Position numbers and translations under genes: made by a program. This document shows positions 1 through 64,000 of a DNA stretch of 64,000 nucleotides, in pieces. The stretch comes from Thermoanaerobaculia bacterium. Lineage in GTDB: Bacteria > Acidobacteriota > Thermoanaerobaculia > Multivoradales > JAGPDF01. How positions within the stretch are numbered: position 1 is the first letter of the stretch; each line of letters opens with the position of its first letter. Where the stretch lies: the NCBI GenBank assembly GCA_048500095.1, contig JASNYQ010000001.1, positions 1,182,696 through 1,246,695 on the forward strand. Direction: 5' to 3'. Under the pieces are notes generated by a model. It was not told the origin of the DNA. It saw only the letters and a list, made by a program, of their open reading frames with translations, and searched no databases.

Positions 1-1027
1 CGCCCAGGCCGAGCTCCTCGCCCACGGCATCACCACCTTCCACGACGCCGGCGCCTCCTTCGCCACCGTCGACCGCCTCCGCCGCTACGCCGACGAGGGC
101 CGGCTCAAGGTGCGGCTCTGGGTGATGCTCGACGAGCCGAACGAGCGGCTCGCCGCGGAGGCGGGCAAGTACCGGCTGGTCGGCTACGGCGGCGGCCGGC
201 TCACGGTGCGCGCCATCAAGCGCTGGCTCGACGGGGCGCTCGGCTCGCGCGGCGCGTGGCTGCTCGCGCCCTACTCCGACCTGCCCACGAGCACCGGCCT
301 CGTCACCTACCCGCTCGCCGACCTCGCGGAGACGGCGCGGATCGCCGCCGCGCACGGCCTGCAGCTTTGCGTCCACGCGATCGGCGACCGCGCCAACCGC
401 GAGGCGCTCGACCTCTACGAGGCGACGTTCGCCGCGCATCCCGAGCGGCGCGACTGGCGCTGGCGGATCGAGCACGCCCAGCACCTCGACCCGGCCGACA
501 TCCCGCGCTTCGCGCAGCTCGGGGTGATCGCCGCCATGCAGGGGATCCACGCGACGTCGGACGCCCCGTTCGTCGTGCCACGCCTCGGCGCCGCGCGCAC
601 GAAGGCCGGCGCCTACGCCTGGCGGGCGCTCCTCGACTCGGGCGCGATCATCGCCAACGGCACCGACGCCCCGGTCGAGCCGGTCGACCCGCTCGCGAGC
701 TTCCGCGCCTCGGTGACGAGGAGAACCGCCGACGGCTCCGTCTTCCTCCCCGAGCAGCGGATGACGCGGCTGGAGGCGCTGCGCTCCTACACCTGGGCCG
801 GCGCCTACGCCGGCTTCGAGGAAGAGGAGAAGGGCAGCCTCGCCCCCGGCAGGCTCGCCGACATCGCCGTCCTCTCCCGCGACATCCTCGCCGTCCCCGA
901 AGAGGAGATCCGCACCGCCGAGGTCGACCTCACGATCGTCGGCGGCGAGGTCGTCTACGAGCGGAGGCACCGCGCCGGCACGCCACGGACAGGCGCCACG
1001 GAGGCCCGCTCCGCCCGCTCAGAATAG
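1..1027 (+). CDS. amidohydrolase-family protein, 5'-partial (frame open from window edge; the ORF track starts it at 110)
   Basis: Frame is open from nt 1 and stops at 1027. Product has a metal-dependent hydrolase-like HAIGDRAN...TDAPV pattern. Confidence 0.55.
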   Translation, partial: AQAELLAHGITTFHDAGASFATVDRLRRYADEGRLKVRLWVMLDEPNERLAAEAGKYRLVGYGGGRLTVRAIKRWLDGALGSRGAWLLAPYSDLPTSTGLVTYPLADLAETARIAAAHGLQLCVHAIGDRANREALDLYEATFAAHPERRDWRWRIEHAQHLDPADIPRFAQLGVIAAMQGIHATSDAPFVVPRLGAARTKAGAYAWRALLDSGAIIANGTDAPVEPVDPLASFRASVTRRTADGSVFLPEQRMTRLEALRSYTWAGAYAGFEEEEKGSLAPGRLADIAVLSRDILAVPEEEIRTAEVDLTIVGGEVVYERRHRAGTPRTGATEARSARSE

Positions 1028-1251
1028 GCATTTGTGGCCGAGTGGGCATCTGCCGAGGTGGTACTCTCCTCTGCCGGGATGAGAACCCCTCGCGGCTCGA
1101 CCCGGGCGACCGGATGCCGCAGGCGGCGGAGCACGGGGCGGGTCGGGATCGAGCGCGGCGCGGGCACCGGCGAGCCGAACTCCTGTCGATGCACGCGAAG
1201 AGAGGATCCCGCGGCCGCCGACCGGCCCGCGTCCCTGCCCACGGAGAGATC

Positions 1252-2679
1252 ATGAGAGTGGCGAATCGAGACTCGCTCCGGACCGCGCTCGCGTGCGCGG
1301 CCCTGCTCGGGACGTGGGTGGCGGTCGCGCCGCCGCCCGCCCGGGCGGAGGCGTTCGAGCAGGCGGGCAGGGTGCCGGCGGCAAGGTACCTGTCCCCCGC
1401 CCAGTCGAGCGGCGAGGAGTGGCGCGTCGCGCCCGAGGCCGACAACGACGGTGCGTTCAACACCTACGTCGTGGAGAGCCGATTCGGCAGCTTCCGGGCC
1501 CGCGGCGCCGCCAGCGTGGCCCTGCGGGGGCGCGAGATCGCGGCGCTCCTCGAGCTCGAGAGCGTGTCGAAGTCCGAGGTCTTCCTCGACGCGGTGAAGG
1601 ACTCCGCGCTCGGCTCGGTCGAGACCGTGATGGCCTTCGTCGCCAGCCCGGTGGAGACGGTCAAGGGCCTTCCCTCGGCGGTCGGCCGCCTCTTCCGGAG
1701 GACCGGGTTCCAGCTCAAGGAGGCGTACGTCGACCTCCGGGAGGCGAAGGAGGAGCACGAGCAGAAGCAGGCCGCCAGGGCGGAGAGCGAGGCCGCTGCG
1801 GCGGCCGACCCCGAAGCCGCCGCGGCGCTCGCGGCGGAGCAGCGGGCGGCGAGCGAGGAGCGCGAGGAGAAGCTGAAGGAGCTCGCGAAGAAGGAGGCTC
1901 TCGACTACCTCCGGATCACCGGCGCCGAGCGGCGCTGGTACGCCGCCCTCGGAGTGGACCCGTCCACCGACAACGAGGTGCTGCGCCGGGCGATCCGGAG
2001 CTACGCGCGCGTCGAGGGCCTGACGAGGTTCGGCATGAAGTTCGTCGGGATCCCGGTGATCCCGGGAGCGAGGGAGATCCGCAAGACGATGCAGCTCGTC
2101 TGGGAGACCGATCCCTGGGAGCTGCGGCTGCGCAACCGCCAGCAGCTGCTGGCCGCCGGGCTCTCCGAGGAGACCGCCCGCGCCTTCGAGGACAACCCCT
2201 ACCTCACCCTCACGCAGCAGACCGGCCTCCTCGCGACCCTCGACGAGATGAGAGCGGTCGCCGGGCGGGAGCGGCTGATCGCCCGTGGCATCGACCTCGC
2301 GTCGAAGGAGGAGGGACAGCAGCTCTTCCAGTCCACGATCCTGCTCGCCCGGCACCACCTGGCCACGCGGCCGCTCGCCGAGATCCTCGCCGGCACCGAG
2401 CTGCCGGTCGCGCGCACCGCCGACGGCAGGCTCGTGGCGGCGCTCGCCGCCGATGCGCTCTTCTGGACCGAGGAGGTCGCCCGAGGGATGGCCGAGTTCG
2501 CCGCCACCTATCGCGGGGAGCCGGCCACGGTGCGCGAGCTCTGGATCGTCGGCATCGCCTCGGAGCGGTTCGGCGAGGGAGCGAAGAAGCTCGGATGGAC
2601 GGTCTTCGACGAATGGCAGGTGGTGACCGCCGACGACGAGGAGGGCGACGAGGAGAGTGCCGCGGCGGCCGGGGGCTGA
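1252..2679 (+). CDS. secreted hypothetical protein with Glu/Ala/Lys-rich coiled-coil segment
   Basis: ATG at 1252 lies in frame inside the longer 256..2679 ORF. N-terminal signal-peptide-like MRVANRDSLRTALACAALLGTWVAVAPPPARAEA. No recognisable catalytic motif. Confidence 0.5.
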   Translation: MRVANRDSLRTALACAALLGTWVAVAPPPARAEAFEQAGRVPAARYLSPAQSSGEEWRVAPEADNDGAFNTYVVESRFGSFRARGAASVALRGREIAALLELESVSKSEVFLDAVKDSALGSVETVMAFVASPVETVKGLPSAVGRLFRRTGFQLKEAYVDLREAKEEHEQKQAARAESEAAAAADPEAAAALAAEQRAASEEREEKLKELAKKEALDYLRITGAERRWYAALGVDPSTDNEVLRRAIRSYARVEGLTRFGMKFVGIPVIPGAREIRKTMQLVWETDPWELRLRNRQQLLAAGLSEETARAFEDNPYLTLTQQTGLLATLDEMRAVAGRERLIARGIDLASKEEGQQLFQSTILLARHHLATRPLAEILAGTELPVARTADGRLVAALAADALFWTEEVARGMAEFAATYRGEPATVRELWIVGIASERFGEGAKKLGWTVFDEWQVVTADDEEGDEESAAAAGG

Positions 2680-2756
2680 GCGCTCTCCCTGCCACCCGCC
2701 GTCTGCCCGCCCCCGACCCGTCCTCGACACGCGTGCCCGCATCCGGAGGATCCCGC

Positions 2757-4985
2757 ATGTTCCGCCACGCCGCAGCCCCCCTCCTCGCTACCGCCCTCCT
2801 CGCCGCCCCCGGCCTCGCCCGGGGCGACGAGCCCGCCGCGGCCGCTCCCGACCGGCCGCGCATCGGCGTCGTCCTCTCCGGGGGCGGCGCGCGCGGCGCG
2901 GCCCACGTCGGCGTCCTCAAGGTGCTCGAGGAGATGCGCGTCCCCGTCGACGTCGTGACGGGAACGAGCATGGGCTCGATCGTCGGCGGCCTCTACGCCG
3001 CGGGCCTCACGCCGGCCGAGATGATCGAGACCCTCACCAGCCTCGACTGGAACGACGCGCTCACGGACCGCTCGCAGCGCGACCTGCTCGACTACCGGCG
3101 CAAGCAGCTCGACGAGCTCTACGCCCTGCGCGCCCGGGTCGGCCTCCAGGGAACGAAGATCAAGCTGCCGCTCGGCATCATCCAGGGCCAGAAGCTCGAG
3201 CAGGTGCTGCGCGCGCTCACCCTGCAGGTGGCCGACGTCGAGGAGTTCGACGAGCTCGTCGTCCCCTACCGCGCTATCGCCACCGACCTCGCCACCACCG
3301 AGGCGGTCGTCCTCGAGCGCGGCGACCTCGTCCGGGCGATGCGCGCCTCGATGTCGGTGCCGATCGTCTTCGCCCCGGTGGAGATCGACGGCCGGCTGCT
3401 CGTCGACGGCGGCATCGCCATCAACCTGCCGGTGCAGGTGGCCCGCGAGCTGGGCGCCGAGGTGATCATCGCCGTCGACATCAGCGCCAACCTCGCCCCG
3501 GTCGCGGCGCTCGGCTCGGCCTACGCCGTCAACGACCAGATGCTCACCGGCCTGATGCGCCGGCAGACGAACGCCGACCTCGCTTCGCTCGGGCCGGACG
3601 ACGTCGCGATCGTCCCCGACCTGCACGAGTTCACCGCCGCCAGCTTCACCTCGGCGGCCGCGATCATCCCGCGCGGCGAGGCGGCGGCGCGTGCCGAGGC
3701 GGTCCGCGCCCGGCTGGCCCGCTACGCGCTCTCCGAGGAGGAGTGGGCGCGCTACCGCACGGCGCGGCGGATTCCCGACCGCTCGCTGCCGGTGGTGCGC
3801 GAGATCCGGGTGCGGCAGGACTCCGCGCTCGACGAGAGCTTCCTGCGCAGCCTGCTCGACACGGAGGCGGGAAAGCCCCTCGATCTCGGCCTCCTGCGCA
3901 CCGACCTGCAACGGCTCTACGGCCTCGACCTCTGGGAGCGGGTCGGCTACCGCCTCCTCGAGAGGGACGCCCGCGGCGCCGTGCTCGAGATCGACGCCCG
4001 GCGGCGCAGCTGGGGGCCGGACTACGTCCGCCTCGGCATCACCCTCCAGGACGACGTGGAGGGCTCGACGGCGTTCAATTTCCGCTTCCGGCTCAACAAG
4101 TTCGAGATCACCCGGAGCGGCGGCGAGTGGGTGACCGAGCTCCAGCTCGGCGAGAACCAGCTCGCGCGCACCGAGCTCTACCAGCCGGTCGGGGGGCGGC
4201 GCCGGTTCTTCGCCGCGGCCCGCCTCGAGGCGCGTCGCGACCCGGCCCTCTTCCTCGCCGGGTCGGAGTCCGCGATCGACACCCGCCAGTCCGCCTACGG
4301 CGGCGCGCTCGATTTCGGCAGCGCCCTCGGCGCGTGGGGCGAGATCCGCCTCGGCCTGCGCTACGAGGAGGGCCGCTACGACCTGCGCGCCGGCGGCGAC
4401 GGGCTCCGGGACCTCGACTACGTCGCCTCCGGTCCGGCGCTGCGCCTGGGCTGGGACACGCTCGACAACGCCAGCTTCCCGCGCCGCGGCGGCGGCGGCA
4501 GCATCTCCTACCTCCACAACCTCGAGGCCCTCGGCGCCGACGAGAACCTCGGCCGCGCCGAGCTGCGCTTCCTCCACGCCTTCCCGACCCGCCGCGGCAG
4601 CCTCCTCGCCGGCCTCTCAACCGGTGCCTTCACCGAGGACGACACCGCCTTCGCCCAGCCGTTCACCCTCGGCGGCTTCCTGAGCCTCTCGGGCCTCGGC
4701 TCCGAGCGCCTGGCCGGCCGCTTCTACGGCCTCGGCCGCGTCCTCTACCTCCACCGGCTGCTCGAGCTCGACCTCGGCGCGATCAAGAGCCCGATCTACC
4801 TCGGGGGTTCGCTCGAGTACGGCGGCGCCTGGCTCACCAGCGACGCGATCGACACCGCCAGCGCCCAGCTCCACGGCTCGCTCTTCGTCGGCATCGACTC
4901 GCCGCTCGGCCCCGTCTACCTCGGCTACGGCGCCGGCGACGGCGGCACGAGCGCCGCCTACCTCTTCATCGGCCGCGCCTTCTGA
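2757..4985 (+). CDS. patatin-like phospholipase fused to POTRA/Omp85-like beta-barrel (PlpD-like, type Vd autotransporter architecture)
   Basis: Signal peptide. Patatin GGGARG oxyanion motif and GTSMG (GxSxG) nucleophile, with DGG later. Long C-terminal beta-rich region ending in an aromatic residue, typical of an Omp85-type barrel. Confidence 0.8.
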   Translation: MFRHAAAPLLATALLAAPGLARGDEPAAAAPDRPRIGVVLSGGGARGAAHVGVLKVLEEMRVPVDVVTGTSMGSIVGGLYAAGLTPAEMIETLTSLDWNDALTDRSQRDLLDYRRKQLDELYALRARVGLQGTKIKLPLGIIQGQKLEQVLRALTLQVADVEEFDELVVPYRAIATDLATTEAVVLERGDLVRAMRASMSVPIVFAPVEIDGRLLVDGGIAINLPVQVARELGAEVIIAVDISANLAPVAALGSAYAVNDQMLTGLMRRQTNADLASLGPDDVAIVPDLHEFTAASFTSAAAIIPRGEAAARAEAVRARLARYALSEEEWARYRTARRIPDRSLPVVREIRVRQDSALDESFLRSLLDTEAGKPLDLGLLRTDLQRLYGLDLWERVGYRLLERDARGAVLEIDARRRSWGPDYVRLGITLQDDVEGSTAFNFRFRLNKFEITRSGGEWVTELQLGENQLARTELYQPVGGRRRFFAAARLEARRDPALFLAGSESAIDTRQSAYGGALDFGSALGAWGEIRLGLRYEEGRYDLRAGGDGLRDLDYVASGPALRLGWDTLDNASFPRRGGGGSISYLHNLEALGADENLGRAELRFLHAFPTRRGSLLAGLSTGAFTEDDTAFAQPFTLGGFLSLSGLGSERLAGRFYGLGRVLYLHRLLELDLGAIKSPIYLGGSLEYGGAWLTSDAIDTASAQLHGSLFVGIDSPLGPVYLGYGAGDGGTSAAYLFIGRAF

Positions 4986-5003
4986 GCGCCCGCCCCGACA
5001 CCC

Positions 5004-5086
5004 AATCCGGTGACAGTTTACTTATTGAAACCAGCCCCTCGACCCGCCGGCGCACCGTGGGGCAATAAGTAAACTGTCACCGGATT
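5004..5086. repeat. hairpin element copy A: 23-bp perfect inverted repeat (aatccggtgacagtttacttatt / aataagtaaactgtcaccggatt) around a 37-bp spacer
   Basis: Read directly from the sequence. The arms are AT-richer than the surrounding DNA. It lies between convergent gene ends (4985 and 5086). Confidence 0.9.
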
Positions 5087-5565
5087 CACTCTTTCATGAT
5101 GTAGACCAGCTTCACGTACGGCGGCAGGTGGGAGGAGGCGTCGACGGTGACGTCGTGGGTGTGGCCGTCGTTGGCGGCGTGCTCGTCCTTGCCCTCCTCG
5201 AGGCTCTCGTCGTCCTCCCGCGGCTTGCTCGTGCGGCCGCGGTGCGAGTGCGTCGCGGCGCCGCCGAGCTCGCCGACCGCGCCGGTCGCCGGGTCGAGGC
5301 CGAGGACGAAGCGGTTGCGCAGGTCGGGCGTGAGCTGGCCGCCCGCCGTCATGCGCCCGTCGCAGAGCACCCAGCCCGGGGGCACCGCGGTGCCGTAGAA
5401 GGCGACGATCGTGCCGCTCGGAACCAGCGGCGGCGGCGGCGTGGCGACCGGGGTCGGTTCCGGCACCGGCGTGGCGGCCGCCTCCTCGGCCACCGGCGGC
5501 GCGGGGCTGCAGGCGGCGACGAGGAGACCTGCGAGGGCGAGCGCCGTCACGCCCCCCCCGCGCAT
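5086..5565 (-). CDS. lipoprotein with phage tail-collar-like domain
   Basis: Start taken at MRGGGVTALALAGLLVAAC (lipobox), internal to the longer ORF. Motifs GWVLCDGR, LPDLRNRFVLG, THSH and LPPYVKLVYIMK match the tail-collar / MdpB family. Confidence 0.55.
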   Translation of the reverse strand: MRGGGVTALALAGLLVAACSPAPPVAEEAAATPVPEPTPVATPPPPLVPSGTIVAFYGTAVPPGWVLCDGRMTAGGQLTPDLRNRFVLGLDPATGAVGELGGAATHSHRGRTSKPREDDESLEEGKDEHAANDGHTHDVTVDASSHLPPYVKLVYIMKE

Positions 5566-6026
5566 CAGCGGTCCCTCCGCTCGACCTCGATCTCGACCGT
5601 GCCGAACCCCTTGTCGTCGATCTCCACGTTCGCCCAGGAAGCGCCCTTGACGAGCTCCCACTCGATCTCGCCCGGCTTCTCCTCGAGCTTCTGCACCTGC
5701 CAGCCGTCGGTGGCGATGCGGTCGGCGTAGAACTGGCGCACCTCCTGCCAGGGGGCGTTCGCTTTCACCTTCCGCTTCCAGCTGTGGCTCCAGCCGTCGC
5801 CGGGGCCCTTCTCCTCGGTGACGACCAGCACGGCGCCGGGGTAGTCGGGCCAGCCCGGCACGACCTCCGCCAGCGCGGTCCGGCTCTCCGCCGGGGCGGC
5901 CTGCGGCGCCGGCGCCTCTACCGCGGGCGCCGGCGACGGCGACGGCGGCGGCGGCTCCTGCCGGGCGCAGGCGAGCGCCGGCAGGGCGAGCAGCAGGGTG
6001 AGTGCGATCACGGCCCAGGACCTCAT
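5565..6026 (-). CDS. hypothetical lipoprotein
   Basis: N-terminal MRSWAVIALTLLLALPALAC lipobox followed by a Pro/Ala-rich linker. Its stop overlaps the downstream start. Confidence 0.5.
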   Translation of the reverse strand: MRSWAVIALTLLLALPALACARQEPPPPSPSPAPAVEAPAPQAAPAESRTALAEVVPGWPDYPGAVLVVTEEKGPGDGWSHSWKRKVKANAPWQEVRQFYADRIATDGWQVQKLEEKPGEIEWELVKGASWANVEIDDKGFGTVEIEVERRDR

Positions 6027-6199
6027 CGTCGTCTCCTCCGGTCGATTCGAGGCCGCCCTTCCGCGGGCGGCGCCGGGTTCATGGTAGGACGCCGGTGGGC
6101 CGAGTCAAGGGGCGGCCGCCCTGCTACGATCTCCTCACATCCGCCGCGGCCGAGGGAGACCCCGTTCGAGGCCCCGGAGCCGCGAGCGGCAACCCCCCG

Positions 6200-7795
6200 A
6201 TGCGCGCCGCGCGCCCCGCGCCCCCCGCTCCCGAGCCCCCCGGCTCGCCGGCCCCGCGGCGCGACCTCCTGCTCCTCGTCGCCAGCCGCGTCGCCACCCG
6301 CCTCGGCGACGGCTTCCTGCGCGTGCTCGCGGTGCTCCTCGTCGCCGCCAAGAGCAAGGACCCGATGATCGCCGGCCTGGTGCTGGTCTCGCGCTACGTC
6401 TGCGAGATCCTCATCAACGCGGTCTCGGGGCCGGTCATCGACCGGCTGCGGATCCGCACCTCGCTGCTCGCCTCGGACCTCGCGCGCACCGCGCTCGCCG
6501 CCGGGCTGGTGGCGGCGGTGCTCGGCGGCGCCCCCTACCCGGTCTACCTCGTCCTCTCCTTCCTCGGCGACTTCGTCTTCCTCTTCTTCAAGCCGGCGGT
6601 CGACAAGGTGGTGAAGGTGAGCTACCCGGCGCGCGAGGGGACGAAGGTCCTGTCGCTCCTCGACGCCGCCAACCACGCTTCGAACATCGGCGGCTACGGC
6701 CTCGCGAGCCTCGCGGCGGGTCTGTTCGGGAGCGCGGTGGCGGTGGTCGCGGCGCCGTTCTTCTTCGCGCTCTCGGCGCTCTTCGTCTCCGCCCTGCGCC
6801 TGCCCGGCGAGTCGGTGATCGACTACCGCGCCGAGCGGAAGGCCTCCTACTGGGTGCGCCAGCGCGAGGGGCTCCGCTACACCTGGGCGAGCCCGCCGCT
6901 CCGGCTGCTGCTCCTCGGCCGCTCGCTGGTGGCGGTGGCGCGCGGCTCCTTCTCGGTGCTCTCGGTCGCCTACCTCGCCTCGCTCGCCGGGGGGCTGGCC
7001 GCCTACGGCTACTTCGAGTCGGCGCAGTCGGCGGGCAAGGTGCTGGTCACCGCGCTCGTGATCCCGCTCTTCTTCGCCTACCGCTCGACCTTCCTGCTCA
7101 CCGCGCTGGCGCTGGTCGCGGTCTCGCTCTCCTTCTTCGGCCTGAACCTGGTGGGGACGGTGACGCTCGCCTGCGTGGTCGGCGGCCTGGTGGGCGCCGG
7201 CCAGGCGGCCGAGGCGGTGGGGATCGACGCCATCGTAAACCGCTACGCCGACGCCCGCATCCAGGGGCGCGCGAAGTCGACCACCAGCTTCGGGAGCCGC
7301 CTCTCCGGCCTCGCCGCGATCGGGATCGTCTACCTGCTGGTCTCGACCGGCCGCGCCGACGCCCGCGAGCTCTTCGCCTGGCTCGGCGTCTTCCCGCTCC
7401 TCGCGGCGGCGGTCTTCCTGCTCGGCTGGCTCGCCGAGCGCGGGTCGCTCGCCGAGCTCGAGTTCCCGGCCGAGCGCGAGCCGGCGCACCTCGCGGTGCA
7501 CGAGCCGGGCCGCCCCCGGCGCGAGGTCGCGCTCGGCGAGAAGGCGCTCCTGATCGGCCGCGCGGAGCGCAACGACCTCGTGCTCGCCGACCCGGAGGCC
7601 TCGCGGTTCCACGCCGCGCTGCGCCCCGAACGCCAGGGCTGGGCGGTGGAGGACCTGCGCTCGGCCAACGGCGTGTGGCTCGACGGCGAGCGGGTGGAGA
7701 AGGCGCCCCTCGTGCCAGGGAGCCGGATCCAGATCGGACAGACGCTGGTGATCTTCGAGCGCGGACCGGCCGCGGCCGGCCGCGGGGAGGCCTGA
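6200..7795 (+). CDS. MFS-type transporter with C-terminal FHA domain
   Basis: ATG at 6200, internal to the longer ORF whose upstream part is Arg/Ser-rich junk. About 12 hydrophobic helices in an EntS-like MFS pattern. C-terminal FHA signature GR...SRFHA...SANGVWLDGERV...GSRIQIG. Confidence 0.65.
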   Translation: MRAARPAPPAPEPPGSPAPRRDLLLLVASRVATRLGDGFLRVLAVLLVAAKSKDPMIAGLVLVSRYVCEILINAVSGPVIDRLRIRTSLLASDLARTALAAGLVAAVLGGAPYPVYLVLSFLGDFVFLFFKPAVDKVVKVSYPAREGTKVLSLLDAANHASNIGGYGLASLAAGLFGSAVAVVAAPFFFALSALFVSALRLPGESVIDYRAERKASYWVRQREGLRYTWASPPLRLLLLGRSLVAVARGSFSVLSVAYLASLAGGLAAYGYFESAQSAGKVLVTALVIPLFFAYRSTFLLTALALVAVSLSFFGLNLVGTVTLACVVGGLVGAGQAAEAVGIDAIVNRYADARIQGRAKSTTSFGSRLSGLAAIGIVYLLVSTGRADARELFAWLGVFPLLAAAVFLLGWLAERGSLAELEFPAEREPAHLAVHEPGRPRREVALGEKALLIGRAERNDLVLADPEASRFHAALRPERQGWAVEDLRSANGVWLDGERVEKAPLVPGSRIQIGQTLVIFERGPAAAGRGEA

Positions 7796-7798
7796 GCC

Positions 7799-9022
7799 AT
7801 GGGAGAGGACGTGACGCGCACCGCCGTGCGACAGCCGGGGCTCGAGGAGGAGGCGGTCCGCCTCTTCCACGACCTCCACCAGGCCGCCTCCGCCGGGGCC
7901 ACCGAGGCGGCGGTCGACTACGGCGGCGCCCGCTTCGCGGTGGCGCTGCCTCCCTTGGGCGAGGGCGACCGCGGCATCGTCTATCACCTGCGTGGCTGCT
8001 CGCTGCCGCTCCCTCCGGACCCCGGGCCGCTCTGCCTCAAGGTGGCCAAGCTCCAGGCGGTCTGCCGCGAGCGGCTGCTCGAGGAGCAGATGACCACCGA
8101 CTTCTTCCTGTCGCGCGAGGTGGCGGTGCCGCGGATCCTCGCCATGGACCCGCTCGGGCGCTTCGCGGTCAAGGAGTACGTCGAGGGGGAGTCGATCACC
8201 AGCCTCTACCTGCGCTTCTCGACCCTCACGGTGCGCACCCAGGGGCTGATCCTCGAGGGGCTCCGCGCCTTCCTCGAGCGGCTGCTCGCGCTCTTCCGCG
8301 AGCGGCCCGACTGCCAGGTCTCGATCAGCCCGAACAACGTCTACGTCCTCACCGAGGCGGGCCGCTTCCGCGACCCCGCCCGCTTCGTGCTCATCGACCC
8401 CGGCACCACGCTCAAGAAGAGTTACGACGACTTCACTTTCGAGAAGTACTGGAACGAGGTGCTGCCGGACCGCATCCGCAAGTACCAGCGCACCGGCTAC
8501 CTGCAGTGGCTGGTGCCCAAGGAGGTGACGCAGTCGGACCGCGACGAGGCGAAGGAGTTCGGGATCTTCCGCGGCCTCAAGCCCTCGGAGGTCTTCCTGC
8601 TGCTGCAGGCGGCGCGCACCGTGGAGTTCGACGCCGAGGAGACGATCCTCCGGGAGGGGGCGATCGGCGAGAACTTCTACCTCGTGCTCGAGGGCGAGAT
8701 CCAGCTGCGCCGCGGGCCGCTCGGCGAGCCGGTCGGCCGCCCGCTCGGCCGCGGCGCGGTGCTCGGCGAGATGGCCTTCCTGCTGCGCGTGCCGCGCTCG
8801 ATGACCGCGGTGGCGACCACCCCCTGCCGGCTGATCGAGGTCGACCGCCAGAAGTTCGACGAGCTGCTCGACGCCCAGCTCGCCGCCCCGTACAAGCTGC
8901 TCCGGAACATCGCGGTGGCCCTGGCCGAGCGGCTCCACGAGCTCGACGCCGTCCACCACGGGCGGCACCCGGCGGCGGCCGCCGCAGCGGCTCCGGCAGC
9001 GGCCGCGGAGGAGGCCCGGTGA
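7799..9022 (+). CDS. atypical protein-kinase-like domain fused to cyclic-nucleotide-binding (cNMP) domain
   Basis: N-terminal half has a Gly-loop GEGDRGIVY, a VAIK-like LCLKVAK, SISPNNVYVL in the catalytic-loop position and DPG in place of DFG. C-terminal half is cNMP-binding (FRGL...FYLVLEGE...GEMAFL...R..TAVA). Confidence 0.6.
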   Translation: MGEDVTRTAVRQPGLEEEAVRLFHDLHQAASAGATEAAVDYGGARFAVALPPLGEGDRGIVYHLRGCSLPLPPDPGPLCLKVAKLQAVCRERLLEEQMTTDFFLSREVAVPRILAMDPLGRFAVKEYVEGESITSLYLRFSTLTVRTQGLILEGLRAFLERLLALFRERPDCQVSISPNNVYVLTEAGRFRDPARFVLIDPGTTLKKSYDDFTFEKYWNEVLPDRIRKYQRTGYLQWLVPKEVTQSDRDEAKEFGIFRGLKPSEVFLLLQAARTVEFDAEETILREGAIGENFYLVLEGEIQLRRGPLGEPVGRPLGRGAVLGEMAFLLRVPRSMTAVATTPCRLIEVDRQKFDELLDAQLAAPYKLLRNIAVALAERLHELDAVHHGRHPAAAAAAAPAAAAEEAR

Positions 9023-17159: not shown

Positions 17160-20100
17160 ATGTCCCCCTCCCGCCGCTTCGCCCTCGCCCTGCTCCTCGT
17201 CCTCGCGCCCACGCTGGCGCTCGCGCAGGGGGGCAGCCTCACCGTGACCACGCTCGACGACCACGACGACGGCCTGTGCGACGCCGACTGCACCCTGCGC
17301 GAGGCGATCCACGCCGCCAACGGCGACGGCGGGTTGACGACGATCACCTTTGCCCCGGGGATGGCCGGAGGCACGATCCTCCTCGCCTCGCCGCTCCCGC
17401 AGCTCGTCGAGGCCGCGACTACGATCGACGGCGACCTCGGCGGCGACTGTATGCCCGACATCGGCATCGACGGATCGGCGATCACCGCCGGCGTGCTGCT
17501 CGACGTTTCGCTCGCCGGCGGGGTGGTGCGCGGACTCGCCTTCTACCGCATGCCGGGTTGCGAAGCCACCAACTTCAGCAGCCTGGTCCACGTCGGGGGC
17601 TCGACGGCGATCGGCAACCTCCTCGAGTGCAACAGCTTCGGCCTCGGCCCGGGCGGAGGCGAGCACCCCGGTCACTGCCTCGGCATCCGGGTGGATGGGG
17701 GCGCCCAGGACAACCACTTCGAGCGCAACCGCTTCACCGGCGCCGAGGCGTGGGCGATCTACCTCGAGGACGCCGGGTTACCGGCCTACCCGGAGTTCGA
17801 CGGCCTCACCCCGGACCTCGTCACCGAGATCGCCACGCTCGATCTCACCGACGACTGCCAGTTCTTCAAGGTGCGGGACGGCGCCACCTTCTACGACGCC
17901 GGCGGCCACCCGTTCAACGAGAACTTCGGCCTGCGGCTCACAGGGCAGATCCAGATCGCGGAGGAGGGCGACTACACCTTCACTTGGCCCTGGCTCGACG
18001 ACCTCGGCCGCCTCTTCGTGAAGGACGCGACGCTCGTCGACTGGGGAGGCGGCGGCACGCCGCCGCCCGCCGTCAAGCACCTCGAGGCCGGTTCGCACCC
18101 GATCCGCCTCGACTTCTTCGAGGGGGGCGGGGCGGCGGGGGTCGCGCTCACGGTTTCGGGCCCGCAGCCCGTCGCCTACTCGACCGACGGCAACCTCGGC
18201 GGCTGCGCCGCCGGCCACGCCGGCCTCTGCGGCGAGCTCTTCCAGCTGCGCGTCCCGAGCGAACGGAACACGATCACCCGGAACCAGTTCTGGAACAACG
18301 GCCGCGGCATCGTCACCAACTGCTGCTGCGGTCCCGCCGTCAACGACCCGGGCGACCTCGACCTCGGGCCCAACACTCTCCTCAACACCCCGGTCATCGA
18401 CTCGGTCACCGGCGGCGGCCCGCCGGGCAGCTACGTCGCGAGCGGCACCGCGCCGCCGAATTCCGTCGTCGAGCTCTTCGCGGCCTGGATGGACCCGACG
18501 TACACCCATGGCCAGGGGCAGGAGTTCCTCGGCTGGACCACCGCCGACGCCGGCGGTTCCTTCAGCGTACCGATCGGCATCTCGCTCTGGACGAACTTCA
18601 TGGTCGCCACCGCCACCGATCCCGACGGGAACACCTCGGAGTTCTCCGCGCCGTTCCTCCTCACCGACAACCGGGACGCGGTGACGGTTGCCGACTGGGG
18701 GACCGAGGTGCCCGGTGCGGAGATCGAGATCCCGGTCTACGTCCGCGACCAGAAGCTGACCCTGCTCGGCCGCGACCGCGCCGCCGGAGAGCGGATCCAG
18801 GGCTTCGCCTTCAAGGTCGTCTGGGAGCCGGCGAGCGCCGTGACCCTCGCCCGCTTCGAGCCGGCCGGCATCACCGCCGCCCTCACCCCGATCGTGGCCC
18901 CGATCCAGACCCAGAACGGGAACACCGCCGGCTGGGTCGTGGCCTACAACGAGGCGACGAACGAGATCCCCTTCGGCCTCGACACGCCGCCGCCCGGCAA
19001 CCAGGTCGCGAAGCTCGTCCTCACCCTCGCGCCGAACGCACCGACCGGCCGGGTGACCCTCACCCTCGACCCGGTCACCGCCCTCCACAACCAGGCGGGC
19101 ACGATCGAGGAGACGTTGCCCAGCGGCACTCTCATCCTGACGGCAGGGAGCATCGACGTGCTCTCGCACGCCGCACAGGGAGTGCTCGCCTTCCCGTACT
19201 TCTCCGGGATCATGGTCACCTGGAGCGATCCGCACAGCAACGAGATCGGCTTCCGCCTCGAGCGCTCGTTCGACGGCACCAACTGGGAGACCGCCGCGCT
19301 CCTCGGTCCCGACGACACGGGCTTCCAGGACCTCGACCGGCCGCCGGCGACGCTCCACTACTACCGCGTCGTCACCCTCGTGGACGGCGGCGACGGACAG
19401 GTCTCGAACCGGGCAGCGGCGACCACCCATGCCGCCGTCGCGACGCCGATCTGCGGCGCCCAGCAGTCGGCGCTGTTCCGCCACGCGCGCTACGCCTCGA
19501 GCGCCTGGAGCGGCAGCGAGTGGGCCGTCGCCTACCACGAAGCGGGGACCGCTCCGCTCGGCGAGATCTTCTTCCAGCGCCTCGCGGCCGGGGACGGTCA
19601 ACCCCTCGGCCCACCCGTGCGCGTGACGGCCAGCGACTCGGGCTCCTCGCTTCCGACCCTGCGCTGGAACGGCACGCACTACGGACTGATCTGGAACGAG
19701 AGCATGCGCGGAGAGCCCGGAACACCCGGGCTCGGCGCCTCGCGCCAAATGTTCGCCCTGCTCGCCCCCGATGGCGGGAAGGTCCGGGGCGACGTGCCCC
19801 TGCCCACGCCGTTCGGGGGATGGATCAACAACAACGCGAAGTGGGCGTTCGACTGGGACGGCTCCCACTGGGGGCTTTTCGGGACCGACTGGACGGCCAC
19901 CCCACCATTCAGCAGAGTCATCTACCTGAAGCTGGACGAGGACGGGGACACGGTGCTCGGGCCCGTGCCGATCACGGCGACCCTCGATCGCTGGGAGAAC
20001 GATGTCGCTGCCGCCTTCAGTCCCACCGAGAGCCTCTACGGCGTCGCCTGGAAACGCTACGAGAACACGCCAGGTGGCCCTGTCGAGGTCTGGTTCCAGC

Positions 20101-22769
20101 GCGTCGAGGAGGCTGACGGCACCCCGGTGGGCGGCGCCGTCCTCCTCGGTTCCTGGCTCGGCAGCCCGGACGGGCTCGACATCGCCTGGGACGCAGCGAC
20201 CGGCGCCTGGGCGGTGGTCTGGAGTCAGTGGCCGAGCGATGGGAGCGAGGCCCCCCTCATGCTGCGCAAGGTGGCGGCCGACGGCTCGCCGATCGGACCT
20301 GGCCCCGAGCGCCTGTCCGACGATCCCGACCCGGAGGACCCGCGTTGGGACGAGCTTCCGGTCGTCACCGTCACCTCGGCGGGAGAAGTACGGGCGTTCG
20401 CCTGGAGCGGCGACAACGCGACCGGCGCCTACGAGGTCGGTCTGCTGCGCGCGGATGCGAGCGGGGCTCGCCTCGGGAGCCGCATCCTGGTGACGCCGTT
20501 CGACGGCCTCTGGCAGGCCTATCCTCAGGTCGCGAGCGACGGCGCCCGGCAGCTCGTCGCCTTCAACGACGCCACCGCGGGAAGCCTCGAGGTGGGCGCC
20601 GTGCTCGTGGACGAAAGCGCTCTTCCGGGCGCTCTCGTGCCGCTGACCTCCGGCCACATCCCCGGGAACACTTACGGCACCTTTTCCGGCGGGCCGGCCA
20701 AAGTCGCACCGCTCGGCGCCGGCTTCGTGGCGGTCTGGATGGAACGCACGTCCGGTACGCCCACCCTCGCCGCTCGCGCCTACGACGGGACCGGGAGCAT
20801 CACCGCGGAGGCCCTGCCACTCACCGCCACACCTCTCGGGCACTCCGCCTTCGACCTCGTGGCGGCGGGAGGGACCTTCGCTCTGGTCTTCCGAGACGCC
20901 GGCGGGGGAATCCGCTTCAGTCGCTTCGACGAGTTCCTCAACCGCCTCACCCCCGAGGAAGGGGTGGTCGTGACCGGCGCCAACGGGCCGACCGCAATCG
21001 GCTTCGACGGCGAACGCTACGGGCTCGTTTTCCGCCGTTCGGGTGGCTGGAGCTACGCCTCGGTCTGGCCTGACGGCTCACTCGCCGAGCAGCGCCTGCC
21101 GCTGGCGCTCACGCCACCCGGAAACTCCCAGCCGCACCTCTTCTGGCTCGGAAGCAGCTGGGCGCTGGTCTGGCAATCATGGGAAGGCTCGACGATCTTC
21201 CTCGGCCGTTTCTCGGCATCCGGCGACGTCCTCTTGCCCGCCACGCCGCTCACGCCACCGGCGGCCTACTCCTCCCGCAATCAGTACGCCGCAGCGTTCG
21301 GGGGAGACCGGATCGCCGTGGCCTGGGTCGAGAACCTCGGACCCAACCCGCCGGGGCAGGACATCCACTACACGATCGTCGGACTCGACGGGGGAATTCT
21401 CAGCCCGGCCGCGGTGGCGGCGAGCTCCGTCTTCAGCGAGTCGGGGCCCCGGCTCCTGTGGCGCGGGGGGACGTTCCACCTCCTCTACGCCGGGGAGATC
21501 TCCGGAATCCACGAGATCGAGATCGATCCGGCCGGGGCGCTGATCGGAACGCCGCGCGCCTGGGCGAACCGGGGGACGCCCGCCGCAGTGGCCACGAACG
21601 GAGCGACGACGGCGTTGGCCTGGACCCAGCCCGAGGTATTCCTCATGACCGACTTCTGCCTCGCGGACAGCACCCGGCCGCCGTGCCCGAACGTCGCGAT
21701 CTCGTCTGTGGATCACAGGATCCGTCTCAACTGGTCCGGCGGCGGGGACCCCGAGTCGGGACACTGGCGCACGATGGTCTTCCGCGGGGAGGCGGCTACG
21801 CCCGGCAGCGAACGGGCCGTGGCCGAGCTCTTCCTCGACACCACCTCGCTCGACGATGGCGGCTTCACCCTGGGCGCCATCCACACCTACCAGGTACTGG
21901 CCATGAACGGCGCCTTCCGGCTCTCCGAGGGCTGCCCGCTCCTCTCCTTCTCGACCGTGCGCGGCGACGCGAACGGGGACGGCGTGGTCGACGGCACGGA
22001 CATCTTCTACCTCGTCAACCACCTGCTCGCCGGCGGCCCGCCGCCGCTGGGGGACGCCGACGCCAACGGTTCGGGCGGCGTCACCACTGGCGACATCTTC
22101 TACCTCATCAACTGGCTCTACGCCGGCGGCCCGGCCCCCGAGTGGAGCGGCGAGACGCTGCGGCTCGATTCCCTGCCCGGCCGGCTCGCGGCGGCTCCCC
22201 ACGCCGCCCTTTCGACCCGAGAGGCCGAGGAAGCCGTCCCGGCGAGCGACCGTCCGCGCTCCACCGTCGCGCTCGGCAAGGCCATGGCCCGCGCCGGCGC
22301 GACCATCGCGATCCCCGTCACGCTCGTCGACGCCGCCGGCACTCCGCTCGGCCGCGACCGCGACGCCGAGGCTCCGATCCAGGCCCTCGCGCTCAGCGTC
22401 AACGTGCTCCCCGCCGGCGCGGTCACCGCGATCGAAGTGCGGCGAGCGGGGGTCCTCGCCAGGCCCGAGCCGCTCTTCGAGTCGCGGCCCGTCCACGCCG
22501 CCGGTGCCGCCCTCGTCGTCTCCTTCGACGAGGCGTTCGCCCCGCTCCCGATCTCGTCGGCCGGCGTTTCCGCGAGCCGCACCCCTCCGGCCACGGCGAT
22601 CGCCGAGGTCGTCGTCACCCTCGCCCGCGAGCTCGCGCCCGGCACCGCCGTCGAGCTCCGCCTCGACCCCGGCACCACGCTCCTCTCCAACCAGGCCGGC
22701 ACCGTCAGCGAGACCGCCGCCAACGGCTGGCTCGCGCTGCGGGACGGACGGATCGAGGTGACGCGGTGA
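17160..22769 (+). CDS. paralogue of 11500..17091 with the same domain order; N-terminal motif CTLREAI (CSLREA-domain-like)
   Basis: AAGGAGG RBS. Signal peptide. Domain order is collinear with the upstream gene. The C-terminal ~150 aa are nearly identical to it. Confidence 0.8.
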   Translation: MSPSRRFALALLLVLAPTLALAQGGSLTVTTLDDHDDGLCDADCTLREAIHAANGDGGLTTITFAPGMAGGTILLASPLPQLVEAATTIDGDLGGDCMPDIGIDGSAITAGVLLDVSLAGGVVRGLAFYRMPGCEATNFSSLVHVGGSTAIGNLLECNSFGLGPGGGEHPGHCLGIRVDGGAQDNHFERNRFTGAEAWAIYLEDAGLPAYPEFDGLTPDLVTEIATLDLTDDCQFFKVRDGATFYDAGGHPFNENFGLRLTGQIQIAEEGDYTFTWPWLDDLGRLFVKDATLVDWGGGGTPPPAVKHLEAGSHPIRLDFFEGGGAAGVALTVSGPQPVAYSTDGNLGGCAAGHAGLCGELFQLRVPSERNTITRNQFWNNGRGIVTNCCCGPAVNDPGDLDLGPNTLLNTPVIDSVTGGGPPGSYVASGTAPPNSVVELFAAWMDPTYTHGQGQEFLGWTTADAGGSFSVPIGISLWTNFMVATATDPDGNTSEFSAPFLLTDNRDAVTVADWGTEVPGAEIEIPVYVRDQKLTLLGRDRAAGERIQGFAFKVVWEPASAVTLARFEPAGITAALTPIVAPIQTQNGNTAGWVVAYNEATNEIPFGLDTPPPGNQVAKLVLTLAPNAPTGRVTLTLDPVTALHNQAGTIEETLPSGTLILTAGSIDVLSHAAQGVLAFPYFSGIMVTWSDPHSNEIGFRLERSFDGTNWETAALLGPDDTGFQDLDRPPATLHYYRVVTLVDGGDGQVSNRAAATTHAAVATPICGAQQSALFRHARYASSAWSGSEWAVAYHEAGTAPLGEIFFQRLAAGDGQPLGPPVRVTASDSGSSLPTLRWNGTHYGLIWNESMRGEPGTPGLGASRQMFALLAPDGGKVRGDVPLPTPFGGWINNNAKWAFDWDGSHWGLFGTDWTATPPFSRVIYLKLDEDGDTVLGPVPITATLDRWENDVAAAFSPTESLYGVAWKRYENTPGGPVEVWFQRVEEADGTPVGGAVLLGSWLGSPDGLDIAWDAATGAWAVVWSQWPSDGSEAPLMLRKVAADGSPIGPGPERLSDDPDPEDPRWDELPVVTVTSAGEVRAFAWSGDNATGAYEVGLLRADASGARLGSRILVTPFDGLWQAYPQVASDGARQLVAFNDATAGSLEVGAVLVDESALPGALVPLTSGHIPGNTYGTFSGGPAKVAPLGAGFVAVWMERTSGTPTLAARAYDGTGSITAEALPLTATPLGHSAFDLVAAGGTFALVFRDAGGGIRFSRFDEFLNRLTPEEGVVVTGANGPTAIGFDGERYGLVFRRSGGWSYASVWPDGSLAEQRLPLALTPPGNSQPHLFWLGSSWALVWQSWEGSTIFLGRFSASGDVLLPATPLTPPAAYSSRNQYAAAFGGDRIAVAWVENLGPNPPGQDIHYTIVGLDGGILSPAAVAASSVFSESGPRLLWRGGTFHLLYAGEISGIHEIEIDPAGALIGTPRAWANRGTPAAVATNGATTALAWTQPEVFLMTDFCLADSTRPPCPNVAISSVDHRIRLNWSGGGDPESGHWRTMVFRGEAATPGSERAVAELFLDTTSLDDGGFTLGAIHTYQVLAMNGAFRLSEGCPLLSFSTVRGDANGDGVVDGTDIFYLVNHLLAGGPPPLGDADANGSGGVTTGDIFYLINWLYAGGPAPEWSGETLRLDSLPGRLAAAPHAALSTREAEEAVPASDRPRSTVALGKAMARAGATIAIPVTLVDAAGTPLGRDRDAEAPIQALALSVNVLPAGAVTAIEVRRAGVLARPEPLFESRPVHAAGAALVVSFDEAFAPLPISSAGVSASRTPPATAIAEVVVTLARELAPGTAVELRLDPGTTLLSNQAGTVSETAANGWLALRDGRIEVTR

Positions 22770-23389
22770 CGCGCGCCGCCCGCGCGGCGCTCGTCCTCGC
22801 CGCCCTCGCCCTCCTCGCGGGGGCGGCGCGCGGCCAGGACGAGCTGCGGGTGGGGACGGGCAAGGGGCTCCCCGGCGGCTTCGCCGAGGCCGCGCTCACC
22901 GTGCGCGACCTCGCCGGCACGCTGCTCGACGAGGGGGACGGGCCGGGGCTCGAGATCCAGGGCTTCGCCCTGCGCATCGAGTACCCGGCCGCCTCCGTCA
23001 CCAGCTGCGACTTCCACCAGGCGGGGGTGACGCGCGGCAAGCCGGCGCTCATGAGCTCGGTCGGGCGCGGCGCCGGCTACTGCTACGTCCTCTTCGCCTT
23101 CGAGGAGGGGGCGGCGCCGCTCCTCTTCACCCTCGGCCGCGCCGCCCCCGGCGACACGGTGGGGAACTTCCGCCTCGGTCTCGCCGCCGACCTGCCGCTC
23201 GGGTCGAGCTTCGCGCTCACCCCGGTGGCCTCCACCGCGATCCTCGACAACGGCCAGGGGACGCTCTCCGAGACGCCCCAGAACGGGCACCTCGCGCTCG
23301 CGAGCGGGGTCGTCCTGATCACCCCCGAGATCTTCCGCGACGGCTTCGAATCGGGCGGCCTCGCCGTCTGGTCCGAGCGGCGGGGCTGA
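22766..23389 (+). CDS. stand-alone secreted cohesin-like domain protein
   Basis: GTG overlaps the upstream stop (GTGA). Signal peptide. IQGFALRIEYPAASV and YVLFAFEEGAAPLLFTL...APGDTVGNFRL parallel the cohesin-like modules of the giant proteins. Confidence 0.55.
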   Translation: MTRAARAALVLAALALLAGAARGQDELRVGTGKGLPGGFAEAALTVRDLAGTLLDEGDGPGLEIQGFALRIEYPAASVTSCDFHQAGVTRGKPALMSSVGRGAGYCYVLFAFEEGAAPLLFTLGRAAPGDTVGNFRLGLAADLPLGSSFALTPVASTAILDNGQGTLSETPQNGHLALASGVVLITPEIFRDGFESGGLAVWSERRG

Positions 23390-23458
23390 CGACCCTCCGC
23401 TGCCCGCGCGGTCCGGAAGCTGCCCCCCTCGGCTAGGCTCGGGGGAGCCGGTGCCCGC

Positions 23459-24229
23459 ATGCTCGGACAGGACCCGCACTCTCTCGCCTTCCGCTGCAAC
23501 CTCTGCGGCGCGCTGACTTCCGCCCTCCCGGCACAGCTGACGCGCGAGGGGGCGAGCTGCGGCGGCTGCGGCTCCTCGGTGCGGCAGCGGGCGGTGGTGC
23601 GGCTCCTCTCGCTGGGGCTCTTCGGCGAGAGCCTGGCGATCGGCGACTTCCCGCTGCGGCCGGACCTCACCGTGCTCGACCTGAGCGGCGCGGAGATCTA
23701 CGCCCGGCGACTCGCCGGAAAGCTCGGCTACGTGAACACCTTCCTCCACCGCGAGCCGCGGCTCGACATCGCCGCGCCCGATCCCTCCTGGCTCGGGCGC
23801 TGCGACGCTCTCGTGAGCTCGGACGTCTTCGAGCACGTCGCGCCGCCGGTGGCGGCGGCGTTCACGAGCGCCCTGCGGCTGCTCCGGCCCGGCGGCCTGC
23901 TGGTGCTCACCGTGCCGTTCACCCGCGACGGGCCGCACGCCGAGCACTTCCCGGAGCTCCACGACTTCCGGATCGCCGAGGAGGACGGAAGGCGCGTGCT
24001 CTTCAACCGCACCGCCGACGGCCGCCGGCAGCGCTTCGGTGACCTCGTCTTCCACGGCGGCGAGGGGAGGACGCTCGAGATGCGGGTCTTCTCGCGCGCC
24101 TCGCTCCTCGCCCACCTCGCGGAAGCCGGCTTCGCGGAGACCGCCCTCCACCCGGAGCCCGAGCCTCGTTCCGGAATCCTCTGGCACCACGACTGGTCGG
24201 TGCCGGCGACCGCGCGTCGGCCGCTCTGA
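23459..24229 (+). CDS. class I SAM-dependent methyltransferase with N-terminal CxxC...CxxC zinc ribbon
   Basis: Motifs LDLSGAEIY, DALVSSDVFEHV and LLRPGGLLVLTVPF. Confidence 0.6.
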   Translation: MLGQDPHSLAFRCNLCGALTSALPAQLTREGASCGGCGSSVRQRAVVRLLSLGLFGESLAIGDFPLRPDLTVLDLSGAEIYARRLAGKLGYVNTFLHREPRLDIAAPDPSWLGRCDALVSSDVFEHVAPPVAAAFTSALRLLRPGGLLVLTVPFTRDGPHAEHFPELHDFRIAEEDGRRVLFNRTADGRRQRFGDLVFHGGEGRTLEMRVFSRASLLAHLAEAGFAETALHPEPEPRSGILWHHDWSVPATARRPL

Positions 24230-24251
24230 TTCGAGGCGCGGGGCGCCCCTC

Positions 24252-25439
24252 TCAGCCCGCGACCACGCGGTCGCGGCCCGTCTCCTTGGCGCGGTAGAGG
24301 GCGTGGTCCGCGGCGGCGATGGTGGCGTCGAGGGTGCGGTCGGGGCGGTGCTCGGCGACGCCGAGCGAGATGCGGAGCTCGACGCTCTCGCCGTCCACCT
24401 CCACGGGGCTGCCGGCGACCGCCCGGCGCACCGCCTCGGCGGCGGCAAACGCCCCCTCGGCGGTGGTCTCGGGGAGCAGCAGGATCAGCTCCTCGCCCCC
24501 CCAGCGCGCCACCACGTCCTGCTCGCGCACCGCCGCGCGCACCGTGGCGCAAACCGCCTGAAGCACGGCGTCGCCGACGGCGTGGCCGTGGGCGTCGTTG
24601 ACCTCCTTGAAGTGGTCGAGGTCGGCGAGCGCGATCGAGAACGGACGGCCCGAGCGGCGGCTGCGCCGCTCCTCGGCCTCGGCCGCGGCGAGGAAGCCGC
24701 GGCGATTCGGCAGGCCGGTGAGCCAGTCGGTGCGCGACACCTCGTCGAGCTGGCGGTTGGCGGCGGAGAGCTCGGCGGTGCGCGCCTCGACGCGCTCCTC
24801 GAGGTCGCGCCGCAGGCCGGCGAGCTCCTCCCGCTCGCGCTCCTGGCGGTCGGCGAGCGACTTGGCCGAGGCGAGGAAGAGCACCACGAAGCCGAGGAGC
24901 GGCAGGCCGTAGAGCGCCGGCAGCAGGCTCAGCTCCTGGAGCACGTCGAGCACCAGGCAGAGGACGAGGAAGAGGAAGCCGCGCGCGAAGGTGCGCGCGC
25001 CGGGCTCGCCGGCCACGACGCTCCTCGCGGCTCGGGCTCCCGCCCCGGCCAGCAGCAACGCGGCGACCAGCGGCGTGGCGACGAGCCATGGGGGGCCGAG
25101 CGCCGCCGCGAGCGCCGCCAGGAGCGCCGCGCCCTGGAGCGCGCGTCCGAGCCGCCCCACGCGGAGGCGGGCGAGCCAGGCGGCGAGCTCGAGGAGGGCG
25201 GCGCTGGCCACCGCGACCCCCAGGTAGTTGGCGACGAGCAGCGCCGCCCACGTGTCGGCGCCGGCGGCCCGGTGGACCATCCCCGTCAGGTCCACCGCGA
25301 GCGCCCCCACGGCGGTGACCGCGACCCAGAGATGGCCCCGCTCCGCGGGACGCCGCCGCCAGAGGTCGAGTTGGACGAAGCCGAAGAGGACGTAGACCCC
25401 GGCCGCGAAGGCGTCGACGAGCTGCTCGAGCGGCGTCAC
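24252..25439 (-). CDS. membrane-anchored GGDEF diguanylate cyclase
   Basis: About 6 N-terminal TM helices. RTDWLTGLPNRRGF...ALADLDHFKEVNDAHGH...GGEEF. Confidence 0.85.
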   Translation of the reverse strand: MTPLEQLVDAFAAGVYVLFGFVQLDLWRRRPAERGHLWVAVTAVGALAVDLTGMVHRAAGADTWAALLVANYLGVAVASAALLELAAWLARLRVGRLGRALQGAALLAALAAALGPPWLVATPLVAALLLAGAGARAARSVVAGEPGARTFARGFLFLVLCLVLDVLQELSLLPALYGLPLLGFVVLFLASAKSLADRQEREREELAGLRRDLEERVEARTAELSAANRQLDEVSRTDWLTGLPNRRGFLAAAEAEERRSRRSGRPFSIALADLDHFKEVNDAHGHAVGDAVLQAVCATVRAAVREQDVVARWGGEELILLLPETTAEGAFAAAEAVRRAVAGSPVEVDGESVELRISLGVAEHRPDRTLDATIAAADHALYRAKETGRDRVVAG

Positions 25440-25550
25440 GACTCCGATTATCCGCTGCCGCCCGGGTGACCGCCACGCCGCGACGGGGCGGCGCGGCGCG
25501 CTGCCCGCCCCGGAGGCTCAAACGACAGATGCGCGGAGGGTGAGGAGAAG

Positions 25551-25624
25551 TGGCTGGGAGGCAGGGACTCGAACCCCGATTCTGCGGTCCAGAGCCGCAT
25601 GTCCTACCATTGAACGACCTCCCA
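25551..25624 (-). tRNA. tRNA-Gln (anticodon CUG), CCA encoded
   Basis: Folded manually. 7-bp acceptor stem U1:A72, G73 discriminator, anticodon loop cuCUGga, T-loop GGTTCGAGTCC. 74 nt. Confidence 0.85.
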
Positions 25625-25736
25625 GCAGGACGCCCAAACCCTACCGAAAGCGGCGCTTCGGGTCAACCTCGCGGGCGCTCCCGACCGCTCGGGGAGCCTC
25701 ACCCGGCGCCGCCCGGGCGCCGGATCAGAGGCGCGA

Positions 25737-26111
25737 TCAGCCGCGGGGGAGCGGGCGCGCGGCGCGCACCTCGGCGAGCAGCTGCTCGCCCTCCTCGAGG
25801 CGCGGGCCGTGCACGAGGAGCCGCGCCTCCCAGGGCTCCGGCCGCCCGCGGCGCAGCTCCCCCTTCTCGTCCTCGAGCGGGAGGGCGGTGCCCGCGTGCA
25901 CCACGTAGGGGATCTCCTCCTCCTCGAGCCGGCCGACGATCTCGCCGAGCTCCTCGGGGTCGTGGGTCGCGAGCAGCTCCTCGAGCTCGGCGACCGGACG
26001 GGCGGCCTGGACCTCCTCGAGGGAGGAGACGAGCGCCACGTTGCAGTCGGCGCAGACGGTGAAGCCGGGGCGGTACTCGCCGCCGCATTCGGGGCAGAAC
26101 ATGCCGCGCAT
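25737..26111 (-). CDS. small zinc-ribbon protein (DUF2007-like)
   Basis: MRGMFCPECGG...CADCN at the end of a long spurious antisense ORF. Acidic C-terminus. Confidence 0.45.
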   Translation of the reverse strand: MRGMFCPECGGEYRPGFTVCADCNVALVSSLEEVQAARPVAELEELLATHDPEELGEIVGRLEEEEIPYVVHAGTALPLEDEKGELRRGRPEPWEARLLVHGPRLEEGEQLLAEVRAARPLPRG

Positions 26112-26231
26112 TCTATGCGGGCCGGGCTCCGGATCGCGCCGGCCGGGCGGCCCATCTCCCGCCGCGGGGGCCGTTCGGATCCTCCCGGCCCGCGCTATCG
26201 TCCGCGGTGGCAACCCGGAGGCTGGGGGCAG

Positions 26232-28154
26232 ATGCGGCTCGCGACTCGCTTCGGCAGTGGATGGGGAAAGTGGCTCCGGCGGCTCGCCGTGGGCCTCCTG
26301 GCGGCGGAGGTCGCCTACGTCGCGGCGTTCGCGCTCGCGGCCGAGAGCGGCCTGCTCGCCCGCTGGCTCGACCGCCGGCCGGAGAAGATCGGCTTCTCCT
26401 TCGCCTCGGCCCGCTCCTGGGTGCCGTTCCACGCCTCGGTGGCGGGCCTCGAGGTGCGCGGGCAGACGCCGCGCCTGCGCTGGCGCCTGACCGTGGACGA
26501 GGCGAGCGGCTGGCTCTCCCCGCTGCCCCTCCTCGGCCGCCGGGTGCGGCTGGTCGGAGTCGAGGCGCACGGGGTCACCGCGCAGATCCTGCGGGCCGGT
26601 CCGCCCGAGGCCGCGGGCGCAGAGGCCGAGCCCGGCCCGCCGCAGGCCGACCCGGAGCGGGCCCGCTGGCTGCCGCCGATCCCGCCCCTCGCCCCGCCCC
26701 CCTCGCCGCCGCGGGCGGTGCGGCCGAAGTGGTCGATCGAGGTCCCGCGGGCCGAGGTCGAGGGCGTCCGCGAGGTCTGGATCGACGAGCTGCGCCTCAC
26801 GGGCGAGATCGCGGCCGTGGGCGGCTTCGCGCAGCGCGCGGGGCGCGAGGCGGAGGTGTTCCCGTCGCGGGCGACGGTGCGCGAGGCGCTCCTCGCCGTC
26901 GGCGACGCGCCGGGCGCCGACGCCCTCGCCGGCACGGCCGAGATCGAGGTCGCCCCCTGGCCGTTCCAGGAGGAGCGCGGCTGGGCGGTGCTGCCGCGGG
27001 TGACGGGCCGCGCCGAGCTCGACGGGCGCCTCTCGGTGGCGGGCTTGCTCGCCCACTTCGGTCTCGCGCGCTGGGTGGAGGTCGAGCCGGTCCCCACGCC
27101 GGCCACCATCCGCCTCGCGGTCCGCTCCGGTGCGATCGCCCCCGGGAGCCGGATCGAGCTCGCCCCCTCGCCGCTGCGCATGCGGCTCCTCGACTTCGAG
27201 GCCACCGGCCGCGCCAGCGCGCGGCTCGAGACCGCGGAGGACGAGGCGGGTCCGCGCGGCGACCTCCGCGTCGAGTTCGAGGCGTTCGAGCTCTTCCCGC
27301 GCGGAGCCCAGGCGCCCGACCTCACCGGCACCGGCCTCGCCCTCACGGCCACCACGCGCGACCTCCTGCTCCAGCCGCGCCCGCGCTCGGGGTCGGCCCG
27401 CGTCGACCTCGGCACGGCGCGCCTCGCCGACCTCGCGCGCCTCGACCGCCTGCTCCCCGCGAGCCTGCCGCTCACCCTCGTGGGCGGCAGCGGCAGCGTC
27501 GCCGGCGGCCTCGACGTCGACCTCGGGAGCCTCGCCGCCCGCGGGCTGGTGGCGACGCGGATCGAGGACGCCGCCGTGCGCTACCGCGACCTCGACCTCG
27601 CCGGCGACGTCGCGATCGACCTCGCGCTCGCCAGCCCCGATCTGCTCACCCGGACCTTCGACCTCGCCGGCACCCGCCTCGAGCTCCGCGACTTCGCGAG
27701 CCCGCAGGCCGCCGCCGCCGGGCCCGCCTTCGCCCCGGGCTGGTGGGCGCGCATCGAGCTGCCGGCGGGGGAGGTGCGGCTCCCCCCCGAACCCTCGGCG
27801 CGGACCCGGTTCACCGTCCGCCTGCGCGACTCGGTGCCGCTGGTCGGCCTCTTCGCCACCCGGCGCGACCTGCCCGACTGGGTCGAGAACGTCCTCTCGG
27901 TCGAGGACGTCGAGGTCGCCGGGCACTTCGCCTGGTCGCCGCGCGGTGTGCGGCTCGACGACCTCGAGAGCCGCCTGCGCGAGGCCTCGCTCTCCGCCCA
28001 CCTCCGCTTCGGCCGCGCCCGGCGCTCGGGCGCGCTCCTCGTCGAATGGAAGAAGCTCGCCGCCGCCGTCGCCTTCCGCCAGGAGGAGCGCGAGATCCAG
28101 CTCCTCGGCGCCCGCGCCTGGTACGCCGAGCGCGCGGCGCGGGCGCGGCGATGA
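26232..28154 (+). CDS. membrane-anchored hypothetical protein (640 aa)
   Basis: ATG at 26232 in frame. One N-terminal TM helix, then a long Ala/Leu/Arg-rich region. No recognisable motif. Confidence 0.45.
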   Translation: MRLATRFGSGWGKWLRRLAVGLLAAEVAYVAAFALAAESGLLARWLDRRPEKIGFSFASARSWVPFHASVAGLEVRGQTPRLRWRLTVDEASGWLSPLPLLGRRVRLVGVEAHGVTAQILRAGPPEAAGAEAEPGPPQADPERARWLPPIPPLAPPPSPPRAVRPKWSIEVPRAEVEGVREVWIDELRLTGEIAAVGGFAQRAGREAEVFPSRATVREALLAVGDAPGADALAGTAEIEVAPWPFQEERGWAVLPRVTGRAELDGRLSVAGLLAHFGLARWVEVEPVPTPATIRLAVRSGAIAPGSRIELAPSPLRMRLLDFEATGRASARLETAEDEAGPRGDLRVEFEAFELFPRGAQAPDLTGTGLALTATTRDLLLQPRPRSGSARVDLGTARLADLARLDRLLPASLPLTLVGGSGSVAGGLDVDLGSLAARGLVATRIEDAAVRYRDLDLAGDVAIDLALASPDLLTRTFDLAGTRLELRDFASPQAAAAGPAFAPGWWARIELPAGEVRLPPEPSARTRFTVRLRDSVPLVGLFATRRDLPDWVENVLSVEDVEVAGHFAWSPRGVRLDDLESRLREASLSAHLRFGRARRSGALLVEWKKLAAAVAFRQEEREIQLLGARAWYAERAARARR

Positions 28155-28717
28155 GACCGGGGAGAGCGTCCCCGTCGCCCCTCCGGCCCCTCCTCGCGGT
28201 GGCGACAGGTGTGCTGGCTGTCGCGATCGCGGGGTGCGCCATGCACCGAACGGCGGGCACCGGCGACGTGGCGTTCCGTCTGGCCTGGCGGGGAGCTTCG
28301 GATCTCGATCTCTTCGTGCGCGGCCCGGAGGGTCCGTGCATCTTCTTCTTCCACCGTGCGTCGCTCTCCGGCGGACGGCTCGACATCGACTGCAACGCCG
28401 CCGCGGACCGCCTCTGCGACTCCCCGGTGGAGAACGTCTTCTGGCCTCGAGGGACAGCCCCGGACGGCGAGTACCTCTTCTGGGTCCACGCCCACTCGCT
28501 CCTTCCCGAAGAGGCGCCCGTGCGCCTCCAGCTCCAGGTCCTGCGGGGGACCGAGGCGCACTGGATCCACCGCGCGACGGCGAGCGCCCACGACCAGGTC
28601 GAGGGCCCTTTCCGCCTGGTCCTGCGCGACGGGTGGCTCCTCGGGCGCATTCACCGTCTGCCCGGGCCACCTCCACCCTGCTTTCCCGAGGCGCCTCCTC
28701 CGGACCTGCGGCGCTGA
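28151..28717 (+). CDS. hypothetical lipoprotein
   Basis: ATGA overlap with the upstream stop. LAVAIAGC lipobox. Cys-containing body. Confidence 0.45.
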   Translation: MRPGRASPSPLRPLLAVATGVLAVAIAGCAMHRTAGTGDVAFRLAWRGASDLDLFVRGPEGPCIFFFHRASLSGGRLDIDCNAAADRLCDSPVENVFWPRGTAPDGEYLFWVHAHSLLPEEAPVRLQLQVLRGTEAHWIHRATASAHDQVEGPFRLVLRDGWLLGRIHRLPGPPPPCFPEAPPPDLRR

Positions 28718-28851
28718 ACCAGCTCTCTCCCGCCGGCGGCGCGGCCGGGGCACCGGTTCGGTCGCGGCAGCGGCCGGGCGCGCGATCGCCGCGCCCTTGC
28801 CCCGAGGCGTGCGAGTGCGAGATCGTCGGGCCGAGACCCGGAGAGACCCTC

Positions 28852-29736
28852 ATGCCTGGAATCACTCGCATCGCCCGCATGGCGGTTGCCCTCGCGCTCG
28901 CCATCCCCTTCGCCCCCACGGCGGCAGAGCCCCTCGCCGAGCCACCCGGGAATGCGGCATCCCCAGCGCGAGGCGGGGACTCGGGCGAATGGCGCGAGCG
29001 GCCCGACTGGGCGGCGCTCTTCGCGCCGGTCGGCGGGCGGGGGACGATCGCCGTGCTCGACGGGAGGAGCAGCGAGCGCTGGGTCTTCGGCGCCGCGCGG
29101 GCGGGGGAGCGGCGGCTGCCGGCCTCGACGTTCAAGATCCCGCACCTGCTCTTCGTCCTCGACGCCGGCCTCGCGCGCGACGAGTTCCAGGTCTTTCCCT
29201 GGGACGGCACGCGCCACCCGATCGCGGCCTGGAACCGCGACCAGGACCTGCGCGCCTCGCTGCGCCACTCGACGGTCTGGCTCTACCAGCGCTTCGCGCG
29301 CGAGCTCGGGTCCGCGCGCGAGCGCGCCTACCTCGAGCGGATCGGCTACGGCAACGCCGACGTCGCGGGCGGTGTGGACCGCTTCTGGCTCGACGGCGGC
29401 CTCGCGATCTCGCCGCTCGAGCAGGTCGCTTTCCTCCGCCGCCTCTACCGCAACGAGCTGCCGTTCGCGGTGGAGCACCAGCGGCTGGTCAAGGACCTGA
29501 TGATCGTGGAGGCCGGCCGCGACTGGATCCTGCGCGCCAAGACCGGCTGGGCGGCGCGCCTCGACCCGCAGCACGGCTGGTGGGTCGGCTGGGTCGAGCG
29601 CCCGGAGGGGGCGGTCTTCTTCGCGCTCAACATCGACCTGCCCCGCGGCGGCGAGGACATCGGCCAGCGCGAGGCGATCGCCCGTGCCGTGCTGCGCTCG
29701 CTGGGCGCCCTGCCGAAGGAGCAGGCCACCCCGTGA
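28852..29736 (+). CDS. class D (OXA-type) beta-lactamase
   Basis: Signal peptide. The class D motif set is present: STFK, S-T-V, YGN, KTGW and WWVGW. Confidence 0.85.
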   Translation: MPGITRIARMAVALALAIPFAPTAAEPLAEPPGNAASPARGGDSGEWRERPDWAALFAPVGGRGTIAVLDGRSSERWVFGAARAGERRLPASTFKIPHLLFVLDAGLARDEFQVFPWDGTRHPIAAWNRDQDLRASLRHSTVWLYQRFARELGSARERAYLERIGYGNADVAGGVDRFWLDGGLAISPLEQVAFLRRLYRNELPFAVEHQRLVKDLMIVEAGRDWILRAKTGWAARLDPQHGWWVGWVERPEGAVFFALNIDLPRGGEDIGQREAIARAVLRSLGALPKEQATP

Positions 29737-30083
29737 AGGCGATCGATCTCGCGGCGAAGCTCGCCACCTTCACCGAGCTCTGGCAGCCGCGGGTGGTCGG
29801 GGCGTTCAACGGCCACGACATCCTGGTGGCGAAGGTGCAGGGGGAGTTCGTCTGGCACCGCCACGAGGAGACCGACGACCTCTTCCTCGTGCTCGCCGGC
29901 CGGATCACGATCCGCCTGCGCGACGGCGACATCTCGGTCGGCCCCGGCGAGCTCTTCGTGGTGCCGCGCGGCGTCGAGCACTGCCCCGTCGCGGTAGAAG
30001 AGGCCCATCTCCTCCTCCTCGAGCGCCGCGGCACCCCCAACACCGGCGACCCGGCGACGGCCGCGCCGCGCCGGGAGATCTGA
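29733..30083 (+). CDS. cupin-domain protein
   Basis: GTGA overlap with the bla stop. WHRHEETDDLFLVLAGRITI...VVPRGVEHCP. Confidence 0.55.
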   Translation: MKAIDLAAKLATFTELWQPRVVGAFNGHDILVAKVQGEFVWHRHEETDDLFLVLAGRITIRLRDGDISVGPGELFVVPRGVEHCPVAVEEAHLLLLERRGTPNTGDPATAAPRREI

Positions 30084-30103
30084 AGGCGCCTGGAGAGAAC
30101 GGC

Positions 30104-31168
30104 GTGCTTCCCTCTCTCGCCGACCTCGGGTGGGACGCCGGATGGGAGTCCGACGCGCCACCGCCCGGCAGCCGTCTCGCGGCCGCGCGGGTCGCGGCGG
30201 TCGACCGCGAGCTGCTGCTCCTCGCGGGAGAAGAGGGCTTCTCGCGCGCCCGTCTCTCCGGGCGTTTGCGGCGCGAGGCCGCGGGGCCCGAGCAGCGGCC
30301 GTGCGTGGGCGACTGCGTCTGGGTCGCGCGGGCCCACCGGGGCGCCGCCGGCCGTGTCGAGCGCCTCCTGCCGCGACGGACGCTGCTCGCGCGCCGCGCC
30401 GCCGGCAGCGCGGGGACGACCCAGCCGATCGCCGCCAACGTCGACACCGTGGTGGTCGTTCAGTCCTGCCACTTCGACTTCAACCTCCGGCGCCTCGAGC
30501 GCTACCTGGTGATGGCGCGCGAGTCGGGGGCGACGCCGCTCGTGCTCCTCACCAAGACCGACCTCGTGAGCCCCGACGAGCTCGCAAGCCAGCTCACCGG
30601 AATCCGCGAGGCGGGGATCGAGGACGAGGTCCTCACCCTCAGCAACGTCACCGGCGACGGGCTCGACGCCCTCGTCGCGCACCTCGAGCCGCGCCGCACC
30701 TACTGCTTCGTCGGCTCCTCGGGGGTCGGCAAGAGCACGCTGATCAACGCGCTGCTCGGCGGCGACCGCCTGCCGACCGCGGAGGTCAGCGGCACCGGCG
30801 AGGGGCGCCACACCACCGTGCGCCGCGAGCTCCACCGCCTCGCCGGCGGCGCGCTGGTGATCGACAACCCGGGGATGCGCGAGCTCGGGATGGCGGGCGG
30901 CGAGGAGGGGCTGGCGGCCACCTATGCCGACATCGAGGCGCTCGCGCCCGGCTGCCGCTTCCGCGACTGCACCCACACCGGCGAGCCCGGCTGCGCGGTG
31001 CAGGCCGCGATCGACGCGGGCGAGCTCGACGCCGGCCACGCCGGGAGCTTCGACAAGCTGCGCCGCGAGGCCGAGCGCTACCGCCTGACCGAGCTCGAGC
31101 GCAAGCGCCGCGAGCGCGCCTTCGGCCGGCTGGTGAAGGCGTTCAAGAAGGAGCGCGGGGAGCGGTAG
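30104..31168 (+). CDS. rsgA: ribosome small-subunit-dependent GTPase A
   Basis: GSSGVGKSTLINAL P-loop, DTVVVV, and C-terminal zinc knuckle CRFRDCTHTGEPGCAV. The GTG start is uncertain. Confidence 0.75.
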   Translation: MLPSLADLGWDAGWESDAPPPGSRLAAARVAAVDRELLLLAGEEGFSRARLSGRLRREAAGPEQRPCVGDCVWVARAHRGAAGRVERLLPRRTLLARRAAGSAGTTQPIAANVDTVVVVQSCHFDFNLRRLERYLVMARESGATPLVLLTKTDLVSPDELASQLTGIREAGIEDEVLTLSNVTGDGLDALVAHLEPRRTYCFVGSSGVGKSTLINALLGGDRLPTAEVSGTGEGRHTTVRRELHRLAGGALVIDNPGMRELGMAGGEEGLAATYADIEALAPGCRFRDCTHTGEPGCAVQAAIDAGELDAGHAGSFDKLRREAERYRLTELERKRRERAFGRLVKAFKKERGER

Positions 31169-31196
31169 CCGCGCCTCGGTCTCGTCGGGCCTGCAG

Positions 31197-31235
31197 ATCG
31201 CCTGGCACCTTCTTGCACCTTCTTGGCAGGGCTTC
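31197..31235. repeat. REP-like repeat copy (AGATCGCCTGGCACC) plus CACCTTCTTG x2 tandem
   Basis: Member of the dispersed family RGGTGCCAGGCGAYYTGCRGG, in reverse orientation. Confidence 0.7.
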
Positions 31236-31270
31236 GCGGCAGGTACACTGCCGCGGTCGGGAGGAGAGCC

Positions 31271-31969
31271 ATGAAGAGGATCGGCCTGATCGGCGGGATG
31301 ACGCCGGAGTCCACCATCGCGTACTACCGCGCCCTGATCCGCCTCGGCCGGAGCGTGGCGGCGGATCCCCTCGACAACCCGGTGATCCTGATCTACAGCG
31401 TCAAGCTCTCCGAGATCTTCCGGCTGCAGGAGGCCGGGCGGGACGACGAGGTGGTGGGGATCCTCGGCGACGCGTTCGATCGGCTGCGCGGCGCGGGGGC
31501 CGAGCTCGGGTCGCTGACCGCCAACACGCCGCACGTCTACTTCGACCGGTTGGCGGCGCGCGCCGGCATGCCGCTCGTCAGCATCCTGGACGCGACGTTC
31601 GAGCGGACCCGGGCGCTGGGGTGCCGCAAGGTGCTGCTGCTCGGCACGCGCACCACGATGGCCTCGCCGATGTACCCGCGGCGGATGGCGGCCGGCGACA
31701 TCCGGGTGATCGTCCCCGAAGAGGCGGAGCGGGCGTTCGTGAACCGGACGATCTACGAGGAGCTCTCGGTCGGCCTGACCACCCCGGAGGCGCGCCGGGC
31801 GTTCGTCGAGATCTGCGAGCGGCACGTGAGGGAGGACGGCGCCGACGGGGTGATCCTCGGCTGCACCGAGATTCCGCTGCTCCTCGAGCAGGGGGACGTC
31901 TCGGTGCCGATGATCGACACCACCCAGGTCCACGCCGAGGCGATCTTCGCCGCCGCGCGTGCAGGCTAG
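31271..31969 (+). CDS. aspartate/glutamate racemase family protein
   Basis: MKRIGLIGGMTPESTIAYY N-terminus and GCTEIPLLL C-terminal motif. Confidence 0.75.
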   Translation: MKRIGLIGGMTPESTIAYYRALIRLGRSVAADPLDNPVILIYSVKLSEIFRLQEAGRDDEVVGILGDAFDRLRGAGAELGSLTANTPHVYFDRLAARAGMPLVSILDATFERTRALGCRKVLLLGTRTTMASPMYPRRMAAGDIRVIVPEEAERAFVNRTIYEELSVGLTTPEARRAFVEICERHVREDGADGVILGCTEIPLLLEQGDVSVPMIDTTQVHAEAIFAAARAG

Positions 31970-32026
31970 CGGTCGCTCCGAAGGTGCCCCGAAGGGTGCC
32001 AGGCGACTTGTCGGGAGGGAGAGGCG

Positions 32027-32542
32027 ATGCCACGCTACGTCGCGTTCCTGCGCGGGGTGATGCCCACGAACCTGAAGATGGCCGACCTGCGCCGCGCCGC
32101 CGAGGAGGCCGGCGGTACGGCGGTCCGCACCCTGCTGGCGAGCGGCAACGTCGTCTTCGACGCGCCGTCGCGCTCCGAGGCCGCGGTCACGCGCGCCCTC
32201 GAGGCGGCGATCGCCGCGCGGAGCGGCCGCGCCTTCCGCGCCTTCGTGCGCCGCCAGGCCGACCTGGGGACACTCGTCGCGGCCGATCCCTTCGCCTCTC
32301 TCCCGCTCCCGGCCGCGGCGAAGCGGATCGTCACCTTCCTCGCCTCGCCCCCCGACCCGCCGCCGGCGCTCCCCGTCGAGCACGAAGGCGTCCGGGTCTT
32401 CGCGCTGAGCGGCCGCGAGGTCCTCACCGCCTACCTGCCGCACCCGCGCGGCCCCGTCTTCATGACCCTCCTCGAGCGCCTCTTCGGCACCGAGGCGACC
32501 ACCCGCACCTGGGACACCGTGCGCAAGTGCGCGGCGGGGTGA
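32027..32542 (+). CDS. DUF1697-family protein
   Basis: MPRYVAFLRGVMPTNLKMADLR N-terminal signature. Confidence 0.6.
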   Translation: MPRYVAFLRGVMPTNLKMADLRRAAEEAGGTAVRTLLASGNVVFDAPSRSEAAVTRALEAAIAARSGRAFRAFVRRQADLGTLVAADPFASLPLPAAAKRIVTFLASPPDPPPALPVEHEGVRVFALSGREVLTAYLPHPRGPVFMTLLERLFGTEATTRTWDTVRKCAAG

Positions 32543-32589
32543 GCGAGCCCCTCCGCCCTGCGCGCGAGGAGCCTGAGCGCGGGCCGCCA

Positions 32590-32690
32590 GCGGGTGCCCA
32601 GCGGGTGCCAGGCGACTTGCAGGACCCGACAGGTGCCAGGCGATTTGCAGTGACAGCGGCCCGAGACAGGTGCCAGGCGATCTGTGGCCG
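32590..32690. repeat. cluster of three direct REP-like copies (GGGTGCCAGGCGACTTGCAGG, AGGTGCCAGGCGATTTGCAG, AGGTGCCAGGCGATCTGTGG)
   Basis: Read directly. Spacers are irregular (~13-20 nt). Confidence 0.8.
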
Positions 32691-32779
32691 GCCCCGCGCG
32701 CTGGACGCCCCCCCGGTCGGGGCCGTAACCTCACCGGAAGGCCGTCGTTCGCAGGCGCCGAATCCCAGGAGATCGCACG

Positions 32780-33268
32780 ATGACCGGCAGAGCCCTCGTT
32801 CTCACCCTTCTCTTCGCCCCGCTCTCGCTCGCGGCAGCCCTCGGCGCGGAGGGCGAGCCGGTCGCGAGCGCCGACTTCACGCTCCGGAGGATCGCTCCGA
32901 GAGAGGCGTTCGCACCGTTGCGGTCCTTCGCCGGCGCGACGGAGATCGACCTGATCGATGCCGCGACCGTGCGCGTGCACGGCCCGGCGGCGGTCCTCGC
33001 CCGCGCGGGGACGGTAATCGAGCTCCTCGAGCTCCCCTCCGAGCCGGCGGGCGAGCCCGCACTGCGCGAGCTCGCCGACGGCACGCGGCTCGCGCGCGTC
33101 GCGCTCGGCGAGGTCCCCGCGCGGGAGGCGGTCACCGCCCTGCGCCAGCTGCGCGTCGGCGGCATCGCCGTCTTCGACGAGGGCGCCGCCCTCCTCCTCC
33201 ACGACACCGCACCGCAGATCGACGCCGCCCTCGCGCGCCTCGCCCGTCTCGCGCGCGAGCGGCCGTAG
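32780..33268 (+). CDS. secreted hypothetical protein
   Basis: Signal peptide MTGRALVLTLLFAPLSLAAALG. Confidence 0.45.
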   Translation: MTGRALVLTLLFAPLSLAAALGAEGEPVASADFTLRRIAPREAFAPLRSFAGATEIDLIDAATVRVHGPAAVLARAGTVIELLELPSEPAGEPALRELADGTRLARVALGEVPAREAVTALRQLRVGGIAVFDEGAALLLHDTAPQIDAALARLARLARERP

Positions 33269-33284
33269 CGCGGCGCGGACCAGG

Positions 33285-36200
33285 TCAGGGCGCGGCGGGC
33301 GGCTCCGTCGCCCCGAGGTCGAGCACCACCTCGCCGCCCGGCTCGAGCTGGAACGACGCGAGGGGGGCTCCGGGGAGGGGCTCGCCCCGCACGATTCCGC
33401 GCAGCGCTGGAAGCCACAGCTCTGGCGGGGTGCGGACGAGCACCCACGGCCCCGCGGCCAGGCCGTCCAGGCGGAGCCGGCCCTCGGGGAGCCCCGTCTG
33501 GAGCACGTTGACCAGACCGCCCAGGGGGAGGGTGGCCTCCGCCCCGACGAGGAAGAGCGGCCCCGTGAGCTGCGCCGCTCCGCCCAGGCCTTCGTCCGCA
33601 GTTCTCTGATCCCGAGGGCCGGTGCGCAGCACGAGCGAGCCGGTGGGCGGGAGCGCGAGGCGGTGCCGCCCGGCCCGCCCGGTGTCGACGCGGAAGCCGG
33701 CGATCGCGCGACCCGGGGCGTCGAGGAGCACGAGCGCCCGTCCCCGCGCCCCGCCACGCAGGCGGACGGTCGCGTTTCCCCTGGCATCGGTGACGAACCG
33801 GTGCCCATCGACCTCGCCGTCCGCGCGGAGGGCGAGGACCTGCCCCCCGATCGCCACGAGCGGAAGGCCCTCGGGGGAGACAAAGGCGAGGTCGAGCGGG
33901 CGCGACCTGCGCAGCACGAGGACGACCCCCGCGAGCCGTCCGTCCTCGGGCAGCTGCACGACCTGCGATTCGCTCTCCACCTCGCCCTTCTCGGCGCGCG
34001 CGGTGATCCGGTAACTCCCGCCGGCCACGCGGGTCAGGGCGAAGCTGCCGTCCTCGCGAATCGAGGCGGAAATCCCCGGATACGGCCTCTCGAACTCGCA
34101 CTCCGCCCCGGGCTCACAAGTGACCGCGAGAGCTCCGACGAAGCCCTCCCGCACCGGTTTCCCCTCCTCGTCCACCACCCGGCCCTCGATGCGCCCGCGC
34201 GGCGGCCGCACGATCACCTCCTCGTCCGGGTCCTCGAAGCGCACTTCCGGGACAACGGTGCTCTGCCCGCGGCGCGGATCGAACCACTCGACCAGGTACG
34301 TCCCCGGCCCGGGGAGCCGGATCGTGAACGAGCCGTCCGGGGCGGACGGGGTGAAGTTCGTCCCACCGCGCCTCCCCTCCACCTCGGGCCAGCTGACGCC
34401 CAGATCGAACGCGAGACTCTCCTCCTCCTCGCTCGCGCCCTCCTCCGGCTCGGCGTCGTCCACGATCCGGCCGTGGAAGAGGAGGGTCTCCGTGACCATG
34501 GGCACGGCGAACGGGAGGACGCGGGTCTCCCCCTCGGCGAGCTCGACCGTCCGGGCGCCCCCCGGCTCGAGGTGCCCGTTCCGGTCGAGCGCGAGCAGCT
34601 GGACGAGCCAACTCCCGGGTGGCAGGCCCTCGACCTCCACCGACCCGCCCGGGAGCAGCTGCACCTGGCGCCACGGCCCCTCCAGCAAGGCGTCGTCGCC
34701 GGCCAGCGTGAGATCGACGAGGAGCTCGGCCGCGCCGCTCGCCTCCCCGACCTCGGTCGCCACGATCAGCGTCGCCGCGAGCCGCTCGCGGAGCCGGCCG
34801 AGGTCGTGGCGCGCCCCGGGGGCGAGCTCGGGCACCGCGCGCGCCACCGGCGCTAGCGCCGCCGAGCGCGGCGCCACCACCGCCGCGTACGCCCCCGCAG
34901 CGAGGTCCTCGAACACCAGCCGCCCGTCCTCGCCGGTCTCGCCCCGCGCCATCGCCCGCGGGCGCTCGCCCGCGACGAGCCGCCGCAGCGTCGCGTCCAC
35001 CTGCTCCGCACCGACGAGCAGCACCGCCGCCCCCCGGACCGGCGCGCGGCCGCCAGTGTCGACGACCTGGAGCGCGATCGAGACCGCCGGCCGCAGCCGC
35101 CGCGCCGCGAGCTCGAGCCGCCCGCCGGGCGCCACCTTCGCGCCGGGCTCCACCTCCGGCGCGAAGCCCGGGAAGCGCGCCCGCAGGTCGAGGCAGCCGG
35201 CCGGCACCAGCGCCTCCGCGAGCCCCTCGGTGTCGATCGCGAGCGGCAGCTCGAAGGCGAACGCCGGCGCGCGGCCAGGGACGGCGCAGTCGCGCACCCC
35301 CCACCACCCCCCGGCGGGCCGCTTCCCGCCGGGAGGCGGCAGGAAGCGCGCCACCACCCGCCCGGCGGCGAGGAGCGGCACCTCCAGCGCCGGGCGCGCG
35401 CCCTCGTCACAGGCCGCGGGCGGCAGTGCGAAGACGAGCGACACCAGCCCTGGCGCGCGCGCGCGGAAGAGGGTCTCCGCCTCGCAGGGCACGGCGGCAC
35501 GGAGCTGGAGCGATCCCTCCTCAACCCCGGCCACGGCAGTGGACTCCACGACCTCCAGTCGCCCGCGATCGAGGCGCTCGAGCCACACCTCGCCCTCCAG
35601 CCCCAGCGCTCCCGTGACCTGAAGGAACAGCTGGGCTCCGCCGCCTTCGGGAATCGGCCCCAGCTCGGCGTCGAGCGACTCGGCCGGGAACGGCTCGACG
35701 TGCTCCTCGACGATCCGGTCGGCCTCTTCCACCTGCCCCCGCCTGCGCAGAGCCCCTGCGAGCGCACTCCAAGCCCGCACCGTCGCCGGCGCCCTTGGGC
35801 CGAGCGACGCCTTTGCATGCTCGAGAGCCTCCTCGAAGACGGTCTGAGCCCGCTCCAGGTTCTCGCCCTCCTTCTCGAACTCGGACTCCACGAAGTACTG
35901 GAAGCCGAGCAGGATCATCCCGTCCACGGCCTCCGGGCTCGTGTTTCCGTAGAAGGCCCGCCGCAGCTCGAGGCCTTCTTCGATCAGACGGCGCGACTCC
36001 GCGAGATCCTCGAAGTGGATCGCGACGCCGCTCAGCTCCTGCAACACGCGGATACGCTCCGGAGTCCGGGGAGCCTCGAGCTCGAGGAACTCCTTGGCCC
36101 GAAGCAGCAGCTCCCGGCGCTTCTCGAACGGCGCGCCGGTCTCCCGCGCCGCAACGAGGCTGGCCCGCGCGCGGAGCTGAGGATCGACTTCCGTGCTCAG

Positions 36201-36449
36201 GCACTCCTCCGCCACCAGCTGCGTCAGCTGCGGCAACCGCTCGGCGTCGCGCCCGCCGGGGTCGGGACCGCGGCCCAGTGCCGAGTCGATCTCCGCCAGC
36301 GCCCGGGCGCAGACCGCATTTCGCTCGTTCGCTGTCATCCGGGCATCAGATCCTCCGGAGGCAACGCTTCCGCTGACCGAAACGACAGAGGAAACCCATG
36401 CAATGACCAGAACAGAACGCCCTACCATGTGAGTGTCTCCCCTTCCCAT
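33285..36449 (-). CDS. large protein with N-terminal TPR-like helices and carboxypeptidase-regulatory-like (CarboxypepD_reg) beta domains
   Basis: GRVVDEEGKPVREGFV...DGSFALTRVAGGSYRI motif and repeats of it. Start is uncertain (36449 or 36428). Confidence 0.55.
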   Translation of the reverse strand: MGRGDTHMVGRSVLVIAWVSSVVSVSGSVASGGSDARMTANERNAVCARALAEIDSALGRGPDPGGRDAERLPQLTQLVAEECLSTEVDPQLRARASLVAARETGAPFEKRRELLLRAKEFLELEAPRTPERIRVLQELSGVAIHFEDLAESRRLIEEGLELRRAFYGNTSPEAVDGMILLGFQYFVESEFEKEGENLERAQTVFEEALEHAKASLGPRAPATVRAWSALAGALRRRGQVEEADRIVEEHVEPFPAESLDAELGPIPEGGGAQLFLQVTGALGLEGEVWLERLDRGRLEVVESTAVAGVEEGSLQLRAAVPCEAETLFRARAPGLVSLVFALPPAACDEGARPALEVPLLAAGRVVARFLPPPGGKRPAGGWWGVRDCAVPGRAPAFAFELPLAIDTEGLAEALVPAGCLDLRARFPGFAPEVEPGAKVAPGGRLELAARRLRPAVSIALQVVDTGGRAPVRGAAVLLVGAEQVDATLRRLVAGERPRAMARGETGEDGRLVFEDLAAGAYAAVVAPRSAALAPVARAVPELAPGARHDLGRLRERLAATLIVATEVGEASGAAELLVDLTLAGDDALLEGPWRQVQLLPGGSVEVEGLPPGSWLVQLLALDRNGHLEPGGARTVELAEGETRVLPFAVPMVTETLLFHGRIVDDAEPEEGASEEEESLAFDLGVSWPEVEGRRGGTNFTPSAPDGSFTIRLPGPGTYLVEWFDPRRGQSTVVPEVRFEDPDEEVIVRPPRGRIEGRVVDEEGKPVREGFVGALAVTCEPGAECEFERPYPGISASIREDGSFALTRVAGGSYRITARAEKGEVESESQVVQLPEDGRLAGVVLVLRRSRPLDLAFVSPEGLPLVAIGGQVLALRADGEVDGHRFVTDARGNATVRLRGGARGRALVLLDAPGRAIAGFRVDTGRAGRHRLALPPTGSLVLRTGPRDQRTADEGLGGAAQLTGPLFLVGAEATLPLGGLVNVLQTGLPEGRLRLDGLAAGPWVLVRTPPELWLPALRGIVRGEPLPGAPLASFQLEPGGEVVLDLGATEPPAAP

Positions 36450-36802
36450 CAGTAGAAAGGCATCGGATCGCTGCAGGCGGCCTCTACGGCGCTGGTCAGC
36501 TGGCCTGCAGTGGGTGGATCTCCAGGACCGGTGCTTGGGCTGGTGTCCTCCAATTGACCCGCCACGTGGAGCCCCTCATGAATTAGGAGCGTTGCAGCGA
36601 AGGACGTCGCGAAACCCGCGAACCGGTCGCAGAGGAAGATCACACGATCATGGTTGCAGCAGGTGGTCCAGGCCCCCGTGGTGGGATTCTCACACGGCTT
36701 GACGTTGCTGCCGTGGGTAACACCCTCGCCGCGCCGGAAGACAACATACCCATTCAAGATCTCAACGCCGCTCATGCCAAGCGGCGAGTTGTCGAACAGC
36801 AT
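36449..36802 (-). CDS. small HExxH-motif protein (putative metallopeptidase-like, 117 aa)
   Basis: Sits at the low-coordinate end of a longer spurious ORF. Lower local GC. LLIHEGLHVAG motif. Several Cys. Confidence 0.35.
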   Translation of the reverse strand: MLFDNSPLGMSGVEILNGYVVFRRGEGVTHGSNVKPCENPTTGAWTTCCNHDRVIFLCDRFAGFATSFAATLLIHEGLHVAGQLEDTSPSTGPGDPPTAGQLTSAVEAACSDPMPFY

Positions 36803-36820
36803 CGAGCTGCTCCGAGGTGC

Positions 36821-36900
36821 CATGCGACTTGCGACGGCATCGCGCTGCTCTTCAGGTGTTCTTCGGGTGCTCTTCAGGTGCCATGCGATCTGCGCCAGAT
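36821..36900. repeat. two REP-like copies (AGGTGCCATGCGACTTGCG, AGGTGCCATGCGATCTGCG) with GTGYTCTTCRG tandem between
   Basis: Read directly. Forward orientation, immediately upstream of the HUH transposase-like gene. Confidence 0.75.
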
Positions 36901-36928
36901 TCAAGGGGGCGATGGCGTCTTCGAAGGC

Positions 36929-37858
36929 ATGCCACGCCGAATCCGCTTCGTGCCCCCCGGAGGCGCGCTCGTCGAGGTGACCTGCCGGACTCTCCAAGCC
37001 CGCCTCCTCCTGCGCCCCTCGCCCCTCCTTCGCGACATCACCCTCGGCGTTCTCGGCCGCGCCCAGCGGCAGACCGGGGTTGCGATCCACGCCTTCGTCT
37101 TCCTCTCCACCCACCACCACCTCCTCGTCTCCGTCTCGGACGCCGCCCAGCTTGCTAGGTTCGTCGGCTACCTCAACTCCAACCTCGCCCGCGAGCTCGG
37201 CCGGATGCACGCCTGTCGGGAGAAGTTCTGGGGCCGCCGCTATCAGGCCATCCTGGTCAGCGACGAGGAGGCCTCCCAGGTCGAGCGCCTCCTCTACCTC
37301 GCCCGCCACGGCTGCAAGGAGGGCTTGGTCTCCGACCCTCTGGACTGGCCCGGAGCCACCAGCTGGCAGGCGATGCTGGACGGAAGGCCGCTCGAGGGCA
37401 CCTGGTTCGATCGCACGGCGGAGAGCTTGGCGACGCGGAAGGGGGTCGAGTTCGGGGCCCGGGACTTCGCCAGCGCGGAGACCGTGGTGCTCGCACCGCT
37501 CCCGGCCTGGGCGCACCTCGAGCCCGAAGTCCAGCGGGAGCGGCTGCGGGAGCTCCTCGATCTCGCCCGGGCCGAGGCCGCGGCGATGCGCGAGGAGACC
37601 GGGCGCGAGCCCCTGGGCCGCGAAGCCGTGACACGGCAGGACCCTCATGGATCGCCGCTGCGGAGGAAGAAAGGTCCGGCGCCGCTGGTGCATGCGGCGA
37701 GCCGCGAGGTGCGAAGAGCTTACCGGGAGGCGTACCGTCTCTTCACGGCCGCCTACCACCGCGCGGCCGAGGCCCTGCGGGCCGGGATCGCCACCGTCGT
37801 CTTTCCCGAGGGTTGCTTCCCTCCACCTGGGCCGTTCCAGCGGCCGGCAACGGCCTGA
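36929..37858 (+). CDS. IS200/RayT-like HUH (Y1) transposase homologue with ~170-aa C-terminal extension
   Basis: IHAFVFLSTHHHLLV (HUH). FWGRRYQAILV...LLYLARHG resembles the catalytic-Tyr region of TnpA_REP/COG1943. The first conserved YHV is degenerate (VEV). Confidence 0.5.
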   Translation: MPRRIRFVPPGGALVEVTCRTLQARLLLRPSPLLRDITLGVLGRAQRQTGVAIHAFVFLSTHHHLLVSVSDAAQLARFVGYLNSNLARELGRMHACREKFWGRRYQAILVSDEEASQVERLLYLARHGCKEGLVSDPLDWPGATSWQAMLDGRPLEGTWFDRTAESLATRKGVEFGARDFASAETVVLAPLPAWAHLEPEVQRERLRELLDLARAEAAAMREETGREPLGREAVTRQDPHGSPLRRKKGPAPLVHAASREVRRAYREAYRLFTAAYHRAAEALRAGIATVVFPEGCFPPPGPFQRPATA

Positions 37859-38050
37859 GAGCAGCTTCTACCGAACCGACTTCCTCCCATCCACCAGGGG
37901 CGACTTGCGCCCGAACGGTAACGCGCACAAGCAACGACACTCGGTAGACCGATCTGACGCGGCACGCTTTGGCCCCAATCTGGCCCTGTCTCCCGCATGT
38001 CCGGCCGCGGCGCAGGCTTCGGGGTCAACGCGCGACATGCGCAACCGAGC

Positions 38051-38170
38051 CAGGCCTGGAAATCGCATGGCACCCTTTCGGCACCCTCTCGGCACCCTCT
38101 CGGCGCCGGCTATCCGGACGTGTCGGAAGTCGCCTGGCACCCTCTCGGCGCACCCTGCTCGCGCCCGACT
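38051..38170. repeat. REP-like copies in reverse orientation (AATCGCATGGCACCC, AAGTCGCCTGGCACCC) with GGCACCCTYTC x3 tandem
   Basis: Read directly. Inverted relative to the 36821..36900 copies, so the pair flanks the transposase-like gene. Confidence 0.75.
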
Positions 38171-38265
38171 CCCACAACCACGAGCCCCGGCTCGTCACGG
38201 GAAACCACCGTCCCTTGACAGGAACGCCTTCAATGAGTGGCACCCTCTCCAGCAGGCGAGGATTT

Positions 38266-38556
38266 CTATCGTCTTAAGGCATTTCCAAGGCGAGAAAGCA
38301 GCCACGCCACGAAGCCGAGCGCCGCGCCAACCACCGAGGCCGCCAGGCCGCTGTACAAGACAGCTGCCGGGATCCACATCCATCTTGGGCCAGGCGGCGC
38401 CTCACTCCAGCAGAACAAGAACCACAAAAAGAATCCAGCGATAAAGCCAAGCGCGGGCACGACCCTGGGCAAAGACACCGGTTGCCGACGAAGCACCAAC
38501 CAGGCCAGTAGACTCGGAAGTCCAAGGGCCATCACCAGCAGAGAGAAGTCTCGCAT
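38266..38556 (-). CDS. small 3-TM membrane protein, candidate RHS-toxin immunity protein
   Basis: ATG overlaps the RHS stop (TGATG). 96 aa, low GC, hydrophobic. Confidence 0.5.
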   Translation of the reverse strand: MRDFSLLVMALGLPSLLAWLVLRRQPVSLPRVVPALGFIAGFFLWFLFCWSEAPPGPRWMWIPAAVLYSGLAASVVGAALGFVAWLLSRLGNALRR

Positions 38557-40518
38557 CAGAAGTCCACCCCTCTACGCAACCGTCTTATGAGTTGCCTCAT
38601 GAAGAACCGAGTCAGGCGCTCCATCTGCTTATCGCGCTCGGAGCAGGGATCATAAGTGTCCGTCCAGGTCGCTTGGGCTTCATAGTCGAAACCCCAGTGG
38701 CTGAAAAACTCTAGACGAAGGGCGTGGCCGCCCAAGAACCACTTCCGACCAGCGTGCGAGAACGTGTCCTGCAGCTCATGGAGGTGCTCACCAAATGCTC
38801 GAAGATCTGCCGCTTCTATCGCATCATAGAGGTCGCGTTCGACATCCACCCTTTCGCGGAAATGCCGCCAGCCCTGAAATGGGTTGAAGGGGTGCTTCCA
38901 GCCGTGGTCCATTCCTTCATTGTAGGAAGCAATCATGTCGGCCTGGAATGGCGAGAAGTCTTCCTGAAGCGCCCAAGTGTGCGTCTTGTGAAGATGAAGC
39001 TCGGTTCTATAGAGGCCTGATGGGTCCTTGGAATTGACTGGATCGTTGGCGGAATACTCAAACAGACCAGCTGATCCGCCTTCGAACCCAATCGGATCCT
39101 TCGCCGTCCACCTCCCCACCTCCGGGTCGTAGTCCCGCGCCCCGAACCGCACGAGCCCGGTCTGGGGGTCGTAGAGCCCTCCAGCGAACCCGAACGGCTG
39201 CCAGCCCGGATTCGAGTCGTAGGTGATCCGGCCCCAGGCGTCGTAGTCCAGCCGCTGCACGACCGCCCCGCTGGTGGCGTCCACCACCAGCCGCACGCTG
39301 CCCAGGTGGTCGGTGAGCATCCGGTAGGTCGTGCCGCCCGCTACCAGGTAGTCCGGTACGTGCCCCTGCGTCCCGTACACGAACGTCTTCGTGACCGCCC
39401 CCGTCCCGTCCGTCTCCGCCGCCGGCGCGAGGCCCCCGGCGTAGAGCCAGCCCTGCGTCAGCACCCCGTCGACCCGCTTGCCGATCCGCCGGCCCGAGGC
39501 GTCCACCAGGTACTCGATCGCGATCCCGTCTGGCAACTCCACCCCGAGCAGCGACCCGCGGATGTCGTAGGCGTACGAGGTGGTCTCCGGCCCCGCGCTC
39601 TCGGTCAGCCGCTCGCCGTTTGCCGTATAGGTGAAGGCCTTGGCGCCCGCCGTGAGCTGCCGGTCCTGCGCGTCGTAGGTCGCCACCCCCGAGCCCCAGA
39701 AGTCGCTCCAGCTCGTGCGGTTCCCGTTGCCGTCGTAGCCGTAGCTCGCGACCGGCACCCCGTCTCTCCGCACCTCCGTCAGCCACCCCCGCTCCGGGTG
39801 GTAGCCATACTCCCACACCGCGGTCACCCCGCCGATCGTCTCCGTCCGCCGCGTGATCCGGCCCCCCGCATCCCGGTCCAGGTCGTAGGCGTACGCCACC
39901 GACCCGCCGATCCGCGCCGTGAAGACGTCCAGCTCCCCGAACCCCGTCCGCGTCCGCTCCTCCGAGGTCACCCCCAGCGCCGTCGTCGCGAGCCACCCGC
40001 TCGCCGCCTCCCGGCCGAGGTCGAGCTCCCCGGCCCGCACCAGCAGGCCGTCGGGGTCGTACTCGTACGCCACAGGAGCGCCCCCCGCCACCGTCCGCCC
40101 GGCCAGCCGCAGGTCCGCGTCGTAGCTGAAGCCGATCGCGCCCGCGACCGGGCCCGACGTGGCGATCGAGGTGAGAAGCGGCCCCTCGTACCCGAAGGTG
40201 CTCTGGAAGCCGCCCGGCGCCGCGACCGTGCTCACCCGGCCGCTCGCCGCGTCGTAGGAGAGGTCCACCACCCCGGTCGGCAGCGTCACGAAGTCGAGAC
40301 GCCCGCTCGGCTCGTAGCTCGGGAGCAGCTCCTGACCGTCCGGCCGCGTCACCGCCGTCAGCTGCCCGTCGGCGTTGTAGGCATACCTCGTGTGCCGCGG
40401 CGCGAAGCCCGCCTCCGGAGGGGTGTACGTGTCCACCAGGTCGGCGGGTGTGTAGCCGAAGTCGTGCGGTGGACGCGTCGGTGGGGTGATCGAGGCGGTT
40501 CGAAAATCGCCCAGCACC
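38556..40518 (-). CDS. RHS/YD-repeat protein, 5'-truncated, with RHS core (DPxGL) and unassigned C-terminal toxin domain
   Basis: YD repeats (YAYDxxGrL) begin near aa 165 of the ORF. Core motif ARDYDPEVGRWTAKDPIGFEGGSAGLFEYSANDPVNSKDPSGL. The last ~150 aa are low GC and His-rich. The ORF's first ~160 aa are Arg/Ser junk, and GTG at 40518 is the likely start. Confidence 0.7.
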
Positions 40519-40569
40519 CTATCGGCGCCCTCTCGGTTCGGCGCAGTTAGGTCCTCTCTCGGGCGCCCT

Positions 40570-41265
40570 TCACGGGGGCCCCGGCTGCACTTGCAGGACC
40601 ATCTCGCGCAACTCGGCATCGGTCCGCGCGGTGCGTTCTTCCACGATGAGCTCAGGCTCGAGAAGCAGAACGGGGTCGTGGTAGCGGAACTCGCGGGGTG
40701 GTTCTCCCGGTTGATACTCCGGCAGCATGAAGTACGCCTTGTAGTCCATAGTCCGGCCTTCCAGAGTGACGCGCGAATCAAACGCGATAATCGCCTCCGG
40801 AGTCTGGACTTCTCGCCCGGCCTCTCGATGGTACTGGAAGATAGCCTCGACGGTGAGCTTGGCCGCTTCTTCGCCCTCCGCGTCGGGGGCAGTGTTCGTG
40901 ATCCAACGCGCCGCGAACGAGATGCCCAGCGGCTGCCCGTTGAGCGAGCGCGTCGAAACGGTGATCCCGATCGAATGGCTCGGAGCAACGGTGAGGACGT
41001 CGCTCAGGTTGGCCTTTCCGAACTCGCTCTTCGGAATGACCCGGACGTTCGAGATGTCGATCGTCAGAGGCGTTCCGGTCGCGGTCACCTGGCGCTCGTG
41101 GCGGGCGTAGACCTCCCGCACGAGAGCCTCAGCGCTCAGCGCCTCGCCTGAACCTGCTACCGGGCTCGGCACCTCGGCGAGCGAGGCGCCGACCAAAGAG
41201 AGCAGGGCGACAACCCCATGTGTGAGACCAACCCATAATCTCTGTCTCTCTCCACGCTTCGACAC
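40570..41265 (-). CDS. secreted hypothetical protein (232 aa)
   Basis: GTG start gives MSKRGERQRLWVGLTHGVVALLSLVGASLA signal peptide. Lower GC. Confidence 0.45.
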   Translation of the reverse strand: MSKRGERQRLWVGLTHGVVALLSLVGASLAEVPSPVAGSGEALSAEALVREVYARHERQVTATGTPLTIDISNVRVIPKSEFGKANLSDVLTVAPSHSIGITVSTRSLNGQPLGISFAARWITNTAPDAEGEEAAKLTVEAIFQYHREAGREVQTPEAIIAFDSRVTLEGRTMDYKAYFMLPEYQPGEPPREFRYHDPVLLLEPELIVEERTARTDAELREMVLQVQPGPP

Positions 41266-41289
41266 AACCCCTGACGACCACCGCTGCGA

Positions 41290-41460
41290 CTGAAGATCGC
41301 CTGGCACCCTTTCAGGCAGCACCTCCCCCTGTCGCCCCTCATGCCGGGGGCAAGGCGCACCCCTGAGGGTCTGTACCTGACCTTCACGACCGAATCCGGC
41401 CTGCAAATCGCCTGGCACCTTCTTAGCACCTTCTTACACCTTCTTACACCTTCTTAGCTC
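41290..41460. repeat. two REP-like copies (reverse orientation) and CACCTTCTTA x4 tandem
   Basis: GATCGCCTGGCACCC at ~41296 and AATCGCCTGGCACC at ~41408. Perfect 10-bp tandem at 41417..41456. Confidence 0.8.
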
Positions 41461-41467
41461 TCACAAA

Positions 41468-41980
41468 CTACTCAGGTCGGCTGCCGACCTCTCGCCCAGC
41501 ACTCTCCAGCCACTCGTTCGTCCTTCCCTTTCCCGCGTATCCCCTGAGGATCATCGGATCCGCATCAGCGGTCCGGACGGCAACGAGCGTCGGAAAGCCC
41601 TGGACGCTGAAGCGGCGCTGCAGCTCCTCAACCTCCTTCGCGTTTTGCCCCTCCTCGAACTCGCGATCGACTACGCGAACCGCGACAAACCTGGCATTGA
41701 CCAACTCAGAGGTCTTCCCATTTCGGAACACCTCCCTCTCGAGCTGCGCGCAGGGTCCACACCAGTCCGCCGTGAACCAGAAGAGAAGCGGCTTCCCCGA
41801 ATCCGCCTGCCCCTCCATAGCAGCGACTGGCTCCTGCCACCTGACAAGGTCCGGGGCTCTCGACGGGTTTCGGTACTCGAGAACCCCACTCATCACACGT
41901 CCAAACAGAAGCAGGCCGGCCAGCACCAGCATCCATTTCGGGACCGCCCGGCTCGAACCCGCGACCTCAGCGCTGCGCAT
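41468..41980 (-). CDS. membrane-anchored thioredoxin-like thiol:disulfide oxidoreductase
   Basis: WCGPC active site. N-terminal TM anchor. Confidence 0.7.
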   Translation of the reverse strand: MRSAEVAGSSRAVPKWMLVLAGLLLFGRVMSGVLEYRNPSRAPDLVRWQEPVAAMEGQADSGKPLLFWFTADWCGPCAQLEREVFRNGKTSELVNARFVAVRVVDREFEEGQNAKEVEELQRRFSVQGFPTLVAVRTADADPMILRGYAGKGRTNEWLESAGREVGSRPE

Positions 41981-42686
41981 AGGACAGCTCGCGTCGGTTG
42001 ATCAGGCAAATGGCACCCACAAGGCAGAGGGTGATGGTAGAGAAAAAGGACAGCACCGAATAGAGCGAGAGAGAGCCTACGCCCAGTGTCTCGCCAAGAT
42101 CGAGCATCGGGCAGAAGAAGCGCACTCCCTCCTCCCCCATGCGCGACCCAACCGGCCAACGATGTGACGCACCAAGGCCACGCAGCAATGAACACCCCGC
42201 CCAGGCAACGATCCACAGCACCCAATCACCCTGCTCGCTTACGACAGTTGAAACAAGCACAAGCACGGCAGCCACTGCAATCGCGATCAGCGCTCCATTG
42301 CCCAGCGCGAGGGCGAGCGCTCCGGCGGATGGCTGTGACCCAACCGTCATGAGGACGACCGCGCTCGTCAACACCCCGACGCTGTACAGCGCAGCGGCAA
42401 GGACTCCTGTCCCGAGCCACCTCCCCAGGACATAGCTGGCGCGGCGCACTGGTCGGGTGAAGATCAGGAGGAGAGCTCCTGTCCGGGCGTCCTGACCGAT
42501 TACGCCCGCACCGACGACAAGAACGAAGAGAGCACCGAACCCACCGTGCTGAAGGCGCGCCAGACCATGCTCTGGCGCGATCAGAACCCAGCCCCACTGG
42601 GCCACAATCACCGCGAGTGCCAGTGCCATGCGAAAGGGCGCGACCAGGCGCTCGCGAACGAAGGCGCGTGCGAATGTGGCGGTCAT
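41967..42686 (-). CDS. ABC-2 type transporter permease
   Basis: 6 TM helices. Overlaps the ATPase stop. Confidence 0.6.
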   Translation of the reverse strand: MTATFARAFVRERLVAPFRMALALAVIVAQWGWVLIAPEHGLARLQHGGFGALFVLVVGAGVIGQDARTGALLLIFTRPVRRASYVLGRWLGTGVLAAALYSVGVLTSAVVLMTVGSQPSAGALALALGNGALIAIAVAAVLVLVSTVVSEQGDWVLWIVAWAGCSLLRGLGASHRWPVGSRMGEEGVRFFCPMLDLGETLGVGSLSLYSVLSFFSTITLCLVGAICLINRRELSYAQR

Positions 42687-43690
42687 GCCTTCTCTCTGTC
42701 GGATCGGCTCTCGTCAAACAACCACTCTAGCCGGGGGGCCTCCGCCTGCGCCGCCAAGATCCGCACTCCAGCCTCGTGAAGGGCGGCGAGCAAGGCAGCA
42801 CGGTCGTTCGCCGCCTCGACAAGGAAGCGCGCACCAGCTGAGTCGCTGCTTTCTAAACGGACATTCACTCTGGACGCGATCTCGCTGAGGCGCTCCGGCG
42901 CCGGCCGCTCGGAATCGGACGAGTGTGACCACTCAACTCGGATTACTCCGGGCCCTTCCGAACGCAATGCGGTGTCGAAGAGCGACTCGAGGCGGCCACT
43001 TCGAAGAAATGCTACCCGATCGCAGATCCGTTCAACTTCCTCGAGGCGATGCGAGTTCATGACCAGTGTGGTGCCCCTGGCCTTCAGATGGAGCAGACAC
43101 TCGCGCATTGCCATGACGCCAGCGGGGTCCACGCCCGATGTGAATTCGTCGAGGAACAGGATGTCAGGATCGGGAAGGAGCGCCTGCGCGATCAAGAGGC
43201 GCTGTTGCATACCCTTCGAGAAGTGCGCCACTCTTCTCCTTACGGCTGCTTCGCTCAATCCTGCAATCCCAATGACTCTCGTGATGTTTGCGGCCACTTC
43301 TTCCCGCGGCAGGCCAGAGAGCTTGTGGTGCCACTCCAGGAAGCGCCACCCTGTCGTCCAGCGATCGAACTGGAAGCGCTCGGGGACGTAGCCGACCCGC
43401 CGCAGCACACGAAGGTCACTCGGGGCAAAGCCGCCAATTCGGACCTCGCCTTCGTCCGGACGAAGCAACCCGAGCAGGCAGCCCATGAGGGTTGTCTTTC
43501 CGGCGCCGTTCGCACCAATGACACCCATTGCTTCTCCGGGACGAACCGTCAACGTCACGCCGTCGAGCGCACGGCGCCGAGGATGTCCGAAACTCTTCGA
43601 GAGGCCGCTGGCAGTAACCCCCATTGGCTCGGGCCGCCGACCGCCGTCCACTACGACAGGGTCGGGATTCGTCGCTTGATGAACAGACAT
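42683..43690 (-). CDS. ABC transporter ATP-binding protein
   Basis: GANGAGKTT Walker A, FSKGMQQRL signature, ILFLDEFTSGVD Walker B. Start chosen at MSVHQ. Confidence 0.8.
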   Translation of the reverse strand: MSVHQATNPDPVVVDGGRRPEPMGVTASGLSKSFGHPRRRALDGVTLTVRPGEAMGVIGANGAGKTTLMGCLLGLLRPDEGEVRIGGFAPSDLRVLRRVGYVPERFQFDRWTTGWRFLEWHHKLSGLPREEVAANITRVIGIAGLSEAAVRRRVAHFSKGMQQRLLIAQALLPDPDILFLDEFTSGVDPAGVMAMRECLLHLKARGTTLVMNSHRLEEVERICDRVAFLRSGRLESLFDTALRSEGPGVIRVEWSHSSDSERPAPERLSEIASRVNVRLESSDSAGARFLVEAANDRAALLAALHEAGVRILAAQAEAPRLEWLFDESRSDREKA

Positions 43691-43817
43691 TATGGTTAGG
43701 AGAGAAGGTCCAGGGATCCCATCATCAGACCACCCCCCTCGCACCGACCTCCCTCGGCGCGAGGGGGGTTCGCCCGCAGAGCACGCCCTCAGGGGCCATG
43801 CCGATCTCTACGGCATC

Positions 43818-44456
43818 CTAGTAGCAACGTCCCTGGCCCGGCCCACCCCCGTTACAGGAGGTACCGCAGTCAAGCCACCCCCCACCTCCGAACACACAAC
43901 CCCAGTAGCAGGCGGCGTAGGCGCCGCACTCCCAGATGTTCTCGGGGTTCGGGCCCACCGAATCAACGGAATAGTGTACCAAGGCTAGCTGTACTTGCAG
44001 GATGGACACCATCTCTTCGCTCGTCGTGAGGCCGACAAGACCCGGAAGCACGCTCGATCGCAGCTGAGTCAACAGCGTCCCGTTCATCTGACTGAAGGCT
44101 CTCTCAACTACGTGCGGTACCGCCTGGCTGCCTCCCGCGAGTTCGAGAACGAGGATCGGCGGGAATCTCGAAGTCATAAGACCATGCTGGTAGCTTACTG
44201 AGATCGAAGTTGCGCCGGGATCATCGCTCGGGACAACCAGGAACTCGATCACCTCGTCGCCGAGTCGGTAGGCTGAGAAGTAGTGCTCCTCGCTGCCAAC
44301 CGTGATCGTCGTCGAAAACTCGACACCGTTGTACTCTCCGAAGAACTGCTTCGCCGACGCCTGGCATTTCCCCTGAGCCAACGCCTCCGCGGCCCCCCAG
44401 AAGAGGAGACAAGACACCAGAGCACACATGACAACCGAACCAGTGAGTCTCTTCAT
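43818..44456 (-). CDS. secreted protein with Cys/Gly-rich C-terminal tail
   Basis: Sec signal peptide. ~50% GC. C-terminus WECGAYAACYWGCVFGGGGWLDCGTSCNGGGPGQGRCY with 7 Cys. Confidence 0.5.
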   Translation of the reverse strand: MKRLTGSVVMCALVSCLLFWGAAEALAQGKCQASAKQFFGEYNGVEFSTTITVGSEEHYFSAYRLGDEVIEFLVVPSDDPGATSISVSYQHGLMTSRFPPILVLELAGGSQAVPHVVERAFSQMNGTLLTQLRSSVLPGLVGLTTSEEMVSILQVQLALVHYSVDSVGPNPENIWECGAYAACYWGCVFGGGGWLDCGTSCNGGGPGQGRCY

Positions 44457-44824
44457 AGTTCATCCTCCGTTCATGCTGCGGTTAAGAGCTGAGCCGGGTT
44501 GAGAGGCGCGGATCTCAGCTCGTGATTGAGTGGAGCAAGCTGGCGGTTCTTCTCGACTTCATCGGCACTCGTTCCAGTCTGAGCAGAGAGACCAACCACT
44601 CGGACGACAGGCCCCCTTGGTCCTGCAGAGTCTCGGTTTCGCCCAGAAGAAGGCACCCGAATCTGTCGCAAGCGCTTCGCTCAGCAGGCTCACTTCGATC
44701 TCCTCTTCTGTGATCCATTCCACTTGCAAGGTTCAACCCGGCTGCTATCGTCCATGTCATCGAGGACTCACTGGGTCTACTTACTAGACCCGCGAAATGG
44801 CCGGAGGGTGGACAGGGGGGAGGC

Positions 44825-45382
44825 ATGTGCCAGAACGGATCGGCTTCGAGCGAGCAGCCCTTCGTCGAAGGGCGCGAGGACGCGGAGGAACTCGCGCGAC
44901 TCCTTGCAGAGGTGCAGCCGGCGCTCCTGCGCCTCGGAGCGCGGAGGGGCCTCGGCCGGGAGGACTGCGAGGACGCGCTGCAGGAGACGCTGATGCGTTT
45001 CCATCAGGCGCAGGGGAGGGTGGCCAACCCGGTGGCTTGGCTGCACACCGTGATGCACCGGGAGTGCCTGCGTCTTCTCGGCCGCCGGCAGTTCGAACGG
45101 GAGGAGACGGCCGAGCGGGTGCTCGAGATGCGCGCGCGCGTGGACAGCGGCTTCGCGCAGCGGCTCCACCGCGTCGACCTCGGCCGGCTCCTCGGCCGCC
45201 TCCGCGCGCGCGAGCGCCGCCTGTTGCTGCTCTTCTACTTCGCGGGGGTGGAGGCGCGGGAGGTGGCGCGGCGGATCGGGTGCCGCACCTCCAGCCTCAA
45301 GCGGCTGCTCGCGCGGGCTCGCGAGGCGGCGCGGTCGGCGCTGCGCGAGACGGGATCGGTCCGCTCGCCGACCGAGGAGTGA
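44825..45382 (+). CDS. ECF-family RNA polymerase sigma factor
   Basis: Region 2 (EDALQETLMRFHQA) and a region 4 HTH (LLLLFYFAGVEAREVARRIGCRTSSLKRLLARAR). Confidence 0.75.
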   Translation: MCQNGSASSEQPFVEGREDAEELARLLAEVQPALLRLGARRGLGREDCEDALQETLMRFHQAQGRVANPVAWLHTVMHRECLRLLGRRQFEREETAERVLEMRARVDSGFAQRLHRVDLGRLLGRLRARERRLLLLFYFAGVEAREVARRIGCRTSSLKRLLARAREAARSALRETGSVRSPTEE

Positions 45383-45497
45383 GGTCCGGCGCCGCCAGAG
45401 GCTGGCCGCCAGGGGCGGCGGCCGCTACGTGCTGCGGCGTTCGTAGCGGCCGGACCCGTGCCGGCCAGCCTTCAGGGAGAACCGCGAGAGGGCCGGT

Positions 45498-47168
<1,671 letters not shown>

Positions 47169-47402
47169 GACGATCCCTGCCCTTTCAGAACGGCACGCTA
47201 GGCCGCCCGGTTTCCCCGCGCACGTGCCCCCCGCCGGGGTTCGCGGGCGCCCCGGCTCCGCGGGGCCCGGCGCTCCGCGGCCGTCCCGCGGGGAGGCTCC
47301 CCGCCCACGCCCCCGGATCCCGCGGGCCCCTCCGCTGACGCGCCACCCGCTGCGCCGGCGCGCCCGCGAACCCCGCCCCCGGCGAACACCCGCTCCACCG
47401 CC

Positions 47403-49007
47403 TCAGCTCGCGGGGCGAGTCTGATCGAGACGCGCCAGCGCGCGGTCGATCCGCGCGAGCACCCGCTCGCGGCCGAGAATGGAAAGGAGGTCGAAGAGGC
47501 CGAAGCCGACCGCCTTGCCGGAGACGGCCACGCGCACCGCGTGGACGATGGCGCCGAGGCCGAGACCGCGCGCGGCGACGAAGTCGCCGCAGAGCGCCTC
47601 GAGCTCAGGCGCCGCGAAGCCCGGGGCGGCGGCGAGCGCGGCGCGCAGCTCGGCGAGGAGCGCCGGCGCTCCGGCCGCATGGCGCAGCCGCTTGTCGAAC
47701 GCCTTCTCGTCGCAGGCGAGCGCCTCGTCGGCGACGAAGAGCTCCTCGTAGTCGAGGATGTCGCCGGCCACCTTGAGCCGCTCGGCCGCCGCCTCCACCA
47801 CCGCGCGCACGGTCGCGCGCTCCGCATCGGACGGCGGCGAGGCGATCCAGCCGGCGCGCTCGAGGAACGGGAGCGCGAGCGCGGTGCGCTCCTCGGCGGG
47901 GAGCGCCTGCATGTAGCGCTCCTGGAACGAGAGGAGCTTGGCCGGGTCGAAGCTCGCCGGGGCGCGGTTCACGCGGTCGAGGGTGAAGACGGCGATCCGC
48001 TCCTCGGCGGCGAGGATCTCGGTCTTGTCGTCGAGCGACCAGCCGAGCAGCAGCAGGTAGTTCAGGATCGCGTCCGGCAGGAAGCCGCTCTCGCGGTAGA
48101 AGTCGACGATCACCGGGTTGAAGGTGTCGGCCGCGACATGGTGGCCGAGCCGCTCGGCGATCCGCCGCCCGCGCTCGAAGAGGCCGGCGAACTCCGGGTT
48201 CTTCAGGTACTTGTCGAGCTTGCGCTTGGAGAGCTTGACGCGGCTGCCGGGCTCGGCGACCACCGGCAGGTGCGCGAGCACCGGCGGCTCGGCGCCGAGC
48301 GCGCGCCAGATGAAGACCTGCCGCGGGGTGTTGGAGAGGTGCTCCTCGGCGCGGATCACGTGGCTGATCCGCATCTCGATGTCGTCGACCACGCTCGCGA
48401 GGTGGTAGAGGCAGCTGCCGTCGGCGCGCTGGACGACGTGGTCGGCCTCGGCCGCCCAGTCGGTCACCACCTCGCCCCGCACCAGGTCGTCGAGCCGGCA
48501 CTGGCCCTCGCGCGGCATCTTCAGGCGCACGACGAAGCCGCGCCCCTCGGCCTCGAAGCGCGCCCGGTCGGCCTCCGTCTCGGCCGCCCAGCGGCGGCTC
48601 GCCACGTACGGCTCCTTCGCCGCCTCGGCCACCCCCCGCTCGGCCTGGATCTCCTCGGGGCGCGCGTAGTCGCGGTAGGCGAAGCCCCCGGCCAGCAGCC
48701 GCTCGACCGCCGCCTGGTAGCGCGGCAGGCGCTCGGACTGGTAGTAGGGGCCGTACTCGCCGCCGACGTCCGGCCCCTCGTCCCAGTCGAGGCCGAGCCA
48801 GCGGAAGCCGTCGAGGATCGGGGCGAGGGCCTCGGCGACGTTGCGCTGGGCGTCGGTGTCGTCGACCCGCAGCACGAAGCGCCCGCCGTGGCGGCGGGCG
48901 AAGAGCCAGTTGAAGAGGGCGGTGCGGACACCGCCGATGTGCAGGTAGCCGGTCGGCGAGGGGGCGAACCGGACCCGCACCGGGGCGGCCGGAGTGGGAT
49001 CGCTCAT
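47403..49007 (-). CDS. gltX: glutamyl-tRNA synthetase
   Basis: [18 protein letters not shown] and KLSKR motifs. Confidence 0.9.
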
Positions 49008-49167
49008 CGCCGGCGATCCTATCGGCTGGCCGCGCGCTCCGTCGAACCGGGGTCGAACCCGGCGGTCGAACCCGCGGCAGGGGCGGGGCTATACTCTCTC
49101 CAGAGCACGCTCGACGGCGCCCGTCGCCGGCCCATCCCGACCCGCACCGCGCCCGGAGGAGGCCGCC

Positions 49168-50088
49168 ATGACCGACCAGCCGCCCGTCCCCGCCACCCCC
49201 CGCGTCTTCGTCGCGGGCACCGACTTCTCTCCCGCCGCCGCCACCGCCCAGCGCTGGGCCGAGCACCTGGCGCGGGCGCGGGGCGCGGAGCTCCACCTGG
49301 TCCACGCGCTGCGCATCTACGGGCCGCCGACCGACTTCCTGGTCTCGCCGCCCGACTACACCGAGGAGCTCCAGTCGCGCGCCGTGGCCCGGCTCGACGA
49401 GGCCGTGGACCGGGCGCGCGCGGGGGGCGCCGACGCGCGGGCGGCGTTCCGGCTCGGCGATCCGCACCGCGCGCTGCTCGAGGCGGCCGAGGAGCTCGGC
49501 GCCGACCTCCTGGTGGTCGGCACCCGCGGATCGAGCGGGCTCGAGCACTTCCTGCTCGGCTCGACCGCCGAGCGGGTGATCGAGCGCGCCGGCTGCCCGG
49601 TGCTCACCGTCCACCCCGACCAGGAGCCGCCGGCCGGGCCGGTCGCCCACCTGCTCGTGCCCACGGACTTCTCCGACGACGCCGAGATGGCGGTGGCGGC
49701 GGCGCTGGAGCTCGTCGCCCCGGGCGGCCGCGAGCTGCGCCTGACGCTCCTCCACGCCTACTACCTGCCGATCGAGTACACCGCCTACGGCACGATCCCC
49801 ACCTCGCCGCGCTACCTCGAGGACGTCGCCGGGGCGGCGGAGGGGCGCTTGAAGGAGGTGGCCGAGCGGCTCGCGCGGCCCGGGCTCACGGTCGAGACGC
49901 GGGCCACCGAGGGGTTCCCGCCGGAGGCGGTGCTGACGGCGGCCCGGGAGCTCGGCGTCGACCTGATCGCGATGGGGACGCGCGGCCGCACCGGGCTCGA
50001 GCACCTCCTCCTCGGCTCGACCGCCGAGCGCGTGGTGCAGCGCGCCCCCTGCCCGGTGCTCACCGTCCGCCGCCCGCGCGGCGACTGA
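49168..50088 (+). CDS. tandem universal stress protein (UspA) domain protein
   Basis: Two UspA modules each ending VVGTRG..GLEH.LLGSTAERV.. GGAGGA RBS. Confidence 0.8.
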   Translation: MTDQPPVPATPRVFVAGTDFSPAAATAQRWAEHLARARGAELHLVHALRIYGPPTDFLVSPPDYTEELQSRAVARLDEAVDRARAGGADARAAFRLGDPHRALLEAAEELGADLLVVGTRGSSGLEHFLLGSTAERVIERAGCPVLTVHPDQEPPAGPVAHLLVPTDFSDDAEMAVAAALELVAPGGRELRLTLLHAYYLPIEYTAYGTIPTSPRYLEDVAGAAEGRLKEVAERLARPGLTVETRATEGFPPEAVLTAARELGVDLIAMGTRGRTGLEHLLLGSTAERVVQRAPCPVLTVRRPRGD

Positions 50089-50103
50089 GAGACGCGCCCC
50101 GGC

Positions 50104-50760
50104 TCAGCCGGGGAGGCCCAGGCCGGCCGGACAGGCGACCCCGGTGCCGCCGAGGCCGCAGTAGCCGCCGGGGTTCTTCGCCAGGTACTGCTGGTGGTAC
50201 GCCTCGGCGTAGTAGAACGGAAGCGCCGGGGCCCCGATCTCGGTGGTGACCGGCCCGAAGCCGGCCGCCGCGAGCGCCTCGGCGTACGCCGCGCGCGACG
50301 CCTCGGCGACAGCCCGCTGCGCCTCGTCGAAGCAGTAGACCGCCGAGCGGTACTGCGTGCCGACGTCGTTGCCCTGGCGCATCCCCTGGGTCGGGTCGTG
50401 GCTCTCCCAGAAGAGGCGGAGCAGCCGCTCGTAGGTCACCTTCCCGGGATCGAAGACCACGAGGACGGCCTCGGCGTGCCCCGTCCGGCCGCTGCAGACC
50501 TCCTCGTAGGTGGGGTTCGGGGTGAAGCCGCCCGCGTAGCCCACCGCGGTCGAGTAGACCCCCGGCTCCTGCCAGAGCTTCCGCTCCGCCCCCCAGAAGC
50601 AGCCGAGCGCGAAGAGCGCCCGCGCCATCCCCTCCGGGAACGGCGGCACGATCCGCGCCCCGGTCACGAAGTGCGTCTCCGGCACCGGCATCGCCTCGGC
50701 CCGCCCCGGCAGCGCCCGGTCGGGCGCCACCATCTCGACCTTCCCCCACGCCAGCTTCAT
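50104..50760 (-). CDS. msrA: peptide methionine sulfoxide reductase MsrA
   Basis: GCFWG active site. ATG at 50760 within a longer ORF. Confidence 0.85.
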
Positions 50761-50884
50761 CCCCGTCGCCTCCTCGCCGGGCTCTCGCGGCCCATTTACT
50801 CTACGCAAAGCCCGGGCTGGGGGGATGGGCAGGAAGGTGGGCCATCTCCGCGTAGCGGCCGCCGCCCCTGGCGGCCGGCCTTGC

Positions 50885-51210
50885 GAACGCAGGCTGCCAG
50901 GTGCCAGGCGACTTGTAGGCGATCTGCCCCGGCCACCAGTAGGGGCGCGTCGCGACGCGCCCCCACAGCAGACGAGACGGCGAAGACAGGGGAGATCTGC
51001 ACCCGGCGGCAGGGTGCCGGCAGGGTGCCAGGCGACTTGCGGGCCGCGGCAGGGTGGCGACTTGTGGCAGCCACGTGCCGGGCGACTCGGGCGATCTACC
51101 CTGGCCACCGCAGGGGTGCGTCGCGACGCGCCCCTACAGCAGGCAAAACGGCGAAGACGGGGCGCAACGTGCCGCAAGGTGCCAGGCGACTTGCGGGCGC
51201 TGCCGGGGCG
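50885..51210. repeat. cluster of at least five REP-like copies (e.g. CAGGTGCCAGGCGACTTGTAGG, CAGGGTGCCAGGCGACTTGCGGG, AAGGTGCCAGGCGACTTGCGGG)
   Basis: Read directly. Intergenic, between msrA and the glycosyltransferase. Confidence 0.8.
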
Positions 51211-51254
51211 CTAGACTGCCGCGCGGGCGCGGTTCGCCCTGAAGAGGAGCCCCC

Positions 51255-52340
51255 CTGCCCACCCGCATCGCCGCCTTCGTCTCGCCGCACGGCTTCGGGC
51301 ACGCGGCGCGCGCCGCGGCGGTGCTCTCGGCGCTCGCCGGGCGGGTGCCGGGGCTCGAGGCCGAGCTCTTCACCACCGTCCCGGCGTGGTTCTTCGCCGA
51401 GTCGCTTCCCAGCCCGTTCGTCTGCCACGCGGTCGTCTCCGACGTCGGTCTCGTGCAGAGGAGCGCCGTCGACGAGGACCCCGCGGCCACCCGCGAGCGC
51501 TTGGCGGCCTTCTGGCCCCCGGCGCCGGCGGAGGTCGCCCGGCTCGCCGAGCTCCTCCTCGCGCGCGGCTGCCGGGCGGTGCTCTCGGACATTTCGCCGC
51601 TCGGCCTCGTCGTGGCCGCGGCGGCAGGGCTACCCTCCCTGCTGGTCGAGAGCTTCACCTGGGACTGGATCTACGCCGACTACCTCGCCGAGGAGCCGGG
51701 CCTCGCCCCGTTCGCCGAGGCGTTCGCGGCGCTCTACGCCGCGGCTCCCCGGCGCCTGCGCGCCGAGCCGTTCTGCGGCGACGCGCCGGGCCAGCCCGTT
51801 TCGCCGATCGCGCGCCCGACCCGCAGCACCCCCGCGGCCACCCGCGAGCGGCTCGGGATCGCCCCGGAGCGGGCGATGGTGCTGGTCTCGATGGGCGGCG
51901 TCCCCTGGCGCTTCGGCGACCTCGCCGCTTGGCGCCGGCTGCCGGAGGTCGATTTCGTGATCCCGGGCGGCGCCGAGGAGGAGCGCCGCCACGGCAATCT
52001 GCTCCTGCTCCCGCACCACACCCCCGTCTACCACCCCGACCTCGTCGCCGCCGCCGACCTCGTGGTGGGCAAGCTCGGCTATTCGACCGTCGCCGAGGCG
52101 GCGCGCGCCGGGTGCCGATTCGCCTATGTGCCGCGCCCTCGATTCCGCGAGTCGGAGGTGCTGGCCGCCTGGGTCGAGGCCCGCCTGCCGGCCCTCCGGC
52201 TCGCCCCGGATGCGCTCGCGGACGACGGCTGGCTCGCCCTCCTCCCGGAGCTCCTGGCCCGCCCGCGCCCCGAAACGACACCGGCCCGCGGCGCCGAGCA
52301 GGTGGCCGCGGTCCTGGCGGAGCTCCTCGGGCCGGACTGA
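51255..52340 (+). CDS. GT1-family (MGT/UGT-like) glycosyltransferase
   Basis: N-terminal AAFVSPHGFGHAARAAAV motif lies upstream of the first ATG (51321). The frame opens at 51243, so the start is probably non-ATG (CTG 51255 after GAGGAG) and is uncertain. Confidence 0.55.
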   Translation: MPTRIAAFVSPHGFGHAARAAAVLSALAGRVPGLEAELFTTVPAWFFAESLPSPFVCHAVVSDVGLVQRSAVDEDPAATRERLAAFWPPAPAEVARLAELLLARGCRAVLSDISPLGLVVAAAAGLPSLLVESFTWDWIYADYLAEEPGLAPFAEAFAALYAAAPRRLRAEPFCGDAPGQPVSPIARPTRSTPAATRERLGIAPERAMVLVSMGGVPWRFGDLAAWRRLPEVDFVIPGGAEEERRHGNLLLLPHHTPVYHPDLVAAADLVVGKLGYSTVAEAARAGCRFAYVPRPRFRESEVLAAWVEARLPALRLAPDALADDGWLALLPELLARPRPETTPARGAEQVAAVLAELLGPD

Positions 52341-52356
52341 TCCGCCCGACGCCGCC

Positions 52357-54162
52357 TCAGAGCGGTGTCACGAGCGGCAGCAGGGCGAGCAGGGCGAGGA
52401 AGCAGACCGCGAGCACCCCGATGCCGACCCGCGCGTAATCGCGCGGCGTATAGCCGCCGGAGGCCATGACCAGCAGGTTGACCGGGTGGGAGATCGGGGT
52501 GAGGAAGGCCGCCGAGCAGCCGATCGCCACCACCACCGCGAGGGTCGGCGGGTTGAGCCCCACCGCCTGCGCGGTGGTCACCGCGATCGGGCCGACGATG
52601 AGGGCGGCGACCTGCCCCCCGACCGCCTGCGTGAGCCCCACCGCGATCAGGTAGAGGACCGCCGCGAAGCCGATCGGTCCGACCGCGCCGACCGCGCCCC
52701 CCAGGCCGCCGGCGAGGTTGACGGCGAGCCCGGTCGCGACGAGCGCGGTACCGAGCGGCATGAGACCCGCGATGATCAGGAGCGTCCGCCACTCGATCGC
52801 GCGGTACGCCTCGTCCATCCCCAGACAGCCGGTGAGGACGAGCAGCGCCGCGCCCGAGAGCATCGCCTCGCCGATCGGCACCCGCCCGCTCGCCGAGAGG
52901 AGCAGCACCGCCAGGGTGAGGAAGGCCGCCACGAGGCCCTTCCTGCCGAGCTCGACCGGCGGCGCCTCGCCGCTGTGAAGCACGATGAGCCCGGGCTCCT
53001 TCGCCAGCACGCCGGCCGGCCCGGCGGCGCCGACCATGAGCAGCGCGTCGCCCGGCTGCAGGACGAAGTCGCCGACGTCGGTGCGGAAGCTGCGCCCGCC
53101 GCGCCAGAGCGCGAGCGCGGTCATCCCGAACTTCTGCCGGAAGCGCAGCTCCTTGAGCGTCTGCCCGACCGCGTTCGCGCGCGGGCCGACCACGACCTCG
53201 GTCAGCCGCACCGGCAGCCGCACGCCGGCCAGCCCCTGCCCCTCCTCGCCGCGGCCGACCACCGTCCCCTCGAGCTCGAGCTGGCGCACCCGCTCCTCGC
53301 GCCCGAGCACCAGCAGGATGTCGCCCGCCTCGAGGCGCTCGGCGGGATCGGGGGGAAGGCGCGCCTCGCGCTCGCGCAGGAGCGCCACCACCGTGACCCC
53401 GAGCCGGGTGCCGATCACCGAGGTCGCCAGCGGCTGGCCGACCAGCGGCGAGTCGGGCAGGAGGCGCACCTCCCAGAGCCGCTCGACCAGCCGGTAGGTG
53501 GCCGCGAGGTCGGGGCGCGCGAGCGCCGCGCCGACCAGCGAGTCGCGCTCGGGCAGCAGCCGCGGGCCGGCGACGAGGAGGAAGACGAGGCCGGCCACCG
53601 CCATGCCGCCGCCGAGCGGGAGGAAGTCGAGCAGCGTGAGCGAGCGCTCCCCCTGCGCCTCGAGGCTCCCGCTCACGATCAGGTTCGCGGAGGTGAAGAG
53701 GGTCGCGCCACCGCCGAGCGAGGTGCCGAAGGCGAGCGGCAGCAGCAGCCGCGACTCGCGCACGCCGCCCAGGCGCGCGGCGCCCACCGCCGCCGGCAGC
53801 AGGATCGCCGCCGCCGCGATGTTGTTCATCGCGAGCGAGAGCAGCGCCCCGCTCACCGTGAAGAGGAAGACCATCCGCCGCTCGCTGCCGCGGCTCGCGC
53901 GCGCCAGCCGCTCGGCGACCCAGGCCACGACGCCGGTGCGCTCGAGCGCCGCGGTGATCACGAAGAGCGCCCCGATGGTGATCACCACCGGGCTCGCGAA
54001 GCCGGCGACCGTCTCCTCCGGCGCGAGCAGCTCGAAGAAGCCGAGCCCGACCATGACCAGGAGCGCCACCAGGTCGGCGCGCACCCGCTGGCTCAGGAGC
54101 GCCACGAGCGCCGCGGCGAGGATGGCGAGGAGCAGCAGCTCCTGGGGGGCGAGGTCGGGCAT
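52357..54162 (-). CDS. SLC13/DASS-family permease with two internal TrkA-C (RCK_C) domains
   Basis: Two TM-bundle halves separated by two ~80-aa soluble TrkA-C-like domains. ATG at 54162 is internal to the ORF. Confidence 0.65.
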   Translation of the reverse strand: MPDLAPQELLLLAILAAALVALLSQRVRADLVALLVMVGLGFFELLAPEETVAGFASPVVITIGALFVITAALERTGVVAWVAERLARASRGSERRMVFLFTVSGALLSLAMNNIAAAAILLPAAVGAARLGGVRESRLLLPLAFGTSLGGGATLFTSANLIVSGSLEAQGERSLTLLDFLPLGGGMAVAGLVFLLVAGPRLLPERDSLVGAALARPDLAATYRLVERLWEVRLLPDSPLVGQPLATSVIGTRLGVTVVALLREREARLPPDPAERLEAGDILLVLGREERVRQLELEGTVVGRGEEGQGLAGVRLPVRLTEVVVGPRANAVGQTLKELRFRQKFGMTALALWRGGRSFRTDVGDFVLQPGDALLMVGAAGPAGVLAKEPGLIVLHSGEAPPVELGRKGLVAAFLTLAVLLLSASGRVPIGEAMLSGAALLVLTGCLGMDEAYRAIEWRTLLIIAGLMPLGTALVATGLAVNLAGGLGGAVGAVGPIGFAAVLYLIAVGLTQAVGGQVAALIVGPIAVTTAQAVGLNPPTLAVVVAIGCSAAFLTPISHPVNLLVMASGGYTPRDYARVGIGVLAVCFLALLALLPLVTPL

Positions 54163-54446
54163 CGCGGGGCCGTAATCTCTGATTCTAGCGGCCTCGCGCC
54201 GCGGCCTCCGCCGGCCGCCCTTGCCAGATCGCCCCGGATCTGCCATCCTCCGCCCGCCATCGACCCCCACGCCTCCGCGGCGCGCGGTTCGAGCCACAGA
54301 GCGGGCCTCCCCCCGGGGAGCGCCCAGCGGCGGCCCGGCCGGCACGGCCCTCCGTATCTCGCAGTCCCCGAATTCCCGCCGGAACCAGCGAGCGCACCCC
54401 GCTCCGCGCGAGCGGACCGCGCTCAGAAAGCAGACGTGTACCCCTG

Positions 54447-55832
<1,386 letters not shown>

Positions 55833-55842
55833 CCCGAACCGC

Positions 55843-56931
55843 TCAGAGGTCTGGCGTCGCCCCGCGCCGCGGCAGGCGGCGCCAGGCCTCGACCGCGCCC
55901 GCGAGGGGGATCTCCTCGAGGCGGTTGACGCGGTGCCAGGTCACCGGATCGCCGGGCCAGCGCGCCGGCGGAAGGGCGGCCACCACCTCCACCGGCGCGG
56001 CGCCGCGGGGCGCCACCCGGCGCGGGTCCGCGCGACCGAAGAGCACCACCTGCGGGCAGCCCATCGCGGCGGCGACGTGCGTCGGGCCGCTGTCGATCCC
56101 GACCGCGGCGTCGGCGAGCGAGAGCACCGCGGCGAGGCGGCGCAGTGGCAGCTCGCCGGCCGCGGGGAGAACCCGCCGGTCGGCGACGGCGGCGGCGATG
56201 GCGGCGATCTCCTCCCGCTCGGCGGCGACCCCCGAGAGCACGACCCGCGCCTCGGGCCGCTCTCCGAGCACCTCCCGCAGCAGTCCCACCCAGCGCTCGA
56301 CCGGCCACCGCCCGCGGTTCACGCGGCGGCTGAGCGGGTGGGCGAGGGTCACCGCGGTCCCGCCGAGCCCTCGCTCGGCGAGCCACGCCAGGCCGTCGCG
56401 CCGCTCGGCCTCGCCGAGCGCGAGGCGCGGCAGCGCGGCCACCGGCGGCGCCGGCGCGCCGAACCGGACGGCCGCGGCCGCGGCCGTCCGCGCGAGGAAG
56501 TCCACCGTGTGCTCGAGCTCGCCGCGGCCGAGGGCCTCGGCCTCGAGCAGCTCCGAAGGGGGCACGCCACCGCGGGCGAGAAGCCACCGCAGCTTCGGCC
56601 GCGCTTCCGCGACGGGCTCCACCAGCGCGGCGAGGGATCGCCCCCGGGCGCGCAACCAGGCGACCAGCCGCCGCTGGTCCGGCGCCAGCAGGTAGGGGCG
56701 CCGCCGCCCGGCGACGACCCGGATCTCCCCCACCGAGTCGAGCCCGGAGAGGAGCGTCGCCGCCTGGGCCTGCCCGGTCACCAGATCGCACGGCCGGCCG
56801 GCCAGCCGCGCCAGGGCGTCGAGGAGCACGGTGAGCTGCACGAGGTCGCCGAGCGACCCGAAGCGGACGACGAGGGGAGGACCGCTCTGCGGCGCGCGGG
56901 ACTCGGCGGGGACCGGGCCTCGCGCCTCCAT
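55843..56931 (-). CDS. GT9-family glycosyltransferase (heptosyltransferase-like)
   Basis: GIDSGPTHVAAAMGCPQVVLFG motif. Confidence 0.7.
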   Translation of the reverse strand: MEARGPVPAESRAPQSGPPLVVRFGSLGDLVQLTVLLDALARLAGRPCDLVTGQAQAATLLSGLDSVGEIRVVAGRRRPYLLAPDQRRLVAWLRARGRSLAALVEPVAEARPKLRWLLARGGVPPSELLEAEALGRGELEHTVDFLARTAAAAAVRFGAPAPPVAALPRLALGEAERRDGLAWLAERGLGGTAVTLAHPLSRRVNRGRWPVERWVGLLREVLGERPEARVVLSGVAAEREEIAAIAAAVADRRVLPAAGELPLRRLAAVLSLADAAVGIDSGPTHVAAAMGCPQVVLFGRADPRRVAPRGAAPVEVVAALPPARWPGDPVTWHRVNRLEEIPLAGAVEAWRRLPRRGATPDL

Positions 56932-59000
56932 CACCAGGCGAGCAGCTCGCGCGCGGCGTTGAGGACCCGGTGGGCGCTCGGCAGGAGCTCCTGCTCGAGG
57001 CTCCGCGCGTAGGGGACCGGGCGGTCGGGGTAGGCGACCCGGCGCACCGGGGCGTCGAGGAAGGCGAAGGCGGCGTCGGCGATCCGCGCCGCCACTTCGC
57101 CGCCGAAGCCGCCGGTCTGCTGCGCCTCGTGCACCACCAGCACGCGCCCGGTCCTGCGCACCGAGGCGAGCACCGTCTCCTCGTCGAACGGCACCAGGGT
57201 GCGCAGGTCGACGACCTCGGCCCGCACCCCCTCCTTGGCGAGCTCCTCCGCGGCGGCGACCGCGGTCCAGGTGGAGGCGCCGTAGCCGACGAGGGTCAGG
57301 TCGCTCCCCTCGCGCAGCACCTTCGCCACCCCCAGCGGCTCGCAGAGGTCCCCCGCCGGCAGCTCGTCGCGGATGCGCCGGTAGAGGAACTTGTGCTCGC
57401 AGAAGATCACCGGGTTCGGGTCGCGGATCGCCGCCTTGAGCAACCCCTTGGCGTCCCGGGCGGTGGCCGGGCAGACCACCTTGAGGCCGGCCACGTGCGT
57501 GAACCAGGCCTCCGGATTCTGGGAGTGGAACGGCCCGGCGCCCACCCCGCCGCCGGAGGGGAGGCGCACCACCACCGGGCAGGGGAGCTGCCAGCGGTAG
57601 TAGAGCTTCGCCAGCACGTTGACGATCTGGTTGAAGCCGCAGGTGACGAAGTCCGCGAACTGCATCTCGACCACTGGCCGGAAGCCGAGGAGAGCGGCGC
57701 CGGCGGCGATCCCGAGCGCCCCGCTCTCGGCGATCGGGGTGTCGAGCACCCGCTCGGGCCAGCGCTGCCAGAGGCCCCGGGTGACGCGGAACGCCCCCTC
57801 GAAGCGGCCGATGTCCTGCCCCATCAGGATCACCTGGGGGTCGCGCTCCATCTCCTCGACGAGCGCCTGGTGGATGGCGTCGACGTAGCTCGTCCGGTCC
57901 CCGGGCCGGCCGGAAGGCACGGGCGGCGGCGGGGGCGGCGGCAGCTCCGGCGCCGGCGCCAGCGCCGGCCGCCACGCCGTCTCGCGCGCCGGCTCGTGCG
58001 CGGCGAGCGCCCCGTCGAGGGCCCGTTCGACGAGCTCGGCGATCCGCGCGTCGATGCCGGCCCGGCGCTCGGCGTCGAGCAGGCCGGCCGCCTCGAGCTG
58101 TCGCGCGTAGCCCGGCACCGGGTCCTCGGCGACGTAGCGCCGGTGCTCCTCGGAGGGGACGACCTTGAGCGAGTCGTCCCCCTCCGAATGGCCGCGCATG
58201 CGGCCGATCATCGCCTCGATGAGCGTCGGTCCCCAGCCCTCGCGGGCGCGGGCGAAGGCGCGCGCGTAGGCCGCGGCCATCGCGTCCGGGTCGTTGCCGT
58301 CCACGTTGACCGCCGCCACCCCGTAGCCGGGGCCGCGATCGGAGAGCCGCTCGGCCGCGAACTGCATGTAGGCCGGGGTGGAGAAGGCGTAGCGGTTGTT
58401 CTCGACCACGAGCACCAGCGGCAGCTTCCAGACCGCGGCCATGTTCAGGCCCTCGTGGAAGTCGCCGGTCGAAGTCCCGCCCTCGCCGATGAAGGTGATC
58501 GCCACGCGGTCGGTCCCCGCGAGGCGGCGGGCCAGCGCGCAGCCGGCGGCGACCGGGATCATCGCTCCGAGGTGGCTGATCATGCCGGCGTGGAAGATGC
58601 CGTGCTCCGGGGCGAGCCAGCCGTAGTGGAACGAGCGCTCCACCCCTTGCGAGAAGCCCTCCCCCTTGCCGAGCAGCTGGCAGGCGAGGCGGTAGAGGAC
58701 GGCGTCCGGGTCGGGGCGGCGGCCGTCCGGCTCGCCGAAGCCGAGGTCGGGGAAGGTGCGCGCCGGGTCGAGGTAGCAGGCGAGGATCGCCCCGAGGTCG
58801 CGGTGGAGCGAGCAGAGGACGTCGCCCGCCTCGAGCGCCAGGCCCGCCGGCACCGTCACCCCCTCGTGGCCGATCTCGGAGTACCACTTCGAGATCCGGC
58901 CGGTGAGCAGCAGCGATTCGAAGCGCGCGTCGAGATCCCGCGCCAACTTCATGAAGGCGTAGCGCAGGACGCGGTCGCGCGGGGTCGGCGGAGGGGTCAC
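56931..59000 (-). CDS. TPP-dependent 2-oxoacid dehydrogenase E1 component, fused alpha/beta subunits
   Basis: TPP-binding GEGGTSTGDFHEGLN...VENNRYA in the N-terminal half. E1-beta-like transketolase C-terminal half. Confidence 0.8.
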   Translation of the reverse strand: MTPPPTPRDRVLRYAFMKLARDLDARFESLLLTGRISKWYSEIGHEGVTVPAGLALEAGDVLCSLHRDLGAILACYLDPARTFPDLGFGEPDGRRPDPDAVLYRLACQLLGKGEGFSQGVERSFHYGWLAPEHGIFHAGMISHLGAMIPVAAGCALARRLAGTDRVAITFIGEGGTSTGDFHEGLNMAAVWKLPLVLVVENNRYAFSTPAYMQFAAERLSDRGPGYGVAAVNVDGNDPDAMAAAYARAFARAREGWGPTLIEAMIGRMRGHSEGDDSLKVVPSEEHRRYVAEDPVPGYARQLEAAGLLDAERRAGIDARIAELVERALDGALAAHEPARETAWRPALAPAPELPPPPPPPVPSGRPGDRTSYVDAIHQALVEEMERDPQVILMGQDIGRFEGAFRVTRGLWQRWPERVLDTPIAESGALGIAAGAALLGFRPVVEMQFADFVTCGFNQIVNVLAKLYYRWQLPCPVVVRLPSGGGVGAGPFHSQNPEAWFTHVAGLKVVCPATARDAKGLLKAAIRDPNPVIFCEHKFLYRRIRDELPAGDLCEPLGVAKVLREGSDLTLVGYGASTWTAVAAAEELAKEGVRAEVVDLRTLVPFDEETVLASVRRTGRVLVVHEAQQTGGFGGEVAARIADAAFAFLDAPVRRVAYPDRPVPYARSLEQELLPSAHRVLNAARELLAW

Positions 59001-59022
59001 GGCGGGAGGGACGGGCGCGCGC

Positions 59023-61293
59023 TCAACCGGCGCGCAGCTCGGCGATCCGGCGCTCCCAGGCGAGGCGCCTCGGGTGGGACGGGTCGAGCTGGAGCAGTAC
59101 CTTGAGGGTCAGCTCGGCCTCGGCGACACGGCCGGCGGCGAGGAGCTCCTCGAGCTGGCGGGCTCCCTGCTCGGCCCCCTGCTGGCGGCGCTGGATCTCC
59201 TCCAGGCGCGTCACCTCGGCGAACATCGCGCCGGGACGGGAGGAGGCGGGGAGCGTGTCGCCGTACTCGGCGGCCACGTCGCGCGCCGCCGCCCACTCCT
59301 TGGCGGAGATCGCCTCGCGGTAGCGCCGCTCGAATACGGCGGCGCGCCCCTCGGCCGCCTGCTGCTGCCGCGCCTCGTCGAGGCGGGTGCGATAGCTCGC
59401 GGCCGCCACCCGCGGCAGGCCGAGACCGGCCAGGCGCTCGAGCTGGCGCTCCGCCTCGTCGAGGCGGCGCCCCTCGAGCGCCTCCTCGAGCCGGGCGCGC
59501 AGCGTCGCGAGCTCGCTCTCCCGCCGCTCGCGCCGCTCCGTCTCGTCGATCTCGGCCGAGAGGCGGCCGGTGGACTCGCCGCCGGGATCGACCCGGGAGA
59601 GCGCCTCGAGCTGGCGCCGCGCGCCGCGCAGGTCGCCGGTCGCGAGCGCCGCGCGACCCGCCTCGAGCAGGCGCTCGGCCTGCTCGAGGACCGCCGCCTC
59701 CTGGCCGATCATCTCGACCCAGGTCTCGTAGTCGGCTCGCTTGGGGTGGGTCGGCGCGAGCTCGAGCAGCGAGTCGAGAGCGAGCCGCGCGAGCGCCTGC
59801 TTGCGCTCCTTGATGTACTTGCCGAGCAGCACCTCGGTCTCGCGCAGCTGGCCCTCCCGCTCCCGCCCCTCGCGGGCCGCCTCCACCCGCGCCCGCAGCG
59901 GCGCGAACGCCGGCGCCTCGCCGAGCTCGCCCTCCGCCTCCGCGATCAGGGCGGCGGCCTCGTCGAGCTGCTCGGCGGCGAGCGCGGCCTCGAGGCGCGC
60001 GCCGAGCTCGGCCAGCCGCCGCTCGCGCCGGGCGCGCTCGTGGGCCTGGCCGACGTCCGCCAGCGCCCGCTTCAGATCGGCCAGCCCCTGGTGACGCGGG
60101 TTGGCGGCCTCGAGGCGCGCGGCGAGGGCGCGCGCCTCGTCGATCTTGCCGGCCTGGAGCGCCGCCTCGGCGCGCTCGAGCAGGCGGGCGGCGGTGGCCG
60201 CCCGGTCGATCTGGGCGAGCAGGTCCAGCCGCTCCTCGCGCGAGAGCTCGCGGGTCACGGGGCGCCCCGCGGCGGGCGCGGCCGGGGCGGCGGCCAGCGG
60301 GGGCACCGCGGCGGCGGGAACCACCGGGGAGCCGGGCAGCGGCGTCGTCGGCCGCGGCGCCTGCCGCTTCGAAGAGGAGGTCACCCCGAGGGCCGGCAGC
60401 TCCTGGGTCGCCACCTGGCGCAGCAGGTCGGCGACCCGCGCCAGGCCGTGGAGGAACGTGGGGGCGTCCGGATAGCGGGCTTCGCGGTCGCGGGCGAGCG
60501 CCCGGCGCACCACCTTCTCGAGCTCCTCGGGCACCCGCACCTTCGGGTTGCGGCTGGCGAGCGGCAGCGGATCCTCGGAGAGCCGCTTGAAGACGAAGCC
60601 GTGCTCGTTCTCCGAATCGAAGGGGGGCAGGCCGCAGACCATCTCGTAGAGCACGGCGCCGTACGAGTAGAGATCGCTGCGGTGGTCGATCGCCCCCTCC
60701 TTGAGCGACCCGGCCTGCTCCGGGGAGCAGTACATCAGCTTGCCCATGAACATCCCGGCCTGCGTGATCTCGAGATTGCCGCTGCCGGCCGAGAGGTTCT
60801 TCGCCAGCCCGAGGTCGATGATCTTGAGCAGCGCGCGCCCCTTGACGTCGCGCGTGATCATCAGGTTGTCGGGCGAGATGTCGCGGTGGATGACGCCCGC
60901 CGAGTGGATGGCCTCGAGGCCGCGCAGCCCCTGGATTCCGAGCTCGACCGCGAGCTGGATCGGGAACGGCCCCTTGGCCCGCAGCCAGGTGCCGACGTCC
61001 TCCCCCTCGATGTGCTCCCAGACCATGTAGAAGCTGCCGTCGTCGAGGCGCGAGAAGTCGTAGAGGATCGCCACGTTCGGGTGCTTGATCTGGGTGGCGA
61101 TCCGCGCCTCCTGCGAGAAGCGCTGGATGGCGGTGGGGTCGGCGGCCTTGTCCTGGCGCAGGATCTTGATGACCCGCTGTTCGTGCAGGTGGACGTGGCG
61201 GACGCGGAACACCTCGCCCATCCCGCCGGCGCCGAGGCGCTCCAGGATCTCGTACTTGCCGTCGAGGACGGAACCGGCCTTGTAGGCGCTCAA
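59023..61293 (-). CDS. Hanks-type Ser/Thr protein kinase with C-terminal TPR-like region
   Basis: GAGGMGEV, VIKIL, HRDISPDNLMI, DLGLAK, SPEQ. Confidence 0.9.
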   Translation of the reverse strand: MSAYKAGSVLDGKYEILERLGAGGMGEVFRVRHVHLHEQRVIKILRQDKAADPTAIQRFSQEARIATQIKHPNVAILYDFSRLDDGSFYMVWEHIEGEDVGTWLRAKGPFPIQLAVELGIQGLRGLEAIHSAGVIHRDISPDNLMITRDVKGRALLKIIDLGLAKNLSAGSGNLEITQAGMFMGKLMYCSPEQAGSLKEGAIDHRSDLYSYGAVLYEMVCGLPPFDSENEHGFVFKRLSEDPLPLASRNPKVRVPEELEKVVRRALARDREARYPDAPTFLHGLARVADLLRQVATQELPALGVTSSSKRQAPRPTTPLPGSPVVPAAAVPPLAAAPAAPAAGRPVTRELSREERLDLLAQIDRAATAARLLERAEAALQAGKIDEARALAARLEAANPRHQGLADLKRALADVGQAHERARRERRLAELGARLEAALAAEQLDEAAALIAEAEGELGEAPAFAPLRARVEAAREGREREGQLRETEVLLGKYIKERKQALARLALDSLLELAPTHPKRADYETWVEMIGQEAAVLEQAERLLEAGRAALATGDLRGARRQLEALSRVDPGGESTGRLSAEIDETERRERRESELATLRARLEEALEGRRLDEAERQLERLAGLGLPRVAAASYRTRLDEARQQQAAEGRAAVFERRYREAISAKEWAAARDVAAEYGDTLPASSRPGAMFAEVTRLEEIQRRQQGAEQGARQLEELLAAGRVAEAELTLKVLLQLDPSHPRRLAWERRIAELRAG

Positions 61294-61378
61294 GAGGGGC
61301 GGGACCTCGCTCTGGTCACGGTTCGGGATTGTACGCTACGCCGCCGCCGGCGCCGCCGCCATCCCGTAAGATCGGGCC

Positions 61379-63484
61379 GTGCTCCACCCGCAGGCCGTGA
61401 CTACCGACCTTCGCGGCAGGGCCCGGCAGCTCCGCGCCGCGGCCGCCACCGCGGTCCCGGGACTCGCCTCGGGGCTCCGGCGGCGGGCCGTGGTCTCGGC
61501 CCTCGCCGTCCTCCTCCTCGCCGGACTCTGGGCCCGCGGCCAGGCGAGCCGGGAGGGTCTGCCCTACCTCCACCACTGGGACGAGCCGTTCGTGGCCAAC
61601 CGCGCCCTGCGGATCCTCCAGACCGGCGACTTCAACCCCCGCTTCTTCAACTACGGCTCGCTGCGCATCTACCTCGACGCGGCCGTCGACGTCGCCGGCT
61701 TCTACCGGCTCGCCACGCGCGGCGAGGAGGAGGCCGAGCGCCTCGACTCGGTGGCCCAGATCGGCTTCCGCGGCGCCCGCGAGGACGACCTGGTGACCGA
61801 CCCCGCGCGGCCCCCCTGGTCGGTCTCGCACCCCACCTTCTACCTCTGGAATCGATATCTGACCGCCGTCTTCGGGATCGCCGCGGCCGCCCTCGCCTTC
61901 CTGCTCGCCCGGGCCCTGGGCGGCCCGGCGGCCGGTCTCTTCGCCGCCGCGACGGTCGCCCTCAATCCCTTCCACATCGAGCAGTCCTCGTACGTCACCA
62001 CGGACGTGCCCGCCTCCGTGTTCGCCCTCGCCGCCCTCCTCGCCACGCTCGCCTTCGCGGACCGGCACCGCCCGCGCGACCTGCTCCTCGCCGGGGTCGC
62101 AGTGGGCCTGGCGACCGCGACGAAGTACAACGCGGCGGTGGTCGGACTGGTGCCCGCCGCGGCCCTGGCCGTCGCCGCCGTCCGGCGCTCGCCGGGAACC
62201 CGCCGCTGGCTCTGGTTCGGGCTGCCCGCGAGCGCGGCGATCTCCTTCCTGGCCGCGACACCGTACGCCCTGCTCGACCTGCCCACCTTCCTCGACCACA
62301 CGGCGCGGATGCTGCGCTCCTACGTCGTGGAGCGCGAGTCCCTCTTCGCGGTCGAGCCCGGTTGGCCGCACTTCGCCACCGACCTCGCTGCGTTCACGCA
62401 GCACCTGGGGCCGATCCTGGCGCTGGCCGCCGTGGCCGGCCTGGTCTTCGCCCTGCGCCGCCCCCGGGCGTGGGTCGTGCTGCCGATCGGTCTCGTCGTG
62501 CTCGCCGCCACCGCCGCCACGCGCGCCAACTTCCACCGCAACCTCGTCCTCTGCTACCCGCTCGCAGGGGTGGCCGCCGGGCTGCTCTTCGCCGCCTGCC
62601 TGCCCGCCGCGGCGCAGCGCCGCACGCGGACCCGCGCCGTCCTGGCCGTGGTCCTGCTCGCGGGGCTCGCCCAGATGGGCGCGGCCGGGCTCCAGCACGG
62701 CTGGCACCGCGGCCGGTTGCGCGAGACCCGGAGCCAGATCGTCGACCGGCTCGCCGCGGAGGGGGCCGCGCTCGCCGGCTCCCGGCTCGGGGTGGCCCGC
62801 GAGGTCGGCCTCCACGAGCTCGACCTCGCCCGCCTCCACCTCGAGGTCGAGGTGCGCGGGTTGCGCGAGCTCCTCTGCGCCCCGCACGCGGAGGATCTGC
62901 TCCTGCTGCCCACTCGCCCGGCGGCCGGCTCCCCGATCGACCGGGAGGCGCTGGAGGACCTGAGCCGCCTCGTGGCCGCCTCCGGCCCGCCGCTGCTCGC
63001 CGTGGCGCCCGAGAACCCGCTCTCCCTCGATGCTCCGATCGCGGATCCCGGCCTCGCGCTCTACCCGGCGCCGCCGGCGGGTGCCGTGCCGGTCGCCTGC
63101 GCGGCCGGCGGCGTTCGCTGGGCGGACCTGACCCTCGCCGGCGGGGGTGGCACCAACGAGCGGACGTTCGGCCTGGCGCCGGGCGCGGTGGCGATGTCCC
63201 CGGGCTACGCCCTGCCGGACGGCGCGCTCTCCTTCGCGGTCGAGGCCACCGCGGTCGACGCGGGCGCAGGGAGCGAGCTGGAGGTCGAGGTCGTGACCTC
63301 CCTGCCCGCGCCCGGCCGGGTGCTCGAACGCGCCCGCCTGCCGGCCGGTCGCACCCGCCGGATCCTCGAGCTGTCGGTCCCGGGCGGGTCGGCGGCGGGA
63401 GTCGCCCTCCGGCTCTCGGTGCCGCCGGACGCCTCCTCCGGCGTCCTGCTCCACGGCATCTGGGTCGCCCCCGCGGGCCCCTGA
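61379..63484 (+). CDS. GT39/PMT-like (ArnT-family) membrane glycosyltransferase
   Basis: Multi-TM N-terminal half with HHWDE loop motif, plus a large C-terminal soluble domain. Confidence 0.55.
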   Translation: MLHPQAVTTDLRGRARQLRAAAATAVPGLASGLRRRAVVSALAVLLLAGLWARGQASREGLPYLHHWDEPFVANRALRILQTGDFNPRFFNYGSLRIYLDAAVDVAGFYRLATRGEEEAERLDSVAQIGFRGAREDDLVTDPARPPWSVSHPTFYLWNRYLTAVFGIAAAALAFLLARALGGPAAGLFAAATVALNPFHIEQSSYVTTDVPASVFALAALLATLAFADRHRPRDLLLAGVAVGLATATKYNAAVVGLVPAAALAVAAVRRSPGTRRWLWFGLPASAAISFLAATPYALLDLPTFLDHTARMLRSYVVERESLFAVEPGWPHFATDLAAFTQHLGPILALAAVAGLVFALRRPRAWVVLPIGLVVLAATAATRANFHRNLVLCYPLAGVAAGLLFAACLPAAAQRRTRTRAVLAVVLLAGLAQMGAAGLQHGWHRGRLRETRSQIVDRLAAEGAALAGSRLGVAREVGLHELDLARLHLEVEVRGLRELLCAPHAEDLLLLPTRPAAGSPIDREALEDLSRLVAASGPPLLAVAPENPLSLDAPIADPGLALYPAPPAGAVPVACAAGGVRWADLTLAGGGGTNERTFGLAPGAVAMSPGYALPDGALSFAVEATAVDAGAGSELEVEVVTSLPAPGRVLERARLPAGRTRRILELSVPGGSAAGVALRLSVPPDASSGVLLHGIWVAPAGP

Positions 63485-63550
63485 AAGGGAACGGGCCGGC
63501 GGCGCGCGGCGCCACCGGCCCTCCTGTTCCGCGGCGAGCGCCGCGGGTCC

Positions 63551-64000
63551 CTACGGCGTCTTGACCGGATCGGCCGGGCGCGCCGGGAGCCGCTTCGGCT
63601 CCCGCTCCATGCGCGCGAGCACCTCCTCGATCGCACGGTCGAGCTGCGGGTCGCGGCCCGCGATCACCGAGGCCGGGTCGTTCTCCACCTCGATGTCCGG
63701 CTCCACGCCGTGGCCCTCGATGATGTAGCTGCCGTCCACGTCGTTGGTCGCCTGCTGCGGCACGAAGACGGTGCCGCCGTCGACCAGCGGCCCGGTGCCC
63801 GAGATGCCGACCACACCGCCCCACGAGCGCTTGCCGATGAGCGGCCCCAGCCCCGCCTTCTGGAACCGGGCCGGGAAGATGTCGCCGTCGGAGGCCGAGG
63901 TCTCGTTGAGCAGCGCCACCATGTGGCCGTGGAAGACGGTGTAGGGATAGGTCGCCGGGTGGTCGCTGGCGTAGCCGAACCGCGTCCCGAGGAGCACCGA
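63551..64000 (-). CDS. S41-family (tricorn-like) peptidase, C-terminal fragment; 5' end beyond window
   Basis: [13 protein letters not shown]...[28 protein letters not shown] resembles the tricorn/S41 C-terminus. Stop at 63551. Confidence 0.55.

Follow-up and report, generated by a model that had tools for sequence, protein, structure and literature searches.

The way in which RayT-like enzymes disperse short repeats in bacteria is still an unsettled problem. REPtrons pair RayT (TnpA-REP) with REP/BIME elements or REPINs (Nunvar et al. 2010, PMC2817692; Bertels and Rainey 2011, PMC3116915; Messing et al. 2012, PMC3479197). TIRtrons carry TIR-associated tyrosine transposases, or TIRYTs (Di Nocera, De Gregorio and Rocco 2013, PMC3733652), treated as TnpAY1 subclass 2.1 in Quentin et al. 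2018 (PMC6006769); in the available parts of the former paper, TIRtron examples occur in Acidobacteria. The TIR-associated branch has scarcely been followed up in the literature searched since it was named.

Here we analyse a window (the whole stretch of 64,000 nucleotides) from a Thermoanaerobaculia bacterium, in which a 20-base repeat is dispersed around a HUH/Y1 gene. Judged by the available parts of PMC3733652, TIRtrons and their TIRYTs are the closest described kind: as there, a RayT-like Y1 gene lies between terminal inverted repeats that are not REPs (non-GTAG), and the repeats are dispersed and moderately abundant, as singles, dimers and clusters; the protein found here forms a distinct, large family. 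As in REPtrons, a short repeat that is otherwise scattered intergenically stands in inverted copies on both sides of a Y1/HUH gene, and the predicted fold of the catalytic domain is closest to E. coli RayT. We consider it likely that the motif is the terminal inverted repeat of a RayT-related HUH/Y1 unit, that the remaining copies are orphan or miniature ends, and that these have grown by nick-and-recopy.

The repeat and its placement

Sought as the 21-mer RGGTGCCAGGCGAYYTGCRGG with at most 3 mismatches, the repeat has 14 matches in the window against 0.09 expected, a number reached in none of 100 shuffles. The core GGTGCCAKGCGAY occurs in 14 exact copies, and an nhmmer profile returns 14 copies at E <= 5.5e-5, all else in the window having E >= 1.1. 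The copies lie at 31197-, 31995+, 32604+, 32632+, 32669+, 36816+, 36877+, 38062-, 38129-, 41296-, 41407-, 50900+, 51024+ and 51178+ (position and strand), forming seven intergenic clusters from 31.2 to 51.2 kb, with no full copy in the remaining 44 kb of the window (outside 31-51 kb). Motif matching and the profile recovered, in place and on both strands, every one of the seven clusters that an earlier note on this DNA had listed. Its count of at least 15 copies holds only if degenerate copies (50917-50927, 51047-51071 and 51075-51090) are included, the full copies numbering 14, and its figure of at least five copies at 50.9-51.2 kb likewise stands only with these, the full copies there being three.

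The claim of intergenic placement is borne out by all 14 full copies (14/14), the 41.3-41.4 kb cluster being subject to the call of an ORF start: one gene caller stretches a minus-strand ORF (40570-41418) across it, and the gene is called 74 codons shorter in another sample. As also claimed, the GC content of the motif (62-67%) is below that of the DNA around (74%). Units start NNNNN-GGTGCC and finish YYTGCRGG, and the end has a sharply delimited 13-nt core. Every copy has a 5' extension, and about 40% carry an outward stutter of tandem partial copies (period 8-15 nt, mode 11); the earlier note had missed both features, as well as the bracketing of the Y1 gene by the 36.8 and 38.1 kb copies and the confinement to 31-51 kb. 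Several other identities were tried and rejected: a sigma-54 or sigma-70 promoter (spacing misfit by eye, consensus scan empty), a known RNA family (no match), and an integron attC or CRISPR-like array (irregular spacing, units without inverted-repeat structure).

The Y1 unit and its protein

The clusters and the Y1 unit are arranged as follows.

31174..31255, minus strand: cluster 1, an 82-bp strain-variable segment with a 6-bp direct repeat (GCCGCG) on each side; motif copy 31190-31210, stutter AAGAAGGTGC twice at 31205-31224
31980..32014, plus strand: cluster 2, stutter GAAGGTGCCCC, then motif copy 31994-32014
32589..32688, plus strand: cluster 3, stutter AGCGGGTGCCC, then three head-to-tail copies, 32603-32623, 32631-32651 and 32668-32688 (plus strand; unit lengths 28 and 37 nt)
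36815..36896, plus strand: Y1 unit, left end, with an outer copy at 36815-36835, a stutter at 36848-36875 and an inner copy at 36876-36896
36929..37858, plus strand: HUH/Y1 (RayT-like) gene, 309 aa
38055..38156, minus strand: Y1 unit, right end, with an inner copy at 38055-38075 whose outward stutter (GGCACCCTYTC three times) reaches 38101, and an outer copy at 38122-38142 whose separate stutter reaches 38156
41289..41309, minus strand: cluster 6a, solo copy
41400..41456, minus strand: cluster 6b, copy 41400-41420 and four-unit stutter TAAGAAGGTG(C)
50899..51197, plus strand: cluster 7, full copies 50899-50919, 51023-51043 and 51177-51197, with stutters and degenerate copies

The unit spans about 1.3 kb (about 36815-38156), has plus-strand copies to the left and minus-strand copies to the right of the gene, and contains the Y1 gene only, with no replication or helicase gene. 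Its inner left copy is the T variant GGTGCCATGCGA and starts 52 nt 5' of the ATG. Compared with a MITE, a small unit with its own terminal inverted repeats and a target-site duplication, orphan units have one end only, and the 6-bp direct repeat around the 82-bp segment may reflect an insertion or a deletion. The similarity of orphan copies to the right-end type extends further inward than that to the left-end type; cluster 6b, for example, resembles the right-end type across 39 nt.

By its motifs and its modelled RayT/TnpA fold, the 309-aa protein is a member of the HUH/Y1 nuclease superfamily, with catalysis predicted. It matches Pfam Y1_Tnp (E 4e-7) and scores 40.6 bits against NCBIfam NF047646 (REP_Tyr_transpos; curated cut-off 80, not reached) and 16 bits against NCBIfam IS200 (cut-off 55, not reached). 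The HUH motif is H62-H63-H64 and the candidate catalytic tyrosine Y123; H62, H64 and Y123 are invariant across 33 aligned sequences. In the family, which comprises 532 clusters at 50% identity, the HUH motif reads NH[YF]H, the W motif FWGRRY and the tyrosine consensus Y-L-L-x-H/Q-G-x-K-E-G-L-V. The window protein departs from three near-invariant positions (N61T, Y63H and W96C), and the window copy may therefore be inactive. The AF2 model (pLDDT 84) has as its best PDB match in Foldseek 4er8, E. coli RayT with REP DNA (E 6.6e-5, TM 0.62), and also matches ISDra2 and IS608 TnpA. Exact look-ups returned no record for the window's Y1 protein, nor for the 223-aa gene beside cluster 7 or the Usp gene.

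The catalytic core, HUH plus a single tyrosine, is shared with IS200/IS605 elements (IS608, ISDra2), and the Q or H four residues past the tyrosine occupies what we take to be the position of the metal-binding Q131 of IS608. Inverted repeats, which form the ends here, are absent from IS200/IS605 elements; these have subterminal hairpins, a transposase of about 130-150 aa and nearly identical within-genome copies, whereas one 4.09-Mb contig bears three paralogues of the present family whose identity to the window protein is 81-88% each. The differences from TIRYTs, as far as the available parts of PMC3733652 and PMC6006769 describe them, concern the protein throughout: the published Acidobacteria TIRYTs have about 170-200 aa, HVH and Y..NP, whereas the family here, at 309 aa, has NH[YF]H, FWGRRY and Y-L-x-x-[HQ]-G in place of Y---NP, and its C-terminal extension of about 170 aa (residues 140-309) matches no Pfam family and no PDB entry. 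The GGGGWSAS box of many, not all, TIRtrons in those parts of PMC3733652 is also unmatched: in the leaders a run of GGGG stands some 25 nt 5' of the ATG, and GGGGGCGA, GGGGTTGG, GGGGATCG and GGGGATCT fail WSAS.

Recurrence at related loci

The earlier note had proposed a search for copies near other RayT homologues in the genome. The inverted layout around a Y1 gene recurs at four further Thermoanaerobaculia loci, L117/L118 (between ruvA and ruvB), L119, L120/L121 and L219, the protein of the last being 58% identical to that of the window. Genomic contexts differ among the loci, and the proximal left copy is the exact point from which elements in different contexts become homologous. In five loci whose flanks are unrelated this copy keeps a distance of about 52 nt to the ATG, and it is followed by a conserved leader (GGTGCCAGGCGAYTTGCGACAGAT...CGTCT...GGCATG). 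Right-end distance and sequence vary among paralogues. The whole unit has pyrimidine-rich flanks on either side, but no target-site duplication around it is consistent across loci. At the left end, GTGCCAGGCG could pair with CGTCT...GGCAT at the start codon in 5/5 elements, a pairing without covariation support because all its columns are invariant.

Stutters, arrays and nested fragments

A copy's own prefix plus GGTG is repeated within 35 nt upstream in 15 of 37 copies, against 2.7 expected and a maximum of 9 in 2000 permutations. GGTGC units recur at 10-11 nt, about one helical turn. Spacers inside one stutter are identical to each other and different between loci, which argues for duplication and not for selection on sites. 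The divergent L219 element also stutters, with another prefix. Beyond the stutters, head-to-tail arrays have units of 19-41 nt, and longer right-end fragments (20-40, 272 and 610 nt) stack head-to-tail on the outer edge of an existing end. Specifically, L117 has two right-terminal fragments, of 610 nt and then 272 nt, behind a full unit. Both abut the end before them at its outer edge, with CTCGG/CGG microhomology at the junction, and the 272-nt fragment, which shares 98.9% identity with its neighbour, is missing from the near-identical L118. Whatever their length between 10 and 610 nt, all fragments have one endpoint at the outer edge of the end motif.

Alternatives to an element with its own ends can be envisioned. 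The motif could be an older repeat of the host's intergenic DNA, bound perhaps by a nucleoid or regulatory protein, that serves as a preferred insertion target of the Y1 unit; IS1397 and some IS110-family elements insert into REP/BIME in this way. Promoter-proximal copies such as that of cluster 2, 12 nt upstream of the DUF1697 start codon, would suit such a site, as would the 10-11-nt GGTGC spacing, which fits proteins on one face of duplex DNA, and the differing right ends of paralogues. Against it stand the left copy and conserved leader at a fixed distance from the ATG amid unrelated flanks, the locus-specific stutter spacers, and the presence of a separate end on each nested gene fragment. 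Moreover, the motif points no consistent way with respect to adjacent genes, one of its clusters separates two convergent genes, and no copy coincides with a sigma-70-like promoter or terminator in a consensus scan. We regard this reading as unlikely; the earlier suggestion of protein-binding sites would most likely apply to the element's own putative enzyme.

Another possibility, which we consider quite improbable, is that arrays and stutters arose without any enzyme, through plain slippage during replication and unequal exchange among short tandem repeats, the Y1 ends being merely repeat-prone. Stutter junction registers do vary (GGTG, GGTGC, GGTGCC, GGTGCCCC), junctions show microhomology, and cluster 7 is partly a plain tandem duplication of a composite unit of about 130 bp, a GTAG-tagged palindrome included. 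Slippage leaves unexplained, however, the fixed outer-edge endpoint of the 10-610-nt fragments, the recurrence of the pattern in the diverged (58%) element with its different prefix, and the dispersal of the motif to at least seven loci.

Hairpins, tags and orientation

The REP/BIME behaviour put forward in the earlier note holds for dispersal, intergenic placement and the link to a RayT-like gene, and fails for the hairpin, the GTAG tag and alternating orientation. The hairpin check proposed there came out negative: single-strand DNA folds of ten motif-bearing segments gave z from -1.7 to +1.2 with no common stem, against z -4.15 for a control GTAG element of the same window. Neither end of the unit bears a GTAG or CGTC tag, every cluster in the window is single-orientation and head-to-tail with no BIME-type alternation, and there are no close inverted pairs of the REPIN kind. 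With no palindrome, tag or alternation, the defining features of REP/BIME have failed, and the terminal inverted repeats of TIRtrons, with orphans, fit better. A classical REP/BIME family moved by RayT, with short palindromic units outside genes that would work as hairpins in DNA or RNA, would account for dispersed, clustered intergenic copies, for the inverted copies flanking a RayT-like gene and for the top structural match to E. coli RayT, but it is very unlikely, the palindrome test already refuting it in the strict sense, the window's genuine GTAG palindromes being a different sequence family, and the protein falling short of the NCBIfam RayT cut-off and lacking the Y---NP signature described in the available part of PMC6006769. 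Unlike REPtrons, moreover, there are several diverged paralogues per genome.

A proposed nick-and-recopy model

Under the preferred reading, in which the motif is the end of the Y1 unit, the enzyme would recognise the GGTGCC...GCGA core and nick at the outer edge of the end, immediately beyond the 5-nt prefix. The free 3' end would sometimes be re-primed a short or long distance back on the template, and a terminal segment of variable length would be copied anew, then sealed to the flank. A single process could in this way yield the 8-15-nt stutters, the arrays of 19-41-nt units and the 272-nt and 610-nt nested fragments of the relative. Orphan copies would be seeded into intergenic DNA, presumably mobilised in trans by the 309-aa protein acting as catalyst, and later multiplied locally. 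The 38 nt common to the distant clusters 1 and 6b, stutter included, count in favour of copy-and-paste. The preferred reading as a whole draws support from the inverted layout and sharp left boundary, the retained HUH and tyrosine, the stutters and nested fragments, the strain polymorphism, the right-end affinity of orphan copies and the lineage restriction of the motif. Known Y1 enzymes (IS608, ISDra2, E. coli RayT) require a DNA hairpin, and this counts against the model, no conserved hairpin being detectable in the orphan copies. The three departures of the window protein, the ambiguity of the 82-bp indel and a few motif matches within called genes of L120 weigh against the preferred reading as well.

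More tentatively, and with considerable doubt, we suggest that the 309-aa family may be an unclassified Y1/HUH branch that recognises a non-hairpin end, perhaps as duplex through GGTGC units about one helical turn apart and with the uncharacterised C-terminal domain, nicks at the outer edge and re-copies from a template, leaving 'end fossils' of 10-600 nt. If true, this would be a mode of repeat growth distinct from both REP/REPIN transposition and IS200/IS605 peel-and-paste. Rolling-circle HUH systems with direct-repeat sites or multiple ends include the 11-bp repeats of pMV158 RepB, geminivirus iterons and the one-ended events of IS91 and Helitrons. Similar to these, the locus has short direct repeats about one helical turn apart beside a presumed nick site, as well as truncated copies with one common terminus and several ends in the same orientation; unlike here, where the Y1 gene stands alone, they use Y2 or Rep-type enzymes and an origin hairpin. 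We take the resemblance as a lead. The outward stutter and nested terminal fragments have no description that we found in the available parts of the TIRtron/TIRYT literature (PMC3733652, PMC6006769).

The locus is tractable, with a large, well-conserved protein family and a confident structural model, a sharp 13-nt core, polymorphism between near-identical strains, and a graded series of terminal fragments that predicts the enzyme's cut position. Nick-and-recopy, if true, would account for a hairpin-free origin of head-to-tail intergenic arrays, and the one-edge outward stutter would be a signature searchable in other genomes.

Lineage range and strain-level change

The motif is at chance level in viral contigs (single matches) and likewise in unrelated high-GC metagenome loci totalling 372 kb, and a plasmid search gave no homologue; a phage or plasmid origin was rejected on the viral and plasmid results. 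About 38 kb from two other genomes, whose racemases are 89% and 75% identical to that of the window and lie in unrelated contexts, contain 0 copies. A metagenome search with the DUF1697 neighbour returned only non-syntenic homologues (51-63% identical) with chance-level motif counts. A 17-mer scan of species genomes gave mostly single chance matches; among the matches listed, the real members are L042 and L028 (one Acidobacteria MAG), and L042 has at least nine units, all in one direction. In 63 kb of a related genome, 18 of 22 profile matches are intergenic, and in L120 a few motif matches fall inside called genes.

Two strain-level indels, one of 82 bp in the window's species and one of 240 bp in a relative, show recent change. 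In the former, L124/L125 (strains 99.5-99.9% identical) lack exactly the 82-bp segment of cluster 1, which carries one copy. With 6-bp direct repeats at its borders and 25 nt outside the stutter, it is no simple terminal fragment and could equally be a microhomology deletion. Cluster 6a is invariant across all samples whose contig extends there. The repeats also break short-read assemblies, two contigs stopping within the Y1 gene.

Copy number and placement of the motif

The ~20-bp motif is best described as a terminal repeat that belongs to a TIRtron-like Y1 element and also occurs as orphan copies, in a Thermoanaerobaculia (Acidobacteriota) genome. Across the window, the 21-mer has 14 matches with at most 3 mismatches, whereas chance predicts 0.09 and all 100 shuffles stayed well below 14; its invariant core, GGTGCCAKGCGAY, occurs exactly 14 times. 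A profile made from the copies recovered 14 at E <= 5.5e-5, the remaining window sequence scoring at E >= 1.1. These core copies fall in the seven clusters, and in the orientations, listed in the earlier note, whose count of at least 15 is reached once degenerate copies at 50.9-51.2 kb are added; its placement of the copies in intergenic DNA also held for 14/14 in the window, as judged by codon-position GC, Pfam and homologue alignments. All 14 are confined to 31.2-51.2 kb, and the chance of 7/7 clusters lying there, given the distribution of non-coding-like sequence, is ~0.01, which constitutes weak evidence of local clustering. No Rfam family is matched by the motif, no sigma-70-type promoter or terminator consensus coincides with its copies, and viral contigs contain single chance matches only.

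Motif matches within called genes were seen in a relative (locus L120, at 294-314, 12895-12910, 13175-13197 and 16328-16345), the best of them covering 19 nt of a gene for a xanthine-dehydrogenase-like large subunit, where it codes for AQIAWHP and represents an in-frame insertion or coincidence. In the window, an Asp/Glu racemase gene (31271-31969) has a motif copy on either side, the outer (prefix) sides facing the gene; its homologues in other genomes (89% and 75% identical) lie in unrelated gene neighbourhoods.

The motif brackets a gene for a Y1 protein

The ORF at 36650-37858 bears a Pfam Y1_Tnp domain, and homologue comparison places its true start at the ATG at 36929, yielding a protein of 309 aa. 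Pairs of motif copies lie on both sides of this gene, with their stutters (tandem partial copies of the motif's 5-nt prefix plus GGTG) directed outward.

Features of the Y1 unit and its surroundings
36815-36835, plus strand: motif copy left of the Y1 gene
36876-36896, plus strand: motif copy left of the Y1 gene
36929-37858: Y1 gene
38055-38075, minus strand: motif copy right of the Y1 gene
38122-38142, minus strand: motif copy right of the Y1 gene
38556-40988, minus strand: RHS/YD-repeat protein

The nearest NCBIfam model, REP_Tyr_transpos, scores 40.6 bits, under its threshold of 80, and the IS200 model is far from the protein (16 bits versus a threshold of 55). An AlphaFold model (pLDDT 84, pTM 0.84) best matches E. 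coli RayT bound to its REP hairpin (4er8; E 6.6e-5, target TM 0.62), followed by the ISDra2 and IS608 transposases; residues ~150-309 of the model have no match among solved structures. The protein family is large, with >1200 close matches, mostly named Thermoanaerobaculia, and 532 clusters at 50% identity (E <= 1e-30), nearly all of 305-320 aa; no homologue was found on plasmids. H62, H64 and Y123 are invariant among 33 homologues, and the family consensus reads SNH[YF]HLL, FWGRRY and Y-L-L-x-[HQ]-G-x-KEGLV. The window protein departs from it at three near-invariant positions (N61T; Y63H, turning HUH into HHH; W96C), and three of the four repeats flanking its gene bear a rare T variant, GGTGCCATGCGA; the window's Y1 unit may be a decaying copy.

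In 5/5 elements, the left-end core GTGCCAGGCG has potential pairing partners in CGTCT and GGCAT(G) at the start codon, every column being invariant among the five and giving no covariation evidence. By analogy with IS200, such pairing could occlude translation initiation.

Start-codon pairing sites
36876-36934: window
9930-10006: loci L117, L119 and L120 (other Thermoanaerobaculia Y1 loci)
10018-10094: L219 (a further Thermoanaerobaculia Y1 locus)

Stutters and end types

Flank alignment reveals a 5-nt prefix that extends each copy 5' and differs between loci, and many copies are preceded by 1-3 tandem partial copies of prefix+GGTG(CC), such as TAAGAAGGTG three times before copy 41407 and GAGAGGGTGCC twice before copy 38062. 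Among 37 copies pooled from the window and related loci, 15 have their own 9-mer repeated up to 35 nt upstream (<=1 mismatch), against a mean of 2.7 and a maximum of 9 when flanks were permuted among copies in 2000 trials. Periods are 8-15 nt, most commonly 11 (nine cases) and then 10 (five cases). A 38-nt stretch common to copies 31197 and 41407 includes an AAGAA-GGTGC stutter, so the stutter travels with the unit. The window's orphan copies follow the right-end type over a longer inward stretch than they follow the left-end type, the match extending to as much as 39 nt in 41407 and to 19-22 nt in several other copies.

Recurrence of the layout in other loci

In the Thermoanaerobaculia MAG GCA_027493395.1, one 4.09-Mb contig (JAOSKT010000001.1) encodes three Y1 paralogues whose surroundings are unrelated: one lies between ruvA and ruvB, another beside an RHS gene and the third beside a Fer4 gene. 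Each has plus-strand copies ending ~50 nt before the ATG and minus-strand copies downstream, and homology between the elements starts exactly at the proximal left copy, which is followed by the conserved leader GGTGCCAGGCGAYTTGCGACAGAT...CGTCT...GGCATG. Variants of the end include AGGCGA, AGCCGA and ATCCGA. At L219, where the Y1 homologue is only 58% identical, the end is a variant, GAGGTGCCATCCGAATCGCGCCAGATT, with repeats of CCCTGTGAGGTGCC at 13-15 nt before it, and the right end is an inverted GAGGTGCCA. Its presence in so distant a homologue makes the stutter a family trait rather than an accident of a single locus. In an unrelated locus of an Acidobacteria MAG (L042), one 250-nt intergenic gap contains nine or more units of 19-41 nt, all in the same orientation and each starting (CC)AAGGTGCC. 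In that locus (3128-3200), a perfect TATAAT follows the last of nine units, 7 nt ahead of the ATG that starts a gene for a signal-peptide protein, which suggests a leaderless transcript starting just past the array.

Recent change at the repeats

Contigs of GCA_023384635.1 and of one Logan assembly match the window at 100% identity, and both of these short-read contigs stop within the Y1 gene, which points to more similar copies in the genome. From two further samples of 99.5-99.9% identity, precisely 82 bp are missing in the gap between the RsgA and racemase genes (window 31174-31255), a segment containing the copy at 31190-31210 with its stutter; the junction has a 6-bp direct repeat, GCCGCG, and insertion and microhomology deletion are equally possible. 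Both alleles are represented among SRR36307054 and SRR35045364 on one side and SRR21762701 and SRR30634669 on the other. The 41.3-41.4 kb cluster shows no differences among samples whose contig reaches that far. At L117, two right-terminal fragments are stacked head-to-tail after a full element, each starting precisely on the outer edge of the right end before it, with CTCGG or CGG microhomology.

Right-terminal fragments at L117
Fragment 1: 610 nt, 84% identical, encoding residues 183-309
Fragment 2: 272 nt, 98.9% identical to its neighbour

In the near-identical L118, two adjacent 24-nt end units take the place of the 272-nt fragment.

Comparison with REPs and TIRtrons

The earlier note read the motif as a REP/BIME family. 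That label fits in part, since a repeat family is tied to a RayT-like gene and the layout is common to the Y1 unit and REPtrons, but it names the wrong kind of repeat: the features that define a REP/BIME, namely palindrome, GTAG tag and alternating orientation, are all absent, the clusters being always head-to-tail. As single-stranded DNA, no window cluster folds better than shuffled sequence (z -1.7 to +1.2); z -4.15 is reached by another element of the window, which does have a GTAG tag.

According to PMC3733652, a TIRtron is a RayT-like gene between non-REP inverted repeats, which may form dispersed families of singles, dimers and clusters, and the Y1 unit falls under this definition. By its sequence, however, the Y1 protein family is distinct from the TIRYTs described there: published Acidobacteria TIRYTs have ~170-200 aa, HVH and Y..NP, as opposed to 309 aa and other motifs here, and the TIRtron GGGGWSAS box is unmatched in the Y1 unit. 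None of the class signatures listed by Quentin et al. (PMC6006769) fits the family's Tyr motif exactly, although its Q members fit Y---Q. Neither the motif sequence nor outward terminal re-duplication appears in the accessible parts of the TIRtron/TIRYT literature (PMC3733652, PMC6006769).

A proposed nick-and-recopy account of the tandem structures

All the tandem structures have the outer edge of the end motif as a common endpoint and vary only in their inward reach, from 10-nt stutters through 19-41-nt units to the 272- and 610-nt fragments. The simplest account would be that either a nick or a block arises site-specifically at that edge, followed by re-priming of the 3' end at a microhomology upstream and by renewed copying of the terminal segment as far as this edge. 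The candidate nicking enzyme is the HUH/Y1 protein encoded between two such ends, and orphan ends would then reach other intergenic sites by being mobilised in trans, a route that has been proposed for REPs and for TIR families (PMC3733652, PMC3116915). What is observed is the gene-end association, the orientation rules, the common edge and the polymorphisms; where the nick falls, what the enzyme does and the mobilisation in trans are inferred, and nicking and recopying is the most likely origin of the tandem structures. Four points weigh against it: the motif has no hairpin, though the characterised Y1 enzymes depend on such a structure; as a terminal fragment, the 82-bp indel is not clean; the window protein is altered at three near-invariant residues and may be decaying; and the relative has a few motif matches within called genes.

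Other repeats and genes in the window

The window contains no canonical RayT. The sequence GTAGGGGCGCGTCGCGACGCGCCCC, a GTAG-tagged perfect palindrome of 22 nt, is a REP of the classical GTAG type; its two copies (50939-50966 and 51110-51137) are interleaved with the motif in a composite unit of ~130 bp that is duplicated in tandem. A second family with a GTAG tag, CGTAGCGGCCGCCGCCCCTGGCGGCC, lies at 45399-45470, where a pair of inverted units makes a strong hairpin (z -4.15) in the space separating the convergent genes for ECF-sigma and GlnRS, and at 50851-50881, as a 31-nt copy that is 97% complementary. Two adjoining class-I E/Q-type tRNA synthetase genes (45498-49007, minus strand) look like GlnRS and GluRS by their Pfam domains. 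Two neighbouring ORFs of giant size (1863 and 1893 aa; 11500-22769) represent a 5.66-kb tandem duplication with 71-92% nucleotide identity, each having paired 84-nt dockerin-like repeats close to its 3' end. Besides the Y1 unit, a lower-GC island (36000-45000; 60-65% versus ~74% for the window) carries the RHS/YD-repeat gene, an ECF sigma factor gene, the genes of an ABC-2 transporter pair and a gene for a thioredoxin-like protein. The last-named gene and the gap downstream of it (~41148-41488) are identical across samples of several studies.

Follow-up and report, generated by a model that had tools for sequence, protein, structure and literature searches.

The stretch from ~35,493 to 44,688 of the window (the whole 64-kb stretch of DNA that was analysed) is most probably a chromosomal hypervariable accessory locus, which has been shaped by piecemeal cassette replacement and does not represent one mobile island. 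On one side it adjoins the ECF sigma gene, which forms a conserved pair with glnS, and on the other the conserved core of a gene encoding a secreted CarboxypepD_reg-domain protein (Table 1). Composition, borders, mosaic pattern, domain content and strain variability of the locus were directly observed, and exchange presumably occurs by recombination in the conserved flanks, namely the ECF promoter, the sec-family genes and the CarboxypepD_reg core, as well as at the heads of a dispersed repeat. Genome plasticity of this sort is common in bacteria; a few parts of the locus are unusual, but none of them overturns current understanding. It illustrates that a compositional "island" can mislead, since several small cassettes, swapped at one fixed slot of the chromosome, add up to the signal.

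Table 1. Features of the locus and its flanks, in window positions.
Feature	Position	Strand	Evidence
CarboxypepD_reg gene, conserved core, codons ~313-1054 (left flank)	33285..35492	-	97.9% nt identity to L100 down to 35492
Variable N-terminal extension, signal peptide and TPR, fused to CarboxypepD_reg	35493..36449	-	TPR_12 E=3e-11; GC3 0.73-0.91
117-aa ORF with HEGLH motif (HExxH)	36449..36802	-	read directly; GC3 0.73
Two repeat heads ARRTCGCMTGGCACC, left of RayT, pointing away from RayT	36816..36891	-	
RayT-like HUH/Y1 transposase gene, 309 aa	36929..37858	+	Pfam Y1_Tnp 30.6 bits (cut-off 23)
Two repeat heads and tandem GCACC+6-nt units, right of RayT	38060..38159	+	
Degenerate repeat copy, right of RayT	38238-38249		
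96-aa ORF, three hydrophobic segments, candidate immunity protein	38266..38556	-	start/stop adjacent to toxin tip; GC3 0.68
Rhs C-terminal toxin domain, 153 aa after DPSGL	38556..39017	-	GC 55%, GC3 0.65
Rhs core fragment, 5'-truncated	39018..40503	-	Rhs_assc_core (TIGR03696) E=5e-20; RHS_repeat E=6e-13; GC3 0.94
Repeat head abutting truncated Rhs 5' end	40504..40536	+	
sec232, secreted 232-aa protein	40570..41268	-	80% aa identity to sister-strain 233-aa protein
Two repeat heads between thioredoxin-like gene and sec232, left edge of swapped cassette	41294..41460	+	
Membrane-anchored thioredoxin-like protein, 170 aa	41468..41980	-	Thioredoxin_2, Thioredoxin_7, DsbH-like matches; GC3 0.75
ABC-2 type permease, 239 aa	41967..42686	-	ABC2_membrane_2 E=9e-9; GC3 0.70
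ABC ATPase, DrrA-like	42683..43744	-	ABC_tran E=9e-27; GC3 0.68
Cys212, secreted, near-invariant 37-aa Cys/Gly-rich C-terminus	43818..44456	-	
Window-specific leader region	44457..44688	.	alignment and BLAST breakpoints 44677-44689
Conserved ECF sigma promoter region and ECF sigma gene (right flank)	44689..45382	+	Sigma70_r2, r4_2; GC3 0.91

Borders, relatives and base composition

The same arrangement is present in ten independent assemblies with 99.8-100% identity and is therefore not an assembly artefact. Relatives were compared using metagenome contigs, which are short pieces of 1-7 kb, none of which spans the whole locus; the picture of the sister strain, which is 97.7-97.9% identical to the window at the nucleotide level in both flanks, was pieced together from two contig sets of the same sample series. 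Contigs of this high-GC and little-studied lineage are labelled either Thermoanaerobaculia or Anaerolineales. A scan of one genome per species with GlnRS gave a best match of 70% identity without synteny, which is uninformative on presence or absence, and an exact look-up of the window GlnRS returned no record. Scanning metagenome contigs with the CarboxypepD_reg flanking gene returned only L081, a 1.5-kb contig that is possibly chimeric.

On the left, the sister-strain contig L100 is 97.9% identical to the window at 32132-35492 and then divergent up to the repeat head at 36816. The left edge, initially placed at 36.4 kb, was thus moved on the basis of the relatives' contigs to ~35,493, inside the CarboxypepD_reg-domain gene, and the shift in composition likewise begins at ~35.5 kb. 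On the right, BLAST breakpoints revealed a loss of homology at 44677-44689 in the contigs of six relatives, whose ECF sigma factors and GlnRS are 72-80% and 88-98% identical to those of the window at the amino acid level, and in the sister strain (97.7% nt). This border (~44,670-44,689) precedes the ECF sigma start codon by 136 bp, and in the relatives the breakpoint coincides with the initiation codon of the divergent gene that they carry themselves. The leader holds a remnant of this gene, which abuts the ECF promoter in the relatives: a GTG at 44691-44693 followed by around seven codons. The ECF sigma promoter region contains a palindrome at 44773-44791. The sigma factor itself has 185 amino acids and sigma-70 regions 2 and 4 only (PF04542 and PF08281), as is typical for ECF sigma factors, and its orthologues are 72-99% identical at the amino acid level and always adjoin GlnRS.

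Between these borders, the sister strain differs from the window at three places. Three other secreted-protein genes replace Cys212, the ABC exporter and the thioredoxin; a glutaredoxin-like gene is found where the window has the repeat at 40504; and a redoxin gene, located in place of the HExxH ORF in L100, together with a different N-terminus replaces the HExxH and TPR parts. The sister strain lacks HExxH, the Rhs tip and the Cys212 operon. What it has in common with the window is sec232 (80% aa), a 30-nt piece of the Rhs 5' end and the 5' end of the RayT gene along with the repeats, which L100 carries at the same place. The region is thus accessory and strain-variable with borders at 35492 and 44677-44689, but it is not a single block that is present or absent as a unit, since interior pieces are shared and three separate sub-blocks differ.

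The GC content is 64.7% at 36400-44800 compared to 74.3% in the rest of the window, where no 1-kb window falls below 69.6% (mean 74.4%, sd 2.4). The interval 35493-44688 has 65.4% GC, whereas 300 equally long segments drawn at random from the host sequence all have at least 72.3%, and its dinucleotide signature distance is 95.8 versus a null maximum of 68.6. Codon usage is also atypical, with a synonymous-site GC (GC3) of 0.65-0.76 in eight locus genes versus 0.94-0.98 in 14 host reference genes. The exceptions within the trough are the RayT gene, which has a GC3 of 0.88 and a dinucleotide signature inside the host range, and the Rhs core (39.05-40.46 kb, 72% GC, GC3 0.94), both of which are host-like. 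The lower-GC stretch described in the initial annotation is therefore significant and beyond chance, but smaller, patchier and less uniform than claimed: instead of "50-62% GC across ~8 kb", 52-58% is found only at 38.4-39.1 kb, and otherwise only parts of 40.6-44.8 kb are in the claimed range.

Typical hallmarks of mobile islands were searched for. The short direct repeats suggested for ~36.4 kb and ~44.8 kb were not found: the longest word common to the two borders has 10 nt, which equals the shuffled mean. No tRNA is present at the borders, the sole tRNA of the window being located at 25.5 kb, and no integrase domain was detected in the region using Pfam and NCBIfam. In a plasmid collection, DNA searches yielded only a generic 74-nt ABC match, and protein searches no match to Cys212. 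The PADLOC models recognized nothing beyond generic ABC-ATPase similarity, so that the defence part of the initial description is not supported by any known anti-phage family. As competition cargo, both the toxin tip of Rhs and the operon with the Cys-rich, ABC and thioredoxin genes are plausible.

It had been proposed that a single horizontally acquired island with competition or defence cargo was inserted between the CarboxypepD_reg and ECF sigma genes. The overall GC trough with its atypical dinucleotide signature and the lack of the Cys212 operon, Rhs tip and HExxH in the sister strain would fit such an event; however, it is very unlikely given the host-like segments within the trough, the interior pieces shared with a sister strain that differs at three separate places, the left border within a gene and the lack of an integrase, border tRNA, direct repeat and defence family in the region. 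Even less probable is an origin of the low GC from fast-evolving lineage-specific secreted-protein genes, e.g., by relaxed selection or biased repair, without any foreign DNA. Such an origin would agree with the reduced GC3 (0.70-0.86) that relatives show for their variable genes at this locus, beside a GlnRS gene with 0.98-0.99, with the lineage specificity of the sec family and with the lineage-specific repeats within the low-GC part. However, the difference between a GC3 of 0.65-0.76 and 0.94-0.98 cannot stem from protein composition, the Cys212 operon is missing in a strain that is 97.7% identical in the flanks, and the only homologues of this operon are found in a different lineage. The presence of lineage-specific repeats inside the low-GC part suggests that this DNA circulated within the lineage and was not newly imported.

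Piecemeal replacement at a fixed slot resembles regions of genomic plasticity such as O-antigen or capsule loci, in which close strains carry different gene sets of atypical composition between borders that are fixed within conserved genes or a promoter, without an integrase or att site. In contrast to these, the locus described here is small (9 kb), consists of at least five units with separate histories, has one intragenic border that results in a chimeric protein, and carries short dispersed repeats at unit junctions.

Secreted proteins and the Cys212 operon

The secreted 232-aa protein, the small HExxH protein and the thioredoxin-like/ABC exporter/Cys-rich operon of the initial annotation are all supported: sec232, the HExxH gene and Cys212 are real ORFs without a family match, and the thioredoxin-like protein, the ABC ATPase and the ABC-2 permease are recognized by Pfam and NCBIfam. 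Five units can be distinguished in the locus. The first is the operon adjoining the ECF sigma gene, comprising Cys212, the ABC-2 exporter and the membrane-anchored thioredoxin, which has probably replaced secreted-protein genes that are found there in all relatives, the ancestral state being set by parsimony only. The thioredoxin-like gene overlaps the permease gene by 14 nt. The ATPase matches the drrA subfamily with E=4.5e-48, which is below the cut-off for that subfamily, and its start codon is uncertain, with lengths of 281-341 aa given by other gene callers.

Cys212 belongs to a very rare family, with only four clusters among 5.8 billion sequences. In their alignment, the C-terminus CGxYAACYWGCVxGGGGWLxCGxxCNGGGxGxGRCY is conserved and the remainder is ~30% identical; neither a Pfam match (E<=5) nor a meaningful PDB match was found, and AlphaFold2 with the four-sequence alignment gave an unusable model (pLDDT 39). 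In a distant lineage with 67% GC, the same order of genes is present, i.e., a divergent ECF-like sigma factor, a Cys-rich protein, an ABC ATPase and an ABC-2 permease. The family, which is thus linked in two lineages both to a sigma factor of the ECF type and to an ABC exporter, is a lead for further work. The operon is reminiscent of ABC-2/DrrAB-like and lantibiotic-protection-type exporters, in that the gene for a secreted Cys-rich protein is followed by translationally coupled genes for an ATPase and an ABC-2 permease; however, modification enzymes and a recognized bacteriocin family are lacking here, the partner is a 212-aa protein with a Sec signal, and a divergent ECF sigma factor is linked in two lineages. 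The Cys212 operon might serve to make or tolerate a disulfide-rich secreted factor under the control of the ECF sigma factor.

sec232 is the second unit and represents the one gene family that the locus has in common with its relatives. It is 24-59% identical to the tandem paralogues that adjoin the ECF sigma gene in all relatives, yielded no Pfam match (E<=5) and no meaningful PDB match, and belongs to a lineage-specific family.

The Rhs fragment and the remodelled left flank

The third unit comprises a 5'-truncated orphan Rhs fragment, its low-GC tip and a small membrane ORF as candidate immunity gene. The sole candidate start codon of the Rhs ORF is a GTG at 40517, which lies within a repeat. 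The ORF starts inside the shell: its TEN_YD-shell match spans only profile positions 413-866 of 909, and no PAAR, DUF6531 or similar N-terminal delivery region was detected. The core ends in a DPSGL motif (DPxGL), which was read directly. Homologues of the tip (127 at E<=1e-3) are located at the C-termini of full-length Rhs proteins with DUF6531 and RHS repeats; these proteins have 855-1884 aa, DUF6531 was present in four of the seven examined, and the tip homologues carry only weak DUF6765 matches. The tip itself gave no Pfam match at E<=5 and no meaningful PDB sequence match, and a single-sequence AlphaFold2 model was unusable (pLDDT 40). The tip is a lead to an uncharacterized family of Rhs toxin domains. 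The 96-aa ORF downstream of the tip has no family match, and its position suggests an immunity role. Of the RHS toxin and immunity pair described initially, the Rhs part is backed by Pfam and NCBIfam and the tip family by its occurrence at Rhs C-termini, and the immunity partner is a candidate by position.

A host-like core, a low-GC tip and a small ORF correspond, at the sequence level, to the classical pattern of C-terminal displacement. Such displacement has been described along with dissociated tips in which a fragment of the core is retained (PMC2935791), and orphan rhs modules are likewise known (PMC3150448, PMC7043789). Such modules share with the locus the host-like core ending in DPxGL, the low-GC toxin domain, the small downstream ORF and the missing N-terminal delivery part. 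In contrast, the window has no full-length rhs gene upstream of the fragment, a dispersed repeat directly adjoins the truncated 5' end, and the toxin domain is uncharacterized.

At the left border, the HExxH ORF and an N-terminus with signal peptide and TPR form the fifth unit and were probably swapped in ahead of the CarboxypepD_reg core, so that one cassette swap remodels the N-terminus of the flanking gene. The first ~290-312 codons (TPR) of the gene are variable DNA; this extension is missing in the 825-830-aa forms of L100 and L113, a length which is also the commonest for the gene. The core is 63% identical at the amino acid level to the 830-aa form of a distant relative, with the match starting at residue 288, and GC3 is 0.94-0.98 in codons ~351-700 and 0.88-0.92 in the remaining 3' part. 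The distant relative lies on long contigs in another genomic context and is useful only for the usual form of ~830 aa; the 128-aa gene upstream of it is unrelated to HExxH. In the window, the HExxH stop codon and the ATG of the gene that follows overlap (TGATG). No Pfam (E<=5) or NCBIfam match was obtained for this ORF, and two PDB sequence matches were spurious, one being a designed repeat protein and the other having E=0.41.

The RayT-like gene and its repeats

The fourth unit is a resident RayT-like gene between inverted copies of a lineage-wide intergenic repeat. This gene and its REP-like repeats had been regarded as cargo; the gene matches Y1_Tnp of Pfam above the cut-off, and both are native, with host-like composition, repeats that also occur outside the region, and counterparts at the same place in the sister strain. 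The repeat consists of a 15-nt head followed by two to four tandem units of 10-11 nt, whose 6-nt part varies from copy to copy. Fifteen intergenic copies are present in the 64-kb window versus 0.2 expected, all within 31-51 kb and around RayT, and heads lie at 36816(-) and 36877(-) on one side of the gene and at 38060(+) and 38127(+) on the other. Copies are also located between housekeeping genes at positions that are conserved in relatives. An Rfam search with the repeats gave no match. Based on their GG-N10-GC spacing, sigma-54 promoters were considered and rejected, as most copies are oriented against the neighbouring genes.

RayT thus lies between inverted copies of a dispersed extragenic repeat, as does the Y1/HUH transposase-like gene of REPtrons (PMC2817692, PMC5581495). 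The host-like composition and the same place in the sister strain are further similarities. However, the repeat found here is a head with variable tandem units and is non-palindromic without a hairpin (single-strand folding z-scores of -1.5 to +1.5, no better than shuffles). The protein scores only 39.7 bits against NCBIfam REP_Tyr_transpos (cut-off 80) and has a C-terminal extension of ~150 aa.

Repeats are located at every block junction. A repeat head is found at one edge of each of the three sister-strain differences and of both L081 differences, with one breakpoint exactly at a head's 3' end, and the homology between the window and L100 stops exactly after the head at 36816. Together with the inverted heads that bracket RayT and the clustering of all 15 heads around it, this could mean that the RayT-like enzyme mobilizes repeat-bounded modules by cut-and-paste between heads and not by ordinary recombination. 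This is quite improbable, however: Y1 transposases normally need a hairpin, which the repeats lack here, the repeats at conserved positions between housekeeping genes argue against mobilization, and the other swap edges fall within the promoter or conserved genes, which is what homologous recombination predicts. Moreover, according to PMC5581495, RAYTs are domesticated genes that occur in single copy and are inherited vertically. That repeats and junctions coincide could also be due to chance, since the repeats fill four of the ~nine intergenic gaps in the locus.

Besides piecemeal replacement by recombination, it can be speculated that the locus is an undescribed diversifying system, though this is unlikely. 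Here, an ECF-driven swappable slot would hold secreted disulfide-rich effectors (sec-family proteins with polymorphic Cys-rich C-termini in relatives, Cys212 in the window), each paired with its own thiol-disulfide oxidoreductase and, in the window, with an ABC exporter, and the non-palindromic repeats recognized by RayT would act as cassette joints. The RayT-associated non-palindromic repeat at recombination junctions is a further lead, and the junction between repeat and Rhs 5' end at 40504 is also found in the relative L081, whose contig may be chimeric.

Patchy composition and gene content

The window is a chromosome segment with 73% GC, part of a 2.46-Mb contig, and housekeeping genes (RsgA, glutamate racemase, GlnRS, GluRS, MsrA) lie to the left and right of the variable region within it. 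The initial annotation regarded positions 36400-44800 as a single lower-GC accessory island. The accessory nature of the region, its foreign composition in parts and its competition-type cargo are retained here; revision was needed for its unity as one block, for both borders and for the standing of the RayT-like transposase gene (RayT). The locus is a strain-variable accessory locus built by several cassette replacements, and is of a well-known general kind.

GC content is 64.7% over 36400-44800 compared with 74.3% elsewhere in the window, where no 1-kb window falls below 69.6%. At 200-nt resolution the trough is patchy, with values of about 61% at 36.3-36.9 kb, 52-58% at 38.4-39.1 kb and 54-68% at 40.6-44.8 kb, and host-like stretches of 70-77% at 37.3-37.8 kb and 39.1-40.5 kb. 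Codon usage is likewise not uniform: against 14 host genes with a GC3 of 0.94-0.98, the Rhs core (0.94) and RayT (0.88) are host-like, while GC3 is 0.65-0.76 for eight genes, namely the HExxH ORF, the 96-aa ORF, the Rhs tip, sec232 (a secreted protein) and the thioredoxin-like, ABC permease, ABC ATPase and Cys212 (Cys-rich secreted protein) genes. For the region bounded by comparison with relatives, 35493-44688, GC content and dinucleotide signature both lie beyond those of 300 host samples of equal size. The trough is therefore real, although its depth and uniformity had been overstated.

Pfam and NCBIfam confirmed a Y1/HUH transposase, which is RayT-like but scores below the threshold of NCBIfam, an Rhs protein that carries an Rhs-associated core, a thioredoxin-like protein, an ABC-2 permease and a DrrA-like ABC ATPase. 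The HExxH, sec232, Cys212 and 96-aa proteins had no family match in Pfam (also at E<=5) or NCBIfam, and the first three had no meaningful match among solved structures. With PADLOC models, the region's proteins showed generic ABC-ATPase similarity only. No integrase was found in the region, which does not resemble a plasmid; there is no tRNA at the borders, the sole tRNA being 11 kb off, and the two ends, where direct repeats had been suggested, share none beyond chance.

Cys212 is already recorded in sequence collections, and the same arrangement is present in ten independent assemblies at 99.8-100% identity, among them an NCBI MAG (GCA_023384535.1), a JGI metagenome and several sequencing runs; it is not an assembly artefact. 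Of the ten same-strain contigs, eight stop within 80-700 nt on the right-hand side of Cys212, although they reach up to 2.4 kb on its left, a pattern compatible with forking of the assembly graph where strains present together differ at the right border. Taxonomic labels conflict: the MAG is labelled Anaerolineales, whereas Thermoanaerobaculia or Acidobacteria is given for the closest homologues of the left flanking gene. The best match of GlnRS among species representatives is just 70% identical. The two giant genes listed in the table have a GC content of 70-72%, slightly under that of their neighbours.

Borders and comparison with a sister strain

Homology comparison moves the borders to 35492, inside the left flanking gene, and 44677-44689. 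The flanking gene encodes a 1054-aa CarboxypepD_reg-domain protein, the closest homologue of which (96% aa identity) has just 825 aa and is encoded on L100, a contig that shares its sample series (SRR25435900-SRR25436094) with those of the sister strain. Over 32132-35492, L100 and the window are 97.9% identical; beyond this they diverge, and in L100 a redoxin gene precedes a different N-terminus of 83 codons. Homology picks up at a repeat head at 36816 and runs into the RayT 5' end. Alignment with an 830-aa form from a more distant relative begins at window residue 288. Therefore, the first ~290-312 codons, which cover the signal peptide and TPR region, and the HExxH ORF, whose stop codon is overlapped by the ATG of the downstream gene, make up a swapped cassette, and the 1054-aa protein is a chimera.

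At the right border, ECF sigma orthologues are found in relatives (72-80% identity) with GlnRS beside the sigma gene on all their contigs, and the nucleotide homology of all these contigs to the window stops at 44677-44689. The alignment reveals a conserved ECF promoter region of ~135 nt with the palindrome GGGTCTA-CTTAC-TAGACCC, a candidate operator. The break is the exact position of the start codon of a divergent gene in the relatives, of which the window retains the ribosome-binding site, a GTG replacing the ATG and ~7 recognisable codons. The 44-codon ORF that begins there may encode a genuine small peptide containing Cys, or be no more than a remnant. The GC-rich motif GGCCGCCAGGGGCGGCGGCCGCTACG, also found in relatives, is possibly a hairpin of terminator type or represents a second family of repeats.

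An ECF sigma factor 99% identical to that of the window is present on 18 contigs of the sister strain, which match the window at 97.7% identity across the stretch from 44689 through GlnRS. Upstream of the sigma gene, they carry a 469-aa protein that combines a sec-family N-terminus with a Cys-rich C-terminus, two more sec paralogues, a 233-aa sec232 orthologue (80% aa, 88% nt), a gene of glutaredoxin type and a 30-nt stretch identical with the 5' end of Rhs. Given this different gene set, the Cys212/ABC/thioredoxin operon is absent from the near-identical sister strain, and other genes fill its slot. Both strains have sec232 and the Rhs fragment, which contradicts a single block.

Positions of features in the window and in related contigs
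Feature	Position	Strand	Remarks
Giant paralogous gene, first	11500-17091	+	1863 aa; PA14 and dockerin domains; adjacent to second
Giant paralogous gene, second	17088-22769	+	1893 aa; PA14 and dockerin domains
Repeat copy (example)	38060-38103
Repeat copy (example)	41405-41460
Repeat copy (example)	51024-51060
Same-strain contig ends (L084-L091)	44535-45150
44-codon ORF (VSLLSEALATDSGAFFWAKPRLCRTKGACRPSGWSLCSDWNECR)	44559-44693	-	GTG stands for ATG of ancestral divergent gene; retains its ribosome-binding site
Perfect palindrome	44773-44791		Kept in four relatives' aligned contigs and sister strain
GC-rich motif, ~26-31 nt	~45403-45428		ECF-GlnRS intergenic
GC-rich motif, inverted	50851-50881		Near MsrA gene
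ECF-adjacent secreted protein, relatives	L103:3240-4649; L097:1733-2815; L094:4518-5276; L099:17-799
TPR-region fragment with repeat heads	L081:861-1543		1.5-kb metagenome contig

The secreted-protein slot and the Rhs fragment

Left of the break, relatives encode a secreted protein of 252-260 aa or, in one case, a longer form of 360 aa whose C-terminus is Cys-rich, together with a redoxin gene and another secreted protein. These secreted proteins are all distant sec232 homologues. In the same slot, relatives of the window strain carry Cys-rich secreted proteins and thiol oxidoreductases, in both cases non-homologous ones. The ECF-adjacent protein of relatives has a conserved N-terminal part of ~250 aa; its C-terminus is missing or, in the 469-aa and 360-aa forms, is drawn from several unrelated Cys-rich domains, a layout reminiscent of polymorphic toxins. 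Tandem sec paralogues come after it.

The Cys212 family comprises only 4 clusters among 5.8 billion proteins; its last 37 residues are near-invariant and the remainder is ~30% identical. The distant homologues belong to a lineage at 67% GC, and they too have a divergent ECF-like sigma factor (32% identical) ahead of them and genes for an ABC ATPase and an ABC-2 permease behind. One tentative reading, to which we give somewhat less than even weight, is that the genes in the slot specify disulfide-rich secreted factors under ECF control plus an oxidoreductase dedicated to them; the ABC exporter would then serve export or self-protection.

The match of the Rhs protein to the Rhs shell is limited to the C-terminal half of the profile, no N-terminal delivery domain was detected on it, and its single plausible start codon lies inside a repeat. 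The 153 residues past DPSGL have 127 homologues, which form the C-terminal ends of proteins that vary widely in length; among these proteins are full-length Rhs proteins carrying DUF6531 and RHS repeats. The 96-aa ORF downstream of this tip has three hydrophobic segments and is, from its position, a candidate immunity gene. C-terminal displacement is a known pattern in Rhs proteins (PMC2935791), and PMC3150448 and PMC7043789 describe orphan Rhs modules; the host-like core, low-GC tip and small downstream ORF match these patterns.

RayT and its intergenic repeats

The 15-nt repeat head ARRTCGCMTGGCACC occurs 15 times in the window compared with 0.2 expected copies, and all 15 are intergenic (31195-51192, i.e., 31.2-51.2 kb). 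RayT is bracketed by two heads per side in inverted orientation, and further heads lie between housekeeping genes at sites conserved in relatives. The repeat is unusual in its build: after the conserved head come 2-4 tandem units of 10-11 nt, consisting of GCACC and six bases that are uniform inside one copy and vary from copy to copy. They also vary between orthologous copies of the window and L100, and every copy in the window lies within ~13 kb of RayT. The copies form no hairpin, folding no better than shuffles, and have no match in Rfam. According to PMC5581495, RAYTs are single-copy and vertically inherited. Given this, the host-like composition of RayT and the heads at conserved sites, RayT and its repeats are resident and not, as had been assumed, cargo of the island.

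A head is located at one edge of all three sister-strain differences and of both differences in L081, a contig that stems from a rearranged relative or else is a chimeric assembly. In L081, sec232 is missing between two heads. Among all these breakpoints, one coincides exactly with the 3' end of a head. This association between heads and junctions is suggestive and could be coincidence. The parts united in L081 are a 270-nt TPR-region fragment (90% nt), three heads, the Rhs 5' end without sec232 and 850 nt of unrelated sequence with 48% GC.

Follow-up and report, generated by a model that had tools for sequence, protein, structure and literature searches.

Among the described systems, the TIRYT/TIRtron consists of a RAYT-like gene flanked by non-REP terminal inverted repeats (PMC3733652; Di Nocera, De Gregorio, Rocco 2013). 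The TIRYTs correspond largely to the TnpAY1 subclass 2.1 of Quentin et al. 2018 (PMC6006769) and to the RAYT Group 1 of Bertels, and they include an Acidobacteria group with Koribacter aba_1552/3477, Terriglobus, Acidobacterium, and Granulicella (PMC3733652). The REPtron is represented by the E. coli TnpA_REP / RayT (YafM; PDB 4ER8) with REP/BIME (PMC3333891, Ton-Hoang 2012; PMC3479197, Messing 2012). In IS200/IS605 elements, subterminal hairpins occur on one strand and inverted ends are absent; their proteins are ~150 aa long with a Y-x3-Q motif, and they occur in near-identical copies (PMC6006769 Table 1). Proteins of the TnpAY1 subclass 2.3, from Chromatiales/Alteromonadales, have a median length of 325 aa and the motif NHYH, and are present in ~4 copies per genome at ~75% identity (PMC6006769). 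This subclass is further characterised by YVDLNP, a 10-aa insertion, and a 55-aa insertion inside the core (PMC6006769).

The window, that is, the whole stretch of DNA that was analysed, comprises 64,000 nt of the Thermoanaerobaculia contig JASNYQ010000001.1. The locus described here is probably one element of ~1.25 kb, bounded by terminal inverted repeats (TIRs) and carrying a Y1 nuclease of the RAYT/TIRYT lineage; in other words, a TIRtron of an undescribed subfamily. The element is composed of a left repeat, (A)GGTGCCA-NN-CGA-YYT, a conserved 52-nt leader, an ORF of 309 aa, a spacer of ~200-270 nt, and the left repeat again in inverted orientation. The subfamily is large, with more than 1272 homologues counted in a protein search. 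Nearly all members seen so far come from Thermoanaerobaculia or other assemblies of Acidobacteriota; one of the 80 loci from genome contigs is labelled Solirubrobacterales.

The gene is located at 36929..37858 on the + strand and encodes 309 aa. A longer in-frame ORF starts from 36650; homologues and DNA conservation begin only at 36929. The predicted catalytic core spans about aa 1-135, with the HUH motif at nt 37112-37120 and Tyr123 at nt 37295-37297. The Pfam model Y1_Tnp (PF01797) matched aa 42-120 of the protein with 31.1 bits (E 2.8e-7), above the gathering cut-off of 23 bits, and it also matched all 38 aligned homologues. The closest homologue, P0001, shows 91% identity. The HUH motif that the sequence-only reading had seen in this protein is H62-H63-H64, and the metal histidines H62 and H64, together with Tyr123, are invariant in the alignment of the 38 homologues. 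The distance from HUH to Tyr is 59 residues, which is ordinary. The tyrosine motif of the family is Y-[LVI]-x-x-[HQN]-G (YLARHG in the window protein); the position +4 from Tyr is H, Q, or N across the alignment, and His127 of the window protein is likely the third metal ligand.

In comparisons with the family profile, Tyr123 was aligned with the catalytic Tyr of ISDra2 TnpA, E. coli TnpA_REP, and the TIRYTs. The profile E-value against 2xm3 was 1.5e-4, and the hhalign probabilities were 96.5% and 94.4% for the Koribacter TIRYTs aba_3477 and aba_2776, and 73.7% for E. coli TnpA_REP. The best NCBIfam match was REP_Tyr_transpos (NF047646) with E 2.3e-10 and 40.6 bits, below the cut-off of 80, and the IS200 model of NCBIfam gave 16 bits (cut-off 55). 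The relationship to Y1 enzymes that had been proposed from the letters of the DNA is therefore borne out by profile search (Y1_Tnp, 31.1 bits; REP_Tyr_transpos, E 2.3e-10), and a catalytic Tyr is present in the alignment with RayT-type proteins. The AF2 model of the protein had a pLDDT of 84.9 and a pTM of 0.84. With this model, Foldseek returned 30 matches at E <= 1e-3, all of them Y1 transposases; the best geometric match was 4er8 (TMt 0.67, rmsd 3.3 Å). The Y1 catalytic set is complete, and the core fold is TnpA_REP-like. The N-terminal segment once taken for a degenerate YHV is really the VEV (E16) that is invariant in the family, and is not a sign of decay.

Two residues of the window protein are unusual in the family. 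The middle HUH residue is His in this copy and Tyr or Phe in every other aligned member, and the family "W" motif carries W96C, which is unique among the 38 aligned sequences. Because of H63 and W96C, the window copy might, as far as its sequence tells, be less active than its relatives. The same two residues would suit a stronger view, in which this copy is a catalytically dead relic of a family that is perhaps functional. This seems unlikely, however. Neither a frameshift nor a stop interrupts the full-length ORF, which retains the metal-binding histidines and the Tyr, and two of the 108 conserved columns deviate, which is within the family range of 0-10. In addition, the dN/dS of the window gene against its paralogues is 0.17-0.19.

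The C-terminal part of the protein, about aa 140-309 of the 36929..37858 ORF, forms a family-specific domain; the extension of ~170 aa noticed in the sequence-only reading is thus real and conserved in the family. No Pfam match was obtained for this domain in any of the 38 members, and a separate AF2 model of it matched none of the PDB folds (best E 1.4). The profile of the C-terminal domain alone retrieves 3182 cluster representatives. Among the described subclasses, Pfam families, and solved folds, none matches the ~170-aa domain and the Tyr motif.

Two forward copies of the repeat (A)GGTGCCAKGCGA lie upstream of the gene and two reverse copies lie downstream, where the sequence-only reading had placed them. 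The distal upstream copy, AGGTGCCATGCGACTTGCGACG, is at 36815..36836 on the + strand with the core GGTGCCATGCGA at 36816-36827; it is a T variant and matches the pattern exactly (nhmmer E 3.6e-5). It is followed on the + strand by three 11-nt tandem micro-repeats, TGCTCTTCAGGTG / TGTTCTTCGGGTG / TGCTCTTCAGGTG, detected by repeat finding at 36846..36880 with spacings of 11 and 11. These micro-repeats enter the proximal repeat, duplicating the flank and the first nucleotides of the motif. The proximal upstream copy, AGGTGCCATGCGATCTGCGCCA (36876..36897, + strand; core GGTGCCATGCGA at 36877-36888), was detected by both the pattern and nhmmer, and corresponds to the left terminal repeat. Its core starts 52 nt before the ATG, and the same 52 nt are seen in two homologous loci, L001 and L003. 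The leader that connects the left repeat to the ATG (36889..36928, + strand) contains the boxes CCAGAT (36895-36900) and CGTCTT (36916-36921) and is conserved in the three-locus alignment as well as in the consensus of 34 loci.

On the other side of the gene, the 3' spacer extends from the stop codon to the right repeat (37859..38052, + strand). The proximal downstream copy, which corresponds to the right terminal repeat, is at 38053..38075 on the - strand; its core, GGTGCCATGCGA, is at 38063-38074, and it lies 204 nt after the stop. Outside the right repeat, 11-nt tandem micro-repeats are again present on the - strand (38069..38111; GGCACCCTTTC / GGCACCCTCTC / GGCACCCTCTC / GGCGCC..., with spacings of 11 and 11). 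The distal downstream copy (38121..38156, - strand; core GGTGCCAGGCGA at 38130-38141) has a partial micro-duplication on its outer side. Farther out, an orphan half-site, TGGCACCCTCTC (38238..38249, - strand), consists of the outer half of the motif and the micro-repeat unit, without the TCGCC part.

Elsewhere in the window, ten intact copies are found without a gene at five intergenic sites. One copy (31198..31209, - strand) is in a gap of 54 nt that separates two ORFs of the + strand on the GC3-based map, and another intergenic copy (31995..32006, + strand) has an upstream partial duplication, cgaaGGTGCCccgaagGGTGCC. Three intergenic copies, at 32604, 32632, and 32669, form a direct array (32604..32680, + strand). 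Of two copies on the - strand in the region 41297..41458 (41297-41308 and 41408-41419), the second is followed by four micro-repeats of ~11 nt (CACCTTCTTA...). The last site is a direct array of three copies, at 50900, 51024, and 51178 (50900..51189, + strand), and a duplication of 11 nt, AGGCGACTTGT / AGGCGATCTGC, adjoins the copy at 50900 on its 3' side (50900-50927, + strand). With one mismatch or less, GGTGCCAKGCGA was matched 19 times in the window, compared with 1.16 +/- 1.14 times in shuffled sequences, and none of 100 shuffles reached 19. The nhmmer profile separated 14 true copies (E <= 4.5e-5) from noise (E >= 0.96); on the rough GC3-based gene map, these 14 clear copies occupy six intergenic sites. 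By tblastn, no further copy or fragment of a Y1 gene was detected in the window. Position 8 of the motif is T in three of the four flanking copies and G in every dispersed copy of the window. Because of this difference, another paralogue, located elsewhere in the genome, may service the dispersed G-variant copies.

The repeats are not palindromic and contain no GTAG tag. DNA folds of ten cluster segments, calculated for both strands, were no stabler than those of shuffled sequences (z-scores of +0.1 to +1.5). Stems of the type GGTGCC-N5-GGTGCC with G.T pairs are weak and form only where micro-duplications exist. Since the repeats lack a palindrome, the TIRtron/TIRYT description fits better than that of the REPtron. 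The sequence-only reading had called the arrangement REPtron-like, with the signature of a RayT; the inverted flanking and the abundance of the repeat between genes hold, whereas palindromic REPs are contradicted by the folds.

The motif could also be regarded as a sigma-54 promoter, a terminator, an operator, or some other regulatory or structural site of the host that lies near the Y1 gene incidentally. Its copies are strictly intergenic, its reverse complement carries a -24-like TGGCAC, and the periodicity of 11 nt equals one helical turn. However, the -12 element of a sigma-54 promoter, as TGGCAC-N5-TTGC or TGGCAC-N6-TGC, is present in none of 153 copies, and neither sigma-70-like promoters nor intrinsic terminators were found in the locus. 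Furthermore, an incidental site would hardly be expected at fixed positions in opposite orientations in 60 of 81 loci, and the motif marks the exact ends of the homology between paralogues. A host site is thus extremely improbable. A search of 36400-38600 against Rfam gave no RNA family at E <= 1.

The layout of the window locus is shared with L001 and L003, and it is conserved within the Thermoanaerobaculia. A forward copy lies upstream of the gene in 68 of 81 homologous loci, modally ~52 nt before the ATG (50-58 nt in 34 of the 81), and a reverse copy lies downstream in 71, all but five of them 200-280 nt after the stop. Both sides are flanked, in opposite orientations and at fixed distances, in 60 of the 81 loci. 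When 82 related loci were counted (80 from genome contigs, L001, and L003), 72 forward and two reverse copies were found within 400 nt upstream, and 46 reverse copies and one forward copy within 600 nt downstream. Copies of the motif in the far flanks are seen in other loci as well. The left and right repeats of the same locus are more alike than those of different loci (4.77 versus 3.75 of nine variable positions), a co-variation that was reached in none of 5000 permutations. The enzyme and the repeat belong together, because dozens of related soil bacteria have this layout; the tie between the dispersed repeat and the enzyme, as first proposed from the window, is supported by the inverted flanking in the related loci (72:2 upstream, 46:1 downstream).

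The 3' spacer is conserved in length in the family and not in sequence. An alignment of 67 loci contained no conserved block in the spacer besides the repeat, and RNAalifold on a subgroup of ten members gave -1.9 kcal/mol with no supported consensus structure. A candidate hairpin in the spacer, CACGAG-GCAR-CTCGTG, is 78% paired; its covariation was not above that of shuffled alignments, and it was rejected.

The genomes of this group carry at least 3-5 diverged paralogues each. The median amino acid identity of paralogues within a genome is 79%, and 95% is reached by one of 59 within-genome pairs. The DNA homology among paralogous loci begins at the proximal left repeat. In several within-genome pairs with ~85-87% nucleotide identity, it extends from AGGTGCCA... 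to ...TGGCACCT, spanning 1.28-1.47 kb. Recent paralogues share their DNA exactly from repeat to repeat, and therefore the copied unit is the whole ~1.25-kb element. No target-site duplication was evident at the unit ends in seven paralogue pairs, and no empty site was recovered. Between L001 and L002, which are from near-identical assemblies, there is an indel of 239 nt bounded by repeat copies.

This indel, the discrete ends of the copied unit, and the presence of multiple copies per genome are what would be seen if the family were an ordinary, currently active insertion sequence, either a member of IS200/IS605 or a new kind of Y1 IS, and if the dispersed repeats, having no separate existence, were solo ends of it or remnants of MITEs. 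Some pairs of a forward and a reverse copy without a gene, spaced by 67-97 nt, do look MITE-like (in the loci L029, L036, and L065). However, no near-identical copies were seen (median 79% aa, one pair at 95%), and orthologous positions are kept across ~40% protein divergence. The dispersed copies are mostly direct arrays of single ends and not pairs of ends. The hairpins, the type of end, the ~150-aa size, and the Y-x3-Q of IS200/IS605 (PMC6006769 Table 1) are all unmatched. An active IS is accordingly quite improbable.

Some loci have been inherited vertically for long periods, with the gene under purifying selection. Syntenic orthologues diverge together with their neighbours: for the gene located after ruvA, the identity is 58.6% for the Y1 protein and 59.7% for RuvA. 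The dN/dS values are 0.17-0.23 in both domains. The window locus and L003 both adjoin RHS genes; at the thresholds used, no exact-match synteny was detected between them, and they are not claimed to be orthologous. The protein had been suggested to be divergent or domesticated. It is divergent; "domesticated" is no more than half true, in that loci persist vertically for long periods and yet copying occurs now and then.

Persistence of this kind is also expected of a classical REPtron, an immobile, single-copy, domesticated RayT with palindromic REP substrates, in which the inverted orientation locks the gene. Vertical inheritance with co-diverging neighbours at some loci and purifying selection would agree with it, as would the inverted arrangement and the abundance of the motif in intergenic DNA. 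Its name is also favoured by the best NCBIfam match, REP_Tyr_transpos, and by JGI, which annotates homologues as "RayT". That match is below its cut-off, however (40.6 < 80), and the Y-x3-N-P tyrosine motif of RAYT class 2 is absent from the 38-sequence alignment. The repeats are non-palindromic, as the positive z-scores of the folds indicate, and have no GTAG-type tag with a hairpin. Motif pairs in arrays are far more often direct (121) than inverted (29), unlike those of REPINs or BIMEs. Finally, there is not a single copy but at least 3-5 paralogues per genome, and the gene-bearing unit is itself copied from repeat to repeat. Little probability is therefore left to a classical REPtron, and the locus is better described as a TIRtron-type element.

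A partial tandem duplication is attached to the 5' side of 37 of 153 motif copies (~24%), against a background of 0.5%, and its modal period is 11 nt. The duplication ends after nucleotide 5 or 6 of the motif (GGTGC/GGTGCC) in 23 of the 37 cases. The 3' duplication at 50900-50927 has the same boundary as these 5' micro-duplications. The pattern in the sequences suggests a break-and-join point at about GGTGCC^A. Because the micro-duplications end around the last C of GGTGCC, before the A, GGTGCC^A is a possible cleavage site. Motif-anchored micro-duplications were not found reported for TIRtrons in the TIRtron literature that was searched.

By analogy with the TnpA of IS608/ISDra2 and with E. 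coli TnpA_REP, the enzyme, probably as a dimer, would bind the motif, the putative target being written AGGTGCCAKGCGAYYTG / CTCTTCAGGTGCCATGCGATCTGCGCCAG. The DNA might then be nicked and rejoined via a 5'-phosphotyrosine intermediate at Tyr123, with H62, H64, and the residue at position +4 from the Tyr as the metal ligands. Through this activity, the whole unit would occasionally be copied, and the gene-less arrays would be seeded or maintained. The gene-less motif of 13-17 nt, mostly in short direct arrays, would in this way be to the enzyme what REPs are to RAYTs. To our knowledge, the Y1 enzymes characterised so far all read DNA hairpins. Recognition of the present motif probably differs from the hairpin reading of the IS200/IS605 and REP enzymes, since the motif forms no hairpin, and the novel C-terminal domain may be involved in it. 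As far as the literature could be searched, no biochemical characterisation of TIRYTs was found, and we know of no demonstration of REP mobilisation in vivo, even for E. coli TnpA_REP. It is also to be noted that a "peel and paste" mechanism, which acts on one strand, is hard to reconcile with inverted ends.

A more far-reaching reading is that the family represents a new TnpAY1 subclass in which transposition or the seeding of repeats proceeds by a chemistry undescribed for HUH enzymes, a non-hairpin terminal motif of 13-17 nt being cleaved at about GGTGCC^A and the 11-nt duplications being the scar of the reaction. The motif would then possibly be read via the 170-aa C-terminal domain, and possibly on both strands of the inverted ends. 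We consider this reading doubtful; if it were true, both the mode of action of TIRYT-type enzymes and their cleavage site could be read from the genomes.

As a TIRtron-type subfamily, the present group bears on how REP-type repeats and tyrosine nucleases spread and persist. It is a readable natural data set, with sharp unit ends, visible copying from repeat to repeat, and a non-hairpin repeat, and its micro-duplications point to one phosphodiester bond in the motif. Therefore, hairpin-free recognition and the position of the cut by a Y1 enzyme become directly testable. The HUH superfamily gains a sizeable branch, as yet unclassified, that carries a new domain; a known concept is extended, and none is overturned.

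Compared with the known systems, the family shares with the TnpAY1 subclass 2.3 a long protein, the presence of several copies, the lack of REP hairpins, and a C-terminal domain of its own. It differs from that subclass in the Tyr motif, in the ordinary HUH-Tyr distance, and in the phylum, the two being set apart by description only. With the IS200/IS605 TnpA (IS608, ISDra2; PDB 2VJV, 2XM3) it has in common the HUH/Tyr core and the copying within a genome, and the +4 residue after the Tyr is sometimes Q, as in their Y-x3-Q. Unlike IS200/IS605, the present unit has inverted ends, no hairpins, and a protein of 309 aa. The likeness to the REPtron lies in the Y1 HUH core fold, in the short inverted repeats that bracket the gene and are abundant between genes, and in vertical inheritance at some loci. 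REPs are imperfect palindromes with a GTAG tag and a hairpin that is read by the enzyme, whereas the present repeats have no hairpin; E. coli TnpA_REP has 165 aa and is single-copy, whereas the protein here is 309 aa long and each genome carries several paralogues.

The TIRYTs were the best profile match among the sequences tested by hhalign. Differences from them are found in the motifs, Y-x3-N-P and W-S-S in TIRYTs (PMC3733652 Additional file 5) and Y-x3-[H/Q/N]-G and DWPG in the present family, and in the repeat, for which the consensus here is AGGTGCCANNCGA, unlike the GGGGWSAS of TIRtrons. The C-terminal domain of 170 aa has no relationship with the DnaA_C/HTH-like tail of subclass 2.1. 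In common with TIRYTs, the protein has the pattern MxRxxR..PG at its N terminus and, following the Tyr, the block KxGLV..P.(D/E)W. As in TIRtrons, the Y1/HUH gene lies between non-hairpin terminal inverted repeats at fairly constant distances, the repeats can form genome-wide families as single copies, dimers, and clusters, and several different genes are present per genome.

The Y1 locus extends from 36815 to 38156 in the window. A distal forward copy of the motif, (A)GGTGCCATGCGA, at 36816-36827 is followed by three tandem micro-repeats of 11 nt (36846-36880) and by a second, proximal forward copy (36877-36888). A 40-nt leader (36889-36928) leads from this left repeat to the ATG at 36929 of the 309-codon Y1 ORF on the forward strand, which ends at 37858. 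Beyond a 3' spacer of 194 nt comes the right repeat, a proximal reverse copy (38063-38074) having 11-nt micro-repeats on its outer side (38069-38111), and a distal reverse copy lies at 38130-38141. The inverted flanking described in the sequence-only reading is confirmed, with small coordinate corrections. The reading frame runs back to 36650 in the mechanical ORF list; the start was placed at 36929 because the homologues open with M-x-R-R there and the DNA conservation between paralogues begins 52 nt before this ATG. No other copy or fragment of the Y1 gene was found on searching the whole window.

The motif, (A)GGTGCCA-NN-CGA-YYT, is far from a chance pattern. With up to one mismatch, 19 matches were found in the window, against 1.16 expected. 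In a profile search, 14 clean copies stood apart (E <= 4.5e-5; noise at E >= 0.96), and all 14 are intergenic in the GC3-based gene map of the window.

The same layout is observed in L001 (between ruvA and ruvB) and L003, two paralogous loci of another genome, in which the proximal forward copy also begins 52 nt before the ATG. When these were combined with 80 loci taken from species-representative genomes, the copies within 400 nt upstream of the gene were 72 forward versus 2 reverse, and those within 600 nt downstream were 46 reverse versus 1 forward. Counted over 81 loci (window included, one mismatch allowed), an upstream forward copy is present in 68, at 50-58 nt in 34 of these, and a downstream reverse copy in 71, all but five at 200-280 nt past the stop; 60 loci have both. 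The proposed link between the inverted flanking and the gene is thereby borne out: the arrangement is meaningful, and it is the strongest result of this analysis. The motif varies among loci in its central dinucleotide and its tail. Left and right copies of one locus are more alike (4.77 of 9 variable positions) than copies of different loci (3.75), a level that none of 5000 permutations reached, genome of origin being uncontrolled in this comparison. In a subgroup of 306-aa proteins (L051, L054, L057, L061, L066, L070, L074, L076, L082, and L083), the left repeat has drifted (e.g. AGGGGCCAGACGATTC) and the right repeat is kept; a different conserved block, AAACCCCCCTCGCAAAC..., lies upstream.

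The leader in the window contains the boxes CCAGAT (36895-36900) and CGTCTT (36916-36921), and the same boxes occur in 34 loci, as (A)AGAT about 22 nt from the repeat start and CGTC(T/C)(T/C) about 12-15 nt before the ATG. Neither a recognisable Shine-Dalgarno sequence nor a sigma-70 promoter was found in 36889-36928, which could be an unusual promoter, leader, or autoregulatory site. Rfam families, sigma-70-type promoters, and terminators were not detected in the Y1 locus. The 3' spacer keeps its length across loci and not its sequence, and it gave no supported consensus structure.

The window protein matches Pfam Y1_Tnp with 31.1 bits, above the gathering score of 23, in line with the expected likeness to Y1 transposases. 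Among NCBIfam models, REP_Tyr_transpos matches best (E 2.3e-10), but its 40.6 bits are well under the curated cut-off of 80 bits; the IS200 model gives only 16 bits. More than 1272 homologues were retrieved from a set of 5.8 billion proteins. Among the 120 matches listed, nearly all are about 309 aa, and those with a named source belong to metagenome-assembled genomes of Thermoanaerobaculia or Acidobacteriota. Thirty-eight homologues of 55-91% identity were aligned: His62, His64, and Tyr123 are invariant, and the residue at Tyr+4 is His, Gln, or Asn. The profile of these homologues places Tyr123 on the catalytic tyrosine of both ISDra2 TnpA (2xm3, E 1.5e-4) and E. coli TnpA_REP (4er8, E 0.016), so that the tyrosine suspected from the sequence was located. 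The AlphaFold model has high confidence (pLDDT 84.9, pTM 0.84). All PDB matches to its N-terminal half are Y1 transposases, and it superposes best on TnpA_REP (TMt 0.67, rmsd 3.3 Å, 159 columns). The catalytic mechanism would be that inferred from IS608/ISDra2 and TnpA_REP. Both halves of the protein are under purifying selection (dN/dS 0.15-0.24). It should be mentioned that the window copy reads H-H-H (37112-37120), against H-Y/F-H in its relatives, and carries W96C (37214-37216) at the family-conserved Trp of the 'W' motif; neither change is shared by any other sequence in the alignment of 38. Otherwise this copy departs from the family at just 2 of the 108 conserved columns, which is inside the family range.

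The C-terminal extension noted previously proved to be a conserved domain of the family (residues ~140-309). It has no Pfam match in any of the 38 members, and no PDB fold match was found when it was modelled alone. Its profile matched 3182 cluster representatives among 1.84 billion. The domain appears to be integral to the protein architecture, since the match spans ~131-305 in full-length (~310-aa) proteins and many shorter matches are fragment-like.

Genomes carry several paralogues, up to five among the 80 loci kept of 282 confirmed. The 59 within-genome pairs share 54 to 97% amino acid identity (median 79%), and one alone reaches 95%. The more recent pairs show one blastn homology block of 1.23-1.47 kb, which starts with (G)AGGTGCCA... 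and stops with ...TGGCACC(T) in L015/L032, L054/L083, and L038/L043; L037/L069 has the same boundary at the left end. In L038/L043 one end has drifted to AGGTTCCA, and the opposite end has drifted likewise. As the block boundaries lie at the repeats, the repeat-to-repeat unit is what is duplicated. In two genomes the Y1 gene directly follows ruvA, where RuvA is 59.7% and Y1 58.6% identical, and in other syntenic pairs Y1 and its neighbours also keep in step (71% versus 71%; 93% versus 92-97%). Some Y1 loci are thus ancient and stable. Of the two terms suggested earlier, 'divergent' is right and 'domesticated' half right: the family is under selection and persists for long periods, yet it is copied now and then, and so it behaves like something intermediate between an insertion sequence and a domesticated RAYT. 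L001 differs from the otherwise near-identical assembly at L002 by a 239-nt indel (L001:4786-5024) with motif copies at its ends; the additional segment holds the 3' end of a Y1 gene, its spacer, and a right repeat. This suggests a repeat-mediated duplication or deletion beside a decayed second unit; it is possibly an assembly difference.

On the 5' side of many motif copies lie tandem partial duplicates that combine local flank with the first motif nucleotides, such as GAGAGGGTGCC-GAGAGGGTGCC-GAAAGGGTGCCATGCGA. Of 153 copies in the window and the loci, 37 carry such a 5' duplication; at random positions the rate is 0.5%. The last duplicated base is motif nucleotide 5 or 6 (GGTGC|C|A) in 23 of these 37 copies. 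The modal period is 11 nt. A 3'-side duplication at 50900-50927 (GGTGCC|AGGCGACTTGT|AGGCGATCTGC) has the same boundary and period. Others in the window are at 36846-36880, 38069-38111, 41420-41458, and 31975-32000, and elsewhere in L019, L023, L026, L038, L043, L047, L055, L061, L074, and L083. Full units carry the same scars at both ends, on the outer side. The simplest reading of so consistent a boundary is that DNA would be broken and rejoined there, and it offers a concrete prediction for where the Y1 enzyme would cleave.

An RHS/YD-repeat gene (Pfam TEN_YD-shell, RHS_repeat) lies directly downstream on the reverse strand (38266-40517 region), followed by a hydrophobic-rich 96-aa ORF (38266-38556, reverse strand), possibly its cognate immunity gene. 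RHS-type neighbours are also present at L003, L068, and L016. A degenerate reverse motif copy with micro-repeats (AATCGCCCAGCACCCTATCGGCGCCCTCTCGG) at 40500-40536 falls inside a mechanical 810-aa ORF (38556..40988, reverse strand), which probably represents two genes in frame: the RHS gene from ~40517 and a separate ~220-aa gene (~40570-41230) without a Pfam match. At 36001-45000 the G+C content falls to 0.60-0.70, from 0.72-0.78 in the rest of the window. This lower-GC stretch has the Y1 unit at its left edge and the RHS gene inside it, and may be an acquired island. Upstream, a 117-aa ORF (36449-36802, reverse strand) without a Pfam match contains the HExxH-like sequence LLIHEGLHV; its start abuts the distal motif copy, and it ends at the start codon of a 1054-aa TPR/CarboxypepD_reg gene (33285..36449).

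The locus had been read as REPtron-like, which is essentially right, but the repeats lack the defining features of REPs. The ssDNA folds of ten cluster segments, computed for both strands, were no stabler than dinucleotide shuffles (z +0.1 to +1.5), and no tag-plus-hairpin architecture was found in the motif clusters. The weak G·T hairpins visible in these folds come from the micro-duplications and form on one strand only, because GGTGCC self-pairs via two G·T wobbles. Neighbouring copies within 300 nt are overwhelmingly direct (121 pairs versus 29), and these direct arrays are unlike REPIN doublets or BIMEs. A minority of copies form other arrangements: gene-less, MITE-like forward-reverse pairs 67-97 nt apart (L029:594-714, L036:5057-5151, L065:4295-4385) and a head-to-head pair with a palindromic 25-nt spacer (L075:2332-2380). 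A 248-aa ORF (31223..31969) lies between a reverse (31198) and a forward (31995) copy, in outward polarity opposite to that of the copies around the Y1 gene. A sigma-54 promoter, considered since the reverse complement has TGGCAC, fails in all 153 copies.

A TIRtron is a RAYT-like gene with non-REP terminal inverted repeats, which may form dispersed families, and the TIRYT proteins include a sharply defined Acidobacteria group (PMC3733652); Quentin et al. largely equated TIRtrons with subclass 2.1 (PMC6006769). In profile-profile comparison against the sequences printed in Di Nocera et al. (PMC3733652), the Y1 family was closest to the Acidobacteria TIRYTs (96.5% for aba_3477 and 94.4% for aba_2776, with 73.7% for E. 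coli TnpA_REP). More exactly described, the locus is a Y1/HUH element of TIRtron type that is bounded by TIRs, and its terminal motif also occurs as a dispersed intergenic repeat. The family departs from every subclass signature that Quentin et al. 2018 list in their Table 1 (PMC6006769): the published subclasses have Y-x3-N-P or Y-x3-Q, whereas this family has Y-x3-[H/Q/N]-G, and the block after the tyrosine is KEGLV..P.DWPG instead of ...W-S-S; the C-terminal domain is a third departure. Since it lacks the published TIRYT protein signatures, it is filed as TIRtron-like in working, as a new subfamily and not a member of a described group. This subfamily is large and unclassified, with a novel C-terminal domain, and apparently Acidobacteriota-centred. 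Its putative recognition of a non-hairpin site and its micro-duplication scars go beyond the known systems.
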